Below, one piece after another: positions 1-32,000 of a DNA stretch of 32,000 nucleotides. The position numbers were made by a program, and so were the translations under genes. The number at the start of each line of letters is the position of its first letter. Within the stretch, counting starts at the first letter, position 1. The DNA comes from Pyrodictium delaneyi (GTDB lineage: Archaea; Thermoproteota; Thermoprotei_A; Sulfolobales; Pyrodictiaceae): contig NZ_CP013011.1 in the NCBI RefSeq assembly GCF_001412615.1, positions 480,001 to 512,000 on the forward strand. The letters are read 5' to 3'. The notes under the pieces are model-generated. The model was not told where the DNA came from. It saw nothing but the letters and a program-made list of their open reading frames with translations, and did no database searches.

Positions 1-115
1 TTATCTCCTCAGAGCTGTATACATGTGTCTCCCTGAGTTTCTTAACCGTCTCAGCGAGCTTTAGCATCTCTTTGTGCCGCTTAAGCCATGGCAGTTCCTC
101 ATGTTGCGCTGTCAT
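1..115 (-). CDS. partial hypothetical protein (N-terminus only, runs off the left edge)
   Basis: An ATG at 113-115 (minus) opens a frame that stays open to the window edge (MTAQHEELPWLKRHKEMLKLAETVKKLRETHVYSSEEI...). No family recognised, and it is too short to judge. Confidence 0.2.
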   Translation of the reverse strand, partial: MTAQHEELPWLKRHKEMLKLAETVKKLRETHVYSSEEI

Positions 116-263
116 ACCATCCCCATACTTCAAGCAACTCCTACTCCCCCTTATCAAGAGCGCCTCCTACAGCCAGCACCAAAGACCATGAAGTAGACGT
201 ACAAGTCGACGCAACAATAACCACTATCACAAGATAGGAGGACACAAGCACTAAGTCGACTCT

Positions 264-268
264 AAAAA
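264..268 (-). terminator. oligo-T (T5) tract downstream of the trpB2-like gene
   Basis: Plus-strand AAAAA at 264-268 gives CGTTTTTAG on the minus strand, about 40 nt past the stop at 309. Archaeal termination typically occurs at oligo-T tracts. Confidence 0.3.
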
Positions 269-308
269 CGTTCATGAACTGGTACGGTTTGTTAACGAAG
301 GATTGGGG

Positions 309-1661
309 TCACTCTAGCTTGGGTAGGTAACTTAAGTCTATCTTCTCGGGTTCAGCGTCACGTAGCTTGCCTTCTAGGTAGTCCTGATAGCCCTTGAGAT
401 CCAGCAGGCCATGACCACTGAGGTTGAACAGTATCGTGATTTTCTCGTTGCGCTTCTTTGCCTCCAGGGCAGCATCTATCGCAGCCTTCACTGCATGGGC
501 GCTTTCCGGCGCCGGTATAATGCCCTCTGTACGAGCAAAGAATGTTGCTGCCTCGAATATCTCGGTCTGCCGGTAGGCTACCGGCTCCACGATGCCATTA
601 TTCACTAGGATGCTTAGTGTTGGAGCGACGCCGTGGTAGCGGAGACCACCAGCGTGTATCGGTGGCGGTACGAATCTGTGACCTATCGTATGCATCTTGA
701 GTAGAGGCGTCATCCCCGCCGTATCGCCGAAGTCGTAGCGGTACTCGCCCCGCGTCATGCTGGGCGCTGCGCGGGGCTCTACTGCTATGAACCGCGTCTC
801 GCTCTTACCGCGTAGCCGGTCGTATATGAATGGATAGGCTAGGCCTGCGTAGTTACTGCCACCACCAACAGCGCCTATAACCACGTCGGGATACTCACCG
901 AGCGCTTCGAGCTGCCGCTTGGCCTCCAAGCCGATTATCGTCTGGTGCAGCAGCACGTGGTTCAACACACTGCCTAGGCTGTATTTGGTGTCCGGGTTCT
1001 TTAGAGCATCCTCTATAGCCTCGCTTATCGCTATACCGAGGCTGCCAGGGTTGTCCGGGTCCTGTTCGAGTATCCTCCTCCCCGCTTCAGTGTAGGGGCT
1101 AGGACTCGGCACCACTTCTGCCCCATAGGTCTGCATTACTATTCGGCGGTATGGCTTTTGCTCATAGCTCACTCTGACCATGTAGACTCTAACCTTTAGC
1201 CCGAACATCGCACCCGCCAGGGCTAGTGCAGAGCCCCACTGGCCAGCACCTGTCTCGGTCGTCAGCCTCTTTGTGCCTTCGAGCTTGTTGTAATACGCCT
1301 GCGCCAGTGCAGTGTTTATCTTGTGGCTGCCCGTAGGGAGTACGCCTTCATACTTGAAGTATATCTTGGCAGGCGTGCCTAGCGCTTCCTCGAGCCTACG
1401 AGCCCTAAGGAGCGGGGTAGGCCGGCCAAGCTCTAGGTATATTGTACGGAGCTCCTCGGGGATCTCGATCCATCGTTCTGTTGAGATCTCCTGCTCGACC
1501 AGGCTACGCGGGAATATGGCTTCAAGCTCCTTCGGAGAAACTATGCTACCGTCCGGATTTCTCGGCGGCGGGAGTGGCTCAGGGAGGTCTGGTAGAATGT
1601 TGTACCACTTATCGGGGAGAATATCCTCTGTCTGTGGAGCCCTTAGGCCTTGAATCACCAT
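309..1661 (-). CDS. trpB: tryptophan synthase beta chain-like protein, TrpB2 type (stand-alone)
   Basis: 450-aa ORF with the PLP-lysine motif TGSHKINTA and the [11 protein letters not shown] phosphate loop. Length and N-terminal extension are typical of TrpB2. No trpA is adjacent. Confidence 0.9.
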
Positions 1662-1685
1662 TACCGCATCGTCACCAAAAGTGAA

Positions 1686-1692
1686 CTATAAA
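1686..1692 (-). promoter_or_regulatory. TATA-box-like element (TTTATAG on minus) for the trpB2-like gene, leaderless geometry
   Basis: The reverse complement of 1686-1692 is TTTATAG, centred about 27 nt upstream of the ATG at 1661. No Shine-Dalgarno sequence lies between them. Confidence 0.35.
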
Positions 1693-1913
1693 GCCACTAG
1701 AAAACCTGTATTTAAACGTTTCATTATAGCCACATACTCTCCCCAGCCATTAAACAGCTCAACACACCTACAATGATGCAGACGGCTAAGCCGAGGACCA
1801 AGAGCTACTTCAACAAAGATGCAGATACCATCCAGGGAGTACAGAACGCAGAGGACTATGCCTCACGTCAGTCACTAGGAGGATAAAGCGTAAACAAAAG
1901 CACAAACCCACAG

Positions 1914-2579
1914 CTACCTTATTCTGACAAGCTTCCCTGACTCTATTCTATAGGCGTTAAAGCCCTCGAGGAGTTCTTCGGCACTCTTTTGCGGAGACGT
2001 CGCTACAACCGCCATACCACGGTGCAACAACTCCTCTAATAAGCCACGAAGCGCTTCAACCGCGTCATCGTCGAGTCCAGTAAACGGTTCATCTATAGCT
2101 AGTACCCTGGGACGGTGGAGGAGTGCACGCGCTATGTTAGCCCGCTTCTTCCAGCCGAAACTCAGTTCCCCTGCACGGGTGTCCAGGTAACGTCCAAGCC
2201 CTAGAATTTCCACAACCTCGTCCTCCTCGGGACGGTATTCTATACCATAGAGGCGGGCATAGTACTCAAGGTTCTCCCGGACGGTAAGCTCGTCATAGAG
2301 TAGACTATGATGAAGGACTACTCCCAGCACCCGGCGCGCTCCGGGGGTGTAGGGCGACTGTCCCGCGATGAGTACTTCTCCACGGCTGGGTCGGGCTAGT
2401 CCGACTAGTATACGCAGAAGTGTAGTCTTGCCCGAGCCGTTAGGCCCGGTAACCAGCACACCCCTTCCTGGCTCCACGCAGAGACCGACATCACATAATA
2501 CCCATCCACGGTTCCAGTCGTACCGTTTCCATACACCACGGGCCTCAAGCAGACAGGCAGCCACGGTATCCACCACCAC
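1914..2579 (-). CDS. ccmA: ABC transporter ATP-binding protein, haem-exporter CcmA-like
   Basis: Walker A GPNGSGKTTLLRIL, Walker B RVLAIDEPFTGLD, degenerate signature LSFGWKKR, and ccm context. The longest ORF starts at TTG 2747 and would overlap the upstream gene by 17 nt. The ATPase core begins near residue 66, so a GTG at 2573-2579 is the more likely start. The start is uncertain. Confidence 0.8.
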   Translation of the reverse strand: MVVDTVAACLLEARGVWKRYDWNRGWVLCDVGLCVEPGRGVLVTGPNGSGKTTLLRILVGLARPSRGEVLIAGQSPYTPGARRVLGVVLHHSLLYDELTVRENLEYYARLYGIEYRPEEDEVVEILGLGRYLDTRAGELSFGWKKRANIARALLHRPRVLAIDEPFTGLDDDAVEALRGLLEELLHRGMAVVATSPQKSAEELLEGFNAYRIESGKLVRIR

Positions 2580-2730
2580 TGAGCAAGCAGCCACGGTATC
2601 TTTCCACAGTGTACTGCGTAGGAGACTCTTCCCTAAAACAGCTGGGGCATAGGGCTCGTCTCTCAAATCACAAGCATCGAGGAGAAGAGAAAGGATGCAG
2701 CGACAAAAAGCGTAGACTAGACCTAGAGGG

Positions 2731-3369
2731 CTAACGGCGGCTAGCAACAGCCATAGCGATTACTAGGACGCCTACTGCTGCTAGGTATAGTGCCAGACCT
2801 ACTGGTAGACCTGTCTGTACAAGCGGCTCAGCTTCCTCAGAGGGGTTCGGCACCGGCACTTGCGGCAACTTCTGGTAGGTTACAGTTGGCTTCGGCTTCA
2901 CCGGTTGCTGCGTCTGGACAGGAACTGGCTTAGTGGTCGTAGTGGTAGGTGTCTCTGCCTCTGTAGTTGACGCCTCGGTTGGCTTCTCTTCCTGTGCCGG
3001 GGCGGCTCCACCACTCTTAGCCTCCTCAAACACCTTGGCAAAGTAGTCCTTGAGTTCAGGTGTTATCCCGGGCATGGCATTCATAAGTTCGTCCCACGTC
3101 TTAGCGTTGTTGAACATCTTGAAGTTAGGCGCCTCTGCTGCCACAGCCTCGTCAAGGCTCGCATACTTTGACGCCCACTCCTTAATCACCGCCACAGTAC
3201 CCTCGAAATCCGGCGCCATTGCCCCATTATGACAGCCAGTACAGCCCTTAGACTGAAACAGTTGCTTAGCCTCATCTGTGGTTAGTGCGGCTGCTACTGA
3301 CACTAGACCTACAGTTGCTAGTATTGCGAACATCACTATTGCCAGCGATACACGCATCTTCATGGACAT
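2731..3369 (-). CDS. monohaem class-I-like cytochrome c with Thr/Pro-rich linker and C-terminal membrane anchor
   Basis: Single CxxCH (LFQSKGCTGCH). N-terminal signal/TM MKMRVSLAIVMFAILATVGLVSVAAA. TTEAETPTTTTTKPVPVQ linker, then a C-terminal TM ending in RR. GGGGGA precedes the ATGs at 3369/3363. The ORF-track start at 3429 is probably too long. Confidence 0.8.
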   Translation of the reverse strand: MSMKMRVSLAIVMFAILATVGLVSVAAALTTDEAKQLFQSKGCTGCHNGAMAPDFEGTVAVIKEWASKYASLDEAVAAEAPNFKMFNNAKTWDELMNAMPGITPELKDYFAKVFEEAKSGGAAPAQEEKPTEASTTEAETPTTTTTKPVPVQTQQPVKPKPTVTYQKLPQVPVPNPSEEAEPLVQTGLPVGLALYLAAVGVLVIAMAVASRR

Positions 3370-3435
3370 CCCCCATTCATGCGTGCCTGTATTAACTTGA
3401 GTATTTAGAGTATTTAGAGCGCCTAGCACCGGTGA

Positions 3436-3442
3436 CTATATA
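3436..3442 (-). promoter_or_regulatory. TATA-like element (TATATAG on minus) upstream of the monohaem cytochrome c gene
   Basis: The reverse complement of 3436-3442 is TATATAG. It lies between the NrfD-like stop and the cytochrome c start, right after a T6 tract. Confidence 0.3.
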
Positions 3443-3480
3443 CATACGTACATGTTCTAGTTCTAAGAATCACATGATCT

Positions 3481-3486
3481 AAAAAA
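3481..3486 (-). terminator. oligo-T (T6) tract after the NrfD-like gene
   Basis: Plus-strand AAAAAA at 3481-3486 gives T6 on the minus strand, 16 nt downstream of the stop at 3502. Confidence 0.3.
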
Positions 3487-3501
3487 TAGTGAGCGTTGTC
3501 T

Positions 3502-4758
3502 TCAATGATGTGCACCGCTACCCTTAAAGTAATGTGTCATTACAGCCTTAAGGGCAGGTCTTGCTAGCAATAAGTATATCAGTATGCCGATCGCATGTAC
3601 ACCAGCAGTTATGCCTATCTCCAGCGCCGTTGGATAGTATGGGTGTACTTCACCGAGTGTACCCGGCACAAACGCTGGTATGATTATCGTCATTGTTTTC
3701 TCTGCAACCACTGCCACTATTGTGATAACTGATACCAGGATTATGCCTTTCTTTGAGTTGTGTACACGCGGCAGTATGCCCAATATCACTGCTGCTATAC
3801 CTAGGCCTATCCAAAGCCACATCATCTTCGCCAGATATGGTAAGTGGTATCCCAGGAATAGCACCTGGGCTTGCGCTTTCTTCATGGGCTCAGTGGTATA
3901 CCAGAATATCTCATGGACTTCGCTGAGTGTGAAGTATAAGCCTACGACCAGAGAGCCCACGATCACATACAAGGTCTTCTTGTATACGCTAAAGTCCACT
4001 TTGAAGCCCTTCATATAGCGCTCTGCTAGGTACAGTGCCAGCAGCAGTATTGCAGGACCGCTTGCAAACGCGGTGGCAACGTAGCGGGGAGCAAGCAACG
4101 GGCTGTTCCATATAGGCCTCGCTGTCAGCGCCTGGGATATGAATGCTGTCACAGTATGTATACCTATGGCAAAGGGCGCTGCAATCGTTATGAAAGGTAC
4201 TATGAATTTCTTAGGCAATGGCTTGTCCTGTCTGTAATAGTGGACGGTTACTAGCATACCTATCAAGTTTAGCGTTAGGTAACCCGTTAGTACAATGAAG
4301 TCCCAGTCAAGCATTGAGCGTAGGTTTGGCAGCTGTGGCATCAATATCATAGCACGGAATGGACGGCCAATGTCGACAGTTATGAGCAGCAGCACTGTTA
4401 TGATTGCTGCTACTGCTTGCACTTCACCAAGCACTGCCACTTTTTTGAATTCCTTGTCGCCGAACACATAAGCCGCTATACCAAACACTATACCGGCAGC
4501 CGCTACTCCAACCCAGAATACGAAGAACGCTATGTAAATACCCCATGGCACACTATCACTTAAGTCAGTTAGTATTAGACCGCCTTCTTCCTTACCGAGA
4601 AATATTGGCGCATGCTGGACAAATATCCATAGATACATACCATAGAGCGCCACTATTAGCAAGCCTATTAATGCTAAGTAGTAGCGGCGGCCGCCGTTTA
4701 GTAGTGCTTCTCTGACGATGAATTTTATTGTATCTAGGAAGCTCCCATCCGCAGTCAT
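3502..4758 (-). CDS. NrfD/PsrC-family integral membrane quinol-interacting subunit
   Basis: About 418-aa polytopic membrane protein directly downstream of the Tat-exported FeS subunit. The stop of the upstream gene (TGA 4782-4784) overlaps the longest-ORF TTG at 4785. ATG 4758 is preceded by GGGGGTGA (4764-4771) with a 5-nt spacer. Architecture and context match the NrfD/polysulfide reductase family. Confidence 0.8.
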   Translation of the reverse strand: MTADGSFLDTIKFIVREALLNGGRRYYLALIGLLIVALYGMYLWIFVQHAPIFLGKEEGGLILTDLSDSVPWGIYIAFFVFWVGVAAAGIVFGIAAYVFGDKEFKKVAVLGEVQAVAAIITVLLLITVDIGRPFRAMILMPQLPNLRSMLDWDFIVLTGYLTLNLIGMLVTVHYYRQDKPLPKKFIVPFITIAAPFAIGIHTVTAFISQALTARPIWNSPLLAPRYVATAFASGPAILLLALYLAERYMKGFKVDFSVYKKTLYVIVGSLVVGLYFTLSEVHEIFWYTTEPMKKAQAQVLFLGYHLPYLAKMMWLWIGLGIAAVILGILPRVHNSKKGIILVSVITIVAVVAEKTMTIIIPAFVPGTLGEVHPYYPTALEIGITAGVHAIGILIYLLLARPALKAVMTHYFKGSGAHH

Positions 4759-4781
4759 CTGAGTCACCCCCGGCTTACCTG

Positions 4782-5813
4782 TCAATGTCCAGTTTCTCTC
4801 TCAGTTCCAGGCTCACGTGGAGGTGTACGCTTAGGCCCGAAGAAGTAGAAGAACCTGGGTCTTGTACCGGCTTCCGGCTTCAATACGAAAGCACCGTATT
4901 CCTCTATGACGCGGCGTATTGGGCTACTGGGATCGTGAAGGTCACCAAATACTCTTGCACCGACAGGACATACCTCGACACAAGCCGGCACGCCACCGTC
5001 GCGGGTGCGCTGTATACACCAGGTGCACTTCTCAACAACGTGTATTTGCCTCGGCACATTGCCTAGTATGTGCATGTTGGGGTTCAGTTCAGTTACAGGT
5101 ACGTATGGCTTAGCCCAGTTGAAGCGCCGTGCCCCGTAGGGGCAAGCAGTTATACAGTAACGACAACCAATACAACGGTCATAGTCCACTACTACTATGC
5201 CATCAGGCTCCTTCCATGTAGCCTTAACCGGACACACCATAGTACATGGCGGATCTTCGCAGTGCATACATGCTACTGGTACATACACCATGTTCGGCTT
5301 TGGCGCATCAGTGTAGTGCATGTTAGCGTAAACTATCTCCATTTCCTCTCTGGGTATTTCTAGTACCTTTATCCACTCTATACCCAGGTTCCTTGCCTGA
5401 TTGTTCTCCATGACGCATGCATAGGCGCAACGGCGACAGCCAATACACTTGTTCACATCAAGCGCCATCGCGAAACGCACGCCTTCGCGAGGACCAGTAG
5501 CCTTCACCTTTATCATGGCACAGCGCTTGCGTGCCTCTTTACAAGCCTCGGAGTCCTCACCCATACTGCTACAGATCTTTTCAGCCTCTGCTTGACACCA
5601 CTGCTTAAGCTTGGCTTCTCTTTCCTGGGCTCTTCTTTCAAGGGGGCTACCTGCTTCAGCAGCCTCCGCTATGAGATCCTCTACTCGTACTGGCACTAGC
5701 AGTTTCTTCAGCTCATCCCGGCTAACAGCAACAAATGATACTGCAGAGACGCCAGCCGCTACAGCAGCAACCTTGAGGAAGTCCCTCCTAGACTGGTTTA
5801 TGCGGCCCTCCAC
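4782..5813 (-). CDS. Tat-exported 4x[4Fe-4S] ferredoxin-type subunit (NrfC/PsrB/DsrO/ActB2-like)
   Basis: Twin-arginine signal QSRRDFLKVAAVAAG. Four cluster motifs: CIGCRRCAYAC, CMHCEDPPCTMVCP, CIGCRYCITACP, CTWC...CVEVCP. GTG start at 5813 is preceded by GGGGGTGA (5820-5827) with a 6-nt spacer. Confidence 0.9.
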   Translation of the reverse strand: MEGRINQSRRDFLKVAAVAAGVSAVSFVAVSRDELKKLLVPVRVEDLIAEAAEAGSPLERRAQEREAKLKQWCQAEAEKICSSMGEDSEACKEARKRCAMIKVKATGPREGVRFAMALDVNKCIGCRRCAYACVMENNQARNLGIEWIKVLEIPREEMEIVYANMHYTDAPKPNMVYVPVACMHCEDPPCTMVCPVKATWKEPDGIVVVDYDRCIGCRYCITACPYGARRFNWAKPYVPVTELNPNMHILGNVPRQIHVVEKCTWCIQRTRDGGVPACVEVCPVGARVFGDLHDPSSPIRRVIEEYGAFVLKPEAGTRPRFFYFFGPKRTPPREPGTERETGH

Positions 5814-5829
5814 TCCACTTCACCCCCTG

Positions 5830-6510
5830 TTACTCACGTGAATACCCTAGAGGGAGAACAAGAGCACCTATAGCTAGGATTAACCCGCCAATAACTGCTG
5901 CTATGGTACCGTAGGCCACGCTGGTCTCGTCAGGTGGTGCAGGCCTATTAGATGGGGGCGGCAGTATGCTCGCAGGTGGCATAGTCGGTTCATGAGGGTT
6001 ATGACATTCGACACATGCCTTAGCCGGTATTGTCTTGAGGTTCTTATACTCGGTGCAGAGGTGAAAGTCGTATCCGACGCCCTTATAGCCTATAACCTTT
6101 GTCACGTTGCCGTTGGGGCAAACATAGGTCTTGTTGCCATGTACTAGGTAGTTATAGTCGGTGACCTCGCGTGGATGGCATACAGCACATACCTTATTGG
6201 TCTCCTTGAGTTCTTGTGTACTGTGTAAGCCAGGTATGTAGACTTGAGCACCATTCACTAGATCTATCATTGTCGGTGCTATATGACAGTTTGAGCAGAA
6301 AAGGCCTCTGTGAGCACCCTTTGTGAGGTCGATACCGTGAAAAGGTACTGTCTTCCTATCGCCAGTTAGCTGCATCGTTTGATGACAGGTTGTACACGGA
6401 TAGAACTGGGCGGGGTCCTGGGCATGCGCTGTGACAGCTGAAAGTACTGGAACTATTATAGCAAGGGCTAGGGCTACTGCAGTCAATACTATGCGCGGAT
6501 TCCAACGCAT
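5830..6510 (-). CDS. tetrahaem c-type cytochrome, N-terminal signal peptide and C-terminal TM anchor
   Basis: Four CxxCH motifs (CTTCH, CSNCH, CAVCH, CVECH). Signal peptide MRWNPRIVLTAVALALAIIVPVLSAVTAHA. Pro-rich linker, then TM IAAVIGGLILAIGALVL. ATG 6510 is preceded by GGAGGTG. The ORF-track extension to 6645 lacks signal-peptide features. Confidence 0.85.
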   Translation of the reverse strand: MRWNPRIVLTAVALALAIIVPVLSAVTAHAQDPAQFYPCTTCHQTMQLTGDRKTVPFHGIDLTKGAHRGLFCSNCHIAPTMIDLVNGAQVYIPGLHSTQELKETNKVCAVCHPREVTDYNYLVHGNKTYVCPNGNVTKVIGYKGVGYDFHLCTEYKNLKTIPAKACVECHNPHEPTMPPASILPPPSNRPAPPDETSVAYGTIAAVIGGLILAIGALVLPLGYSRE

Positions 6511-6770
6511 GCTAGGCACCTCCAAAACCGTTGTAGTCATTATTCTATGTTTCGCTAACACTACACTATTTACCATGATTGAGGTACTGCTAGTACTTAC
6601 TTTAGAATTAAACGTTAGCCCGAAAAGTTCCCCTTTGACCAGCACTGACCAAGTCTACAATTCATGACAAACCCTAGTCCATTCACCTAATTGCACAAAA
6701 TAGTTATGTATATTACGTAAATATTTGCGGAGCTTATACGAAAGTCTTCCGCGAGAATGAGGCCAGACAC

Positions 6771-7313
6771 TTAACTTTCAAGCCTGCCAGCTGGCGCCTG
6801 GTAACTCTCATGACAACCTTCGAGTATCTTATTCACCATCAACAGCGGGTACTCCTCCACTTTACCTGTAGCTGTATTCATTATAACCACATGCACTGAT
6901 GGTTCATAACGTCCCTCTACTACGACCCTACTAGAGACACTCGGGCTACCACCATAAAGGTTCTTGAACTCATTAGCACTATAGAGTGCTACTACGCGAA
7001 ATCCATCTTTCCCTTCTAATATGAATACAGCATAGCTATCATCGTTACCAAAAGGAGGCCCATCTACACGTTCCGCCACCCCATAGGAGCCGAAACCTTT
7101 CATTGAATATACCGTATCTCCTATCCGGAGCAGGTAGCTACTGCCAGCGAGATTTACCGGCGTACCACGAACAGTCACATATGCTTCGTAGTCTAGGCTC
7201 TTTAGACTAGACACATCCTTATAGTCGGACGACTTTATACTCATAAACCCTATTGCCAATAGTGCTGCGAACAGTATACCCGCAAACATTAATGATTTGC
7301 CAGTTTTAGCCAT
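6771..7313 (-). CDS. ccmE: haem chaperone CcmE, archaeal CxxxY variant
   Basis: N-terminal TM anchor, beta-rich (OB-like) body, and a C-terminal LEGCHESYQAP motif (Cys codon at 6813-6815) where bacterial CcmE has HxxxY. Sits between ccmC and the cytochrome genes. GGGGGT lies 7 nt upstream of the ATG. Confidence 0.8.
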   Translation of the reverse strand: MAKTGKSLMFAGILFAALLAIGFMSIKSSDYKDVSSLKSLDYEAYVTVRGTPVNLAGSSYLLRIGDTVYSMKGFGSYGVAERVDGPPFGNDDSYAVFILEGKDGFRVVALYSANEFKNLYGGSPSVSSRVVVEGRYEPSVHVVIMNTATGKVEEYPLLMVNKILEGCHESYQAPAGRLES

Positions 7314-7367
7314 TATAGACCCCCATTGTTAGTAGTTAACTTACTACTGCATTATATTATGCTTAAC

Positions 7368-8399
7368 TCACACACCTCTACCACGGCTGCGAGATGCATA
7401 TAGCATTAGGACTCCAAGCAACATTAAATATGCCGCTACATTGAGGGCTACACTCCAGTGTATAACTATTTCAACACTAGAGTCTCTTATCTTCACGAGG
7501 TGTCCTATTATTGCAGGCTCACCCTCAACTATCGGTACAGTGAGCGGCTTACTTAGCTCTACATAACCACTCTTAGATAGCATTAACGCGACAACTTCGC
7601 CGTTAGCTAGCTTCGCATCTACTACACGTTCGACTCCGCCACTAAGGTACGGATATACCATAATCAGTCCCACGACTATACCAGCTATAACAAAGACTAT
7701 TCCAGCATAGCGTAATATTCCAACATGAAGGGGCTTAGCATTCTCGTAGCGTTTTGCCATTATATACGCCAGCAGAATAGCTATCAATGATGCCATTACT
7801 ATACGTGTAACAAATATCCTTATGACCTCTGGCTGGGCCATAAAGTTACCAAACTGCTCCATTGTTGGGTGAAGGCTCGAAGCTACTAACCGCGGTGCAA
7901 GGAAGCTTACCGGAACCATAGAGTACGCCGCTACTGCATAGGCTGCACTTAACCTACTTGCACGATCTGGGTCAGGAATGCTTGAACGCAGCACAAAATA
8001 CAAGAGATATGCTAAGAGCAGAAGAAGTACCCCGGTCTCTCGGGGATCCCAGGACCATGCTGAACCCCAGGACTCGCTAGCCCATGCCATACCACTAACG
8101 AGTGTAAATATAGCGTAAGCGGTAGCTGTAGCTATGAACGCCTGTATATACGCATCAAGTTTCTCGCTGCCCCGGACAAGATACGCAATTGCTGTGATAA
8201 ATGCTAGCGTGTATAGAAGGTAGCTTCCCCATGCCATTGGTATATGTATATATATGTTGAGATATGCCGTCGGTGAGCCAAGGTTGACGCGTAGCGGATA
8301 TGGCGCTCTGAAAGCAGCATAGACCACTAGAAGCGCGTCAATAGCCGATAACACTAGAAGTAGGGGAACAATCGTTTTCTCCAGACCACGCTTTACCAT
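7368..8399 (-). CDS. ccmC: haem-handling protein CcmC with about 95-aa C-terminal extension
   Basis: WWD motif WGSAWSWDPRETG and polytopic topology. At 343 aa it is longer than typical CcmC (about 250 aa). The extension is a soluble beta-rich segment plus one extra TM. Confidence 0.85.
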   Translation of the reverse strand: MVKRGLEKTIVPLLLVLSAIDALLVVYAAFRAPYPLRVNLGSPTAYLNIYIHIPMAWGSYLLYTLAFITAIAYLVRGSEKLDAYIQAFIATATAYAIFTLVSGMAWASESWGSAWSWDPRETGVLLLLLAYLLYFVLRSSIPDPDRASRLSAAYAVAAYSMVPVSFLAPRLVASSLHPTMEQFGNFMAQPEVIRIFVTRIVMASLIAILLAYIMAKRYENAKPLHVGILRYAGIVFVIAGIVVGLIMVYPYLSGGVERVVDAKLANGEVVALMLSKSGYVELSKPLTVPIVEGEPAIIGHLVKIRDSSVEIVIHWSVALNVAAYLMLLGVLMLYASRSRGRGV

Positions 8400-8471
8400 T
8401 GACTAACTTCACCATATGTTGATAGAAAAATTAAAAGGTATTAATAATCTAGCCCGATAGCTTCACAGAAG

Positions 8472-11400
8472 CTAACGACTATGCCGTTTTACTGCTATTA
8501 TTCTGACTACGGCAATATATACGGCACCAAGGGCCATAATTATTGGACCTATCCATACTAGGCGTATTCCCGGAATTATCTTAACCTGTACATGCAAGCC
8601 CTCCTTTACTATGGTCGAGTTTGTCTGACCGAAGTTCTCGGCTAGAAGGTAGAGGTCTACAAGAGTGGCCTCTACTTGTTGCCGTTCATCAACTGATAAG
8701 CTACCATCATTGAGCACGTCAACATTATACCCTGCAGCCATTAGTGCTGCTAGTGCAAGCCGCTTCTCTGGAGGCAAATGCTTAAAGGCTTCATGAAGGT
8801 AATAGACTAGTAGTTCATGATAGGCGACCCTGCCACCTATATAACCTTCTACTACTGGAGGGCTAACTACGACGTAGACATCATCCAGTCCAAGCCCTAT
8901 AGGTATAACTTTCGATACGAGACCATGTATACCTTGTATCTCACCATAAGCTTCGAAGCGTATCCTAACGTTAACGGTCTTGGACCAGTCTCCGTGTTCT
9001 ATCTTTAATCTTACTTCGAGCCACGCTGTCTCCGGTACCAGTCGCGGTGCGTCGACATAGCCGAAACAGCCATGCTGGCTTTTGAGGCACGTCGGGGATT
9101 CTACTAGCCTGTCTATTGCTGTTGAGTTTACGAGCAGTTGATATAGAGATGACTGCTCTATGCTCTGGAACATCTTCTGGGTTGTAGGGTTTAGCGATGC
9201 TATTAGGTAAGCTGCTACTGCTGGTGAAAGCTGTGATGGCACCTTTACTTTGCCAGCTTCTGGGGACTTTATGTATCCGTATACATAGAGAGCCGCGTTG
9301 CTACCAGTAATGGTGCTATTGTTTACTATGAAAGGAGCGCCTTTACCTGCTAGGAGTAACGCCTCCGGTAGGAGGCCTATACGTTCTGCTATCACTTCTA
9401 CGTCTCCTAGCCTTAGTCTTAGGGGTGTAGTGAACCGCATCTCTATGTATTTGTGGAATCCTATCTTGTCTTGTTCGATCGGAATAACAGCCGGCAGTTC
9501 TACCGTCAGGTTTGCTGCCCCTACAAGTAAGTCCACACTTATGACGCCTGTATTGGGATCCATGTTTAAGTCTAGTCTGAGCAGCGCTTTATCTAGTATT
9601 ATTTTTACTTGCTGATTTCTGGCCAGTATCATGGTGCCGTTGTTTTCAAGATCATATAGAGTTACTGTAGCATTGCCGGTCGCTATTACAGTTGTGTTCA
9701 GATCTATTGGACTATTTTTGGCCACCTTGAATAACCACTCTACAGTCTTATTACTATTGAACAATTCTTTGCCTTGGTTGTAGAGCTTTATAAACTCAGC
9801 TAAGTCGTTTTTAAGGAAGTTGAGCACATTCCATGCTAGGACATATGTGCTACTCCTACCGACATAGTTAGTGTATATATCCACAGTGGAGTTACTTATA
9901 CCGTAACTGAAATCTTCAAATGTTAATTTCGCACCACTAGGTAAACTTATGGAGTCGCCGGGCTTAAGCTCATAATACCAGGTGTACTTATCGTTAAACG
10001 CATAAGTGCCGCTGAGAATTACACCCAGCACAGTTACGGCTAAACCTAGATGCAGTAGCGATACAGCAGTAAGTCTATCGGCTACGATGAGTACTGAACG
10101 ACTACGCCACAACCTATACGCTATGTAGACCAGTGTGGATGCAGCTGCTATGACCGCCCACGGTACACCAAAGGCCATCAGCGCGTTGGTCTCGGGTGGA
10201 CTAAGAGGAGCCAGGATGTAAACGCCTTTATAAGCTGCTAAAGCGAACACTGTGGACACTATTGTTGTTGTTAGGAGTAGTGCTGTGTATCCTTTCCATC
10301 CTAGTTTGTCTCCTGTGAATGCTAGCGGGATTGCTGCTAGCATCGCTACTAGTAGCGGGTAGAGTACGGGGTGGAAGTAGCGTACACCACTCTGCATCTG
10401 AGGAACACTAGCCTCAACGCCAACAGCGCTGAGTATCGAAGGCAGAAAGAGAGTACCATATACGAATATAGCCGATAACAGGAGCGCCATCCCCGCAATA
10501 AACAAGCCCATTTTGTATAAATTCCGCTCCCGCAGCGTCCTAGCAGTCTCAGAAACTATTTTCTCACCATTACGGGCTAGCACATACACACCATAGACTA
10601 GCGGTGTCACACCAGCACTAAGGAGAAGCAGAGCACCAATACCAGGAGCTGCGAAACTATGTAGTGGACTAAGCCCTGTCCTAGTAACATACATGGCTAT
10701 AAACACTGAACTAAGCAGCCATGCAGCGTTATATCTAACAAAACTGGGAACAACAACCATAAAATGCGGCAATGTAGTAGCTACTAGCCATACCATTAGT
10801 TCGCTTGTCTCTACGGGGTCCCATGCCCAGTAGCCTCCCCAGCCGAAGGTCTCGTAGCTCCAGTAGCCGCCAATCATGATGCCGAGGGTTAGGAGAGCCC
10901 AGCCAAGCTCGTAGACGACGAGACTCCGGCGCTTCTCGCCAGTAAGCATAGCTGCAGCCGCTACCGCGAGTAGCGCGTAGCCGCCGAAGGTACTGAGGGG
11001 GTGCGGGTAGAGCCACGGACTCTTAAGCAGCGGGTTAAGCCCAGCACCGCTAGCCGGGCGTTCTGGTAGCAGAGCGAATGCTCCATTTAGAAAGGCTCCA
11101 GCTAGAGCTGCTAGGACCAAGGAGCCTAGTATTGCTTGGAATAGGCGACTCCGGTGAATCCGGAGTAGATAGAGACCTGCTGCCGATGCTATCACAGCGA
11201 AGAGGTATAGACTACCGCCACCCCCGGCCCACGCTGATGCTATTCGCATCGAGAGTGGGAGCCCGGGACTTGTATTCCAGAAAGCCTCACGGAGACTATA
11301 ATCCAGAGTCACAAAGGGGATCACATATACAAACCAGCCCGCTACAGCCACAGCGAGTCCATAGCGTAGTAGGCGCTCTCTACTTCTCCCCGCTACTGCT

Positions 11401-11495
11401 GATGCAACACTAGCTGCTACTAGTAGACCCGCCACGAGTGGAGCTATGCCTGTGTAATGTATGGGCAGAGCCAAGACCATCAATCCTCCATCCAT
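8472..11495 (-). CDS. ccmF: cytochrome c haem lyase subunit CcmF with a greatly expanded extracytoplasmic domain
   Basis: WWD motif WGGYWAWDPVETSE and an N-terminal polytopic region of about 500 aa. This is followed by about 450 aa of non-membrane sequence rich in NxS/T sequons and one terminal TM. Total length is 1007 aa. Confidence 0.9.
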   Translation of the reverse strand: MDGGLMVLALPIHYTGIAPLVAGLLVAASVASAVAGRSRERLLRYGLAVAVAGWFVYVIPFVTLDYSLREAFWNTSPGLPLSMRIASAWAGGGGSLYLFAVIASAAGLYLLRIHRSRLFQAILGSLVLAALAGAFLNGAFALLPERPASGAGLNPLLKSPWLYPHPLSTFGGYALLAVAAAAMLTGEKRRSLVVYELGWALLTLGIMIGGYWSYETFGWGGYWAWDPVETSELMVWLVATTLPHFMVVVPSFVRYNAAWLLSSVFIAMYVTRTGLSPLHSFAAPGIGALLLLSAGVTPLVYGVYVLARNGEKIVSETARTLRERNLYKMGLFIAGMALLLSAIFVYGTLFLPSILSAVGVEASVPQMQSGVRYFHPVLYPLLVAMLAAIPLAFTGDKLGWKGYTALLLTTTIVSTVFALAAYKGVYILAPLSPPETNALMAFGVPWAVIAAASTLVYIAYRLWRSRSVLIVADRLTAVSLLHLGLAVTVLGVILSGTYAFNDKYTWYYELKPGDSISLPSGAKLTFEDFSYGISNSTVDIYTNYVGRSSTYVLAWNVLNFLKNDLAEFIKLYNQGKELFNSNKTVEWLFKVAKNSPIDLNTTVIATGNATVTLYDLENNGTMILARNQQVKIILDKALLRLDLNMDPNTGVISVDLLVGAANLTVELPAVIPIEQDKIGFHKYIEMRFTTPLRLRLGDVEVIAERIGLLPEALLLAGKGAPFIVNNSTITGSNAALYVYGYIKSPEAGKVKVPSQLSPAVAAYLIASLNPTTQKMFQSIEQSSLYQLLVNSTAIDRLVESPTCLKSQHGCFGYVDAPRLVPETAWLEVRLKIEHGDWSKTVNVRIRFEAYGEIQGIHGLVSKVIPIGLGLDDVYVVVSPPVVEGYIGGRVAYHELLVYYLHEAFKHLPPEKRLALAALMAAGYNVDVLNDGSLSVDERQQVEATLVDLYLLAENFGQTNSTIVKEGLHVQVKIIPGIRLVWIGPIIMALGAVYIAVVRIIAVKRHSR

Positions 11496-11530
11496 TTAAC
11501 GCCACAATTTATCGCTACATAGCCTAGACG

Positions 11531-13090
11531 CTAGACGAGTTGAAGTGTATATAAAAGCAAGTACACACCCGCAACAACTAATACAAAGCCACCAATCCGC
11601 TGAAGTAATGTATAACGCCCCATCACCTTGTTTACTATGCTACTACCAAGCCGGCTCGCAGCATAGACTGCGAAAGCTAGTGGAACACTCACACCAAGGG
11701 CAAAGCTGACTGCCACAGCTATACTTGATACCAAGCTTCCTACTCCTACTACCAGTAGTAATGCTCCGGCCACCAACGGCAAACTGCATTGAACCGCTAA
11801 GAAACCATAAACGGCACAAAAGCCGACAAGACCACCACGCTTGATACCAACAACACCTTCTAGCTCTATGGGTATACCGAGAAGACTAGCAACACCTGCA
11901 GCAACTATTGCCGTCGCAACCGCTGGAAGGAGTATACTCTGGAGCGATGATGCAAGGCTAGAAGCAAGGACAAACAACAGTCCTATGGCTATGACGCCGG
12001 TAAAGGCCGCAATACCACATACTATACAGCTGGACGCGGAAATTTTTCTGCCAGAAGTTCCTGCTGCGCTTACATATGCCACCAGTAGAGGGAAAACACA
12101 CGGAGAAAATGTAGCTATAATACCGGCTACTAGCGCTGCTACGACGCCAACTAGGCTAGTACTTATTGCCCCACCGACGTCCAGAGCAGTATCGCCGTTA
12201 CCAGAATTCTGCTGAACACTAGCCGCAAGAGTAACATTAGTCAACGCCGCTATCGCTGGCGGCTCTCTATCCTCAAGCACCGCTGAAACATAGTCGAGAA
12301 GGTAGGCTAATCTGTCTATCTCATAAGATGATAGGTCTGGGACATATTTCCTCATAGACTTGACTGTATCGGATATTCCTCCATAGCTCCCATAGAGCTC
12401 GCGTAGTGTCATATTCTTCTCTAGAGCCTCGTTTAGTCTCCTCGCTAGGAGATCAGCCCTGGTATCGCGGGACTCGAGCCATGCCTGCAGCGAAGCTTTA
12501 TCCAGCCCACCTATCTTGCCATGACAAGCAGAGCAGCGGCTGTTAAAGATGCGCAGCCCTTCTTCTGCTAGCTTTTGGGGGTCAGACACACTGCTTAAAC
12601 CTACAGAGAACAATGCCCAGTTAAGCATTGTATCGGTAACATTCTCACCACCGAATGGACCTACGTGTCTTGCTACAGGCTCACCATCGACGAATACTAT
12701 GAATGTTGGCGTCTCCGTCACATGATATTTTCTAAAAGCCTCTTCAGTTGAAGGACCATAGACTATATGGAAGAAGCTGATAGGGAGGCTGTCGCTTCGA
12801 TACTCCAGCATAGCCCAGTAAGGGTGCATCTGCTTACACGTAGGACACGTAGGAGACTCAAACATTATTGCTATAGGCTTTTTTGAATCAAGTATCTTCT
12901 CTAACATAGCCGAGCTTGATATAGCGTATTCGTCGACCCTCATGTAGTAAGTAGCCAAATTTTGCTCCCAAGTGAAGAGGATAGTCGAGAATAACACTCC
13001 GACTACTAGTAACGCCACCAGCAGTACTCCAGCCCTCTTGGTCTTTTGGAAGCCATGGATGTCTAAGCGCATTCTACTAGAGTTCTGCAT
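11531..13090 (-). CDS. fusion protein: TM anchor + thioredoxin-like (CcmG/ResA-like) + cytochrome c-like CxxCH domain + CcdA/DsbD-type thiol transporter
   Basis: CPTC at residues 82-85 with a cis-Pro TPTF. EEGLRIFNSRCSACHG at residues 176-191. C-terminal polytopic domain with FSPCVFPL and AVQCSLPL, the CcdA signature cysteines. Confidence 0.8.
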   Translation of the reverse strand: MQNSSRMRLDIHGFQKTKRAGVLLVALLVVGVLFSTILFTWEQNLATYYMRVDEYAISSSAMLEKILDSKKPIAIMFESPTCPTCKQMHPYWAMLEYRSDSLPISFFHIVYGPSTEEAFRKYHVTETPTFIVFVDGEPVARHVGPFGGENVTDTMLNWALFSVGLSSVSDPQKLAEEGLRIFNSRCSACHGKIGGLDKASLQAWLESRDTRADLLARRLNEALEKNMTLRELYGSYGGISDTVKSMRKYVPDLSSYEIDRLAYLLDYVSAVLEDREPPAIAALTNVTLAASVQQNSGNGDTALDVGGAISTSLVGVVAALVAGIIATFSPCVFPLLVAYVSAAGTSGRKISASSCIVCGIAAFTGVIAIGLLFVLASSLASSLQSILLPAVATAIVAAGVASLLGIPIELEGVVGIKRGGLVGFCAVYGFLAVQCSLPLVAGALLLVVGVGSLVSSIAVAVSFALGVSVPLAFAVYAASRLGSSIVNKVMGRYTLLQRIGGFVLVVAGVYLLLYTLQLV

Positions 13091-13207
13091 GATGCCGCAC
13101 CAACATATCCTCGCAGCTCCATCCTCTATGCCTCTATCACGCCTGTATTAGAGCGGTTATCAATTATCCTATAATTATGTGTTCAGATAAATGTTCGGCA
13201 ACCAACT

Positions 13208-13221
13208 TCAACAGCTGTTGA
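13208..13221. repeat. perfect 14-bp palindrome TCAACAGCTGTTGA in the ccmB / Trx-CcdA intergenic region
   Basis: Read directly from the sequence. It lies 13 nt past the ccmB stop in a 143-nt intergenic region, and an AT-rich tract (ATAATTATAGG on the minus strand) follows. Confidence 0.5.
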
Positions 13222-13233
13222 TGTAATGTACAA

Positions 13234-13905
13234 TTACACAGCCTCCAGGATATAGCGAGAAAGCCAAACAGTCACCCCAGTAAATGCCAGGGCCGCTAAG
13301 ACAAGCCATACAACCTCTAACACCCCTATATTACCACCCAGAAGTGCAGCCACTATGCTAGGTGCTGCGGACTGCACATAGGGAAGCACGAGGACAAGCA
13401 CCATTACGGGCATCAATACTGCACGGGCCTCACTAAACACTAATATAGCTGAAGTAAAGCTAGATACAGCTGCAAGATACATACTTGACACAATAATCAA
13501 CATAAGTACTACTGGACTAAACATAACCCCTATTTGGGCAAAGAAGCCCAACGACATTATAAAGACAAGTGCTTGCATTGTTATAACTGCAAAACTATAG
13601 ACAAACTTTGCAAGGAATATAACCTCTGCACCTACTGGAGCCAATCGGAGTCCATCAAGTGTACCGCGATCAGCTTCTCTGACAAAGCTAGAAAGACTTC
13701 CAAATACGGCAAGGAATATGAGAACAAGAACGAGAGAAACACTGGCAGCAGCAGCATTTACTCCAGCAACACCTTTCATAACATATGCTGTGAGGACACC
13801 GGCAGCTAACGAGAATACTAGCATGGACCCCGCTTCAACTCTACGACGCAGATCTAGCAAGATATCTCTGCGTACAATAGCCGCTATTGCCCTTATACCG
13901 CTCAT
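13234..13905 (-). CDS. ccmB: haem exporter membrane subunit CcmB
   Basis: About 224-aa, six-TM hydrophobic protein in ccm context. ATG 13905 is preceded by GGGGGAGGT. The ORF-track start at 13989 adds 28 unlikely residues. Confidence 0.8.
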   Translation of the reverse strand: MSGIRAIAAIVRRDILLDLRRRVEAGSMLVFSLAAGVLTAYVMKGVAGVNAAAASVSLVLVLIFLAVFGSLSSFVREADRGTLDGLRLAPVGAEVIFLAKFVYSFAVITMQALVFIMSLGFFAQIGVMFSPVVLMLIIVSSMYLAAVSSFTSAILVFSEARAVLMPVMVLVLVLPYVQSAAPSIVAALLGGNIGVLEVVWLVLAALAFTGVTVWLSRYILEAV

Positions 13906-14101
13906 GACCTCCCCCAATCTTCCAGCGTCTCTAAGCCCCTTAATCACTACGCCTCGAGATCGCCAAAAAGCCAGCCAAATTACGAACACACTACACCATT
14001 ACACATAAAGACTGATAATCAATACTAGGACCAAGGACTAACATGTTACACCGAAGACGCGCTACCAAGAGAGTCAAAAAGGCTAAGAAGGATGATAAGT
14101 C

Positions 14102-15052
14102 CTAGGTTACAGTTGCCTCAGCAGCCTCCTCGATTCCAGCCCCAGTTTTAGCACGTTCCTCTACACGATGCCTAGAGCTGAGACGTTCCTCCACAATACT
14201 TGTTTGCCGATTACCATACAATGCCCTTCCAACTATGTAGTGTGGCAGCTCGTGACGCACAAATGCGTCAATTATCTTAGCTTCAGCCCTACGAAGGAGT
14301 TCTGCAAGAGTTGATACCGAGAGCCCTAGTTTTGATGCAAGTCCTTTTAGACTGATCCGGCGCGGAAAGCTATAGTAGCCCATGAGATAAGCATAGATTA
14401 TAGCAAGCTCCTGCTTCTCAGTAAGCATATAATCATACTCATCTATACCATGGCTGTGAATAGGCTTACAACCCCAACGGCGTAGTTCTTCATAAGTACT
14501 ACCACGAGCTACAATGAATTCATAGAGGGCCCCCATCGGAGTTACTACTACAGATTTAGCCATTGAACCAAGTGGTGTAGATATAAGCGGACACTTATTA
14601 CAAGGCGTAGATAATAAGCATCTATGGCATTTACTTTTCGGTATAATAATACGCACAACCTTATTGAATTTGTTCGAATACACTTGCTGGAAGTAAATCT
14701 CCTTAGCTAAGCGTAGTTGTTTATCAAAATTATCTACGAGAACTTTGTCACCACTGACTCTAACCCAAATTTCCGTATAATTATCGTCATATAAGTTGAC
14801 TCTTAGAATACGCAGAGCTAGCCTCGTTGCTCCATCCCCGCCTAAAATACCATCGACACTCATCTTGGAGCCATCATTCCCATGCAGACGTCGCACATTA
14901 GACGAAACATAGGCAGCCTTAACTACATCGTAAAGCGGACAATCCAATTCACGTAGACAGTATACCACAGATGATTTGTGAGACAAGTTATACACCCCAA
15001 AGAGGAACCGCCATAGTAATACACCACCACACTCCGGCGTAGGTGGTGTCAA
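14102..15052 (-). CDS. HTH_10 (bacterio-opsin activator-type) transcriptional regulator with a CxxC-x5-CxxC motif
   Basis: C-terminal LTEKQELAIIYAYLMGYYSFPRRISLKGLASKLGLSVSTLAELLRRAEAKII matches the Bat-type HTH. Central KCHRCLLSTPCNKCP at 14591-14629. The longest ORF starts with TTG and the true start is uncertain (ATG at residue 64 is possible). Confidence 0.6.
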   Translation of the reverse strand: MTPPTPECGGVLLWRFLFGVYNLSHKSSVVYCLRELDCPLYDVVKAAYVSSNVRRLHGNDGSKMSVDGILGGDGATRLALRILRVNLYDDNYTEIWVRVSGDKVLVDNFDKQLRLAKEIYFQQVYSNKFNKVVRIIIPKSKCHRCLLSTPCNKCPLISTPLGSMAKSVVVTPMGALYEFIVARGSTYEELRRWGCKPIHSHGIDEYDYMLTEKQELAIIYAYLMGYYSFPRRISLKGLASKLGLSVSTLAELLRRAEAKIIDAFVRHELPHYIVGRALYGNRQTSIVEERLSSRHRVEERAKTGAGIEEAAEATVT

Positions 15053-15158
15053 ACTTCTGTTAAAAATTCTACCCCGATGAATAGTTGTAAAATGAAAATA
15101 TCATAAAACTCTACAACATACAATCACTACGCAATAATACAGAAAAATGTTTTATTTT

Positions 15159-16742
15159 TTAAGTTATATATCGTTTACTAACAATCACTATACTAAACAT
15201 CGCGCCGAAACCTAAGCCAATTAGAAACCATAATATTTGCTCATAACGATCTGCTATTAGTTGCGCATTCCCATAAGAACCAGAAGAATTAATATCTTTT
15301 ATAGCTATTTGTTTAATTCTTGACTTATTTAAATATATATCTGACTTACCATGCTGTGCAACACCATTTTCTGGAAATTCTTTATTTTCTATGCCGGCTG
15401 TTACATTTAACTTTCCATGTTGTTGCACTGTGTAATTGACAAGCTCTCTAGAAGGACATCCAGTTAAGTTAGTCATAGTCTTCATATCTACGCTAAGACT
15501 ACTTATATCTATTAAAGGCCATGTACTACTTTTAGTGCTAGCTGCTATAAGCACACGACCAACCAGAGCTTCTAGAGTCTCTCTACAAGGAGATTGTAAT
15601 TCTTCAACCATCATTTTTATAACGTCCAACAAGCTTATAGAATCCTTAAGTCCAGTCGTAATTGATAGGTTGTATAACCTCCTTACAGTATCAATATAAA
15701 CATCTCTATCACAGGCCTGTATACCTGCATACCATAATGCAGCATTAACTCGCATCCAAACACTGTATTGTTCATCTACATCCAACATGTCATTAAGATA
15801 ATTAACAGCTAGTCTATACAAGCGGGGATTATTATCGTGGAGAGCTTTCATAGCCAGAAACTCTGCAGCCGCTTCCTGAAAGCTAAAATCACCATACAAC
15901 ATACCATGGTTAAACCATCCATGTGATGTCTCGTGCGCCGCCGTATGGACAAGCCAAGGAAGTATATCCTCAGCATATGAGCTTAATTTCATGTATACTA
16001 TACTGCCCATGCTATGCGCTGTATTTGGTGGCAGAAAGCTATGTTCTTCTGGTCCTACAATCACGAGAACGCAAGGCGAGCGTGGACTCGGACCAAGCCA
16101 TTTAGTTAAGGTGGAGCGCACTATTAGTAAGCTTTCCACGGCATACTTGACAACATTTTCTGGTATATTGCGCTGCATAATCACAGTCAAGTTTTCTTCT
16201 ATATAGTCATTAATATCATATATTCTTCTGTTGGCCAAGACTATTCCGTCAAATATGTAGTATCTGGCGAAAGATTCGAGATCCACTCTGTAAGGGCCCC
16301 CGGCTGGCCCGTAGCTGCGCCAGTCCATACTACTTCTAACCATATAGTTATCAGGAACATGTATCGTTATAAGTAGAGTTTTGTTTCCACTACTGCCAGC
16401 AAGGATCTGTATCTCAGAGATAATTTGCGGACATACTTTATCCAGTACATAGTAGAGGGGGGCCACTATAAGATCGCGAGATACACTCCTAGTTTGTAAA
16501 TAATACACGTTAGGGCCTAGTAAACCAGAACAGTTTATGCTGGAATCATGCCCCTCTAATGTTATAGAAACGCGCCAGACATCGCTGCTTACGGGCTCTT
16601 TAAATACTATTATAAGGTTATATTGCTGAACTGTATCCGTCTTATCGGTGAGATTGGATACTCCAGCTATAGCAATGGAACTCGTAAGAATAATAATTGC
16701 CGCAAAACTTGTCACAGTATAGCATAGCCAACACGAAGCCAT
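15159..16742 (-). CDS. membrane-anchored extracellular gluzincin (peptidase M1-like) protein
   Basis: HETSHGWFNH...FQEAAAEF resembles the M1 HExxH-x18-E region (HELAHQWFGN...WLNEGFA). No clear GxMEN motif. N-terminal signal/TM and a C-terminal TM ending KRYIT. Many NxS/T sequons. The gene is markedly AT-rich. Confidence 0.55.
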   Translation of the reverse strand: MASCWLCYTVTSFAAIIILTSSIAIAGVSNLTDKTDTVQQYNLIIVFKEPVSSDVWRVSITLEGHDSSINCSGLLGPNVYYLQTRSVSRDLIVAPLYYVLDKVCPQIISEIQILAGSSGNKTLLITIHVPDNYMVRSSMDWRSYGPAGGPYRVDLESFARYYIFDGIVLANRRIYDINDYIEENLTVIMQRNIPENVVKYAVESLLIVRSTLTKWLGPSPRSPCVLVIVGPEEHSFLPPNTAHSMGSIVYMKLSSYAEDILPWLVHTAAHETSHGWFNHGMLYGDFSFQEAAAEFLAMKALHDNNPRLYRLAVNYLNDMLDVDEQYSVWMRVNAALWYAGIQACDRDVYIDTVRRLYNLSITTGLKDSISLLDVIKMMVEELQSPCRETLEALVGRVLIAASTKSSTWPLIDISSLSVDMKTMTNLTGCPSRELVNYTVQQHGKLNVTAGIENKEFPENGVAQHGKSDIYLNKSRIKQIAIKDINSSGSYGNAQLIADRYEQILWFLIGLGFGAMFSIVIVSKRYIT

Positions 16743-16883
16743 GTTTTGCCAGCCTCTTTAGAGCCTAGTCTAACCTCTGTTGTCACTCGAATATGGTATC
16801 AAATACTTCAGCAGGAGTAGAGGCCGTTCACAGGCAAAATTAACCATACATGCAAGGATTGGTTATGGTAAACACTCTTAGGT

Positions 16884-16889
16884 AAAAAA
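16884..16889 (-). terminator. oligo-T (T6) tract after the octahaem cytochrome gene
   Basis: Plus-strand AAAAAA at 16884-16889 gives CTATTTTTTACC on the minus strand, about 45 nt past the stop at 16933. It sits inside a CTTAGG...CCTAAG inverted repeat. Confidence 0.35.
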
Positions 16890-16932
16890 TAGTTAGGCTT
16901 GAAATTGACCCTAAGTGTTAAGCTCACAACTA

Positions 16933-19482
16933 TTAGCTCCGGCGGTAGACTATTGATAGGCCTAGGGCTATTACTGCAGCAGCTAGCGCTATAGCGCCTA
17001 GCGTGTAAGCTGTCGATGATACACTGTCTATCTTGCTGCTTAACTCATCGATCTTCTTGCTTATCTCCTCTATCATGCTTATAGCTTGGCCTGCCTTATT
17101 GCTTGCCTCTTCAGCCTTCATGCTCGCCTCTTCTGCCTTAGCATTTGCTGTCTCAGCCTTCTGTCCTATAGTCTGTAGCTGTCCCGCCACCTGCTGTATC
17201 TCGGATACTAGCTTCTGTATCTCCTTGGCCTGTGGACTTAGTGCCTCTAGCTGTTTGCTCAGCTCTTGCAACTGCTGCAATAGTGTGTTAACATCAGTCT
17301 TTAGCGAGCCAACGTCACCTTCTATAGCTGAATAGCCGGTCTCTAGGCTCTGTAGCTGGCTCTTTAGCACCGGTACCTGGGCCTCTAGAGCTGCTAGCTG
17401 CGCCTTGAGGCTCTCTAGTTCGCGCTGTAGTTGTGCTATCTGTGCAGCTAGCTCAGGCGTGTACGGAGCACCAGCAGCTGCCTGCTTTAGTGCCTGTAGC
17501 TCAGTTTCTATCTGCTTTATCTTTAGTGCCGTGTAGAGGTAGCTGGTCATTCTACCTAGCTTGTCCATTACCGTATCTACTATACCGAACCAGTGGGCGA
17601 AGTCTGGACCCATCATGTAGACGCCATTCCTCCAGCGGCGACCCTCATGATGCCATATGTAGTACCACATTATCTCCATGTACTCGTCAAGTATGTTCTT
17701 GTTATCGTGTATGCCCTCCTTCCACGCTAGCTGTAGTAGCGCGTTCGCGAACCTGGCTACTATGTCGTAGTCTATCATGTTCTGGTCGGCAGTACGGAAG
17801 AAGTTCTCGGTCCACTGGCTGCTGTGACATAGCTTACATACTGCCTCCATCTCGGCACGGTGCTTGGCTAGCTCGCCAGTGTACTCTACCTTTAGTAGTC
17901 TCGGGAACTTGGTCTCGCCTATCTTGCCACCATCCTCTACTATCTTTATGCCGGTGAATACCGGGTACTTGTATGGCTCTGGTGCCTTGTCGTTCTTCTT
18001 AGCCTCTATGTCCTCTAGCTTGCCCTTTAGCTGGCTCCAGCCGTAGAATAGTGCTTGCTGCATCTTGTCGGGTATTATGCCCTTAGGTATGCTGAAGAAG
18101 TGCATCTGGTCCCATACTAGCCTCTTCACAAGGTCGTGGGTACCGGGCACTAATATGTTGCCGTTAGCATCGGCTAGAGCACTCATGTGACATGTAGCAC
18201 ATGTTGGCGCATTGAAGTCTACACCAACACGCCATGGTATCTGATCCCAGTTCCAGTCCTTACCGTATACGTCCCATATGTTGCCGTGCTTGCTCTCCTC
18301 GTAGATCTCTATGTGTGGATGGTCGTAACCTAGGTGGCACTGACCACATGTCCATGGCTCGCGTGCCTGCTTTATGCTGAATAAATGTCTTGGGTGGCAT
18401 GCAGTACAAGTGCCAAGGCTGCCGTCTGGGTCTAGACGAGCTGCACCATTGTTAGGCCAGCCCCATAGGGCTACTCTATTGACTTGCATACCATTGATTG
18501 TCACAGTCTCCTTCTTATAGGGTACTACGACTGTACCGTGACATTCGAAGCATGCATGATATATGTACCCGTTTCTGAACGATGGGTGCTCCATCACGTT
18601 ACTTATTGCTTTACTGTTACCATCTATGGACGTTACTGCTATCTTTATACCCATCTTGTTAAGAAGTGTTGTATTTAGTACACCACTTGCAGGCCATAGC
18701 GGGCTTATAAATGTCTTCCAGTCATAATCATAGGGCGTTACCATGCCAGTTGCCTCTTTGAGCATCTTTACTATGTCATTCTCCTGGCCAGTCTCCATGT
18801 ACTGCATTATGGCCTTTGCTATCTCCTTGTAGAAGTTCCAGTTTATGTCATCTACGTCACGCTGCTTAGTTAGGTATGGTGGGAAGTACTTCTCGTAGAG
18901 GGCCTTAGCCTGGGCATCGCCGAATGGGTCTGCGCCCTGGCTCTTAGCCCACTTTAGTATGCCCAGATACCATGGCTTAAATGGTGACATGACGCTGCCT
19001 GTTGCGTGCCATGTCCAGCTTATCTCTGCGCTCTCCTTGGGGTGACACTGGCTACAGTCCTTCCTTGTAACTATGGTTACTATCTTGTAGCCGAAGTGGT
19101 TTTCTATGACGTCAGGCCTGTCAGCTTCCTTAAACATACCGTGACACTCGTAACAGCCTATTACGTAGTTGTAGTTCTTGAACTTGTCAGCTATCTTGTC
19201 GGCCCATTCTGGGGTGCCTATAGCCTTGTAGAGGTCTGCTAGCGCTGCAGGGGTCATCTCGGCATGCTTGCTGTTAGCCCAGTCATACACTATGCCCGGT
19301 GTATACTGTATGTGACAGCTTAGACATGCCTTGGTCTGCGGGCTTACGACATCACTCTTCATTAGTTCTTGAACCTTAGCTGCTAGGTCGTCGCCGAACT
19401 GGGCTGCATGAGCAGGTGCTGCTATGCCTGCTACTAGGAGGAAGGATAGGACTAGGATACCGGCTAGTAGGAAGCGCTTCAT
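16933..19482 (-). CDS. octahaem c-type cytochrome, hydroxylamine oxidoreductase (HAO)-family-like, with C-terminal coiled-coil stalk and TM anchor
   Basis: Eight CxxCH motifs (CLSCH, CYECH, CSQCH, CFECH, CTACH, CGQCH, CATCH, CKLCH). The block GTCTACHPRHLFSIKQAREPWTCGQCHLGYDHPHIEIYEESKHG matches my memory of the HAO family. Signal peptide MKRFLLAGILVLSFLLVAGIAAPAHA follows GGAGGG. The last 198 aa are about 172 aa of heptad-like Q/L/E/K-rich sequence plus a TM ending YRRS. Confidence 0.85.
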   Translation of the reverse strand: MKRFLLAGILVLSFLLVAGIAAPAHAAQFGDDLAAKVQELMKSDVVSPQTKACLSCHIQYTPGIVYDWANSKHAEMTPAALADLYKAIGTPEWADKIADKFKNYNYVIGCYECHGMFKEADRPDVIENHFGYKIVTIVTRKDCSQCHPKESAEISWTWHATGSVMSPFKPWYLGILKWAKSQGADPFGDAQAKALYEKYFPPYLTKQRDVDDINWNFYKEIAKAIMQYMETGQENDIVKMLKEATGMVTPYDYDWKTFISPLWPASGVLNTTLLNKMGIKIAVTSIDGNSKAISNVMEHPSFRNGYIYHACFECHGTVVVPYKKETVTINGMQVNRVALWGWPNNGAARLDPDGSLGTCTACHPRHLFSIKQAREPWTCGQCHLGYDHPHIEIYEESKHGNIWDVYGKDWNWDQIPWRVGVDFNAPTCATCHMSALADANGNILVPGTHDLVKRLVWDQMHFFSIPKGIIPDKMQQALFYGWSQLKGKLEDIEAKKNDKAPEPYKYPVFTGIKIVEDGGKIGETKFPRLLKVEYTGELAKHRAEMEAVCKLCHSSQWTENFFRTADQNMIDYDIVARFANALLQLAWKEGIHDNKNILDEYMEIMWYYIWHHEGRRWRNGVYMMGPDFAHWFGIVDTVMDKLGRMTSYLYTALKIKQIETELQALKQAAAGAPYTPELAAQIAQLQRELESLKAQLAALEAQVPVLKSQLQSLETGYSAIEGDVGSLKTDVNTLLQQLQELSKQLEALSPQAKEIQKLVSEIQQVAGQLQTIGQKAETANAKAEEASMKAEEASNKAGQAISMIEEISKKIDELSSKIDSVSSTAYTLGAIALAAAVIALGLSIVYRRS

Positions 19483-19532
19483 GATCGGCATACCCTCCAC
19501 ACACCCTTATTTTTAGCCGTGATAGTCAATAT

Positions 19533-19585
19533 TCGTAGTGTGCAACTAGTTATGTTTGCAACCCCAATTTTTCGGCACACTACGA
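19533..19585. promoter_or_regulatory. 11-bp perfect inverted repeat TCGTAGTGTGC-N31-GCACACTACGA upstream of the octahaem gene (operator or 5' UTR hairpin candidate)
   Basis: Arms at 19533-19543 and 19575-19585, read directly. The spacer contains a TGCAAC-N10-TGCAAC direct repeat. The element lies between a TATA-like sequence and the start codon at 19482. Confidence 0.4.
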
Positions 19586-19593
19586 TATATTAA
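19585..19593 (-). promoter_or_regulatory. TATA-like element (TTAATATAT on minus) for the octahaem cytochrome gene
   Basis: The reverse complement of 19585-19593 is TTAATATAT, and it abuts the right arm of the inverted repeat. The predicted TSS near 19563 would fall in the repeat spacer. Confidence 0.3.
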
Positions 19594-19777
19594 CTATAAC
19601 TACCGGAACTACCAGAAGTATATAGCATGCTACTTACGCTTGTACTCAAGTATACCGCAGCATTATCTGCGCCGAGTAGACATCTAGATTTAGTCAAGTA
19701 CAAATTTCCAAAGGGGAATCACCACAAGACCTATATGGTCTACATAGAATCGGCTTCGGCTGCTGGGGGTTATTGAC

Positions 19778-20563
19778 ATGGTATTTGGGCTCCAGGGCCT
19801 CCGTGTACTCGTAACTGCGTCAACGCGAGGTATAGGCCGTGGCATAGCAGAGGTACTGCTAGACGAGGGGGCCCGTGTGGTTATCAACGGTCGCTACGCG
19901 GAGACCGTTAAGGATGTTGTAGAGCGTCTAAAGCAGAGAGGCGAGGTACATGGCATCACTGCCGACTTGACACGGAGGGAGGACGTGGAGAGCCTCGTGA
20001 AGGGGGCTGCCCAGCTACTTGGAGGCCTTGATGCTGTGGTCTACGTGGCAGGACCGCCACGGCCTGGCGTCTTCGAGGAACTGGGGCTTGATGACTGGGA
20101 GTATGGGTCGAGGCTGCTTGTGCTGAGTGCTATTTGGGTTGCCTATTATGCTCTACCCTACTTGAAGCAGAGCAAGAACCCAAGTCTAGTCTACGTTACC
20201 AGTGTTGCCACCAAGGAGCCTGTTGAGGGTCTTACCCTATCCAATGCCTTGAGGATATCCGTGCATGGTCTCGTGAAGACCTTGTCGCGGGAGCTTGCTC
20301 GCTACGGGGTGAGGGTTAACGCCATAATGCCTGGCTATATTATGACCGACCGGGTGCGCCAGATAGCGGAGACACGGGCAGCAAAGGAGGGACGTAGTCC
20401 CGAGGAGGTTCTCGGCGAGATAGCCCAGGCCATTCCGCTGGCTCGGCTGGGAGAACCCCGGGAAGTTGGCTACCTGGTAGCGTTCCTACTCAGCCCCTAT
20501 GCTAGCTACATTACCGGCGCCTCGATACCTATCGACGGCGGCCTCCTACGCTCAGTGTTTTAG
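19778..20563 (+). CDS. short-chain dehydrogenase/reductase family protein with non-canonical active site
   Basis: Rossmann motif VTASTRGIGRGIA and PGYIMTDR near the C-terminus. In a hand alignment to E. coli FabG, YAAAK corresponds to SNALR here, so Tyr becomes Ser and Lys becomes Arg. Confidence 0.8.
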   Translation: MVFGLQGLRVLVTASTRGIGRGIAEVLLDEGARVVINGRYAETVKDVVERLKQRGEVHGITADLTRREDVESLVKGAAQLLGGLDAVVYVAGPPRPGVFEELGLDDWEYGSRLLVLSAIWVAYYALPYLKQSKNPSLVYVTSVATKEPVEGLTLSNALRISVHGLVKTLSRELARYGVRVNAIMPGYIMTDRVRQIAETRAAKEGRSPEEVLGEIAQAIPLARLGEPREVGYLVAFLLSPYASYITGASIPIDGGLLRSVF

Positions 20564-20627
20564 CTCAAGGCTACATGGAGCTTAGAAGGCCAGCTATCTC
20601 TTCCAGGCACGCCTGGGTAGGCAGGCA

Positions 20628-22052
20628 TTGACCGCTGTGCCTGGTAGTGTTGTGAGGATAAGGGTACGCGGTATTTATGCTACTGCCTTGACCAAGTTTG
20701 TCCTGGACGCAGGCTTTCAAGTAGTCCAGCCCTCTAGGGTTATAGCTGATCGTTTTAGTCTACCACAGCTACCACTACCAGCCGACGTTACTATAAAGAA
20801 TAGTGACAATGACCCCTCGGAACTGCTGATAGTCGGCTACGAGTGGGCTGTAGACAAGGTTCTCGAGAAGCTCCGGGAGCTGCTCCCCTATTCGTTCTAC
20901 TGGCGTTCTAGCCTCCCTCTCCATGCCACAGTGAAAGCACGAGTCAAGGGGCTAATCGATGGCGTGTGCATAGCCGAGGTTGCCGGGATTGATGCCGAGT
21001 TAATCATAGACAGAGAGCATTGCGAATCCGGGAAAAATGTAGTGGCATCTGTTGTTAGACCCGGCGTAAAGCCGGGAGAGCGGCCGCGTCTCGCTCTAGG
21101 GGCACGGGTTCTCGGAGACTATGCTATACTCATGGAATCTGAGCGGCCACGCGTGACTGTAAGCGAGCATATACGCAATCCAGAGAAGCGAGCCGAACTC
21201 ATAGCGCTCGCATCACCATATACTGAGCAGGGACTTAGTGTCCATTGGAGGAGTAGTAGCCAGCACGCAGATCCGCAGGTGCTTGAGCAGCATCTCAGGG
21301 AGCTTCGCGAGAGGCTTCTCGAGGTACGAGAGGCAGCAGAGAAGGGAGAGCCTGGTGTCTATAGTGTTGGTGAGGCGGTGGTACTTATCCGGCTTAGCAG
21401 TGTGGATAAGCTTATGCTCGATAAGATACGCGATGCTGTTGTACCAACAATAAGCCTACACCATAGCGTCAAGAGTACTGCGCCAAGCTTCTCAACTGTA
21501 GTAGATTACGCGGAGAAGCTAAAAGCTAGAAGCGTAGACTCAAACCTGTTATCCGAGACCCTTCTAGAGATGCTCGGCGAGAAACTTGCATCCTCGCGCA
21601 CTGTAAAGCTGGTACACGTTAAGCCCGATGGCAGCATCATAGAACTAGGGCGCGGCGAGGTTAGAAACGTCTACATGGAGCGGAATAGACTTATAATAGT
21701 GATTGAGCGTAGGGTGAGGAATCGTGGTGTCTACGACGGACTTGGGGTAGAGAAGGAGCCTGGCGACAGAATAGTGTCTGAAATAGACACTGGCTCCTGG
21801 ATTATAAAACACACCTACTACTCCCGCGATGGCACTGTGAAAGGCATATACATCAACATAAACACGCCCCCAGAGGTCTCCGAGGACGCTATAGTCTACC
21901 TTGACCTAGAAGTCGACGTGGTCAAGAAACCTGGAGAGAAGCCCCGCATAATAGACGAGGAAGATCTACAGAGAGCCCTAGAAGCCGGGATTATAACTGA
22001 TAGACTTTACGAGAAGGCTTTAGAGGAGGCTAAGAAGGCGTTAGGAGGTTAA
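20628..22052 (+). CDS. fau-1: probable ribonuclease FAU-1 (archaeal RNase E/G-like RNA-binding protein, C-terminal DUF402-type domain)
   Basis: About 470 aa with an RIRVRGIYATALTKFVLDAGFQVVQPS N-terminus, as I recall for Pyrococcus FAU-1. The longest ORF starts at TTG 20628. GTG 20652 (giving MRIRVRG...) is an equally plausible start. Confidence 0.7.
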   Translation: MTAVPGSVVRIRVRGIYATALTKFVLDAGFQVVQPSRVIADRFSLPQLPLPADVTIKNSDNDPSELLIVGYEWAVDKVLEKLRELLPYSFYWRSSLPLHATVKARVKGLIDGVCIAEVAGIDAELIIDREHCESGKNVVASVVRPGVKPGERPRLALGARVLGDYAILMESERPRVTVSEHIRNPEKRAELIALASPYTEQGLSVHWRSSSQHADPQVLEQHLRELRERLLEVREAAEKGEPGVYSVGEAVVLIRLSSVDKLMLDKIRDAVVPTISLHHSVKSTAPSFSTVVDYAEKLKARSVDSNLLSETLLEMLGEKLASSRTVKLVHVKPDGSIIELGRGEVRNVYMERNRLIIVIERRVRNRGVYDGLGVEKEPGDRIVSEIDTGSWIIKHTYYSRDGTVKGIYININTPPEVSEDAIVYLDLEVDVVKKPGEKPRIIDEEDLQRALEAGIITDRLYEKALEEAKKALGG

Positions 22053-22107
22053 CTATTATAAAGCCCTGACAAAGACAGTCCTCCATTTCATGGAGTAGCT
22101 CGTGGGC

Positions 22108-22195
22108 GCGGGGGTGCCCGAGCCAGGTCAAAGGGGGCGGGCTCAGGACCCGCTGGCGTAGGCCTGCGTGGGTTCAAATCCCACCCCCCGCACCA
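22108..22195 (+). tRNA. tRNA-Leu (anticodon CAG), class II with long variable arm, CCA encoded
   Basis: Hand-folded. Acceptor GCGGGGG/CCCCCGC. Anticodon stem GCGGG/CCCGC with loop CUCAGGA (CAG at 22144-22146). Variable arm of 14 nt. T arm GTGGG-TTCAAAT-CCCAC. Discriminator A followed by CCA. Confidence 0.9.
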
Positions 22196-22314
22196 CAACA
22201 ACATCCCACTAAATGTGTAATACTTCCGCTTCTCTCCCTCCCTAGAGACTCTGGTTACATGTTCTGCCATATACACCCCTCCAGGTAACACCGTTTAAGC
22301 CCGGGACTCTGGGT

Positions 22315-22518
22315 ATGCAGAGGATAGTCACATTCAAAATAGAGGAGGATATGCTAGCAATTCTAGACCGCTACGCAAGGATGCGCAGACTCACAAGGAG
22401 CGAAGTAATAAGGGAAGCCATAGAGAGGCTGCTACGGAGCGAGGGCATAGAGGTTCCGAAGAGGCCTTCCCCACCAAGGTATGACCCACGCGCACCATTA
22501 ATAGAGATTCCAGTATAA
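22315..22518 (+). CDS. ribbon-helix-helix (CopG/Arc/MetJ-type) DNA-binding protein
   Basis: 67 aa. [11 protein letters not shown] beta-strand followed by [24 protein letters not shown] helices, the typical RHH pattern. No partner gene lies downstream. Confidence 0.6.
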
Positions 22519-22810
22519 CTTTACATCATCGCAGAGATTGCCACATGAGACAGTTAATGTTACCTACAAATTAAGTCCTTATTTTATACTAATCGGCGCT
22601 TCTTGCTTGGCTTTGATCCTCAATATGTGTCTGCGTCATAGTTACTAACGGCTCAGACTAATTCTCGATATGAGATTGTAAACTGGGTAAGAGTACTATA
22701 TGTGTACTGTAGCCAATGTTCCTGGATCTATAGGCAAGCTATAAAGGAAAAACTTGCCTAGCTCGGCGCAGACACTTCTGGCATCGTTAAACTCGCTTAA
22801 ACTCGCTGGG

Positions 22811-23083
22811 CTAGTCTCTGACAGTCTCGAGGAGAGAGATAACGTTCCAGATTATCGTACGGGCATAGACCGGCATATTTGGATCTTGACTTATCTCGTC
22901 GAGTATACTTATCGCGTTTGCAGCACGTACACCAGGGCTTAGACTCTCGTCGCGGAGCTGCTTTATCGCCTCAGTTGCTGCACGGCGTATGTTTCGCGGA
23001 ACAGCTGTATCATTTATTATCCTCATTAGCATTACTATTGCTTGTCTTATCTTAGCCTCGTTATCGTATATGGGGGCTGCCAT
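22811..23083 (-). CDS. UPF0147 family protein (conserved small archaeal helical protein)
   Basis: 90 aa. [13 protein letters not shown]...[23 protein letters not shown] matches my recollection of the UPF0147 signature. Confidence 0.75.
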
Positions 23084-23100
23084 GCTTCATCACCCCATCA

Positions 23101-23184
23101 CAACCCCTTTCGGGGCGTTGACGTTGCCTGTGCTGGGGCCTGCGGCCCCTAGCACACCACCTAGCGGTTTAGACCGCTTCGGTG
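23101..23184. other. GC-rich triple stem-loop (candidate small structured RNA or structured 5' UTR)
   Basis: Three adjacent hairpins folded by hand: 23101-23120 (CAA/CCCC-TTTC-GGGG/TTG), 23130-23155 (GTGCTGGGGCC-TGC-GGCCCC(T)AGCAC) and 23158-23184 (CACC/AGCGGT-TTAG-ACCGCT/GGTG). Local G+C is clearly above the flanks. Confidence 0.3.
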
Positions 23185-23255
23185 CCGGGATGCTTTAAAC
23201 TCAGCTTTATTATGCTGCCCTGGCTAGCTCATTGCAGTCTGTGGGTGCATGTATC

Positions 23256-23666
23256 GTGGAGAGGAGGAGCAGCCCTGAAGTTGTTAGGCGTATGGCTGAC
23301 TTGCTGCGTGCCGGCGCTGCTATGCTTTCTGAGCGTTGCCCTCTCTGTGGGCTGCCACTCTTCCGGCTAAAGAGCGGAGAGATTGTCTGCCCTGTCCATG
23401 GTAGAGTTTACATTGTACGTGACGAGAGCGAGGTTTCTAAAGTAACTGTGCAAGGCGTACTCGAAGAGCTCGAGAAATTTGTGGCGCACCGTATTAGCGA
23501 AGTCATACAGAACGCAGAGAGGAGCCCTGGCAGCGATGTTGCCGAGGCATTGAGGAGCTGGCTTGATATCCTCGAGCGTACCGAGAGGATACTCAACATG
23601 GTCACTAGCCCAAAGAGGGAAGAAGAAAGGAAGGAGACTAACAAGAAGTCCTCCTCCGGAGGATAG
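23256..23666 (+). CDS. UPF0148 / Sjogren-scleroderma autoantigen p27-like zinc-ribbon protein
   Basis: MADLLRAGAAMLSERCPLCGLPLFRLKSGEIVCPVHG is the family's N-terminal zinc ribbon. The tail is acidic and coiled. The start is ambiguous: TTG 23232, GTG 23256 or ATG 23292. Confidence 0.7.
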   Translation: MERRSSPEVVRRMADLLRAGAAMLSERCPLCGLPLFRLKSGEIVCPVHGRVYIVRDESEVSKVTVQGVLEELEKFVAHRISEVIQNAERSPGSDVAEALRSWLDILERTERILNMVTSPKREEERKETNKKSSSGG

Positions 23667-23681
23667 CTCTGCTTTCTCTGT

Positions 23682-24107
23682 CTAGCATTCTATAGCGAGT
23701 ACCGCCTTCGGCGGGACGGATTCTAGTTCGACCCGACATCCGTCGTGGAGCTTATGTAGAAGGTCTCTAGGGAGACCTGCTACGAGTGGTACAGAGGCCA
23801 TTACAGCTCCTGCTACAAGGATAGGCTCTGCTTCTACCACTACTATGGCTGAGGGTGCTAAGCCTCGCCTTGAGAGAGCATAGAGTATGTAAGGACCTAC
23901 CGTGCTTCCTCGACCGCCTTCCATGACCAGTATCTTCCCGGCGATACTGCGGCCGTCGACTAGTGTTCCTTTCTCGGGGTCTACTTCGCCATAGAATGAG
24001 AGTCTGTTCTTAACTACTACTGTTTCCCCAATAGCCCTACCCTCTACGATACCGCGTAGTTCCAAGCATAGCTTTTGGGCGCAAGGCTGTCCGCTCATTG
24101 TTGCCAC
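23682..24107 (-). CDS. aconitase X swivel-domain protein (DUF126); phosphomevalonate dehydratase small subunit candidate
   Basis: 141 aa with SFYGEVDPEKGTLVDGRSIAGKILVMEGGRGSTVGPYILY, typical of DUF126. Lies immediately downstream of the DUF521 gene. Confidence 0.8.
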   Translation of the reverse strand: MATMSGQPCAQKLCLELRGIVEGRAIGETVVVKNRLSFYGEVDPEKGTLVDGRSIAGKILVMEGGRGSTVGPYILYALSRRGLAPSAIVVVEAEPILVAGAVMASVPLVAGLPRDLLHKLHDGCRVELESVPPKAVLAIEC

Positions 24108-24112
24108 CTCTT

Positions 24113-25297
24113 CTACGAGGCATGCGCCTCTATGAACTCCTTGAGCGAGGCCAGCGCCACTCTGACGCCGTGCCTCCTGGGCATATAGAAGGCTGTCTTG
24201 ACGGAATCAGTAGCTATAGCTCTTATGCCCGACTTCCGGAGCGTACCGACCACTAGGCACGTACCAGGAAGCAGGTAGACTCCGCGCCTCCTAAGCCACT
24301 CTCCATATCTCCGTAGAGACTCCCCCATGTTGCCAGGCACTGCTATCCAGACGGGGCGCCTAAGCCTAGTTACACTACGAGCCTCAAGTAGCTCTACAAC
24401 CTTCTCTACAACATCGCTGCTATGGTGAGGGCAGCCTGTGAAGAATAGCTCTGCCTCCTCTATACTGGCTGTCTCCACCTCTTCCCGTGCCCTCCTCAAT
24501 GCATCTCCATCAACTACAATCTTCTCGACACCAGTAGGCACGCCACGGTCTTCCGGCGAGATACCCCTAACGATACACATGGCTGTGTTTCCTGCGGCAG
24601 CTGCCGCTGCACATAGGGAGATTACTTGTCGTCTAGCCTTCATCCTCACGTCGATGTAGGGCAACTCACCGGAGAGGTTCTTGCCCACCAGGTAGCCTAG
24701 CACACCGGCATCGAGCTCGTCATCGACACCGGTATTTACTCTCACGAGTACTGTGGGTCGCCGGTTCTCGCCCAGGTGTAGGCCCCAGAGGTATATTCTC
24801 CCCACTAATGCTGCCGCGAGCGCTACGGGTCCACCTTCTCTGTTCGTCCTGGCACCGTAGAGAGTGTTGGCCACAGCTACTGCGCTTGACTCGCCCCATG
24901 CCAGGTGCTCGCCCGGACGCGGCTTACGCAACATGTAGGGAATACATGTGGCGCTCAGCTCGAACCCCATGCGGAGAAGCGCACCTATGATTCGCCTCTG
25001 CTTCTCCACATGTGTCTCAGGCACCGGGTAGGGTGGCTTCTCACCCAAGGGAAATCCTGCTGGATTGAAAGTGGAGTAGACTGATACCTTTCCATCCCTG
25101 GCAAGGGTCTCTATGAACTCTAACCCATAGTCTCCTATGTTGCTGTAGGAGATTCCGCTTGCATGTACATGTGCTACTTTCACAAGGCGCTCGGCACCGA
25201 GGGCTTCGCCTACACGCACTATTAGCTTCATCGCTAGCTGGCGGGCTGGCCCCTCCTCGCCGTTGAGTATACGCTCCTCTTCGCGTGTCAAGTACAA
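24113..25297 (-). CDS. aconitase X catalytic-domain protein (DUF521); phosphomevalonate dehydratase large subunit candidate
   Basis: 394 aa. The N-terminus MYLTREEERILNGEEGPARQLAMKL...VAHVHASG is characteristic of DUF521. TTG start is preceded by a G-rich tract. Confidence 0.85.
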   Translation of the reverse strand: MYLTREEERILNGEEGPARQLAMKLIVRVGEALGAERLVKVAHVHASGISYSNIGDYGLEFIETLARDGKVSVYSTFNPAGFPLGEKPPYPVPETHVEKQRRIIGALLRMGFELSATCIPYMLRKPRPGEHLAWGESSAVAVANTLYGARTNREGGPVALAAALVGRIYLWGLHLGENRRPTVLVRVNTGVDDELDAGVLGYLVGKNLSGELPYIDVRMKARRQVISLCAAAAAAGNTAMCIVRGISPEDRGVPTGVEKIVVDGDALRRAREEVETASIEEAELFFTGCPHHSSDVVEKVVELLEARSVTRLRRPVWIAVPGNMGESLRRYGEWLRRRGVYLLPGTCLVVGTLRKSGIRAIATDSVKTAFYMPRRHGVRVALASLKEFIEAHAS

Positions 25298-25301
25298 GGT
25301 G

Positions 25302-26606
25302 CTAGCCCCTGCCCCCGATAGTCGGCCTTACGTACTTACCTCGCTCGTGTATCGGTATTGTAGCATCCACTAGGAGTTTGTACGTGAGTCCATCCCGGGC
25401 ACTTGGGTCGAGTGTGGAGCCGCGTGCAGCAGGTATGACTACTAGTCCCCGGTCTGCCTGGAGACGCGTAGCGATAGCCCATTCTACCTGTCTAGGATCG
25501 TCAGGGTCTATGTCACTGTCTACTACTACTACGTGTTTGAGGCTTGGATGCGCTGCTAGCGCTGCCAATCCCGCAGATTTACCATCACCATCATGTTGTT
25601 TCTCAATAGAGACAACTGCATGTAACCACATACCACCGGCCGGTGTAAGTCTCACTTTAACAACGTGTGCTACTGCACGCGAGACTGCCTCGTATATCGC
25701 CGCCTCGCGAGGGAACCCCATCAATATCATGTGCTCGTAACCACCAGGCAATATCGTGTGCATGTATGGCTTGTACATCTTGTTAACATAGACTCCTTCG
25801 ACGTGAAGAATCGGCTCCTGGCGGACATCGTCGTAGAGCTGTAGGAGATCTACGAAGGGTCCCTCTCGAGCCCGATCAGGACCAAGCCTAGCTTCCACTA
25901 TCATAGAGGCACCGCACGGAACTGGCAAGTTATAGCGCGGTGTACGACACACCGCTAGCCCTCCTAGCATGCTAGCTGCCATGCCCAGCTCGAATACACC
26001 ATAGGGCGGACTCGTGGAGGCTGCTAGCAGCACACGGGGATCAGTGCCTATGACTACTGCCACTGGGAGCCCCTTTTCACCTGCCTCGCGGAGCATTCGG
26101 TAGAGGTGCCGAGGAACTACACGGACAGCCGCATAGCTCTTATCATCACTCACCATGATGCGGTGTATAGATGCATTGCACACACCCTCGCGACAAGCCA
26201 CGAACATCGACGACGTTATATATAATCCTCCATCTCTATCATAGAACCGCAGCGCCGGTAAAAGGGATAGATCTTCTCCGACATGCTCAAAATACTCGCT
26301 GAAGACTTCTTCGCGGAAGCTCTGGGCTGGCGAGGAAGACGCCTTAGCTAATACAGTGTAGGCCTCCCGATCGCTCGAGGCGCCAAGCGCCTTGTAGAGC
26401 ACTTCACGGTTGGCAATCAAGTTGGATACAAAGGGCCAGTTATAGCCCCTAACATTAAACACTACAATGCGCTGACCGTCATACTGCTTTATAATCCTAG
26501 CTGCCTCGTAACTAGGTTCGAGTTCTTCCGACACCTCTGCTATAGCAGCACCCTGCTCCTTCATAGCTTCTAGGTAATTCTCGACCGACGCCTCTATATT
26601 ACGCAT
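25302..26606 (-). CDS. UbiD-family decarboxylase; anhydromevalonate phosphate decarboxylase candidate
   Basis: 434 aa with the overall UbiD-like pattern. Sits directly upstream of the AcnX pair, the arrangement known for the archaeal mevalonate pathway. Confidence 0.8.
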   Translation of the reverse strand: MRNIEASVENYLEAMKEQGAAIAEVSEELEPSYEAARIIKQYDGQRIVVFNVRGYNWPFVSNLIANREVLYKALGASSDREAYTVLAKASSSPAQSFREEVFSEYFEHVGEDLSLLPALRFYDRDGGLYITSSMFVACREGVCNASIHRIMVSDDKSYAAVRVVPRHLYRMLREAGEKGLPVAVVIGTDPRVLLAASTSPPYGVFELGMAASMLGGLAVCRTPRYNLPVPCGASMIVEARLGPDRAREGPFVDLLQLYDDVRQEPILHVEGVYVNKMYKPYMHTILPGGYEHMILMGFPREAAIYEAVSRAVAHVVKVRLTPAGGMWLHAVVSIEKQHDGDGKSAGLAALAAHPSLKHVVVVDSDIDPDDPRQVEWAIATRLQADRGLVVIPAARGSTLDPSARDGLTYKLLVDATIPIHERGKYVRPTIGGRG

Positions 26607-27877
26607 CTCAAGGGCCTCCCTGCTTCTTCGTAGTCCTCGCTAAGCCTTATGCCTCCTAGTACTAATCCCTTAACTTCGCCAGTATATGGTGTGGCAAGTT
26701 TTGCAACCATCCGGCGCGGATCTATATCGCGGAGTATAGCTAGCGCCTTCTCCTCGCCGTCAGGACCTATTAGCGACACTAGAGCGTTTACCGCCAGGTT
26801 CTTATCAAGTATGTACACTTGCTTCTGGTATACTGATGCTGCCTTTTCTATGCCTGCTGGCTCAGGCTGACCAACTGTAACCACATACACTGTGTCGTAT
26901 GTCTCACTAGCCGCTATCACTGGAACACGAAAGAGTTCTTGGAGCATCTTAGCATGGTTTTCGGGGAGGATTTCTCCTGAGAAGAAGCAGCTTCCATAGA
27001 TGGATACCTTATCTAGTTCGACTATCCTCTCGTAGAGGGGTTCCAGATACCGGCGGTATGCCTGACTACGTAGGTTACGCCTCTCTTCACGATCTCTCTC
27101 GTGCTTGACTCTTGGGCTTGGAAGGTAGAATACGCCACAGCGCTGTCCCGCGAACATGTTCTTGGCCATTTTGTATAGCTTCTCGTCTCCAACTACGTAC
27201 ACAGTGTCCGCTGCAAGGTATCTAGCCATCTCTGCCTTGTACTCTAGAGAGTTCAGACCCTGTATCCATCCATCTGTGTCAACAACTATGACATCTACTC
27301 CTGCCGAGCGTAGCTTTGCGGCTAGTTCTACTACACTGGCCACTATCCGGCGCTCTACACGTTGCGGTGTGATGCTACCTACGAACCGCATATACTCGGC
27401 ACGTAGCTCGCGAAGCCAGAGAACGAATCTTCTAGCCTCTGCTGCCGATACACAAGCTGGTGGACCCACATCTGCTTGACCCACATCTGCGTCTACGACG
27501 CCCACACGCAGCCCACGAAGAAGAGCGCGGTTAGCTATAAGCGCTGTTACACTCGACTTACCTGCATCTACTGGACCAATTACTATAAACGTTCTACAGT
27601 CTTTACGAAGAGCTTCATCAATGCTGTAGACCCACGTGTCTATCACTTCTTCACCAAGCCGTGGCCTCTCTATAATACCTCCATGACCTACCTCGAAGTC
27701 TATCCGTGACTCTACCAAGGCTTTTACAGCGTAACTGCGATACTGAGGGACCTCGAACTCATCTCCAGCATTGAATACTGCACCGAGAACCAGAACTTGA
27801 CCATAGATTACACGGGCCCTTAGAGGCCCTTCAACACGTACAATGTGACCAGGTTCTAGTACGAGCTGTACCTTCAT
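26594..27877 (-). CDS. Clp1/Grc3-type polynucleotide 5'-hydroxyl kinase
   Basis: P-loop GPVDAGKSS followed by VVDADVGQADVGPP (the Clp1 DxDxGQ motif). Its 3' end overlaps the UbiD-like start by 13 nt. Confidence 0.7.
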   Translation of the reverse strand: MKVQLVLEPGHIVRVEGPLRARVIYGQVLVLGAVFNAGDEFEVPQYRSYAVKALVESRIDFEVGHGGIIERPRLGEEVIDTWVYSIDEALRKDCRTFIVIGPVDAGKSSVTALIANRALLRGLRVGVVDADVGQADVGPPACVSAAEARRFVLWLRELRAEYMRFVGSITPQRVERRIVASVVELAAKLRSAGVDVIVVDTDGWIQGLNSLEYKAEMARYLAADTVYVVGDEKLYKMAKNMFAGQRCGVFYLPSPRVKHERDREERRNLRSQAYRRYLEPLYERIVELDKVSIYGSCFFSGEILPENHAKMLQELFRVPVIAASETYDTVYVVTVGQPEPAGIEKAASVYQKQVYILDKNLAVNALVSLIGPDGEEKALAILRDIDPRRMVAKLATPYTGEVKGLVLGGIRLSEDYEEAGRPLRCVI

Positions 27878-27911
27878 ACATTAATCCCTCCATGAGATAG
27901 CAGTTTGCGAT

Positions 27912-28574
27912 TTACTCGTTAACTTCCGGTTTGCGGCCATTCATGTACGCGCGCAACGCTATTGCCACAGCCGCCCGGAGATCGTCGCTACCTAGTTTCT
28001 CGACTCCACGGATACCGAGTAAAGGAGCTTTATTAGACCTATATTCATCAACAATGTAGACTCTCACACCACAATTTTCAAGCCTTTCAGCAATCATGCT
28101 AGCGTAAGGAGATACTGCCGGCGAGTAACCTATGGCCACAGCGAACTCGCCATGCCTCTGAGAGGCCATGCATATAGAGTGCAAAAGCTCATGCGAGTCT
28201 AGTGGCGCAAATCCGCTATAGAGTATCGCACCAGCAGACAAGAGCACATATGCAAGCCTCGATGAGCCTACGTCTATACCTAGTATGGCTTCGTAGAGGC
28301 GCCCACGCACCGCCTTGACGAAGTCGAGTATAGCTGTAAGCACACCTGTATCCTCTACATCAACTACCACGACACGGCTACAAATGCTTCCTATAGTCTC
28401 CGCCGTATAGGTGTCTGTTATAACAAGATAGTCTCTACACTCGGCCAAACTACGCGGTATGGAGTAGCTGACACCTAGGAGCCGGGCTAGCTCTACAAGT
28501 CTACTCGCGAGGCCCGGCCTACTAGTCCATATAACTATGTGTTGTCCCAAGGTTTCTGCTGGAGTCTGTTTCAA
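27912..28574 (-). CDS. hypothetical protein, possible RNase H-fold (RuvC/YqgF-like) C-terminal half
   Basis: 220-aa ORF. ILGIDVGSSRLAYVLL resembles the first strand and acidic residue of RNase H-like nucleases. There is no stronger match, so the functional call is weak. Confidence 0.45.
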   Translation of the reverse strand: MKQTPAETLGQHIVIWTSRPGLASRLVELARLLGVSYSIPRSLAECRDYLVITDTYTAETIGSICSRVVVVDVEDTGVLTAILDFVKAVRGRLYEAILGIDVGSSRLAYVLLSAGAILYSGFAPLDSHELLHSICMASQRHGEFAVAIGYSPAVSPYASMIAERLENCGVRVYIVDEYRSNKAPLLGIRGVEKLGSDDLRAAVAIALRAYMNGRKPEVNE

Positions 28575-28591
28575 CCCATAGTGGCTGGCCA

Positions 28592-29209
28592 GTGCATCGG
28601 GGAGGATATTTGCCTATCTGTCACCGTCTCATCGAGACGCTCACCTGGCCGGGTGTAGTACTAGTCTATGGCATTGCTGGCGCTGGCAAAACCACACTTT
28701 CACTGGAGTTTGTGAGAGACTACTGCAGGACTAGATGTCTCTTCGTAACAACAGAGGGGCTCGAATTTATCCGGCGTGCCGAGCAAATGGGCATCAATAC
28801 TGCTAGAATGATTGTATACGAGGCGCTCTGGTACACAGACCTCCTTGACCTCCTTACGCGTAAAGACATACCTCTCTACGACATAGTGGTTATTGACAGC
28901 ATAAACTCGTTTATCAGAATAGATGCTGAGAACTCCTACCGTATAGTCTTGCTGTTAGCCGCTTCTCTATACAAGGTGAGCGAGGACTACGGTGTACCCA
29001 TAATTGAGACAGCACAAGTACATAGCAACGGGGAGCAGCAGTACGAGCCGGTAGCTGGCAGAGGGCTCAGCCTATGGACCCATAACGTTATACGTTTGGA
29101 CTACTTATCCCCAGGCCATCGGAGACTACTTGTAGAGAAGCCAAGCGACACGAGGCTAGAATTGGAACTACGTATTAGCGATGGTGGTATAGAATGGTTG
29201 AACTGCTGA
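28592..29209 (+). CDS. RecA-superfamily ATPase (RadB/KaiC-like)
   Basis: Walker A GIAGAGKTT and Walker B YDIVVIDSINSF, about 205 aa. Start is GTG 28592 or TTG 28610 (the latter follows GGGGAGGA). Confidence 0.65.
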   Translation: MHRGGYLPICHRLIETLTWPGVVLVYGIAGAGKTTLSLEFVRDYCRTRCLFVTTEGLEFIRRAEQMGINTARMIVYEALWYTDLLDLLTRKDIPLYDIVVIDSINSFIRIDAENSYRIVLLLAASLYKVSEDYGVPIIETAQVHSNGEQQYEPVAGRGLSLWTHNVIRLDYLSPGHRRLLVEKPSDTRLELELRISDGGIEWLNC

Positions 29210-29700
29210 GTCCCCTCCATACAGTTCTTGTGCTTCTTCCTGCACTCGTTGCCAACGGTTCTCCAGTCTTATTGAGCTATGGAGGCACACCTATAGATGG
29301 CGGGCGGAAATTCCTAGACGGTAGACCTCTGCTTGGTGCTGGCAAGACATGGGAAGGACTTGGTATAGGTGTACTCTATGGCTCTATATTCGCGGTGTTC
29401 CTAGCATCTATTATGTGCTCATACACACTACTAAAAGGTGGAATCGCTGCCGCACTCGGTGCTCTTCTAGGGGATATGTTTGCTGCCTTCATAAAGAGGA
29501 GGATAGGCCTAGAAAGGGGAGCCCCTGCCCCGGTACTTGACCAGCTAGACTTCTACGCCGGCGCACTGATATCGCTGTACATCGTAGATATCATTGTCGA
29601 TCCATATGTTGCAGCTGTATTCGCACCAATAGTACTTACGCTTCACAGACTGACTAATATGGCTGCAAACCGATTGAAGCTAAAGCCTGTTCCTTGGTGA
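29194..29700 (+). CDS. carS: CDP-archaeol synthase (CDP-2,3-bis-O-geranylgeranyl-sn-glycerol synthase, DUF46)
   Basis: 168-aa membrane protein with LPALVANGSPVL...GGRKFLDGRPLLGAGKTWEG...GDMFAAFIKRR, typical of CarS. Confidence 0.8.
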   Translation: MVELLSPLHTVLVLLPALVANGSPVLLSYGGTPIDGGRKFLDGRPLLGAGKTWEGLGIGVLYGSIFAVFLASIMCSYTLLKGGIAAALGALLGDMFAAFIKRRIGLERGAPAPVLDQLDFYAGALISLYIVDIIVDPYVAAVFAPIVLTLHRLTNMAANRLKLKPVPW

Positions 29701-29718
29701 TATGTTGGTGTCAGCCCA

Positions 29719-29919
29719 CTATGTTGGCTCCGAGCTGCTCTCCTCACTATGTATTATTCCGGCAAGCATCTTCATGCGATACCGGTATGCCACATACTTG
29801 TCTTCAGGCGAGAAGCGTGGCGGATGCGGAACGGCCACGTCGCCACCACATAATGGACACTTGTCACGCCTAAGCGTATATCTCCCACAGACCGCACACC
29901 GTCTCATAAGCCAGCGCAT
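29719..29919 (-). CDS. nop10: H/ACA RNP ribosome biogenesis protein Nop10
   Basis: Zinc ribbon CAVCGRYTL...CPLCGG followed by PHPPRFSPEDKYVAYRYRMK. Confidence 0.85.
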   Translation of the reverse strand: MRWLMRRCAVCGRYTLRRDKCPLCGGDVAVPHPPRFSPEDKYVAYRYRMKMLAGIIHSEESSSEPT

Positions 29920-29999
29920 ACATTATCGCCTCCGCGACGACTCTTAACCACAATTTCAACAAAATATCACTGCCATAGATGCTGGCGAGGCTTACAGAG

Positions 30000-30911
30000 T
30001 TAGTGCCGCTCCCGTGTGAAGTTAAACTCTACGCCAAGCTTCTTTGCTTTAGCCTCTCCAATCTCTAGGCCCTTTTCTAGAGCCTTCTCTAGCGTCTTGT
30101 AGTCGTACGCGTCCAGCTCCAGCTTGTAGCGCGGCGCGCCAATTGTGTATAGCCTAACCTTTATGTCCTTAGAGCTAGCTAGGATAGCCTCCTTGACACT
30201 TAGGAGAACCTCCTTGATTCGCTCAACACCATCACCAGCAAAGCTCCTAGCCATTATGACGCCGCCTATCTTAACTCTCTTAACTTCCACGTGGCGCCTA
30301 ATCTCCTCGAGGAGCGGTTCTATCCATTCCTCAGGCACACCCGCTTCACGTAGCACACTCTCGCCGCGTATCGCTGCCTCTTCAAAGGCAGCCATAAGCT
30401 CACCATAGGCTTCTTCTAGCTTCCATCCAACCTCCTCGTATGCTTGGTCTAGTGTCTTCCCCAACTTCTCAGCTACTATCTCGAGTATCTTCTCAGCCTT
30501 CTGAGCCCTCTTCCACTCCATCATCTTACGACGTCGCTCATTGTCATTGACACGTTTTAGCGATACATCAACTTGTTTGCGACGCCTATTAACCCTGATA
30601 ACTTTGACAACTATCTTCTGCCCAGGCTTAACTACGTCGTGAATACTGCGGACCCAGCGAGAGGCTACTTCGCTCCATGGCAGGTAAGCTTCAAGGCCAC
30701 CATACTCATCCAAGTTGAGGTAAGCGCCATAATCGTATACTTCACGCACTGTTGCTACCACAAGTTCGCCAACATCTGGTAGCTCCTTTCTTCTCATGGG
30801 CACTTCTGCTCGCCTCCGCTCACCCTCTTCGCGTAGCCATGTGTATGACTCAAAGCACTTTCTCCAATTTATAGCTAAGAGACCTAAGGAATCAAAGGAG
30901 ATGAGAGACAT
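30000..30911 (-). CDS. eif2a: translation initiation factor aIF2 alpha subunit
   Basis: S1-domain core GELVVATVREVYDYGAYLNLDEYGGLEAYLPWSEV...VKVIRVNRRRKQVDVSLKRV. The conserved protein starts at ATG 30797. The open frame continues in-frame up to ATG 30911, which sits about 21 nt downstream of a TATA box. The start is ambiguous. Confidence 0.9.
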   Translation of the reverse strand: MSLISFDSLGLLAINWRKCFESYTWLREEGERRRAEVPMRRKELPDVGELVVATVREVYDYGAYLNLDEYGGLEAYLPWSEVASRWVRSIHDVVKPGQKIVVKVIRVNRRRKQVDVSLKRVNDNERRRKMMEWKRAQKAEKILEIVAEKLGKTLDQAYEEVGWKLEEAYGELMAAFEEAAIRGESVLREAGVPEEWIEPLLEEIRRHVEVKRVKIGGVIMARSFAGDGVERIKEVLLSVKEAILASSKDIKVRLYTIGAPRYKLELDAYDYKTLEKALEKGLEIGEAKAKKLGVEFNFTRERH

Positions 30912-30922
30912 GAAACCATACA

Positions 30923-30940
30923 GAATATATCATAAAATTA
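30923..30940 (-). promoter_or_regulatory. TATA-box region (TAATTTTATGATATATTC on minus) upstream of aIF2 alpha
   Basis: Reverse complement of 30923-30940. It is centred about 21 nt upstream of ATG 30911 and about 135 nt upstream of ATG 30797. Confidence 0.35.
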
Positions 30941-31008
30941 TGAACATCTAGCTTAAGAATATTACCCCCTACTCAACTTGGAGGACGTCCGAGATGCAAT
31001 AATTACTT

Positions 31009-31013
31009 AAAAA
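31009..31013 (-). terminator. oligo-T (T5) tract after the S27e gene
   Basis: Plus-strand AAAAA at 31009-31013 gives AACGTTTTTAAG on the minus strand, 16 nt past the stop at 31029. Confidence 0.3.
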
Positions 31014-31028
31014 CGTTTAAGGAGCTAT

Positions 31029-31229
31029 TTAGCCTAGCACGCGCACTACTTGGCCCGTTATCTTTGATTTTCCGCCGGTAGGCTCCACGAGCTGCGCGCC
31101 GCAGACAAGACAGCGACTTGGGAAGGTAGCGTGGCTGAACACTACTTGCTCGTTACCGCAAACAGGGCAGCGTACTAGGAGGAACCTGCTCCGGGGCTGG
31201 GGTACTAACACCTTAAGCTTCTTGACCAT
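31029..31229 (-). CDS. rps27e: 30S ribosomal protein S27e
   Basis: 66 aa with zinc ribbon [24 protein letters not shown]. Confidence 0.9.
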
Positions 31230-31233
31230 GGGG

Positions 31234-31518
31234 TTACCTCACCTCCACGAGCTCAACCTTCTTTAGCCTAATACCTCTGCGATGGAGTATGTAGCCACAT
31301 TTTTGACACTTAAGCTTCAGTACGACCTTCTTAGTTACCTTAGCAAAGCGCTTCTGCTCAGGCTTCCTCTTGCTACCGTAACCTTCCTGCTTTCTACGGT
31401 ATCTACGCTCACCCTCAGCTAGACTACGCCTCTTACCATGCTTGTAGATGGCTACCGAGTGTGGCGTATGTGTCTTACACCGCGGACAGTAGGTATTGAT
31501 GACCTTTGGAACCCTCAT
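31234..31518 (-). CDS. rpl44e: 50S ribosomal protein L44e
   Basis: 94 aa with [10 protein letters not shown]...CQKCGY and a basic [15 protein letters not shown] core. Confidence 0.9.
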
Positions 31519-31629
31519 GACGCCGCACCGCCACTCCTACCGGGGAATACCCGAAAGGGGTCTCCCCTGCTTCCTAGCTTAAATGCTCTTCACATCCCCT
31601 GGAAAATCCACTACCTAGGGGGTAAAAGC

Positions 31630-32000
31630 TCATGAATTATGATTCGTCTCTCTGAGCTCTAATCCCGTACCTATAGGTTCAGCTATGCCAGCAGCTACCA
31701 GCTTAACAGCCCTCTCCGGCTCAATACACACCACCGCACCTGGCCTTGCTATACCACCCCGTAGGCCAAGGTGACGCTTTACGATTACGGGCATACACAC
31801 GCTATTGTACACAATCTCACCTACAACTAGGCGAGAATATATCTCAGCCTCAGCTACACCTATGCCCGCTCCATACACTATGGTATCTGATATAAGCGTC
31901 TTCATCTCGTTAACTATCTCCAGGTAGTTGGCCAGTATAGCACTCCTCCTTAGAGCATTCCTATCTAGAAGTGTCTGCGATAACATCCTCTGGAACCTAG
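31630..32000 (-). CDS. GINS15/GINS51-like DNA replication protein (probably partial, may extend past the right edge)
   Basis: The frame is open from 31630 to the window end. ARPGAVVCIEPERAVKLVAAGIAEPI resembles the GINS 'kGd.v.l....A..Lv..G.A' segment. The position next to L44e-S27e-aIF2a-Nop10 matches the known conserved archaeal neighbourhood. Confidence 0.4.
   Translation of the reverse strand, partial: RFQRMLSQTLLDRNALRRSAILANYLEIVNEMKTLISDTIVYGAGIGVAEAEIYSRLVVGEIVYNSVCMPVIVKRHLGLRGGIARPGAVVCIEPERAVKLVAAGIAEPIGTGLELRETNHNS

Follow-up and report, generated by a model that had tools for sequence, protein, structure and literature searches.

What respiratory system is encoded by the long run of c-type cytochrome genes in Pyrodictium delaneyi Su06, and what might it reduce? 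The window, the 32,000-nucleotide stretch of DNA that we analysed, is assigned to this species by exact matches of its proteins. Its positions 1914-19500 hold Pyrde_0484-0496, 13 ORFs that are all on the minus strand (as are all features below) and are spaced by 16-190 nt or overlap slightly. From 19500 downward the order is octahaem, M1-like protease, HTH_10 regulator, ccmB, a Trx/cyt c/CcdA fusion, ccmF, ccmC, ccmE, tetrahaem, FeS protein, NrfD, monohaem and ccmA. CxxCH motifs number eight in the octahaem, four in the tetrahaem and one each in the anchored monohaem and the fusion. The ORF map, these counts and the family matches bear out the content, order and strand given in a first-pass annotation of this DNA. 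The tetrahaem, monohaem, ccmA and HTH_10 ORFs are over-extended at their 5' ends. The island is flanked by housekeeping genes. Its edge cannot be read from strand bias, since the minus-strand run carries on into a TrpB-like gene (309-1661) that is unrelated.

Pyrde_0484-0496 is a genuine, expressed cluster of haem-protein genes, and it is already in print rather than new to science: Kashyap & Holden 2021 (PMC8105010) described Pyrde_0485-0496, with proteomic data, as a putative membrane respiratory complex. HAO-like octahaems have been purified from Ignicoccus hospitalis, and there is a crystal structure of IhOCC, which is described as nitrite-reducing (PMC4429474, PMC9250108). Our best explanation, which we hold tentatively and with a little less than even confidence, is that the organism has its main c-type cytochrome locus here, in which an alternative complex III (ACIII)-like module would feed a stalked HAO-type octahaem that reduces a small oxidised substrate, with System I genes serving to attach the haem. 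The gene content, the HAO family, the possible electron chain and the synteny of the earlier interpretation stand; its Nrf label is too loose, and its statement that no characterised archaeal system has this composition was overstated.

The octahaem cytochrome

Pyrde_0496 (16933-19500) carries its CxxCH motifs at aa 59, 116, 149, 317, 365, 385, 434 and 555; eight in 855 aa is far above chance, with a rough estimate of the expectation well below 0.01 per protein. The protein belongs to the HAO family. It matches PF13447 at 74.5 bits (cut-off 21.9), and its profile finds IhOCC as the best PDB entry (4QO5, 4e-172), followed by HAOr, NeHAO, HOX and HDH at 1e-25 to 2e-40. Foldseek searches with the AlphaFold model of the head (pLDDT 90) returned HAO-family structures only (TM 0.74 for 4QO5, 0.56 for the reducing HAO Kustc0458 and 0.53 for NeHAO), which places the octahaem within the HAO family where the first-pass annotation had put it. 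It is the apparent orthologue of I. hospitalis Igni_1359 and a sister type to IhOCC; orthologues are 78% identical in H. butylicus and 56% in Ignicoccus. The real start is probably M4 (19491), and the enzyme is presumably trimeric.

In alignment, the Asp267-His268 pair of NeHAO corresponds to Asp393-His394; D393 is invariant and the adjoining His is kept in 55 of 64 sequences. No invariant tyrosine was found in the C-terminal region of the octahaem alignment. The conserved cross-link tyrosine thus appears to be missing, judged by non-conservation and not by a reliable alignment to Tyr467 of NeHAO, and its absence suggests that the octahaem is of the reductase type.

The chain runs from a Sec signal through a head of ~650 aa with all eight CxxCH motifs and a coiled-coil stalk of ~181 aa to a C-terminal TM anchor. 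A strong 3.5-residue periodicity marks the 181-aa stalk, and such a coiled coil, ~27 nm long, is predicted to hold the head off the membrane, a feature that is new here and shares the tentative standing of the explanation as a whole. In a relative, Pyrolobus fumarii, the quasi-periplasm measures 40 nm across (PMC3156397). Signal and TM predictions give every haem protein of the island a signal peptide and a C-terminal anchor, and the FeS protein a Tat signal.

The membrane module and its neighbourhoods

The tetrahaem, Pyrde_0488 (5830-6510), probably starts at M46 (6510), with GGAGGTG in front, and has a signal peptide and four CxxCH motifs, with a short Pro-rich linker leading to its C-terminal TM anchor. 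It finds only weak Pfam matches of the Cytochrome_C7, NapC or MtrC-like kind, and all named members among its 42 homologues are from Pyrodictiaceae or Desulfurococcales. The gene is close-packed with those for the FeS and NrfD subunits, with SD-like sequences, and the latter two overlap by 4 nt.

The first-pass annotation had called this system Nrf-like, a label that lacks precision: DsrO/DsrP and ACIII ActB/ActC are closer to the FeS and NrfD subunits than NrfC/NrfD are, a distinction drawn here, and a motif scan found no CxxCK NrfA in the island. Pyrde_0487 (4782-5813), a DsrO/PsrB/ActB-like Tat-exported 4x[4Fe-4S] subunit, has a Fer4_11 match, four readable Cys motifs and a readable RRDFLK motif (TAT_signal 22.1 bits, cut-off 22.7). 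It scores 194.9 bits against NCBIfam DsrO (cut-off 200) and 123 bits against NrfC, far under the equivalog cut-off of 377.6; its PDB matches are ArrB (6CZ7), PsrB (2VPW) and ACIII ActB (6F0K). Pyrde_0486 (3502-4785), a DsrP/ActC-like quinone-interacting membrane subunit of the NrfD family (Pfam NrfD 4e-38) with 10 predicted TM helices, reaches 238.5 bits against DsrP (cut-off 350), and its only PDB matches are ACIII ActC (6F0K_C, 6BTM_C).

The class-I-like monohaem Pyrde_0485 (2731-3429; true start probably near 3369) has weak cytochrome c matches only. Its signal peptide and ~100-aa haem domain are followed by a ~68-aa Thr/Pro-rich linker and a C-terminal TM anchor, a tethered architecture reported here for the first time and the same in seven orthologues. 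Taken together, the tetrahaem, FeS, NrfD and monohaem genes are in effect a pared-down alternative complex III, and possibly encode a four-gene quinol:cytochrome c oxidoreductase, as our tentative explanation has it.

The tetrahaem-FeS-NrfD-monohaem order is identical in every genome examined. Also new here is that the octahaem is linked to this module in several Desulfurococcales lineages with differing gene orders: in H. butylicus the octahaem and M1-type genes precede the module with no ccm genes in between; in Thermodiscus MAGs the octahaem gene follows the monohaem; in another MAG it follows the monohaem, Trx/CcdA and ccmF; and at one locus the module is convergent to it. This synteny, preserved among other Desulfurococcales, speaks for a functional link. 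The pairing is weakened because the module is not near the octahaem gene in Ignicoccus or Pyrolobus fumarii, because more distant homologues with the same signature type stand alone, and because the monohaem is regulated differently.

Haem attachment, protease and regulator

The island carries a set of Ccm genes that could well be an archaeal variant of System I attaching haem to the island cytochromes, again with the reserve that we place on the whole explanation. The CcmA-like ABC ATPase Pyrde_0484 (1914-2747; ABC_tran 1.4e-26) is over-long as called, its homologues aligning from ~aa 55-66. A CcmB-like ABC-2 permease for System I haem export (13234-13989) matches Pfam CcmB at 27.8 bits (cut-off 24.9) as well as ABC2_membrane, and has six hydrophobic segments. 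The 1007-aa CcmF haem lyase (8472-11495; Cytochrom_C_asm 2e-18, CcmF_C 1.6e-9) has an additional C-terminal extracytoplasmic region (~440 aa) and ends in a TM helix, with full-length homologues at loci L005, L014 and L022, and the CcmC-like haem-handling protein (7368-8399; Cytochrom_C_asm 2.9e-25) has homologues at L009, L011 and L022. The adjoining gene (6771-7313) finds no sequence match in Pfam or PDB, and the first-pass call of ccmE is upheld by an N-terminal TM helix (aa 8-26) together with a C-terminal GCHxSY in which C167, H168, S170 and Y171 are invariant, the CxxxY form of the archaeal CcmE haem chaperone described by Allen et al. 2006, as cited in PMC5556600.

Pyrde_0492 (11531-13090) joins an N-terminal TM helix, a thioredoxin domain (CPTC; 1e-8 to 1e-9), a monohaem cytochrome c (CSACH; weak Cytochrome_CBB3, 3.5e-4) and a 6-TM CcdA/DsbD-like domain, aa 305-512 of which give a weak DsbD-like TsoB match in NCBIfam only. 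Full-length homologues occur at L005, L009 and L014, and the orthologue in strain Hulk has been called a CcdA-superfamily protein (PMC5556600). The fusion is presumed to be the thiol-reduction arm of cytochrome c maturation.

Pyrde_0495 (15159-16742), a membrane-anchored extracytoplasmic metalloprotease of the M1 (gluzincin) fold, has no Pfam or NCBIfam match and lacks the GxMEN motif; the earlier M1-like call is sustained by an invariant HExxH...E (HExxH at aa 270-274, E290, E294) and an AlphaFold model (pLDDT 80) whose top Foldseek matches are all M1 aminopeptidases. This is a narrow family of only 16 homologues, confined to Pyrodictiaceae-type genomes, and such a gene adjoins the octahaem gene at L003-L008. 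The regulator Pyrde_0494 (14102-15052; HTH_10 1.5e-17), which is detected in the proteome, has two cysteines (C145 and C154) that are invariant in alignment, and accompanies the cluster at L004, L005, L007, L008, L009, L013 and L020.

Electron path, substrate and expression

The components are predicted to be extracytoplasmic and could form the outer-face chain from quinol to octahaem that was proposed at first pass. The NrfD subunit would oxidise methylmenaquinol and hand the electrons, by way of the FeS clusters, to the tetrahaem on the membrane surface, from which the tethered monohaem would ferry them over the wide quasi-periplasm to the head of the octahaem. In the head, a small oxidised substrate would be reduced at an accessible catalytic haem that has the Asp-His pair of HAO but no cross-linking tyrosine. 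The first-pass annotation had proposed nitrite/hydroxylamine or Fe(III) as candidate substrates. By analogy, the octahaem would most likely reduce nitrite, hydroxylamine or NO, since these reactions have been measured in vitro for IhOCC, treated as an octahaem nitrite reductase, and for other HAO-type enzymes without the cross-link, such as HAOr, which turns nitrite into NO (PMC9250108).

If nitrite is the substrate, the octahaem would supply the nitrite-reducing step that P. delaneyi otherwise lacks. Denitrification to N2 has been reported for Su06, and strain Hulk, whose genome has a P. delaneyi-type octahaem, has no obvious nitrite reductase gene (PMC5556600); an NO reductase is up on nitrate (PMC8105010). 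A nitrite-reductase role is weakened because the octahaem is as abundant without nitrate as with it (TMT), because the same octahaem type occurs in H. butylicus and Ignicoccus, sulfur reducers not known to respire nitrite or Fe(III), and because Hulk does not grow on nitrite (PMC5556600). The octahaem is made constitutively, and specificity for nitrate respiration is unlikely.

Whether cells grew on nitrate or on ferrihydrite, most Pyrde_0485-0496 proteins were detected, a co-detection that agrees with the earlier reading; the octahaem ranked with the most abundant proteins and was present in haem-stained bands from both kinds of cells (PMC8105010). Octahaem TMT intensities of 3158-7298 compare with 294-2002 for thermosome subunits and 29-742 for the tetrahaem (detected in the proteome), FeS and NrfD subunits. 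An octahaem in ~10-fold excess over the membrane module fits poorly with a fixed 1:1 complex of the two. The monohaem is ~3-fold higher on ferrihydrite and is regulated unlike the other subunits.

A single operon for the whole island is rejected, given sequence signals that suggest several promoters and terminators, a separately regulated monohaem and a constitutive octahaem. Read from the sequence, a T6 run (16884-16889, minus strand), ~45 nt past the octahaem stop codon, is a possible archaeal terminator parting the octahaem from the M1-like gene, a reading that fits the very high octahaem level and the missing (NaN) TMT value for Pyrde_0495. Just upstream of the octahaem start lies a TATA-like element, TAAAAATAA (19507-19515, minus strand), which we infer to be the promoter of a near-leaderless octahaem transcript.

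The octahaem cytochrome and its relatives

The 855-aa octahaem protein Pyrde_0496 scored 74.5 bits against the HAO family profile PF13447 (cut-off 21.9), and every significant PDB sequence match to its head was to HAO, HDH, HAOr (the reducing HAO-like protein Kustc0458 of Kuenenia) or IhOCC, the octahaem cytochrome Igni_0955 of Ignicoccus hospitalis (PDB 4QO5). IhOCC is the best solved relative (4.9e-79 when searched with one sequence, 4e-172 with a profile of 64), followed by Kustc0458, Nitrosomonas HAO, Kuenenia HOX and hydrazine dehydrogenase. Across 64 homologues, not one of the 24 Cys and His residues in the eight CxxCH motifs varies. An AlphaFold model of residues 1-660 (pLDDT 90.1, pTM 0.88) gave 11 Foldseek matches at E<=0.001, all to HAO-family structures: TM scores were 0.74 for 4QO5, 0.56 for 6H5L (HAOr) and 0.53 for 1FGJ, the Nitrosomonas enzyme (NeHAO). 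Structures of NrfA, ONR, OTR and MccA were absent from the significant Foldseek matches of this model. By PF13447, PDB profile and Foldseek, then, the octahaem lies inside the HAO family, as the first-pass annotation had proposed, and does not fall outside the HAO and ONR families.

In the profile alignment, Asp267-His268 of NeHAO falls exactly on D393-H394 of the octahaem; D393 is invariant and H394 is His in 55 of the 64 homologues. No invariant tyrosine was found among these homologues in the C-terminal region, where the candidate loop column 628 is occupied by S, A, F or Y, and the alignment to NeHAO 467-510, which holds the Tyr467 cross-link, was below significance and too weak to decide the matter. 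Two signature types can be seen in the octahaem alignment, 'DH / MWYYIWHHxGRRWR' and the IhOCC-like 'DV / LWVESWLFY'. The DH type holds Pyrde_0496, its orthologues in Hyperthermus (78%), Pyrolobus (65%) and Pyrofollis (56%), a 638-aa protein of I. hospitalis and many shorter homologues.

This 638-aa protein (P0051), rather than IhOCC, is the closer I. hospitalis relative of Pyrde_0496: it matches at 809 bits, with 56% identity over the head and the same DH and MWYYIWHH signatures, against 270 bits for 4QO5, from which it is itself distinct (274 bits between the two). Its gene sits seven genes upstream of the I. hospitalis NiFe hydrogenase genes, and from this genome position we take P0051 to be Igni_1359. 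In the I. hospitalis locus (L001, 18024-21301), about 6 kb separates the orthologue from the downstream genes for the small and large hydrogenase subunits. Nass et al. purified Igni_1359 as a second I. hospitalis octahaem besides IhOCC (PMC4429474). Both share the HAO-family octahaem fold and haem count with Pyrde_0496, and both are likewise abundant, partly membrane-associated and without an assigned in vivo role. The differences are also clear: IhOCC has Asp-Val for Asp-His and LWVESWLFY for MWYYIWHH, and it lacks about 110 residues that Pyrde_0496 carries between haems 3 and 4, while the Ignicoccus genes, unlike Pyrde_0496, are unlinked to an NrfD module, ccm, M1-like or HTH_10 genes.

Likenesses and differences apply also to HAOr and the epsilonproteobacterial Hao. 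They have the octahaem HAO fold (only 4QO5 matches the model better in structure than 6H5L does), keep the Asp-His pair and lack the tyrosine cross-link, for which no conserved tyrosine was seen in the Pyrde_0496 alignment either, yet their identity to Pyrde_0496 is 14-17% in structural alignment and they come without a stalk, a membrane anchor or a linked FeS-NrfD module; Kustc0458 operates instead with a dihaem partner, Kustc0457. The epsilonproteobacterial Hao reduces nitrite to ammonium in vitro, and HAOr, which has no cross-link, is cited in PMC9250108 as reducing it to NO. The same paper describes IhOCC as an octahaem nitrite reductase of the HAO/HDH clade in which the P460 haem is absent. 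HAO-family octahaems are widespread in organisms without a nitrogen-cycle lifestyle; most clades of the family are of unassigned function, and some are speculated to reduce sulfur species (PMC9213671).

Gene content of the island and its membrane module

Three proteins encoded in the window match P. delaneyi entries (ALL00533, ALL00537 and ALL00545) exactly, which assigns it to strain Su06. Numbering of the island genes, Pyrde_0484 to Pyrde_0496, was taken from the supplement of PMC8105010. The 13 minus-strand ORFs in 1914-19500 have the content and exactly the order that had been read from the sequence alone. Pfam agrees on ccmA, NrfD, a four-cluster ferredoxin with a Tat signal, ccmC, ccmF, thioredoxin, ccmB, HTH_10 and the PF13447 octahaem, and the CxxCH counts are as first given (octahaem 8, tetrahaem 4, anchored monohaem 1, Trx-cyt c-CcdA fusion 1). 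The flanking genes on both sides are housekeeping genes (TrpB-like, SDR, aconitase X, UbiD, CLP1, eIF2-alpha and tRNA-Leu), and therefore the island stops where the first-pass annotation had placed its limits; the minus-strand run itself extends past the island into the TrpB-like gene. The tRNA-Leu (CAG) gene (22108-22195, plus strand), outside the island, is the sole RNA gene detected in the window, and no mobile-element genes were seen by Pfam and gene annotation of the island and flanks. GC3 is 0.33-0.38 for ccmB, HTH_10 and the M1-like gene (13234-16742), compared to 0.57 for the octahaem gene and 0.52-0.62 for the flanks, which may reflect low expression or a different origin.

For haem attachment, the island has the archaeal variant of System I, with CcmA, B, C and F by Pfam, a CcmE with CxxxY and a Trx-CcdA fusion. 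No CcmH match was found by Pfam among island ORFs of at least 150 aa. This agrees with the definition of Allen et al. (2006), as cited in PMC5556600 and PMC4429474: CcmA, B, C and F, CxxxY replacing HxxxY in CcmE, and no CcmH. The candidate CcmE itself has no Pfam match even at E<=10, and its PDB sequence matches include no CcmE, only chance galectin ones. Its C-terminal GCHxSY, which is the archaeal CxxxY variant, is invariant, and on this motif, topology and gene context we keep the first-pass assignment as a putative CcmE. CcmF (1007 aa) carries an additional extracytoplasmic C-terminal region of about 440 aa followed by a last TM helix (8472-9900, aa ~530-1007), which is full-length in three comparison loci (L005, L014 and the Pyrofollis locus L022). 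It is tempting to speculate that this extension might stand in for the missing CcmH/CcmI function.

The M1-like protein Pyrde_0495 (ALL00545) has 16 homologues, almost all within the archaeal group of P. delaneyi and its relatives, and no NCBIfam match, nor a Pfam match even at E<=10. Its label nevertheless survives, because HExxH (aa 270-274), E290 and E294 are invariant and because the top Foldseek matches of its AlphaFold model (pLDDT 80) were all M1 aminopeptidases (E about 1e-8, TM about 0.4). No GxMEN exopeptidase motif was seen in the protein, the corresponding region being HSMGS. The modelled fold thus appears M1-like while aminopeptidase activity is doubtful, and since the zinc site is kept without GxMEN, the protein may be an endopeptidase. 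Its anchor holds it on the outside of the cell, and its gene (15159-16742) adjoins that of the stalked octahaem; a testable idea is that it could cut the octahaem stalk and set a soluble head free. In Ignicoccus, soluble forms have been seen alongside membrane-bound ones. The HTH_10 regulator (14102-15052) has a CHRC...CNKC motif in which C145 and C154 alone are invariant among seven homologues. With two invariant cysteines only, a NarO-like Cys4 redox sensor finds no support, and a two-Cys redox switch is possible.

The remaining genes encode the tetrahaem, FeS, NrfD and monohaem proteins, a four-gene module. The first three genes are closely packed, with an overlap of 4 nt between FeS and NrfD and an SD-like GGGGGTGA ahead of the FeS gene. 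The NrfD subunit, with 10 predicted TM helices, matched DsrP best in NCBIfam (238.5 bits, 1.4e-70; cut-off 350) and the FeS subunit matched DsrO best (194.9 bits, 1.4e-57; cut-off 200); weaker similarity in the module was to QrcC, QrcD and HmcB/C. Among solved structures, the FeS subunit matched ArrB, PsrB and, strongly, the FeS part of ActB from alternative complex III (ACIII), covering only the C-terminal FeS part of the latter (residues 797-1023 of 6F0K_B), and the sole match to the NrfD subunit was ACIII ActC, a weak one (8.5e-6). In the FeS subunit, a charged stretch of about 70 aa (5500-5813, aa ~35-105) that looks helical and holds four extra cysteines (CQAEAEKIC...C...C) lies between the Tat signal and the first ferredoxin motif. 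The tetrahaem has 42 homologues, almost all in the same archaeal group; no Ignicoccus protein is named among them, and we claim no homology to the purified I. hospitalis tetrahaem Igni_0530.

Compared to E. coli NrfABCD, the island has a similar outline, a periplasmic multihaem reductase fed from quinol via an FeS protein, an NrfD-family subunit and a small multihaem cytochrome. However, the pentahaem CxxCK NrfA is missing, the octahaem has no CxxCK, and the broad Pfam NrfD family alone was matched rather than the NrfB and NrfC equivalogs (NrfC TIGR03149, 123.2 bits against a cut-off of 377.6; NrfB PRK11659, 23.5 against 184). NrfD proper has 8 TM helices, two fewer than predicted here. The 'Nrf-like' label of the first-pass annotation is therefore better replaced by DsrOP/ACIII-like. 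DsrMKJOP offers the best curated matches, DsrP and DsrO, joined with a membrane-anchored multihaem c, but both scored below their equivalog cut-offs, and no DsrM, DsrK or DsrJ homologues were found among the 13 island ORFs by Pfam and NCBIfam. DsrJ is a trihaem cytochrome, whereas that of the island has four haems and gives no DsrJ match in NCBIfam. ACIII shares a multihaem c, a four-cluster FeS protein, a 10-TM NrfD-type subunit and a membrane-tethered monohaem c (the anchored monohaem being the analogue of ActE), and with them the logic of a quinol:cytochrome c oxidoreductase. It differs in that the FeS protein of the module (343 aa) has no molybdopterin-like ActB1 domain, one NrfD-like subunit takes the place of ActC plus ActF, ActD is missing, and the multihaem subunit is a tetrahaem and not the pentahaem ActA. 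By sequence the module is thus a member of the broad NrfCD/PsrBC/DsrOP/ActBC superfamily that falls outside Nrf, Dsr and ACIII proper; in function, its set of multihaem c, FeS protein, NrfD-type subunit and tethered monohaem c most resembles a stripped-down ACIII.

Stalk, expression and gene linkage

Beyond the head, the octahaem (16933-17500, aa ~650-855) runs on for about 181 residues in which hydrophobic positions recur strongly with a 3.5-residue period and which match many coiled-coil families, and it ends in a C-terminal TM helix; the I. hospitalis orthologue, in contrast, ends in a 26-aa tail with no TM anchor. By simple arithmetic, with about 0.15 nm for each residue of an alpha-helical coiled coil, this stalk, which the first-pass annotation does not mention, would be about 27 nm long. 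Among homologues P0021-P0083, stalk lengths fall into discrete classes by lineage: Pyrodictiaceae-type octahaems have 164-203 aa, those of Thermodiscus-type and further Desulfurococcales MAGs 100-129 aa, one Ignicoccus-like group 32-34 aa, and the I. hospitalis group 22-29 aa without an anchor. These classes look matched to cell-envelope architecture. The monohaem Pyrde_0485 is of comparable design, being tethered by a Thr/Pro-rich linker of about 68 aa between a cytochrome c domain of about 100 aa, which follows a signal peptide, and a C-terminal anchor; this architecture is common to seven orthologues. In the tetrahaem, the anchor is preceded by no more than a short Pro-rich linker.

Kashyap & Holden (PMC8105010) grouped the octahaem with Pyrde_0485, 0488 and 0492 and the 'sulfur reductase'-like Pyrde_0486 and 0487. 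They detected it in haem-stained bands of both nitrate- and ferrihydrite-grown cells and found the monohaem Pyrde_0485 to be about 3-fold more abundant on ferrihydrite. In their TMT table, in which intensities are a rough guide only for abundance between different proteins, the octahaem reads 3158-7298 in all eight samples, compared to 3509-8300 for the Nap nitrate reductase Pyrde_1154, 450-3555 for EF-1alpha, 294-2002 for thermosome subunits and 29-742 for Pyrde_0486-0488 (NrfD, FeS and tetrahaem). Pyrde_0489, 0491, 0492 and 0494 were detected, and Pyrde_0490 and 0495 have no values in the table. In the Pyrodictiaceae, the octahaem is among the most abundant proteins of the cell, with no role assigned.

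Because archaeal promoters differ in type and a bacterial promoter/terminator scan is not apt, we read the intergenic sequences directly. A TAAAAATAA element lies directly upstream of the octahaem start and a T6 run about 45 nt past its stop. There is another T-run behind the M1-like gene, the interval between the NrfD and monohaem genes holds a T6 run and a TATATA element, and GGAGGTG stands ahead of M46 of the tetrahaem. Taken with the uneven protein levels and with a monohaem that is regulated on its own, these signals point to several transcription units rather than one 17.6-kb operon.

Using tblastn, we mapped the 13 window proteins onto loci around octahaem and tetrahaem homologues. The order tetra-FeS-NrfD-mono is constant in every genome where it was found, while its position relative to the octahaem gene varies. 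Hyperthermus butylicus has octa-M1like-tetra-FeS-NrfD-mono with no ccm genes between, two Thermodiscus-type contigs have tetra-FeS-NrfD-mono-octa, and one further MAG has tetra-FeS-NrfD-mono-Trx/CcdA-ccmF-octa. In another MAG the module is convergent to the octahaem gene and adjoins an HTH_10 gene. Pyrodictium MAGs have the same order as P. delaneyi, and Pyrofollis has the same gene set with the octahaem 13 locus tags away from the tetrahaem. In Ignicoccus the octahaem gene stands alone, as does the four-gene operon in Pyrolobus, which we call unlinked on the basis that no octahaem lies within 10 kb of the Pyrfu_1102 operon. That the linkage has been retained through several rearrangements argues for a functional connection between octahaem and module, although their linkage is not obligate. 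A general HAO-NrfD pairing beyond Desulfurococcales was rejected, since three distant DH-type homologues (on two archaeal contigs and in one Phycisphaerales genome) stand alone.

In the literature searched, we found no description of the conserved pairing of a DH-type HAO octahaem with this ACIII-like module, nor of a long coiled-coil stalk with lineage-specific lengths, nor of the tethered monohaem. The parts are of known kinds and the cluster has already been noted in print, while the pairing, the stalk and the tethered monohaem are apparently undescribed. The first-pass annotation had gone further in holding that no archaeal system of this composition had been characterised, which is overstated given the published cluster (PMC8105010) and the purified Ignicoccus octahaems (PMC4429474). 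That reading as a whole is supported in part: what stands of it is the composition, the HAO family and a plausible electron path.

Proposed electron path and substrate, and alternative readings

The best explanation of the island, which we hold with slightly less than even confidence, is a quinol-fed extracytoplasmic cytochrome c chain ending in a stalked octahaem reductase. It rests on the family identity of the parts, their outward-facing topology, expression and conserved linkage. The NrfD subunit would oxidise methylmenaquinol, and electrons would pass from the FeS protein to the tetrahaem, the tethered monohaem and the octahaem head, probably a trimer, where a presumably five-coordinate haem 4 would reduce a small substrate. 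The cluster offers a concrete chain of quinol, ACIII-like module, tethered cytochrome c and stalked HAO-type reductase, in a culturable organism whose octahaem is abundant and simple to purify. If true, it would show how a membrane is wired to a distant catalytic site at about 100 °C across a quasi-periplasm of 30-40 nm, and would tell whether the ancestral, cross-link-free HAO type acts on nitrogen, sulfur or mineral acceptors.

As for the substrate, we favour nitrite, hydroxylamine or NO, with lower confidence than we give the chain. In their favour are the Asp-His pocket, the fact that no tyrosine for a cross-link is conserved, the structural closeness to Kustc0458, the activity that IhOCC reportedly has and a missing nitrite reductase. 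Our confidence is lower because the octahaem is constitutive and is present in sulfur reducers not known to respire nitrite. In the literature searched, a nitrite reductase has been identified neither for P. delaneyi, a denitrifier, nor for Pyrolobus fumarii, whose nitrate reduction yields ammonia. Demey et al. 2017 (PMC5556600) saw no obvious nitrite reductase in strain Hulk, which cannot use nitrite, and Su06 is reported there to denitrify to N2. If the octahaem were a general nitrite/hydroxylamine detoxifier, our findings would be a modest extension of what is known of IhOCC.

While it is possible that the octahaem is instead a wire or surface reductase to insoluble acceptors (ferrihydrite in P. 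delaneyi, elemental sulfur in relatives) and not a nitrogen-oxide enzyme, we consider this unlikely. The stalk would then raise the head, with 24 haems if trimeric, to the S-layer, and electrons from the quinol module would reach solids at the cell surface. Stalk lengths are lineage-specific and the stalk is nearly absent in I. hospitalis, which to our knowledge has no S-layer. Ferrihydrite reduction by P. delaneyi requires direct contact, the monohaem partner rises on ferrihydrite, and this octahaem type is common to organisms whose shared trait is insoluble sulfur or iron reduction; the proposal that HAO-family proteins outside the nitrogen cycle reduce sulfur species (PMC9213671) is in line with such a role. 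However, octahaem levels do not rise on ferrihydrite, sulfur is not reduced by Su06, and the conserved Asp-His pocket suggests small-molecule catalysis. In the electron-transport model of PMC8105010, moreover, iron reduction is given to the cytochrome complex Pyrde_0784-0787 and two molybdopterin enzymes, strongly induced, and the Pyrde_0485-0496 cluster has no role. The length of the stalk can be read both ways: about 27 nm covers much of the 40 nm quasi-periplasmic space of Pyrolobus fumarii (PMC3156397) and may still fall short of the S-layer.

In a bolder form, the stalked HAO-type octahaem, the ACIII-like module and the tethered monohaem would make up an envelope-spanning device of the hyperthermophilic Desulfurococcales, reaching about 27 nm across the quasi-periplasmic space to sulfur or Fe(III) oxide at the S-layer. 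We regard this as improbable; if true, the octahaem would be the first member of the HAO family whose physiological role lies beyond the nitrogen cycle, and extracellular electron transfer in archaea would gain a new route, the length of the stalk being fitted to the envelope.

Another reading that we find hard to credit is that cytochrome c genes merely lie beside their maturation genes, with module and octahaem in different pathways. In P. delaneyi, ccm, regulator and protease genes do separate the two parts, sequence signals suggest separate promoters and terminators, abundance and regulation are unequal, and the parts are unlinked in Pyrolobus and Ignicoccus; Kletzin et al. also proposed a sulfur-reductase role for another I. 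hospitalis tetrahaem, Igni_0530. Yet octahaem and module are directly adjacent, without ccm genes between, in H. butylicus and the Thermodiscus MAGs, and had they not been selected to be inherited or regulated together, their linkage through at least four gene arrangements would be difficult to account for.

Reverse flow, in which the octahaem would gather electrons outside the cell (from a Tat-exported uptake hydrogenase or a reduced nitrogen or sulfur compound, for example) and pass them via monohaem, tetrahaem and FeS protein to an NrfD subunit that reduces menaquinone, as in Desulfovibrio Qrc/Tmc/Hmc or nitrifier HAO-c554-cM552, fits the obligate use of hydrogen as electron donor, the weaker QrcC, QrcD and HmcB/C similarity, the hydrogenase genes 6 kb from the I. 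hospitalis orthologue and the in vitro reduction of Igni_0955 and, less well, Igni_1359 by native I. hospitalis hydrogenase (PMC4429474), but it is very unlikely given that the P. delaneyi hydrogenase is modelled as a direct donor to methylmenaquinone, that the tyrosine cross-link, hallmark of oxidising HAO and HDH, is not conserved, and that reducing low-potential menaquinone via c-type haems demands a low-potential donor.

Three further observations concern the relatives of P. delaneyi. The P. delaneyi window lacks a large molybdopterin oxidoreductase (about 1240-1280 aa) and two ferredoxin-like proteins that are encoded near the cytochrome cluster in Hyperthermus (1-2870 of locus L003) and Pyrofollis (539-6655 of L022). 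The H. butylicus FeS-subunit gene (L003 15087-16098) is split in two frames, with products of 206 and 154 aa. The split may come from an error in sequencing, or it may mark a frameshift or pseudogene; if it is real, the module may be inactive there despite an intact octahaem. In P. fumarii, the fourth module gene (13059-13859 of locus L021) encodes a monohaem domain duplicated in tandem (2 CxxCH) that leads into the same Thr-rich tether and anchor, and this dihaem version may correspond to the 'bc1-complex cytochrome c homologue' which Kletzin et al. 2015 gave to an unidentified complex.

Follow-up and report, generated by a model that had tools for sequence, protein, structure and literature searches.

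The window analysed here, i.e. the whole 32-kb stretch of DNA from the hyperthermophile Pyrodictium delaneyi, contains on its minus strand a module of four genes (Pyrde_0485-0488) located between ccmE and ccmA (Table 1). All the elements of this module were found at the coordinates given for them in the original prediction, and ccmA is separated from ccmB by ~10.7 kb as calculated from the gene coordinates, where 10.5 kb had been proposed. CcmE has no match in Pfam or NCBIfam; its C-terminal motif ILEGCHxxY (CxxxY) is kept in five Pyrodictiaceae. For CcmA the best hit, TIGR01189, scores 122.4 bits for a cut-off of 131.6, and a ccmA homologue lies between ccmF and ccmC at two related loci (L009 and L012). 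The mechanical ORF list started the NrfD gene at TTG 4785; the start was corrected to ATG 4758, since the Shine-Dalgarno site, the ATG and the public gene call agree. None of the ORFs of the window has the size or the type of a molybdopterin subunit, the absence of which had indeed been claimed.

Table 1. Genes and signals of the module and its surroundings (window positions)
Feature	Position	Strand	Remarks
Tetrahaem cytochrome c, Pyrde_0488	5830..6510	minus	226 aa; ATG 6510, stop 5830
Tat-exported four-[4Fe-4S]-motif protein, Pyrde_0487	4782..5813	minus	343 aa; GTG start 5813
NrfD-family membrane protein, Pyrde_0486	3502..4758	minus	418 aa; ATG start 4758
Monohaem class I cytochrome c, Pyrde_0485	2731..3363	minus	210 aa; ATG start 3363
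ccmE (flank), archaeal type	6771..7313	minus	TM anchor; C-terminal CHESY = CxxxY
ccmA (flank), ABC ATPase	1914..2564	minus	TIGR01189 best hit
ccmC (flank)	7368-8399	minus	
ccmF (flank)	8472-11495	minus	
Thioredoxin-cytochrome c-CcdA fusion (flank)	11531-13090	minus	
ccmB (flank)	13234-13917	minus	
Octahaem HAO-family cytochrome, Pyrde_0496	16933..19500	minus	PDB 4QO5 and Pfam matches
Conserved non-coding leader/promoter region, 5' of tetrahaem gene	6515..6644	minus	
Shine-Dalgarno GGGGGTGA, FeS gene	5820..5827	minus	6 nt before GTG start
Shine-Dalgarno GGGGGTGA, NrfD gene	4764..4771	minus	6 nt before ATG start
Spacer NrfD/monohaem	3364..3501	minus	138 nt

The tetrahaem cytochrome has its CxxCH motifs at C39, C72, C108 and C166, a hydrophobic N-terminal signal whose end reads AHA-QD, and, behind a Pro-rich linker, a C-terminal TM segment (203-221); the conserved histidines found outside the motifs (H58, H67, H124, H150 and H173) would be sufficient for bis-His ligation. 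It is the orthologue of Igni_0530 (46% identity, E 1e-55), a real membrane cytochrome purified out of I. hospitalis membranes (PMC4429474). Its similarity to Cytochrome_C7 and NapC/NirT is weak, and it shares 24-29% identity with the N-anchored tetrahaems encoded in the same gene trio at two bacterial loci (L019 and L021). The archaeal proteins combine a signal peptide with a C-terminal TM. Of the five bacterial homologues, four possess an N-terminal anchor only and the last one (L025) only a signal-peptide-like N-terminus; the contrast with N-anchored tetrahaems that had been pointed out is therefore real. A signal peptide plus C-terminal anchor had been attributed to both cytochromes, and the monohaem protein does have this organization, with a Thr/Pro-rich stalk or linker and a TM at 188-206.

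The FeS protein carries a twin-arginine signal (SRRDFLK), the RR of which is kept in all orthologues, and 16 cysteines in four complete ferredoxin motifs (Pfam Fer4_11, 6.8e-21). Its best NCBIfam match is DsrO, with 194.9 bits and thus just below the cut-off of 200, followed by ArrB (158), TtrB (155), QrcC (145) and NrfC (123); the PDB matches include PsrB (7.6e-40) and the C-terminal domain of ActB (8.8e-34). An N-terminal four-Cys insert (C73-x7-C81-x9-C91-x6-C98) is specific to the archaea and not present in the bacterial homologues. The NrfD-family protein (PF03916, 4.2e-38) has about 10 hydrophobic TM helices and no haem-ligand pattern. Here again a Dsr family comes first, DsrP reaching 238.5 bits (cut-off 350) and QrcD, in second place, no more than 43; when the NrfD family profile was run against the PDB, ActC of ACIII was the sole match (1.3e-24). 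Residues D129, S148, D153, E353 and K354 align with H139, S164, D169, E394 and R395 of ActC (Table 2 in PMC8076601); S148, D153, E353 and K354 are invariant in the family alignment and D129 is at least 90% conserved. Archaeal and bacterial members alike conserve the positions that match the central Glu-Arg/Lys gate and the quinol site of ActC. Pyrde_0486 thus looks functional, the residues that ActC and DsrP have at the quinol site and for gating being still in place.

The monohaem cytochrome, with a single CxxCH (CTGCH) and a nearly invariant M97, is homologous to APE_1719.1 (BLASTP E 4e-13; hhalign 99.3%), the cytochrome c553 of the Aeropyrum pernix bc complex, for which menaquinol:cytochrome c activity was measured (PMC3062577); the Pyrolobus orthologue passes the Pfam Cytochrom_C cut-off. 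Pyrolobus and Hyperthermus are reported to have this c-type cytochrome and to be devoid of cytochrome b and Rieske protein (PMC4429474), and we found that their copies (Pyrfu_1105 and Hbut_1395, respectively) adjoin the NrfD gene. The octahaem protein matches the I. hospitalis octahaem cytochrome (PDB 4QO5, E 4.9e-79) and Pfam Multi-haem_cyto (1.1e-20), and displays a coiled-coil stalk and a C-terminal TM. In H. butylicus the octahaem gene is 1.8 kb upstream of the module, with a p527 homologue alone in between, and at another locus (L013) both are found together; this synteny makes Pyrde_0496 a probable electron partner of the module.

Shine-Dalgarno sequences of the GGGGGTGA type are located before the FeS and NrfD starts, exactly as predicted. 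There are three GGRGGTGA sites in the window, a count which alone is not above chance since at least three were obtained in 18 of 100 shuffles; what is telling is the placement of the two module sites, 6 nt before the internal starts. In the leader of the tetrahaem gene, TTTCGGGCTA, which is invariant, is accompanied by a TATA-like sequence (TTAATTCTAAA), by TCATGG and by a Shine-Dalgarno sequence (GGAGGTG), and these motifs do not vary among P. delaneyi, P. abyssi, P. occultum and H. butylicus; the 6561-6620 segment of the leader is 92% identical in P. abyssi, which equals the best coding blocks. Single-nucleotide indels among relatives exclude that it is coding. Its motif occurs once in the window, neither an Rfam match nor a covarying structure was found, and it presumably acts as a promoter/operator. 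The NrfD/monohaem spacer is different: ~43% identical in P. abyssi and only 24-79 nt long in more distant relatives, it opens immediately 3' of the NrfD stop codon with a T-run, TATTTTTT, and also has TATA-like stretches rich in AT as well as a tandem CTCTAAATA x2, which may serve as terminator and promoter. Thus, the proposed polycistronic reading stands for the tetrahaem, FeS and NrfD genes: they are tightly spaced, with Shine-Dalgarno sites, and lie behind a conserved leader, as expected of co-expressed genes, and the evidence favours, in P. delaneyi, a tricistronic operon with its own leader. It does not extend to the monohaem gene, which, given the length, poor conservation and initial T-run of the spacer, probably has its own promoter and constitutes a separate transcription unit. 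Three observations go against the interpretation favoured below: the Ignicoccus module has no adjoining monohaem gene, that of P. delaneyi is probably transcribed apart, and in H. butylicus two ORFs take the place of a single FeS gene.

That the module is inserted into the ccm genes, as was claimed, holds true for the genus Pyrodictium, where three species have it between ccmE and ccmA. The synteny survey shows that this layout is limited to the genus: ccm genes are near the module at three further loci (L009, L012 and L013), and it stands apart from ccm genes in Pyrolobus, Hyperthermus and Ignicoccus, as well as in several metagenome-assembled genomes and in all the bacterial cousins. The module is therefore an autonomous unit and its ccm position is genus-specific. 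The nearest bacterial relatives have the same cytochrome-FeS-NrfD trio, adjoining NapAB, Psr plus rhodanese, or multihaem cytochromes, as expected for a general quinol dehydrogenase. No linked catalytic subunit was detected in the window, nor at 16 archaeal or 5 bacterial loci, and the molybdopterin enzymes encoded near related modules have their own FeS, NrfD, NapB or NapC-type partners. Instead of grouping with a catalytic CISM enzyme, the FeS/NrfD pair goes with DsrO and DsrP; in none of ~25 related loci is a molybdopterin subunit linked to the module, and export of the FeS protein can rely on the Tat signal that it carries itself.

The reading that we favour, with a probability of roughly 0.6, is that the module encodes a DsrOP/Cbc4-type membrane oxidoreductase which passes electrons from quinol to cytochrome c and functionally replaces a bc1 complex. 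It is suggested by the gene content, with NrfD and a Tat-exported FeS protein (four Cys motifs) next to two cytochromes, one tetrahaem and one monohaem, and by the DsrO/DsrP and ActC matches; by the conserved quinol-site and gate residues; by the lack of a catalytic subunit at archaeal and bacterial loci; by the homology of the monohaem protein with APE_1719.1 and the position of its gene in Pyrolobus and Hyperthermus, where cytochrome b and Rieske protein are missing; by the Cbc4 architecture of the bacterial cousins; and by the retention of the module across organisms with differing terminal acceptors. We infer complex formation, electron-flow direction, partners and proton coupling as follows. 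(Methyl)menaquinol would bind NrfD near the outer membrane face (Y75, D129, S148, D153) and be oxidised there, the protons being let go outside. Electrons would pass to the four [4Fe-4S] clusters of the FeS subunit, then to the four bis-His haems of the C-anchored tetrahaem, and from there to the membrane-tethered c553-type monohaem cytochrome and/or the stalked octahaem, which would feed the terminal reductase in use (nitrate/NO reduction, Fe(III) oxide reduction or sulfur compounds). Energy could be conserved at least via a redox loop with an outward-facing uptake hydrogenase, and the conserved E353/K354 pair would leave room for additional proton translocation. Module proteins were detected on nitrate and on ferrihydrite, Pyrde_0485 and Pyrde_0486 being produced; a quinone pool is available, methylmenaquinone being present in Pyrolobus and the methyltransferase in the P. 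delaneyi proteome (PMC8105010). Against this reading, the model published for P. delaneyi gives quinol oxidation to the cytochromes of another cluster, Pyrde_0784-0787 (PMC8105010).

The sequence does not tell in which direction the electrons flow, and Qrc runs the opposite way. A reverse, Qrc-like complex would take electrons from outward-facing cytochromes c, reduced for instance by hydrogenase, to the quinone pool with electrogenic energy conservation. QrcC and QrcD belong to the families that score next, the native I. hospitalis hydrogenase reduced an octahaem cytochrome, which led to the proposal of a relay of cytochromes starting at hydrogenase (PMC4429474), and the conserved proton-path residues of NrfD are used by Qrc for quinone reduction (PMC8076601). 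However, quinone is thought to be reduced directly by the uptake hydrogenase of P. delaneyi, a membrane-bound enzyme of type 1g (PMC8105010), the QrcD score is far under that of DsrP (43 versus 238 bits), and in Aeropyrum the homologue of the monohaem protein serves a quinol-oxidising complex as its output cytochrome; the four complete FeS motifs would also seem to be at odds with it. We consider this reversal unlikely.

[quoted passage not shown] The DsrO and DsrP matches, the bacterial cousin that adjoins a Psr-like enzyme and rhodaneses, and the octahaem neighbour, which might in principle reduce sulfite as in MccACD/SirACD (PMC8076601), go in this direction. But there is no PsrA/SreA-type molybdopterin subunit, DsrAB, DsrMK, DsrJ or DsrC here or at related loci, and the octahaem, putatively MccA-like at best, belongs to the HAO family. 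According to the ccm locus tags of PMC5556600, the 'sulfite reductase' genes Pdsh_08990-09020 can be deduced to encode NrfD, FeS protein, tetrahaem, CcmE, CcmC, CcmF and CcdA, and three of them are also listed as ccm genes in that paper. Furthermore, sulfur does not support growth of strain Su06, yet this strain has the module intact and expresses it on nitrate and iron (PMC8105010), and a complete SreABC is encoded separately in I. hospitalis (PMC2614490). Both published labels thus do not fit the module.

The same DsrO and DsrP matches, together with the scores of 392-419 bits with which bacterial cousins exceed the DsrP cut-off despite having no dsrMK nearby, could point to a DsrMKJOP-like relay, in which a JOP-like part and an unlinked HdrDE/DsrMK-like module would connect the outside with a cytoplasmic disulfide acceptor; this is very improbable, because dsrMK-like genes are adjacent in none of ~25 loci, the cytochrome is a tetrahaem without DsrJ match and the archaeal scores are under the cut-offs. 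An accessory function in cytochrome c maturation, e.g. providing electrons for haem or apocytochrome thiol reduction, would explain the Pyrodictium layout and the nearby ccm genes of L009, L012 and L013, but is hardly credible in view of the ccm-free contexts and of the thioredoxin-CcdA fusion which the ccm cluster already possesses.

Gene content and family matches agree with the module being, as originally proposed, a catalytic-subunit-free relative of DsrJOP, ACIII and Nrf. Compared with Qrc, a related complex, electron flow would be opposite, and the [3Fe-4S]-type motif of QrcC is lacking in Pyrde_0487. With DsrJOP it shares its best curated matches, below cut-offs, its tetrahaem having no DsrJ match; with ACIII, the quinol-site and gate positions of ActC, the one solved structure recognized by the NrfD profile. 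The closest named analogue, which was not in the original list, is Geobacter Cbc4 (CbcSTU), whose published description matches the trio architecture of the bacterial cousins. Cbc4 is considered to oxidise menaquinol and reduce ferricytochrome c (bioRxiv 10.1101/2025.04.14.648717; PMC11434368), but deletion of cbcS gave no phenotype (bioRxiv 10.1101/2025.04.14.648717), so that its role, too, is putative. The cluster is already in the literature under other names, and represents an archaeal variant of a known bacterial kind.

The four genes between ccmE and ccmA probably encode a (methyl)menaquinol:cytochrome c oxidoreductase, a reading that reaches beyond composition and homology and to which we give a probability of about 0.6. 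In the proposed mechanism, quinol would be oxidised at an outer-face site of the NrfD-family subunit, and electrons would pass through four [4Fe-4S] clusters to the four haems of the tetrahaem cytochrome, then to a tethered c553-type cytochrome and/or a stalked octahaem cytochrome, and from these to terminal reductases. Methylmenaquinone is recorded as the quinone pool of the family (PMC8105010).

The minus strand carries every gene from about 300 to 19500, and the order and coordinates read on it bear out the original prediction of a four-gene set, with ccmA as the gene following the monohaem gene. Assignments are backed by Pfam and NCBIfam. The predicted internal Shine-Dalgarno sequences are found before the FeS and NrfD starts, and two of the three GGRGGTGA sites in the 32 kb lie 6 nt ahead of starts internal to the module. 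Longer mechanical ORFs (from GTG 6645 for the tetrahaem gene, TTG 4785 for NrfD and TTG 2747 for ccmA) were rejected because of the Shine-Dalgarno positions, between-species indels in the leader and public gene calls. Both cytochromes do combine a signal peptide with a C-terminal TM anchor, as had been proposed; in the tetrahaem protein, an N-terminal signal (...AHA/QD) and four CxxCH motifs are followed by a proline-rich linker leading to the TM segment. The FeS protein bears its own Tat signal (SRRDFLK) and four ferredoxin-type Cys motifs; as all four are complete, no [3Fe-4S] cluster is expected. This protein is encoded identically in P. delaneyi strain Hulk (contig NCQP01000007.1, GCA_002194565.1), an entry annotated as 'polysulfide reductase' in P. 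delaneyi has 100% identity to the NrfD-like protein, and Pyrde_0485 of type strain Su06 is the monohaem cytochrome. By these identities the four genes are Pyrde_0488 to Pyrde_0485; going by the ccm tags in PMC5556600, the Hulk tags would be Pdsh_09000 to Pdsh_08985.

Coordinates of the module genes and of other features of the window
Feature	Position	Strand	Length	Remarks
monohaem cytochrome	ATG 3363	-	210 aa	one CxxCH, Thr/Pro-rich stalk, C-terminal TM
tandem repeat in NrfD-monohaem spacer	3395-3415	-		perfect tandem CTCTAAATA x2 near TATA-like sequence; not kept in P. abyssi
NrfD-family protein	ATG 4758	-	418 aa	GGGGGTGA at 4771-4764; ~10 hydrophobic helices
FeS protein	GTG 5813, TGA stop 4784-4782	-	343 aa	GGGGGTGA at 5827-5820
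four-Cys insert of FeS protein	5520-5597			residues 73-98
tetrahaem cytochrome c	ATG 6510, TAA stop 5832-5830	-	226 aa	GGAGGTG before start
conserved leader	6515-6644	-	~130 nt	before tetrahaem start
ccmE	ends at 6771 (6771-7313)	-		between ccmC and module; N-terminal TM, C-terminal ILEGCHESY (CxxxY), archaeal CcmE hallmarks; then 260-nt AT-rich gap
Trx-CcdA fusion	11531-13090	-	519 aa	thioredoxin domain, CSACH monohaem cytochrome c-like segment, CcdA-like multi-TM domain
HTH_10 regulator	14102-14947			
p527	15159-16742	-	527 aa	signal peptide, C-terminal TM, HETSH (HExxH), no Pfam match; 47% identity in H. butylicus
octahaem cytochrome	16933-19500	-		~200-residue Ala/Gln/Leu-rich coiled coil, C-terminal TM
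tRNA-Leu (CAG)	22108-22195	+		sole RNA gene in window (Rfam, ARAGORN)

The NrfD protein scores 132.2 bits against PF03916 (E 4.2e-38), above the curated cut-off of 25.8, and its hydrophobic segments fit the 8-10 TM helices of that family. Only one histidine (H201) is invariant among 34 sequences, so that haem b is not expected. A profile of 34 members searched against all PDB sequences had as its sole match ActC of alternative complex III (ACIII; E 1.3e-24), PsrC being left unmatched, and this agrees with the published ActC/ActF/DsrP/DmsC supergroup (PMC8076601). Residues D129, S148 and D153 align with His139, Ser164 and Asp169 of the ActC quinol site, and E353 and K354 with Glu394 and Arg395, where two proton half-channels meet (PMC8076601 Table 2); among archaeal and bacterial members there is no variation at S148, D153, E353 or K354, and conservation of D129 is at least 90%. 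By these residues, the subunit appears to be a functional, quinone-interacting member of the DsrP/ActC branch.

A less likely reading is that the complex operates in reverse, in a Qrc-like manner. QrcC is among the models matched by the FeS protein, which after DsrO scores with ArrB, TtrB, QrcC and NrfC in that order; for the membrane subunit QrcD is the runner-up, with only 43 bits, to NCBIfam DsrP with 238.5. A Dsr-like transmembrane relay is another less likely reading. DsrO is the best-scoring model for the FeS protein, and the Asp/Ser/Asp pattern plus Lys in NrfD is that of Desulfovibrio DsrP1, for which Asp106, Ser124, Asp129 and Lys329 are listed (PMC8076601 Table 2), with agreeing spacings. 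Against this, the DsrP score is under the cut-off of 350 and the DsrO score (194.9 bits) is a borderline miss of the cut-off of 200, the tetrahaem protein has no DsrJ match, and there is no DsrMK; for these reasons a true DsrP was ruled out. A true DsrMKJOP was likewise rejected, a trihaem DsrJ, DsrM and DsrK all being missing besides the two cut-offs. The NrfD proteins of bacterial cousins do exceed the DsrP cut-off, with 392-419 bits.

A role as sulfur or sulfite reductase, also a less likely reading, is the one proposed in the literature. Podar et al. took Igni_0528-0530 for a polysulfide reductase of bacterial type that probably came from deltaproteobacteria (PMC2614490), Igni_0530 was suggested by Naß and Kletzin to belong to the sulfur reductase (PMC4429474), and Demey et al. 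took Pdsh_08990-09020 for a membrane-bound (dissimilatory) sulfite reductase complex and an argument for sulfate reduction (PMC5556600). Kashyap and Holden treated Pyrde_0485-0496 as one putative respiratory complex and built their electron-transport model on another cluster (PMC8105010). By the ccm tags of PMC5556600, the Hulk 'sulfite reductase' range consists of NrfD, FeS, tetrahaem, CcmE, CcmC, CcmF and CcdA, and includes no catalytic subunit of a sulfite or polysulfide reductase. A catalytic polysulfide, sulfite or sulfur reductase was rejected, since neither the window nor any of about 25 related loci has a catalytic subunit for the module. The window holds no ORF of the size or type of a molybdopterin subunit, in agreement with the original prediction, and in the related loci none was found that belongs with the FeS protein of the module, as the subunit of a catalytic CISM enzyme would. 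Moreover, strain Su06 does not grow on sulfur, and the module is kept and expressed in it (PMC8105010). The polysulfide and sulfite reductase labels are thus not supported as stated.

Close homologues of NrfD (50-89% identity) are present in Pyrodictium abyssi, P. occultum, Hyperthermus butylicus, Pyrolobus fumarii and Pyrofollis japonicus, as well as in many metagenome-assembled genomes of Pyrodictiaceae and Desulfurococcales; identity is 48% in Ignicoccus islandicus and then falls to 35-40% in bacteria. A scan of genome contigs recovered relatives from close Pyrodictiaceae and Desulfurococcales and no others. The survey of related archaea found the order tetrahaem-FeS-NrfD-monohaem in all archaeal loci long enough to show it, except in Ignicoccus, where the gene downstream of the trio (tetrahaem, FeS and NrfD) is not a cytochrome. 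Insertion into the ccm genes is another matter. In P. delaneyi, P. abyssi and P. occultum the order is HTH_10 regulator, ccmB, Trx-CcdA, ccmF, ccmC, ccmE, module, ccmA. In two other Pyrodictiaceae loci (L009, L012) an unbroken, convergent set of Trx-CcdA, ccmF, ccmA, ccmC, ccmE and ccmB lies about 2.5 kb beyond the module; in a Desulfurococcales locus (L013) the module is followed by Trx-CcdA, ccmF and octahaem; H. butylicus has octahaem, a 505-aa protein and the module, with ccm genes absent at the locus; and the neighbours in Pyrolobus and Ignicoccus are unrelated. The claim that the module is inserted between ccm genes therefore holds for three Pyrodictium species and not elsewhere, and the splitting off of ccmA is a rearrangement confined to a single genus, inside a loose 'cytochrome c island', rather than a property of the module. 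An accessory role in ccm, for which the gene order in Pyrodictium might speak, was rejected, as the module is not tied to the ccm position outside that genus.

Some genes of these loci deserve a remark. The CcmE assignment has no HMM support from Pfam or NCBIfam; a TM anchor and a C-terminal ILEGCHxxY (archaeal CxxxY) are found in five Pyrodictiaceae, and the genome paper of strain Hulk identified no CcmE (PMC5556600). The 519-aa fusion is Pyrde_0492, a monohaem cytochrome in the literature, and is split into two gene calls in P. occultum (L023 1630-3167). In H. butylicus (CP000493.1; L016 8908-9976) two overlapping ORFs of 206 and 154 aa take the place of a single FeS gene, the octahaem, tetrahaem, NrfD and monohaem genes being intact; this could be either a sequencing error or a decaying cytochrome c system in a fermentative sulfur reducer.

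Five bacterial cousin loci were inspected, one from a Nitrospiraceae genome and four on metagenomic contigs. Each has tetrahaem, Tat FeS and NrfD genes, the NrfD protein exceeds the DsrP cut-off wherever tested, the tetrahaem protein is N-terminally anchored in four of the five, and neither dsrMK nor a shared molybdopterin subunit is present in any. Their neighbours vary: additional multihaem cytochromes occur, as do a NapAB-type nitrate reductase in L024 and, in L025, rhodaneses and a full Psr-like enzyme equipped with FeS and NrfD subunits of its own. The molybdopterin enzymes next to the modules of L019 and L025 are served by FeS subunits of their own, paired with NrfD or NapC-type partners. 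Such varied neighbours would be expected of a general quinol dehydrogenase serving various periplasmic reductases. Between the Tat signal and ferredoxin motif 1 of the FeS protein lies an insert (C-x7-C-x9-C-x6-C) that Pyrodictiaceae and Ignicoccus keep and bacterial homologues lack; it might form either a helical hairpin stapled by disulfides or an additional metal site.

The tetrahaem cytochrome is 46% identical (E 1e-55) to Igni_0530, a cytochrome with four haems that was isolated from the membranes of I. hospitalis (sequence and purification, PMC4429474). Since Igni_0530 was purified as a haem protein, the family consists of genuine haem proteins. Outside the haem motifs H58, H67, H124, H150 and H173 are conserved, which is sufficient for four bis-His haems, as are C131 and C152 within an insertion of roughly 25 residues between haems 3 and 4. 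A profile search among 1.84 billion representatives (50% clustering) returned 512 relatives; 11 of them, at E <=1e-19, form the archaeal clade, and the remaining 500 or so are small multihaem proteins of bacteria that trail far behind; those with a name are each a 'hypothetical protein' from Desulfarculus and Thermodesulfovibrionia. The tetrahaem sequence gave no match in the PDB. For the tetrahaem (pLDDT 71.8) and monohaem (pLDDT 73.4) proteins, AlphaFold2 models, both haem-free and with TM helices and disordered linkers, were compared with the PDB by Foldseek, and the best E values were 0.67 and 3.4, respectively; coming from such models, these blanks have no bearing on fold novelty.

The proposed electron acceptors are of two kinds. 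The monohaem protein itself has no match in Pfam; its Pyrolobus orthologue passes Pfam Cytochrom_C, and has two nearly identical class I domains with two CxxCH, a tandem duplication (L017 11327-12193). Pyrolobus, which carries this duplicated cytochrome, is the only microaerophile of the group. The monohaem protein is 32% identical over 92 aa to Aeropyrum pernix APE_1719.1 (BLASTP E 4e-13; hhalign 99.3%), its M97 is nearly invariant and its TM segment spans 188-206, so that homology, CxxCH...Met and a C-terminal TM place it in the APE_1719.1 family. APE_1719.1 is cytochrome c553, the haem-staining subunit of a menaquinol-oxidising, cytochrome c-reducing bc complex purified from A. pernix (PMC3062577). 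Kletzin et al. placed Pyrfu_1105 and Hbut_1395 in its group, and suggested 'an unidentified electron transport complex' for Pyrolobus and Hyperthermus, reported to lack cytochrome b and Rieske proteins (PMC4429474). Pyrfu_1105 and Hbut_1395 are the genes immediately downstream of NrfD in their respective loci, and the DsrOP/Cbc4-like trio is the obvious candidate for that complex. This link appears to be newly drawn, as we have not found it stated in the literature consulted. In the window, too, no Rieske or cytochrome b partner for the c553-type cytochrome was found.

The second possible acceptor is the octahaem cytochrome of the HAO family, Pyrde_0496, whose catalytic part matches the I. hospitalis structure 4QO5 (E 4.9e-79). 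Its stalk could hold the haem domain off the membrane, toward the S-layer or a mineral surface. In H. butylicus the octahaem gene lies 1.8 kb upstream of the module, with only a homologue of p527 between them. The protein p527 may be an extracellular metalloprotease or a cytochrome-linked maturation factor.

The original prediction took the internal Shine-Dalgarno sequences as a sign of polycistronic translation, and this reading stands for the trio and less so for the fourth gene. The leader is conserved between genera (also at about 8112-8246 in the related locus L022 and about 8084-8200 in the H. butylicus locus L016), and a block of 60 nt is 92% identical to P. abyssi, equal to the best coding blocks. 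It holds an invariant TTTCGGGCTA, a TATA-like TTAATTCTAAA and TCATGG. Coding is excluded by frame-breaking indels; as to a structured RNA, there was no match in Rfam, and RNAalifold on four sequences gave -5 kcal/mol with no compensatory pairs or covariation. The stretch is probably a promoter/operator plus 5' leader of a tricistronic operon, the operator being perhaps one for the HTH_10 regulator (14102-14947). The AT-rich 138-nt NrfD-monohaem spacer opens with a T-run and shows little conservation (about 43% identity), and the monohaem protein alone was more abundant on ferrihydrite (PMC8105010); together, these point to a likely promoter of its own for the monohaem gene in Pyrodictium. More distant relatives have spacers of 24-45 nt, compatible with co-transcription there.

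In hyperthermophilic Pyrodictiaceae, respiration runs on iron oxides, nitrate, compounds of sulfur or trace oxygen. For these organisms the module is a likely quinol:cytochrome c link, which ties in the 'orphan' c553 of Pyrolobus and Hyperthermus and gives biochemical work something definite to aim at; the proteins from Pyrodictium could suit purification in thermostable form and cryo-EM. A bolder version, which we advance only tentatively and regard as somewhat more likely to fail than to hold, is that the trio is the sole complex III equivalent in the Pyrodictiaceae and Ignicoccus, both of them bc1-less: a minimal 'mini-ACIII' with a single NrfD that would oxidise methylmenaquinol, with a possible proton path at E353/K354, and that in Pyrodictiaceae recruited the c553 output cytochrome which works with the bc complex in Aeropyrum. 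If this is true, one c553 output subunit serves two unrelated quinol-oxidising modules. A chain of hydrogenase, quinone and cytochrome c was reportedly described biochemically for Pyrodictium in the 1990s, and the mini-ACIII, if real, would be its genetic basis. Two annotations that have shaped claims on physiology call for correction: the Hulk 'sulfite reductase complex', cited as genomic evidence for sulfate reduction, corresponds to the module plus ccm genes, and the Ignicoccus 'polysulfide reductase' is without a catalytic subunit. Neither the cluster, noticed before in the literature, nor the kind of system is new, quinol dehydrogenases without catalytic subunit being known as Cbc4, DsrJOP, ACIII and Nrf/Sir types. 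What appears to be new is the archaeal mode of anchoring by signal peptide and C-terminal TM and the archaea-specific four-Cys insert of the FeS subunit, and what appears newly connected is the c553-type gene with the module in bc1-less Pyrodictiaceae.

Compared with known systems, the suggested stripped-down ACIII, Nrf or Dsr composition holds as a likeness of subunits, without membership of any of these complexes. With NrfBCD, SirCD and MccCD the module shares an FeS/NrfD pair that oxidises quinol and passes electrons to periplasmic multihaem cytochromes, and SirCD is able to substitute for CymA (PMC11434368). However, its membrane subunit has 10 helices instead of 8, the module proteins have no match to the NrfD equivalog model, and the scores for NrfC (123 bits, cut-off 378) and for the pentahaem NrfB (23.5 bits, cut-off 184) leave it outside NrfABCD. 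The likeness to ACIII consists in ActC as the only solved-structure match of the NrfD profile, in the alignment of the FeS protein with the C-terminal domain of ActB, and in the logic of a bc1 replacement leading from quinol through FeS and multihaem to monohaem cytochrome. A true ACIII was nonetheless rejected: the 343-aa FeS protein aligns only with that part of ActB, so that the molybdopterin-like ActB1 domain is missing, as is ActD; a single NrfD-like subunit stands where ACIII has both ActC and ActF, and a tetrahaem cytochrome where it has the pentahaem ActA. The four cluster motifs of the module are complete and its monohaem cytochrome is related to Aeropyrum c553. DsrJOP provides the best curated matches (DsrO/DsrP), an NrfD subunit with 10 TM helices, and the Asp/Ser/Asp quinone-site pattern with Lys in place of the central Arg, as in DsrP1. 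The differences are scores under the equivalog cut-offs, a tetrahaem protein unmatched by the DsrJ model in place of a trihaem DsrJ, and a module without DsrM and DsrK or any link to DsrAB or DsrC, dsrMK-like genes being found neither in the window nor in related loci.

The monohaem protein shares with Aeropyrum c553 the signal, the class I CxxCH...M domain, the Thr-rich stalk and the C-terminal TM, but its gene follows the NrfD-FeS-tetrahaem trio here and in Pyrolobus and Hyperthermus. Igni_0528-0530 of Ignicoccus hospitalis are direct orthologues, and the I. islandicus locus has the same gene order (NrfD 48%), with a longer NrfD (468 aa) and without a downstream monohaem gene. The remaining comparison is with Cbc4 of Geobacter sulfurreducens, CbcS-CbcT-CbcU (GSU0068-0070), a proposed menaquinol:ferricytochrome c oxidoreductase made of an N-anchored tetrahaem protein with enough His for four bis-His haems, a subunit with four [4Fe-4S] clusters reported as a DsrO homologue, and a cofactor-less membrane subunit (bioRxiv 10.1101/2025.04.14.648717; PMC11434368). 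Going by this published description, the module has the same composition without a catalytic subunit, and the bacterial cousins share the three-gene order, four of five also with the N-terminal anchor. The archaeal tetrahaem protein differs in having a cleavable-type signal and a C-terminal TM, whereas CbcS has a 29-residue N-terminal anchor, and in its insertion between haems 3 and 4; the FeS protein differs by its extra four-Cys insert, and a fourth, c553-type cytochrome gene is added. Cbc4-like complexes have already been invoked for an archaeon, Ferroglobus placidus (as cited in PMC13104607). The module would thus add an archaeal, differently anchored branch to the catalytic-subunit-free NrfD complexes (Cbc4, DsrJOP, Qrc, ACIII), the energy coupling of which is an active area of study.

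Follow-up and report, generated by a model that had tools for sequence, protein, structure and literature searches.

In this study, a gene of Pyrodictium delaneyi was found to encode, in one polypeptide and in this order, a transmembrane (TM) anchor, a classical thioredoxin domain, a helical module of about 105 residues, a disordered linker and a CcdA domain with six helices. The gene belongs to a ccm operon, and the helical module carries a conserved haem-c signature. With a confidence slightly above even, we propose that the fusion protein is the complete thiol-reducing arm of a CcmH-less archaeal System I, to which a mono-haem c domain has been added. The fusion of thioredoxin and CcdA is already known in DsbD and ScsB and is not new as such; the embedded haem-motif domain appears to be undescribed so far.

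Architecture of the fusion protein

The window analysed here is the whole stretch of 32,000 nucleotides of P. delaneyi DNA. The fusion protein that it encodes is identical to P. delaneyi WP_082419421.1, and Pyrde_0492 (UniProt A0A0P0N1Z6) is a 495-aa annotation of the same gene; many homologues begin at the equivalent of Met7. Re-translation, Pfam, AlphaFold and a profile match to 5VKV confirmed the four-part architecture and all the motifs that an earlier, sequence-only reading had quoted, together with their residue numbers. The parts of the gene are as follows:

11531..13090, minus strand: the whole fusion gene, a single ORF with an ATG start, 519 aa (ORF listing, re-translated)
12968..13090, minus strand: cytoplasmic tail with positive charge (residues 1-20), followed by the N-terminal TM anchor (about residues 21-41), from hydropathy and charge
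12605..12922, minus strand: classical thioredoxin domain, predicted extracytoplasmic, residues 57-162 (Pfam, AlphaFold, Foldseek)
12836-12847, minus strand: thioredoxin active site C82-P-T-C85 (ORF translation)
12707-12709, minus strand: cis-Pro128 in T127-P128-T129-F130 (ORF translation)
12266..12580, minus strand: all-helical module, residues 171-275 (conservation, AlphaFold)
12521-12535, minus strand: haem-c signature C186-S-A-C189-H190 within EEGLRIFNSRCSACHGK (ORF translation)
12353-12355, minus strand: M246, candidate sixth ligand (44 of 44 module carriers)
12170..12247, minus strand: flexible linker, residues 282-307, which joins the thioredoxin domain and the haem-motif module to the membrane domain (pLDDT <50, AlphaFold)
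11534..12169, minus strand: six-TM CcdA-type thiol-disulfide transporter domain, residues 308-519 (family profile, AlphaFold)
12098-12100, minus strand: C331 in FSPCVFPL (SPCVFP; ORF translation, 5VKV alignment)
11786-11788, minus strand: C435 in AVQCSLPL (QCSLP; ORF translation, 5VKV alignment)
12017-12028, minus strand: extra clade-specific cysteines, C355-x-x-C358
11816-11818, minus strand: extra clade-specific cysteine, C425

The thioredoxin domain was recognised with confidence. Over residues 63-151 it matched PF13098 with 38.1 bits (cut-off 27) and PF00085 with 34.9 bits (cut-off 23.5), the AlphaFold pLDDT exceeded 93, and Foldseek placed thioredoxins of archaea and bacteria on top, with probability 1.00 and target-normalised TM-scores of 0.7-0.86. 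The CxxC pair lies at a helix N-terminus, as it does in thioredoxins, and a cis-Pro loop is present; C82 and C85 are kept in 47 of 48 aligned homologues and P128 in all 48. The active site, CP[TV]C in the fusion, presumably resembles the CPTC of E. coli CcmG. However, the domain is a classical thioredoxin and lies outside the CcmG/ResA family (TlpA-like, Redoxin/AhpC-TSA), so that the CcmG/ResA-type identity given to it by the sequence-only reading has to be abandoned: the Pfam Redoxin profile reached only E=0.043 and 14 bits on the fusion protein, below its cut-off of 26.6, and the DsbE/CcmG model was absent from the NCBIfam matches of the protein at E<=1. The ccm operon context supports the view that this domain may reduce apocytochrome c.

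The CcdA-type domain was difficult to recognise from one sequence. Pfam gave weak signals on the single fusion sequence (DsbD_2, E=0.42, below cut-offs), DsbD_TM was matched at E<=0.01 in just 8 of 48 members, and a PDB search with the single membrane-domain sequence gave no match, so that a family profile was required. With the family profile (A3), the sole significant match in the PDB was the CcdA of Thermus thermophilus, 5VKV (E=3.3e-6, positions 12-211 against 3-200), a similarity over the full length in which both cysteines align with the 5VKV cysteines. These are the two Pro-flanked cysteines expected in TM1 and TM4 of the inverted repeat, and C331, C435, P330, P334, Q434 and P438 are present in 47 of 48 homologues. 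By homology, the domain would carry electrons of cytoplasmic thioredoxin across the membrane.

Six TM helices with the N-terminus outside are predicted for this domain, the helices from AlphaFold and the sides of the loops from charge; the Arg/Lys-rich loops 344-350, 417-418 and 480-498, which follow TM1, TM3 and TM5, are placed inside. Across the family, the mean net charge is +4.3 on the N-side of the N-terminal anchor against -1.1 in the 20 residues past the helix, from which the positive-inside rule suggests an N-in/C-out anchor. The rule agrees family-wide, both for the anchor and for the CcdA domain at each of its three inner loops. Together with hydropathy, it predicts that the soluble parts, namely the thioredoxin domain and the middle module, all face outside, the point that the sequence-only reading had proposed to check. 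The spacer between these two domains is short (about 8 residues in the AlphaFold model), and the linker at residues 282-307 varies in length and sequence in the family alignment.

The middle module and its haem-c signature

The haem-c signature is conserved in the manner of a functional site. Conservation was counted over 48 aligned homologues, of which 44 carry the middle module, and C186, C189, H190 and M246 are present in all 44; W204 is likewise invariant. The CxxCH motif is also kept in the distant representatives that were read (P0064, P0066, P0078, P0088, P0130 and P0171). The model shows a helix at residues 171-185, then C186-x-x-C189-H190, M246 and a helix at 255-272. This is the layout of class I cytochromes c, with which the module shares an amphipathic N-terminal helix (G-L-x-I/V-F) running directly into CxxCH, a Trp at His+14, an invariant Met at His+56 followed by a long C-terminal helix, and a predicted extracytoplasmic position.

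Cytochromes c are also what the sequence comparisons returned. The only Pfam families matched by the module are cytochrome c families, and nearly all of its weak PDB sequence matches are cytochromes c. Cytochrome_CBB3 aligned to residues 175-262 with E=3.5e-4, scoring 21.3 bits on the full protein and 24.5 bits on the isolated domain, which is below the cut-off of 27. At E<=0.01 this family was found in 18 of 29 and in 28 of 48 members, always below cut-off, and even the best-scoring members (E=2.9e-5 and 1.4e-4) do not surpass the sub-threshold score of the window domain. In domain scans, therefore, the thioredoxin part of the proposed architecture stands above cut-off and the CcdA part stands through its family profile, whereas the cytochrome part stays below. 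The profile similarity to class I cytochromes is confined to the N-terminal helix and CxxCH: when the module profile was compared by hhalign with horse cytochrome c and with Pseudomonas c551 (the sequences being approximate), the alignments covered just 21-38 columns around CxxCH, so that the Met ligand is not placeable by homology.

The fold of a class I cytochrome c, which the sequence-only reading had suggested for this segment, could not be demonstrated. The isolated module was modelled by AlphaFold, without haem, as seven helices with pLDDT 92.3 and pTM 0.86, and Foldseek of this model against the PDB gave no fold match (best E=1.8). Among the matches listed for the module, the only chain containing a cytochrome was 1bl9_A, with a probability of 0.18 and a query TM-score of 0.34; with the full-length model, Foldseek returned thioredoxins only and nothing for the remaining domains.

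An exhaustive HMM search indicated that the full-length module occurs almost solely inside the fusion family. Other than this family and P0171, the matches were larger proteins that hit profile positions of about 5-50 repeatedly, which we read as poly-cytochromes c. P0171 is a stand-alone homologue of the module (100 columns aligned, hhalign probability 97.6%) with membrane anchors of its own, and its gene is flanked by one for a cytochrome bearing 6 or more haem motifs and one for a tetrahaem cytochrome. A neighbouring 232-aa monohaem cytochrome of the window (2731-3429) was considered as a paralogue of the module, and this relation was not demonstrable (hhalign 18%; BLASTP against P0171, E=1.6).

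Of the three roles that the sequence-only reading had offered for the module (genuine haem domain, substrate mimic or CcmH replacement), which sequence and structure prediction separate only in part, the genuine haem domain is favoured because the His and the Met are invariant and because the stand-alone homologue sits in a multihaem operon; the predicted position outside, where the Ccm system works, was also counted for haem on the module. The module is therefore best read as a true mono-haem c domain of novel structure, to which haem is probably attached. In previous work the fusion protein was counted as a monohaem cytochrome on its motif only, and it is absent from the proteins that were identified in bands stained for haem (PMC8105010). 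Kletzin et al. 2015 handled thioredoxin-family CxxCH proteins as false positives, and the Hyperthermus butylicus homologue, A2BMX6, was not found in the supplements of that paper.

The ccm operon and the distribution of the fusion

The gene order in the window is ccmB-[fusion]-ccmF-ccmC-ccmE, which confirms the earlier assignment of the fusion gene to a ccm operon. Its neighbours are the following:

13234..13989, minus strand: ccmB, upstream of the fusion gene (Pfam CcmB / ABC2_membrane)
8472..11495, minus strand: ccmF, 1007 aa, 35 bp downstream of the fusion gene (Pfam Cytochrom_C_asm and CcmF_C)
7368..8399, minus strand: ccmC (Pfam Cytochrom_C_asm, TIGR01191)
6771..7313, minus strand: candidate archaeal CcmE with a TM anchor and the C-terminal ILEGC-HES-Y (CxxxY motif), from sequence

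Genes for tetrahaem and octahaem cytochromes and for an NrfD/4Fe-4S module also belong to the operon. As the sequence-only reading had stated, CcmH is missing from the cluster: Pfam and NCBIfam profiles gave no CcmH family match in any of the cluster ORFs scanned. Archaea are known to mature c-type cytochromes without CcmH, CcmD and CcmI, and how they do so is an open question (PMC9084895). A lone Cys pair in an extra region of CcmF was considered as a substitute for CcmH and rejected, being not conserved in a distant clade.

In all loci examined (the window, L002, L005-L010 and L012), the next gene downstream of the three-domain gene is ccmF. This adjacency holds in the 8 further loci down to 34% identity, whereas the surrounding respiratory genes are not conserved. 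The same architecture was found in about 45 protein clusters, restricted to Pyrodictiaceae, Hyperthermus and Desulfurococcales, so that the search in other archaea proposed with the sequence-only reading had a positive outcome. Two-domain relatives without the middle module also exist. One of them (locus L004) still adjoins ccmF, which indicates that the basic function does not require the module; those of the Pyrolobus type are located away from ccm genes.

The fusion is not an assembly or frameshift artefact joining separate genes, the outcome that would have undone the sequence-only reading. Two P. delaneyi genomes, the complete genomes of P. abyssi and H. butylicus, and dozens of metagenome assemblies of independent origin all carry this ORF without interruption. 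Moreover, proteomics found the protein both on ferrihydrite and on nitrate, with an abundance that does not track the electron acceptor (PMC8105010).

Proposed function, alternatives and known relatives

In the mechanism that we propose, reducing equivalents would pass from cytoplasmic thioredoxin to C331/C435 of the CcdA domain and, as judged by homology, across the membrane. The CcdA domain would hand them to C82/C85 of the tethered extracytoplasmic thioredoxin domain, which would reduce the disulfide-bonded CxxCH of exported apocytochromes beside CcmF. The module itself would most likely be matured by the Ccm system to a covalent mono-haem c with His190/Met246 ligation. The potential of a His/Met haem is usually far more positive than that of a dithiol, so that the natural direction would be from the thioredoxin dithiol to the haem. 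We infer the midpoint potential of this haem and the direction of electron flow on these grounds. The haem may then be an outlet for single electrons or a sensor of redox state, not the reductant of thioredoxin, and through it the thiol relay might be coupled either to redox conditions at the outer face or to haem on CcmE/CcmF. A precedent for redox cross-talk between a cytochrome and a thioredoxin is the reduction of CcmG by NapB (PMC8782879). In Methanosarcina acetivorans, ccmG and ccdA are neighbouring yet separate genes, and both proteins are dispensable in reducing laboratory conditions (PMC9084895), which calls the physiological need for such a pathway in a strict anaerobe into question.

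A haem-free module would act differently. Its CxxC might be the third dithiol of a DsbD-like cascade from CcdA through thioredoxin and the module to the apocytochrome, a stand-in for CcmH docked on CcmF. Thioreduction in bacterial System I has three dithiol components (CcdA/DsbD, CcmG and CcmH) and the fusion has three conserved Cys pairs, the cluster lacks CcmH as archaea do in general, the three-domain gene adjoins ccmF throughout the loci examined, and the module is all-helical like CcmH with a cytochrome c fold unrecognised. A 'functional homolog of CcmH' had in fact been guessed in the genome paper of strain Hulk (PMC5556600), and replacement of CcmH was also among the ideas of the sequence-only reading, which saw in the motif a likeness to RCxxC. 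We consider this unlikely, though it deserves to be kept in mind. The module does share with CcmH a small size, a helical nature, a membrane-tethered periplasmic position, a CxxC pair and genetic coupling to CcmF; however, PF03918, the LRCxxC motif and the three-helix bundle of CcmH were all lacking. The CcmH Pfam match was absent at E<=1 for the window protein and at E<=0.01 for the 48 members, a CcmH chain was absent among the best 50 Foldseek matches listed (all E>1), and the arginine of the supposed RCxxC, Arg185, is shared by only 18 of 44 members. In addition, a plain dithiol needs neither His190 nor Met246, yet both are invariant and point to haem ligation, and P0171 sits in a multihaem cytochrome operon and not in a ccm operon.

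Other alternatives accept the haem and assign it another task. It could be an electron input, through which the extracytoplasmic respiratory chain of the neighbouring multihaem cytochromes would reduce the thioredoxin domain and so back up or bypass CcdA. NapB does this for CcmG in Shewanella dsbD mutants (PMC8782879), although NapB is a separate dihaem protein in a suppressor role, whereas the putative haem domain of the fusion is built in and conserved. The tetrahaem and octahaem cytochromes and the NrfD/4Fe-4S module of the operon, the grouping of Pyrde_0492 with that putative respiratory complex (PMC8105010) and the short spacer between the two domains would suit such an input. Nevertheless, the strictly conserved CcdA cysteines indicate that the cytoplasmic route has not been replaced, and a haem with His/Met ligation generally has too high a potential to donate electrons to the disulfide of a thioredoxin; this function is thus improbable. 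Equally improbable in our estimation is a built-in c-haem that works as a thiol-driven haem reductase, in which electrons exported by CcdA would also go singly from the dithiol through the His/Met haem to the haem of CcmE/CcmF, so that this haem stays ferrous and thioethers can form; in archaea devoid of CcmH, a single polypeptide would thus stand in for CcmH as well as for the quinol-dependent reduction proposed for bacterial CcmF. Even less weight is given to the view that the fusion chiefly serves the Pyrde_0485-0496 respiratory complex as a membrane-anchored subunit with one haem, or acts as a general extracytoplasmic reductase, without being a dedicated maturation factor. It is listed among the c-type cytochromes of that putative complex (PMC8105010), the Pyrolobus-type relatives lie away from ccm genes, and bacterial CcdA systems also serve non-cytochrome substrates (PMC3322552). 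However, the immediate neighbours are ccmB, ccmF, ccmC and ccmE, it is the ccmF adjacency and not the respiratory surroundings that is conserved, and the abundance of the protein is independent of the electron acceptor.

The thioreduction arm with an added mono-haem c domain, which we prefer, has its closest relatives in DsbD and ScsB. These also combine a CcdA-like transporter, a thioredoxin fold and a further periplasmic domain in one polypeptide, each with a Cys pair (PMC3322552), so that the sequence-only reading overstated the novelty in holding that transporter and thioredoxin partner are separate in bacteria; split gene pairs do occur in the bacterial loci L077 and L059. They likewise deliver cytoplasmic reducing power to cytochrome c maturation, as the fusion probably does. 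The fusion belongs to the same superfamily with another architecture, and the alpha-beta-gamma arrangement of DsbD/ScsB is not present in it. Its core has the six helices of the CcdA type plus one N-terminal anchor, whereas the DsbD/ScsB core has eight; its thioredoxin fold is N-terminal behind an extra TM anchor of its own, whereas theirs is C-terminal (gamma); the Ig-like, beta-rich alpha domain is absent; and its third module is helical with CxxCH and an invariant Met, a haem signature without counterpart in DsbD/ScsB. With the pairs of CcdA and CcmG/ResA/CcsX the fusion shares the two presumed activities, the conserved cysteines, the predicted sidedness and the link to cytochrome c biogenesis, but these pairs are separate polypeptides without a haem-motif module, and CcmG/ResA represent the TlpA-like/Redoxin branch in place of the classical thioredoxin (PF00085/PF13098).

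The fusion family offers a naturally joined, thermostable thioreduction arm abutting CcmF and is therefore an attractive single-protein system for the structure and biochemistry of electron transfer from CcdA to thioredoxin. If the module binds haem, it would be the first protein of the DsbD superfamily with a haem cofactor and a new c-type haem fold, and it would give a concrete handle on the coupling of thiol and haem redox steps in cytochrome c assembly, which this branch of cytochrome c maturation may join. The present results also correct the literature, where the fusion was named a CcdA-superfamily 'CcmH homolog' (PMC5556600) and a 'monoheme cytochrome' of a respiratory complex (PMC8105010), and where neither paper recognised the tripartite architecture. 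Finally, the operon holds an overlooked candidate CcmE of the CxxxY type, a variant described by Allen et al. 2006 (as cited in PMC4429474), and its motif, ILEGCHxxY, is kept in the syntenic homologues.

Architecture and distribution of the fusion protein

The gene at 11531-13090 (minus strand) is a single open reading frame with an ATG start, encoding 519 amino acids in which a transmembrane (TM) anchor, a thioredoxin domain, a CxxCH-bearing middle module and a CcdA domain follow one another. Re-translation of these coordinates bore out all the motif positions given by the sequence-only reading:

Motifs of the fusion protein
12836-12847, minus strand: C82-P-T-C85, thioredoxin active site
T127-P128-T129-F130, with the cis-proline within
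12521-12535, minus strand: C186-S-A-C189-H190, CxxCH of the middle module
minus strand: S-P-C331-V-F-P and Q-C435-S-L-P, pair of CcdA-type motifs

Exact-sequence look-up identified the protein as Pyrodictium delaneyi WP_082419421.1 / OWJ54005.1, labelled in databases as 'thioredoxin fold domain-containing protein' or 'cytochrome c biogenesis protein'; in strain Su06 the same gene is annotated with 495 aa (ALL00542.1 = UniProt A0A0P0N1Z6 = Pyrde_0492). The start codon (window 13073-13090, minus strand) is uncertain, with lengths of 519, 513 and 495 aa in public annotations; the equivalent of Met7 (MRLD...) is the start in most homologues, and no domain is affected by the choice. Mass spectrometry has detected the protein in P. 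delaneyi cultures, in similar amounts with ferrihydrite and with nitrate, and has likewise detected CcmF and the CcmE candidate (PMC8105010).

The thioredoxin domain matched the Pfam families Thioredoxin_2 and Thioredoxin over residues 63-151, both above the curated cut-offs, and was modelled with pLDDT >93 (AlphaFold2, 48-sequence family alignment). Its Foldseek matches were classical thioredoxins only (probability 1.00, target TM-score up to 0.86). A CcmG/ResA-type (TlpA-like) identity was rejected, as the Redoxin score of 14 bits fell short of the 26.6-bit cut-off, and the NCBIfam search returned no DsbE/CcmG model. The CcdA part, comprising the C-terminal 212 residues, matched Pfam only weakly when searched singly; a profile of 17 membrane-domain sequences searched against the whole PDB gave one significant chain, Thermus thermophilus CcdA 5VKV (E=3.3e-6), aligned over TM1-TM6 with both active cysteines in register. 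Its nearest genome relatives outside the family, from Solirubrobacterales and Methanolobus, were genuine DsbD_TM proteins. C82, C85, P128, C331, C435 and the flanking prolines were kept in 47-48 of the 48 sequences.

The N-terminal tail is rich in Arg/Lys and the 20 residues past the first hydrophobic helix are acidic (mean net charge in the family +4.3 and -1.1), so residues 42-305, holding the thioredoxin domain and the CxxCH module, are predicted to lie outside the membrane. The CcdA domain is predicted to begin outside, with the Arg/Lys-bearing loops 344-350, 417-418 and 480-498 inside, a topology in which both halves of the protein would satisfy the positive-inside rule. CcdA is oriented N-out, with which this prediction agrees. 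The joint between the thioredoxin and CxxCH domains has about 8 residues and the linker to TM1 about 25 (282-307, pLDDT <50); together with the anchor, these would leave the soluble pair tethered at both ends and free to swing.

The CcdA domain has additional cysteines, C355-I-V-C358 (12017-12028) and C425 (11816-11818, both minus strand), close to where TM2 and TM4 are predicted to end on the cytoplasmic side. Nearly every sequence of the Pyrodictiaceae-type clade has the full set of three, as does the two-domain homologue P0038; the homologues P0034, P0046 and P0047 have the C358 and C425 equivalents only, P0029 lacks C358, and none of the three is present in the distant Desulfurococcales clade (P0036-P0045). 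These cysteines may make up an extra relay on the cytoplasmic face, or a metal site.

Searching 5.8 billion proteins with a word index returned 47 clusters, nearly all with full-length coverage (among them P. abyssi at 69% identity, Hyperthermus butylicus 53%, Desulfurococcales MAGs 33-38%). In a set of one genome per GTDB species, full-length relatives were found only in Pyrodictium, Pyrodictiaceae, Hyperthermus, Desulfurococcales and one Thermoproteota MAG, and bacterial matches were confined to either the CcdA or the thioredoxin part. Because the uninterrupted architecture recurs across clusters, genomes and MAGs, an artefactual fusion with homologues always split, a doubt raised earlier, is excluded. 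Within the DsbD/CcdA superfamily, the family represents a new variant of the architecture, restricted to Desulfurococcales.

In four homologues precisely the module, of about 110 residues, is missing. In the P0046 type ccmF still follows the two-domain gene; the Pyrolobus-type genes (P0034, P0038) lie away from ccm genes. A neighbour-joining tree of the shared domains (no support values, no outgroup) nests the Pyrolobus type within the three-domain clade, which tentatively suggests that the module was secondarily lost together with relocation. The thioredoxin-CcdA genes without the haem-motif module at loci L001 and L003/L011 (Pyrolobus fumarii and a related MAG) adjoin isochorismatase and PAPS-reductase/4Fe-4S genes.

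The CxxCH module

The middle module (residues 171-275) matched cytochrome c families only. Cytochrome_CBB3 was found with the isolated module at E=3.5e-5 and with 18 of 29 and 28 of 48 members scanned singly, always below the 27-bit cut-off. Against the PDB, the module profile matched almost exclusively class I cytochromes c (best CcoP, E=2.7e-5), in alignments limited to the N-terminal helix and CxxCH, and hhalign against horse cytochrome c gave a probability of 89.5% over 21 columns. C186, C189, H190, W204, M246 and L265 are invariant in every module-bearing sequence, and CxxCH is also kept in the distant representatives P0064, P0066, P0078, P0088, P0130 and P0171, read individually. The order of an amphipathic helix (G-L-x-I/V-F), CxxCH, Trp at His+14, Met at His+56 and a long C-terminal helix corresponds, along the sequence, to the signature of class I cytochromes c with His/Met ligation.

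Modelled alone (29 sequences, without haem), the module gave seven helices with pLDDT 92.3 and pTM 0.86. Foldseek of this model against 350,542 PDB chains returned nothing better than E=1.8, and among the 50 matches listed the sole cytochrome-containing chain was 1bl9_A (probability 0.18), with no CcmH chain. The architecture described by the sequence-only reading stands, and its interpretation is partly supported: no cytochrome c fold was recognised in the predicted structure, an outcome that the same reading had named as counting against it, and the proposed RCxxC likeness to CcmH falls away, Arg185 being present in only 18 of 44 members. We read the missing fold match, obtained with a haem-free model, as making membership of class I cytochromes less likely while leaving haem c binding standing.

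An exhaustive HMM search of 1.84 billion representatives found the complete module in only about 15, all with the fusion's architecture. The other matches were P0171, the only stand-alone representative, and larger proteins matching the motif stretch only, several times each, which are read as poly-cytochromes c. P0171 (202 aa; locus L086, 722-1330, on a contig of 34% GC) shares homology with the module across 100 columns (hhalign probability 97.6%). It runs from a signal anchor through the module, with CSKCH and the Met in alignment, and a Thr-rich linker to a C-terminal TM helix. It is flanked by a cytochrome with at least six CxxCH motifs on one side and, on the other, by a tetrahaem cytochrome and then a 4Fe-4S protein. 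This context fits an electron-transfer cytochrome, not a thiol relay, and together with the homology it provides independent support for the module being a cytochrome. The fusion thus probably carries a haem-binding module of unrecognised fold.

The cytochrome c maturation cluster

The neighbouring genes all lie on the minus strand:

Gene neighbourhood in transcription order
16933-19500, minus strand: octahaem cytochrome
15159-16742, minus strand: unknown, 527 aa
14102-15052, minus strand: HTH_10 regulator
13234-13989, minus strand: ccmB
11531-13090, minus strand: fusion
8472-11495, minus strand: ccmF (1007 aa)
7368-8399, minus strand: ccmC
6771-7313, minus strand: candidate ccmE
5830-6645, minus strand: tetrahaem cytochrome
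4782-5813, minus strand: 4Fe-4S protein
3502-4785, minus strand: NrfD
2731-3429, minus strand: monohaem cytochrome
1914-2747, minus strand: ccmA

ccmF directly follows the three-domain gene in the window and in loci L002, L005-L010 and L012, down to 34% identity. CcmF (relatives 996-1080 aa) extends about 350-450 residues beyond typical bacterial CcmF; in the extra stretch, which Pfam leaves unannotated, the only two cysteines are C803 and C810, kept with variable spacing in close relatives and absent in L002, L009 and L012.

The candidate CcmE (180 aa) matched no Pfam or NCBIfam model. A TM anchor forms its N-terminus and its C-terminus reads ILEGC-HES-Y, and ILEGCHxxY is kept in syntenic homologues beside ccmC or ccmF (L005, L006, L009, L010); from its sequence it looks like an archaeal CxxxY-type CcmE. 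No CcmE was annotated in the strain Hulk genome paper (PMC5556600); the candidate is Pyrde_0489, detected in the proteome (PMC8105010).

The 232-aa monohaem cytochrome, which closes the NrfD/4Fe-4S/tetrahaem module, shares the layout of P0171 (signal anchor, CTGCH, Thr/Pro-rich linker, C-terminal TM helix); comparison with the middle module and P0171 gave no significant similarity. It is Pyrde_0485, reported to be more abundant on ferrihydrite (PMC8105010). The 527-aa product encoded between the HTH_10 regulator and the octahaem cytochrome had no Pfam/NCBIfam match; it has hydrophobic N- and C-terminal segments and an HExxH-like 'HETSH' motif.

Proposed role and relation to known systems

A role of the CcdA-thioredoxin pair in cytochrome c maturation is likely. 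As homology and context suggest, electrons would pass from cytoplasmic thioredoxin through C331/C435 and C82/C85 to the CxxCH disulfides of apocytochromes at CcmF. The module, exported beside its own maturation machinery, would become a His190/Met246 mono-haem c centre, and haem binding itself is probable, if less firmly so. His/Met haems are usually far more oxidising than dithiols. Downhill flow would therefore run from thioredoxin to haem, which favours a redox outlet or sensor coupling the thiol relay to the outside redox state; more speculatively, the relay might be coupled to haem on CcmE/CcmF. Flow in the reverse direction, with the haem feeding electrons to thioredoxin, is a rival reading with a precedent in NapB and CcmG (PMC8782879); it would run against this gradient. 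The module could instead be a haem-free third dithiol, a CcmH analogue, an attractive idea in that one protein beside CcmF would then hold the three thioreduction components together; this reading leaves the invariant His and Met and the P0171 context unexplained, and neither sequence nor fold supports it. With the module as a haem centre, the fusion might connect the redox steps of thiols with those of haem in cytochrome c assembly.

Previous studies have treated the gene differently: one placed it in the CcdA superfamily, 'predicted to be a functional homolog of CcmH', and left it out of the CXXCH proteins (PMC5556600), and another counted it as a 'monoheme' cytochrome in a respiratory complex (PMC8105010). 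Kletzin et al. 2015 took thioredoxin-family proteins with CxxCH to be false positives, and their tables do not list the Hyperthermus homologue. Our literature searches found no account of a cytochrome-type module within a DsbD-superfamily protein. Joining a thioredoxin fold with a CcdA-like core is an established evolutionary theme, as in DsbD, ScsB and beta-gamma fusions (PMC3322552), and the proposed relay follows, in one chain, the logic that leads from CcdA to CcmG/ResA in Systems I and II and from beta to gamma in DsbD (PMC3322552). Unlike these known fusions, the present one has the order anchor, thioredoxin, module and six-TM core, a thioredoxin of classical type, no alpha domain and a third module with a haem motif. 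In M. acetivorans, ccmG and ccdA are separate, adjacent genes (PMC9084895), and the nearest bacterial relatives of the thioredoxin part are small exported thioredoxins whose genes lie immediately upstream of a separate CcdA gene (L077, L059).

Follow-up and report, generated by a model that had tools for sequence, protein, structure and literature searches.

A coiled-coil stalk and a C-terminal membrane anchor on an octahaem cytochrome c of Pyrodictium delaneyi

The window analysed here, a stretch of 32,000 nucleotides of Pyrodictium delaneyi DNA, holds the gene of an octahaem cytochrome c whose long C-terminal tail ends in a membrane anchor. The locus raises the question of what kind of structure this tail forms, and of where in the cell envelope it would hold the haem-bearing part of the protein. 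The open reading frame (16933..19500, minus strand, on which all other features given below also lie; stop codon at 16933-16935) specifies 855 amino acids when counted from a GTG, or 849 from an alternative ATG at 19482, which provides the residue numbering used throughout. A P. delaneyi multihaem c-type cytochrome found in the database is 100% identical to it and 852 amino acids long, which implies a start at 19491; the start codon is therefore likely that at 19491 or that at 19482. Given this identity and the gene order, which agrees with that described for the Pyrde_0485-0496 cluster (PMC8105010), the gene is probably Pyrde_0496.

The protein begins with a Sec-type signal peptide read from the sequence (residues 1-26, MKRFLLAGILVLSFLLVAGIAAPAHA; 19405..19482), with a predicted cleavage site before AQ. 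The catalytic head that follows (residues 27-639; 17566..19404) contains exactly eight CxxCH motifs, at residues 53, 110, 143, 311, 359, 379, 428 and 549, and every Cys of the protein belongs to one of them. Their order and spacing follow those of the HAO/IhOCC-type octahaem cytochrome c family; across 64 homologues, motifs 2-6 and 8 are invariant, motif 1 is nearly so, and in motif 7 residues C428, C431 and H432 are invariant. A preliminary description of the locus had placed the head in the HAO family, and both sequence and predicted fold bear this out. A phmmer search matched PDB entry 4qo5 at E = 5e-79 and HAO, HAO-like and HDH chains at E = 4e-19 to 1e-9, a family profile searched against the PDB matched 4qo5 at E = 1.4e-108, with a further value of 5.5e-32, and the Pfam model PF13447 scored 74.5 bits against a cut-off of 21.9. 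When the AF2 model, in which the pLDDT of the head is mostly >90, was submitted to Foldseek, 4qo5 again came first (E = 1e-24, target TM 0.73), followed by 6h5l, 1fgj, 4n4j and 6hif (HAO, HDH). By these sequence and model comparisons, the head is an octahaem cytochrome c of the HAO/IhOCC family, most like Ignicoccus IhOCC (4qo5) and HAO; an insert of ~150 residues (158-309) is missing from 4qo5. The head closes with an amphipathic helix (residues 640-669; 17476..17565), delimited by its heptad register and by an AF2 helix at 626-671 (pLDDT 84-91). This terminal helix is found in all homologues, stalk-less ones included, and it is there that the Ignicoccus and bacterial homologues stop.

The Tyr that forms the P460 cross-link in HAO was also sought. 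The alignment of HAO to the query by sequence stops at haem 8, and the candidates near the conserved W-H-H...G-P-D region vary: Y622 is not kept among the homologues, and at position 628 P. delaneyi has Phe where the consensus has Tyr. The IhOCC clade is reported to be without the HAO Tyr cross-link (PMC9250108). By analogy with IhOCC, the head is most likely a reductase of nitrite, hydroxylamine or related substrates. Family precedent also suggests a homotrimer: HAO-family heads oligomerise via their C-terminal helices (PMC9250108), and the oxidative HAOs are described as homotrimers (PMC8042395). Pyrde_0496 has been detected in haem-stained bands of both nitrate-grown and ferrihydrite-grown cells, at 140-160 kDa (PMC8105010). 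Since the mature holo-monomer was calculated at ~98 kDa and the trimer at ~293 kDa, the gel is neutral on the trimer, speaking neither for nor against it.

Beyond the head, the preliminary description had recognised a stalk of ~170 residues and an anchor, and this architecture stood. The last 198 residues (652-849; 16936-17529) read as quoted there, contain KAEEASMKAEEASNKA, and finish with a transmembrane (TM) helix and then YRRS. The coiled-coil signal is very strong, far beyond that of 5000 shuffles: hydrophobic residues fill 27 consecutive a/d positions (shuffle mean 6.1, maximum 13), and hydrophobicity shows a power of 159 at period 3.5 (shuffle mean 9, maximum 76). Two heptad registers can be followed, one unbroken from residue 676 to ~771, the other starting at ~752 and continuing into the TM helix; each stalk helix has a single hydrophobic seam, at a/d, with polar e/g positions. 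Directly after the terminal helix comes a Gly/Pro neck (residues 670-675, AGAPYT, then Pro676; 17458..17475), conserved in the long-stalk class and marked by an AF2 helix break at 672-675. All a/d positions are hydrophobic in coiled-coil segment 1 (residues 676-746; 17245..17457), the register being unbroken through P704 and G716/G722/G725. This segment includes the stalk motif A-[LM]-E-A-x-V-P-x-L of the family consensus (residues 698-706; 17365..17391), the Pro of which (Pro704, heptad position b) is kept in 51 of 55 stalked homologues. A break containing Pro750 (residues 747-751; 17230..17244), visible in the AF2 model and as a stutter-type shift of the heptad register, separates it from segment 2 (residues 752-824; 17011..17229). 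The heptads of the latter include an alanine-zipper stretch (776-800) and two one-heptad tandem duplications (21 nt each in the DNA, at 17030-17074 and 17093-17140), and the segment matches the Lpp/OprI alanine-zipper model weakly.

The TM helix (residues 825-845, AYTLGAIALAAAVIALGLSIV; 16948..17010) has the best 19-residue mean Kyte-Doolittle value in the tail (2.4), and the basic tip YRRS (residues 846-849; 16936..16947), read from the sequence, fits a positive-inside topology. The helix is kept in all stalked homologues, whose C-termini read RRK, RRS, KRK and similar. None of the NCBIfam models for archaeosortase-type C-terminal sorting signals (PGF-, CGP- and GVDTG-CTERM) matched above its cut-off; GVDTG_CTERM came closest, at 14.1 bits against 29, and PGF and CGP motifs are absent. 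In this layout a Sec-exported head is followed by a long heptad-repeat helix that leads straight into the C-terminal TM helix. The tail is a true coiled coil, closed by a TM anchor whose cytoplasmic tip is basic.

Far from being peculiar to the P. delaneyi gene, the stalk belongs to the family. It is common to at least 55 archaeal homologues, all uncharacterised, among them an octahaem cytochrome of Pyrolobus fumarii with the same long stalk, and its length classes track lineage. The TM helix lies 172-211 residues past the head motif in Pyrodictiaceae (the longest class), 105-137 residues past it in Desulfurococcales/Acidilobaceae MAGs (the medium class), and only ~40 residues past it in Korarchaeota, in which the stalk is almost absent. 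The tether is missing in double-membraned Ignicoccus, and none of the 31 bacterial homologues examined has a stalk or TM tether. The stalk-less Igni_1359 of I. hospitalis and an I. islandicus-type protein (P0030) share the head and end just past the terminal helix, so the stalk is probably dispensable for building or oligomerising the head. Within the long-stalk class, identity is 40% in the stalk versus 66% in the head, while a/d runs of 13-28 are retained; the stalk thus appears, from its fast divergence and retained heptads, to be under structural rather than sequence constraint. Nine of 29 distinct indels measure 7, 14 or 21 residues. The net length difference equals 0, 3 or 4 modulo 7 for 26 of the 32 homologues compared.

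Within 15 kb and on the same strand as the octahaem gene lie CcmA/B/C/F-type genes and a candidate CcmE, belonging to a system I cytochrome c maturation set (6771..13989): the candidate CcmE (6771-7313; supported by position, size and a C-terminal CHESY, with no Pfam match), a CcmC-like gene (7368-8399), CcmF (8472-11495), a thioredoxin/monohaem/multi-TM fusion (11531-13090) and CcmB (13234-13989). Ccm genes also adjoin the octahaem gene in Korarchaeota, Pyrofollis and MAG loci. Four further genes (2731..6645) make up a candidate electron-supply module: one for a tetrahaem cytochrome c (5830-6645), one for a 4Fe-4S protein exported by Tat (4782-5813), one for a membrane subunit of NrfD type (3502-4785) and one for a monohaem cytochrome c with a ~65-residue Pro/Thr-rich linker and a TM helix (2731-3429). 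The same four genes adjoin the octahaem gene in H. butylicus and in a Desulfurococcales MAG; synteny of the octahaem gene with the tetrahaem, FeS, NrfD and tethered monohaem genes extends over three lineages. The conserved downstream neighbour of the octahaem gene (15159..16742) encodes a membrane-tethered protein with an M1-type zinc-metallopeptidase fold (HExxH...E), and such a gene sits directly 3' of the stalked octahaem gene in Pyrodictium, Hyperthermus and Pyrofollis.

Taken together, we favour, with a probability of roughly 0.6, the reading that an IhOCC/HAO-type octahaem head stands on a parallel, probably trimeric coiled-coil spacer of 18-25 nm, tethered by its TM helix in the pseudo-periplasm. 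The signal peptide would export the cytochrome, the neighbouring Ccm system would supply its haems, and the single TM helix with its basic tip would keep it on the cytoplasmic membrane. The three chains of the head trimer may zip up in parallel along the ~155-170 heptad-repeat residues between head and anchor, in a coiled coil that would prolong the terminal helix common to every family member. Such a spacer would be semi-rigid and could bend at two or three hinges. The preliminary description had reckoned with a continuous stalk of ~25 nm. A long heptad rod is indeed present, but since it is interrupted at the neck (670-675), at a Gly-rich stretch (713-725) and at Pro750 with its register shift, 25 nm is the upper end of the estimate of 18-25 nm. 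A spacer of this size, if extended, would place the head in the upper pseudo-periplasm, probably ~20 nm from the membrane and close to the S-layer or beneath it. In a cell without an outer membrane, the anchor would keep the enzyme from being lost, and the height of the enzyme would be fixed by the stalk. Electrons from the quinol pool might plausibly reach the head through the NrfD/4Fe-4S/tetrahaem module, the monohaem cytochrome serving as a carrier that swings on its flexible Pro/Thr tether. Against this reading, the linker of the monohaem cytochrome (~57-66 residues) shows no scaling with stalk length across three lineages.

The hints at a trimer are the oligomerisation of the head family, the Lpp-like alanine zipper, and the best PDB matches of the tail, which are trimeric coiled coils (reovirus sigma-1, SlaB, P22 gp26 and Lpp). 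A compact alternative would have the helices 640-669, 676-712, 724-746 and 752-815 fold back antiparallel, within one chain or in six-helix fashion in a trimer, giving a pedestal of 5-10 nm with the head near the membrane and a repeat that serves stability rather than spacing. The AF2 monomer, of low confidence past residue 710 (pLDDT 33-68), has helix breaks at 672-675, 713-723, 747-751 and 816-825, exactly at Gly/Pro sites, and it gives weak Foldseek matches to BAR-like or three-helix bundles (only at E>1), which suggests that the tail is folded back in the model. True kinks or turns may lie at the conserved GAPY-x-P neck and at the nearly invariant Pro704, the helices 640-669 and 676-712 may form a helix-turn-helix, and the high pLDDT at 640-700 would suit a packed hairpin. 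However, AF2 monomer models of homo-oligomeric coiled coils often fold back artefactually. One a/d seam per helix with polar e/g positions would not suit helices on the inside of a six-helix bundle, homologues without a stalk already have the seam of 640-669 engaged, and the heptad phase is held across P704 and the Gly-rich stretch into the TM helix. Single uncompensated indels of 7, 14 or 21 residues, which in one helix only would leave antiparallel overhangs, fit a parallel homo-oligomer better. We therefore consider a folded-back tail unlikely.

Alternatively, the cytochrome might serve also as part of the cell wall, a SlaB-like pillar that anchors the S-layer, its trimeric head docked in the lattice, with the stalk setting the width of the pseudo-periplasm and the protein possibly serving as an electron outlet through the S-layer. 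The S. acidocaldarius SlaB stalk and TM helix (8qox_B, residues 349-473) are the best solved coiled-coil match of the family profile (E = 1.2e-10, above generic coiled coils), in keeping with the likeness to S-layer stalk proteins that had been noticed beforehand. SlaB is a trimeric pillar beneath a p3 lattice; the hexagonal S-layers of Pyrodictium and Hyperthermus are compatible with trimers on three-fold axes, and P. delaneyi requires direct contact with Fe(III) minerals (PMC8105010). Against this, P. fumarii has a p4 lattice yet possesses the same long-stalk protein, and protein abundance showed no difference between growth on iron and on nitrate (PMC8105010). Neither Pfam nor the Foldseek fold search revealed Ig-like or S-layer domains in the head, the fold matches of which are all cytochromes; the NCBIfam SlaB model reached the protein only at E = 4e-5, far below its cut-off. 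As an exhaustive search with the tail alone matched only generic coiled-coil proteins and no specific relatives, the SlaB likeness is probably one of analogy, and we regard a structural role in the wall as very unlikely.

Very unlikely, too, is a transient tether, from which the head would be clipped after haem insertion and assembly, perhaps by the adjacent M1-like peptidase, to become a soluble pseudo-periplasmic enzyme. The position of the peptidase gene in three Pyrodictiaceae genera would suit such processing, but M1 enzymes are mostly aminopeptidases, not endoproteases, and no cleavage motif is evident in the sequence. Ignicoccus octahaem cytochromes occur in both soluble and membrane fractions, but those in the soluble fraction have no tail at all. 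A Sulfolobus amylase with a C-terminal anchor is set free in part, by a mechanism as yet unexplained (PMC3387779); a disposable tether, however, would need neither ~170 residues of kept heptad phase nor a lineage-specific length. That the coiled coil is a docking rail, hetero-oligomerising with the neighbouring peptidase or another envelope protein, would suit the nearly invariant motif in an otherwise fast-evolving stalk and has a precedent in the STABLE protease bound to the tetrabrachion stalk, but is extremely unlikely as a substitute for the homotrimeric spacer, with which docking is compatible, the conserved neighbourhood offering no partner with a complementary long coiled coil and only disordered or Pro-rich linkers.

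A more far-reaching version of the trimeric spacer can be drawn, though we think it rather unlikely to hold as a whole. The pseudo-periplasm of Pyrodictiaceae would house a vertical respiratory chain: a membrane-bound quinol-oxidising NrfD/FeS/tetrahaem complex, a monohaem shuttle on a flexible glycosylated tether, and, immediately beneath the S-layer, the octahaem reductase on a rigid trimeric stalk, the stalk length evolving in heptad steps to match the envelope width of each lineage. Were such a chain to exist, the enzyme could intercept incoming nitrogen oxides or hand electrons on to minerals in contact with the S-layer, and it would be the first enzyme whose height above the membrane is genetically set by a coiled-coil ruler.

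In the literature we found no description of a stalked HAO-like enzyme, as the preliminary description had supposed, and no published width for the Pyrodictium pseudo-periplasm. The two purified homologues, Igni_0955 (IhOCC, PDB 4qo5) and Igni_1359 of Ignicoccus hospitalis (Parey et al. 2016; Nass et al. 2014), share the head family, predicted fold and order of the eight CxxCH motifs, but are stalk-less, stopping ~30-35 residues past the head motif. Igni_1359 is 56% identical over the whole head and shares the insert between haems 3 and 4, but has no stalk or TM helix and ends 34 residues past the head; the 4qo5 chain has only ~29 residues beyond the aligned head. The envelopes differ as well: reviews describe Pyrodictium as S-layered, in line with the earlier assumption of a cell without an outer membrane, and Ignicoccus, which has no S-layer, as the only archaeon with an outer membrane. 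Bacterial HAO (1fgj/4fas), the Kuenenia HAO-like proteins and hydrazine dehydrogenase share the octahaem core and oligomerisation through C-terminal helices, at only ~14-18% identity in structural alignment and without a long coiled coil; in the oxidative HAO enzymes a Tyr (Y467 in N. europaea) forms the P460 cross-link to the catalytic haem of the adjacent subunit. Bacterial Hao sequences have already been annotated with a C-terminal TM segment (PMC2628731 Fig. S1), and many archaeal cytochromes c have been noted to have C-terminal anchors, so the novelty of the C-terminal region lies in the long stalk only.

Among archaeal envelope proteins, the ANME MHC-A/MHC-B cytochromes, to which the protein had been likened, are also multihaem, have a C-terminal TM helix and have been suggested to bridge the gap from the membrane to the S-layer (PMC9012536). 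The parallel goes no further: they carry 20-80 haems and the DUF1608 S-layer domain (as defined in PMC9012536), to which the P. delaneyi protein has no Pfam match, and they lack a coiled coil, whereas here eight haems form an enzyme-type head on a coiled coil. SlaB of Sulfolobus acidocaldarius (8qox chain B) is alike in its signal peptide, extracellular head, trimeric coiled-coil helix of ~130 residues and C-terminal TM helix, but its head consists of three Ig-like beta-sandwich domains that grip the SlaA lattice, while that of P. delaneyi is a cytochrome enzyme. In Staphylothermus marinus (Desulfurococcales), tetrabrachion is likewise a membrane-anchored coiled-coil stalk, holding the STABLE protease tens of nm above the membrane; its stalk is tetrameric, with a right-handed 11-residue repeat and a length of 70 nm, and binds the protease non-covalently, whereas in P. 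delaneyi the enzyme is fused to its stalk.

The octahaem cytochrome c (OCC) gene lies on the minus strand at positions 16933–19500, and encodes 855 residues if translated from a GTG codon or 849 from the ATG at 19482 (residues are numbered here on the 849-residue form). Its product is 100% identical to the 852-residue NCBI entry 'multiheme c-type cytochrome [Pyrodictium delaneyi]', which implies a start at 19491. It contains exactly eight CxxCH motifs (residues 53, 110, 143, 311, 359, 379, 428 and 549) and no cysteines elsewhere; it starts with a typical Sec signal peptide (…AAPAHA/AQ), and the C-terminal end reads AYTLGAIALAAAVIALGLSIV at residues 825–845, followed by YRRS. The coordinates and make-up of the protein in the preliminary description were correct, the last 198 residues reading as quoted there. 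The best solved relative of the head was IhOCC of Ignicoccus hospitalis (Igni_0955, PDB 4qo5; E = 5e-79), followed by Kuenenia HAO-like proteins, Nitrosomonas HAO and hydrazine dehydrogenase (HDH), all matches being stronger with the family profile. The AF2 model of the head was confident, and Foldseek again placed 4qo5 first (target TM 0.73), then HAO and HDH structures. Compared with 4qo5, the window OCC carries ∼150 extra residues between haems 3 and 4, confidently modelled as a helical insert (residues 158–309; 18556–19011, minus strand) that is absent from 4qo5 but present in Igni_1359, the second octahaem cytochrome of Ignicoccus, and in all the Pyrodictiaceae homologues. The Ignicoccus protein recovered with this insert (P0032; 638 residues, 56% identical to the window OCC) is most likely Igni_1359. 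The alignment to HAO stops at haem 8, with the cross-linking Tyr outside the aligned part; this Tyr has been reported missing from the IhOCC clade (PMC9250108). The head is an exported IhOCC-type octahaem cytochrome for which, by analogy with IhOCC, the default guess would be nitrite or hydroxylamine reduction.

A sliding scan for heptad registers divided the region leading to the C-terminal TM helix into three segments. The end of the head's last helix (residues 640–669) is followed, after a Gly/Pro neck (670–675), by a first stalk register running from 676 to ∼771, unbroken across Pro704, Gly716/722/725 and Pro750, and then, after a stutter-type register shift, by a second that extends from ∼752 into the TM helix. 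All a/d positions of the two stalk registers are hydrophobic, giving a run of 27, where 5000 shuffles of the same residues averaged 6.1 and never exceeded 13. At 159, the period-3.5 hydrophobicity power also stood above that of the shuffled sequences (mean 9, maximum 76), so that the proposal of a coiled-coil tail was borne out by two measures above their shuffle maxima. In residues 776–800 both a and d are occupied by Ala; this alanine zipper weakly matched the Lpp/OprI alanine-zipper model. The many sub-threshold Pfam/NCBIfam matches of the tail (SMC, Rad50, laminin, tropomyosin, FlaC, SlaB) are what a coiled coil usually produces; those to SMC, Rad50, laminin and tropomyosin were discarded as functional leads, as were the names attached to JGI homologues ('methyl-accepting chemotaxis protein', 'FlaC', 'SlyX', 'Zn-ribbon'), all being generic coiled-coil matches. 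The signal models tested gave no support for a sortase-type C-terminal signal. In the AF2 monomer, helices were placed at residues 626–671, 676–712, 724–746, 752–815 and 826–848, with high confidence to about residue 700 and low confidence after it. The tail is a conserved heptad-repeat region with a C-terminal TM anchor and a positive-inside tip.

Tail length was compared among the 64 closest archaeal homologues, measuring from the conserved W-x-G-x-V-D-T motif. In I. hospitalis, and in an I. islandicus-type representative and metagenomic relatives, the tail comprised 30–37 residues and lacked a TM helix. The TM helix lay ∼40 residues after the motif in MAGs labelled Korarchaeota, ∼84 residues after it in a single intermediate case (P0065), 105–137 in MAGs labelled Desulfurococcales or Acidilobaceae, and 172–211 in the long class, made up of Pyrodictium, Hyperthermus, Pyrolobus, Pyrofollis and Pyrodictiaceae MAGs. 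No anchor was present in the 31 bacterial homologues examined (L019–L078, among the matches listed). The tether is thus found in the sampled single-membrane archaeal lineages, and not in the double-membraned Ignicoccus or the bacterial homologues examined. More distant archaeal homologues (L014–L018, L023 and L025; Hydrothermarchaeota and Methanobacteriota MAGs) have a short coiled coil or a Pro/Glu-rich linker, ending in a GVCGPT...-type hydrophobic tail that is CGP-CTERM-like, albeit with a weak HMM match; if true, this would be another mode of tethering the same octahaem enzyme.

Within the long class, identity to the window OCC averaged 66% over the head and 40% over the stalk, and hydrophobic a/d runs of 13–28 were kept throughout. 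Nine of 29 distinct stalk indels measured 7, 14 or 21 residues, and net differences in stalk length equalled 0, 3 or 4 modulo 7 (heptads, stammers, stutters) in 26 of 32 homologues, counts which come from related sequences and describe a pattern rather than a probability. The stalk-coding DNA itself bears two tandem duplications of 21 nt, i.e. one heptad, at 17030–17074 and 17093–17140 (2.1 and 2.3 copies; KIDELSS/KIDSVSS and KAEEASM/KAEEASN), and the stalk of H. butylicus is 14 residues shorter at the second of these sites. Heptad steps are evidently how the stalk grows and shrinks.

The helix breaks of the AF2 monomer, a model that is weakly BAR-bundle-like, would suit a tail folded back on itself as a helical bundle. 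The single hydrophobic seam per helix, the continuity of phase and the uncompensated heptad indels fit such a bundle poorly, however, and it appears rather unlikely. We favour an extended stalk in which the three C-terminal helices of a head trimer would run on into a parallel trimeric coiled coil. Counted over ∼124 AF2-helix residues in the stretch 676–815, the part of the head helix that protrudes and three short interruptions, such a rod would span ∼18–25 nm at 0.148 nm per residue. The 25 nm of the preliminary description is therefore the upper bound of this estimate. Since stalk-less homologues share the head and end just past its terminal helix, the job of the stalk is probably spacing, while the anchor would serve to retain the enzyme in a cell without an outer membrane. 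In Thermoproteota examples with an S-layer only, the pseudo-periplasm is 30–70 nm wide; a width for that of Pyrodictium was looked for in the literature and not found.

A likeness to S-layer stalk proteins had been suggested beforehand. The OCC family profile matched chain B of 8qox with E = 1.2e-10, aligning stalk and TM helix to residues 349–473, and generic coiled coils (tropomyosin, GCN4 fusions, sigma-1) reached ∼5e-6 at best in the same search. This chain is SlaB of Sulfolobus acidocaldarius, the pillar beneath the S-layer, in which a C-terminal helix of 132 residues forms a trimeric coiled coil and the TM helix spans residues 448–470 (PMC10903991). When the tail alone was used, the trimeric reovirus sigma-1 tail was the best match and SlaB the second, and an exhaustive tail-only phmmer search of 1.84 billion representatives returned 316 matches, none below 1e-30 and all of them multi-stretch generic coiled-coil proteins; evidence for the stalk as a shared homologous module was not found in it. 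As the tail search yielded only generic coiled-coil proteins, SlaB was taken as an analogue: the resemblance stands as one of architecture, and the tail search shows no specific homology. An OCC acting as a structural pillar of the S-layer would agree with the hexagonal lattices of Pyrodictium and Hyperthermus, yet Pyrolobus has the same protein and a p4 lattice, making this role improbable. Equally improbable is that the tether is transient and the enzyme clipped off. The conserved motif A-[LM]-E-A-x-V-P-x-L (residues 698–706; 17365–17391) stands out in an otherwise fast-evolving coiled coil, its Pro (Pro704, heptad position b) being shared by 51 of the 55 stalked homologues. This Pro motif might act as a hinge or as a trigger or docking site, and is compatible with the stalk being a docking rail for partner proteins, a reading we consider very improbable.

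Downstream of the OCC gene lies a series of same-strand genes encoding, in order, an M1-fold protein, an HTH_10 regulator, CcmB, a thioredoxin/monohaem/multi-TM fusion, CcmF, a CcmC-like protein, a candidate CcmE, a tetrahaem cytochrome, a Tat-exported 4Fe-4S protein, an NrfD-type protein, a monohaem cytochrome and a CcmA-like ATPase. This order is that of the Pyrde_0485–0496 cluster described by Kashyap and Holden, in whose study haem-stained bands of 140–160 kDa contained the octahaem Pyrde_0496 in nitrate- and ferrihydrite-grown cells alike (PMC8105010). An oligo-T tract ∼45 nt past the OCC stop codon and an A/T-rich box upstream of the start suggest separate transcription of the OCC gene. 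The complete archaeal Ccm cluster (6771–13989, minus strand) is interleaved with respiratory genes; CcmF has 1007 residues, including a long extra C-terminal region, the candidate CcmE, negative in a Pfam search, ends in ...EGCHESY, which we take to be the archaeal CxxxY type, and the 519-residue fusion, in which a thioredoxin fold is joined to a single CxxCH and a multi-TM part, may be DsbD/CcdA-like. Ccm genes adjoin the OCC gene in Korarchaeota, Pyrofollis and a Desulfurococcales MAG as well. In Ignicoccus hospitalis (L002, 11968–13908) and Pyrofollis japonicus (L005, 7820–9790) it is adjoined, on the opposite strand, by a gene for a ∼650-residue protein with PAPS-reductase-like and 4Fe-4S domains, which is absent from the window. 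The sole RNA gene detected in the window by ARAGORN and Rfam was a tRNA-Leu (CAG) at 22108–22195 on the plus strand.

The 527-residue, membrane-tethered M1-like protein (15159–16742, minus strand) was recognised by its AF2 fold and conserved residues, Pfam and PDB sequence searches giving no match. Its model (core pLDDT above 90) matched two-domain M1 zinc metallopeptidases (6kp1, ERAP1, tricorn F3), and its residues H270-E271-x-x-H274 and E290/E294 do not vary. The protein further comprises a TM helix or signal at its N-terminus, ∼80 residues of disordered linker and a TM helix at its C-terminus. The family comprises only 16 clusters, and the gene directly follows that of a stalked OCC in Pyrodictium, Hyperthermus and Pyrofollis only. 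GC content is 36–43% at 15000–17000 and ∼50% around it, and the M1-like gene is 92% identical to its nearest database relative, against 100% to P. delaneyi for the adjacent OCC; this region may be a divergent or exchanged allele.

The tetrahaem cytochrome c, the Tat-exported 4Fe-4S protein and the NrfD/PsrC-type subunit (3502–6645, minus strand) constitute an NrfCD-like or ACIII-like quinol module, in which the tetrahaem protein has a short Pro-rich linker and then a TM helix. Three lineages show synteny of the module with the octahaem gene; together with the monohaem gene, the set also adjoins it in H. butylicus and the Desulfurococcales MAG. In H. butylicus, gene calling splits the FeS gene into two overlapping genes (L001, 15051–15671 and 15655–16119), which may reflect a frameshift. 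The monohaem cytochrome c (CTGCH; 2731–3429, minus strand) is joined to its C-terminal TM helix by a Pro/Thr/Gln-rich linker of ∼65 residues, probably glycosylated, and looks like a tethered electron shuttle. Linkers of similar length occur in the homologues of H. butylicus (L001, 17569–18171) and the Desulfurococcales MAG (L003, 9264–9878). A scaling of this linker with stalk length was rejected, as it measures ∼57–66 residues in three lineages while the TM helix of the OCC lies ∼120–190 residues after the head motif. From synteny only, electrons might pass from quinol to NrfD, the FeS protein, the tetrahaem cytochrome, the tethered monohaem cytochrome and finally the OCC head.

If the stalk is extended, electrons must cross ∼20 nm, for which tethered small cytochromes make an obvious candidate, one being encoded in the same cluster, and respiratory enzymes could be placed at defined heights beyond positions in or on the membrane. 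The main appeal of the stalked OCC is that it makes the spatial organisation of the archaeal pseudo-periplasm directly testable. A trimeric head of ∼10 nm on a thin stalk should be a recognisable cryo-ET target in cultivable organisms, and length variation in heptad steps offers a natural series in which stalk length can be set against envelope width. The stalked OCC may also bear on the direct-contact reduction of insoluble Fe(III) by Pyrodictium delaneyi. The OCC gene had already been annotated and its protein detected, and TM segments at the C-terminus of Hao proteins are on record, as are C-terminal anchors in archaeal cytochromes. In a literature search that was incomplete, no description was found of the long stalk, its lineage-specific length classes or its absence from Ignicoccus and the examined bacteria, in agreement with the earlier view that such a stalk was undescribed for an HAO-like enzyme. 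A member of the well-understood HAO/IhOCC family is here fused to a ruler-like stalk that differs in length between lineages and is lacking where the cell has an outer membrane.
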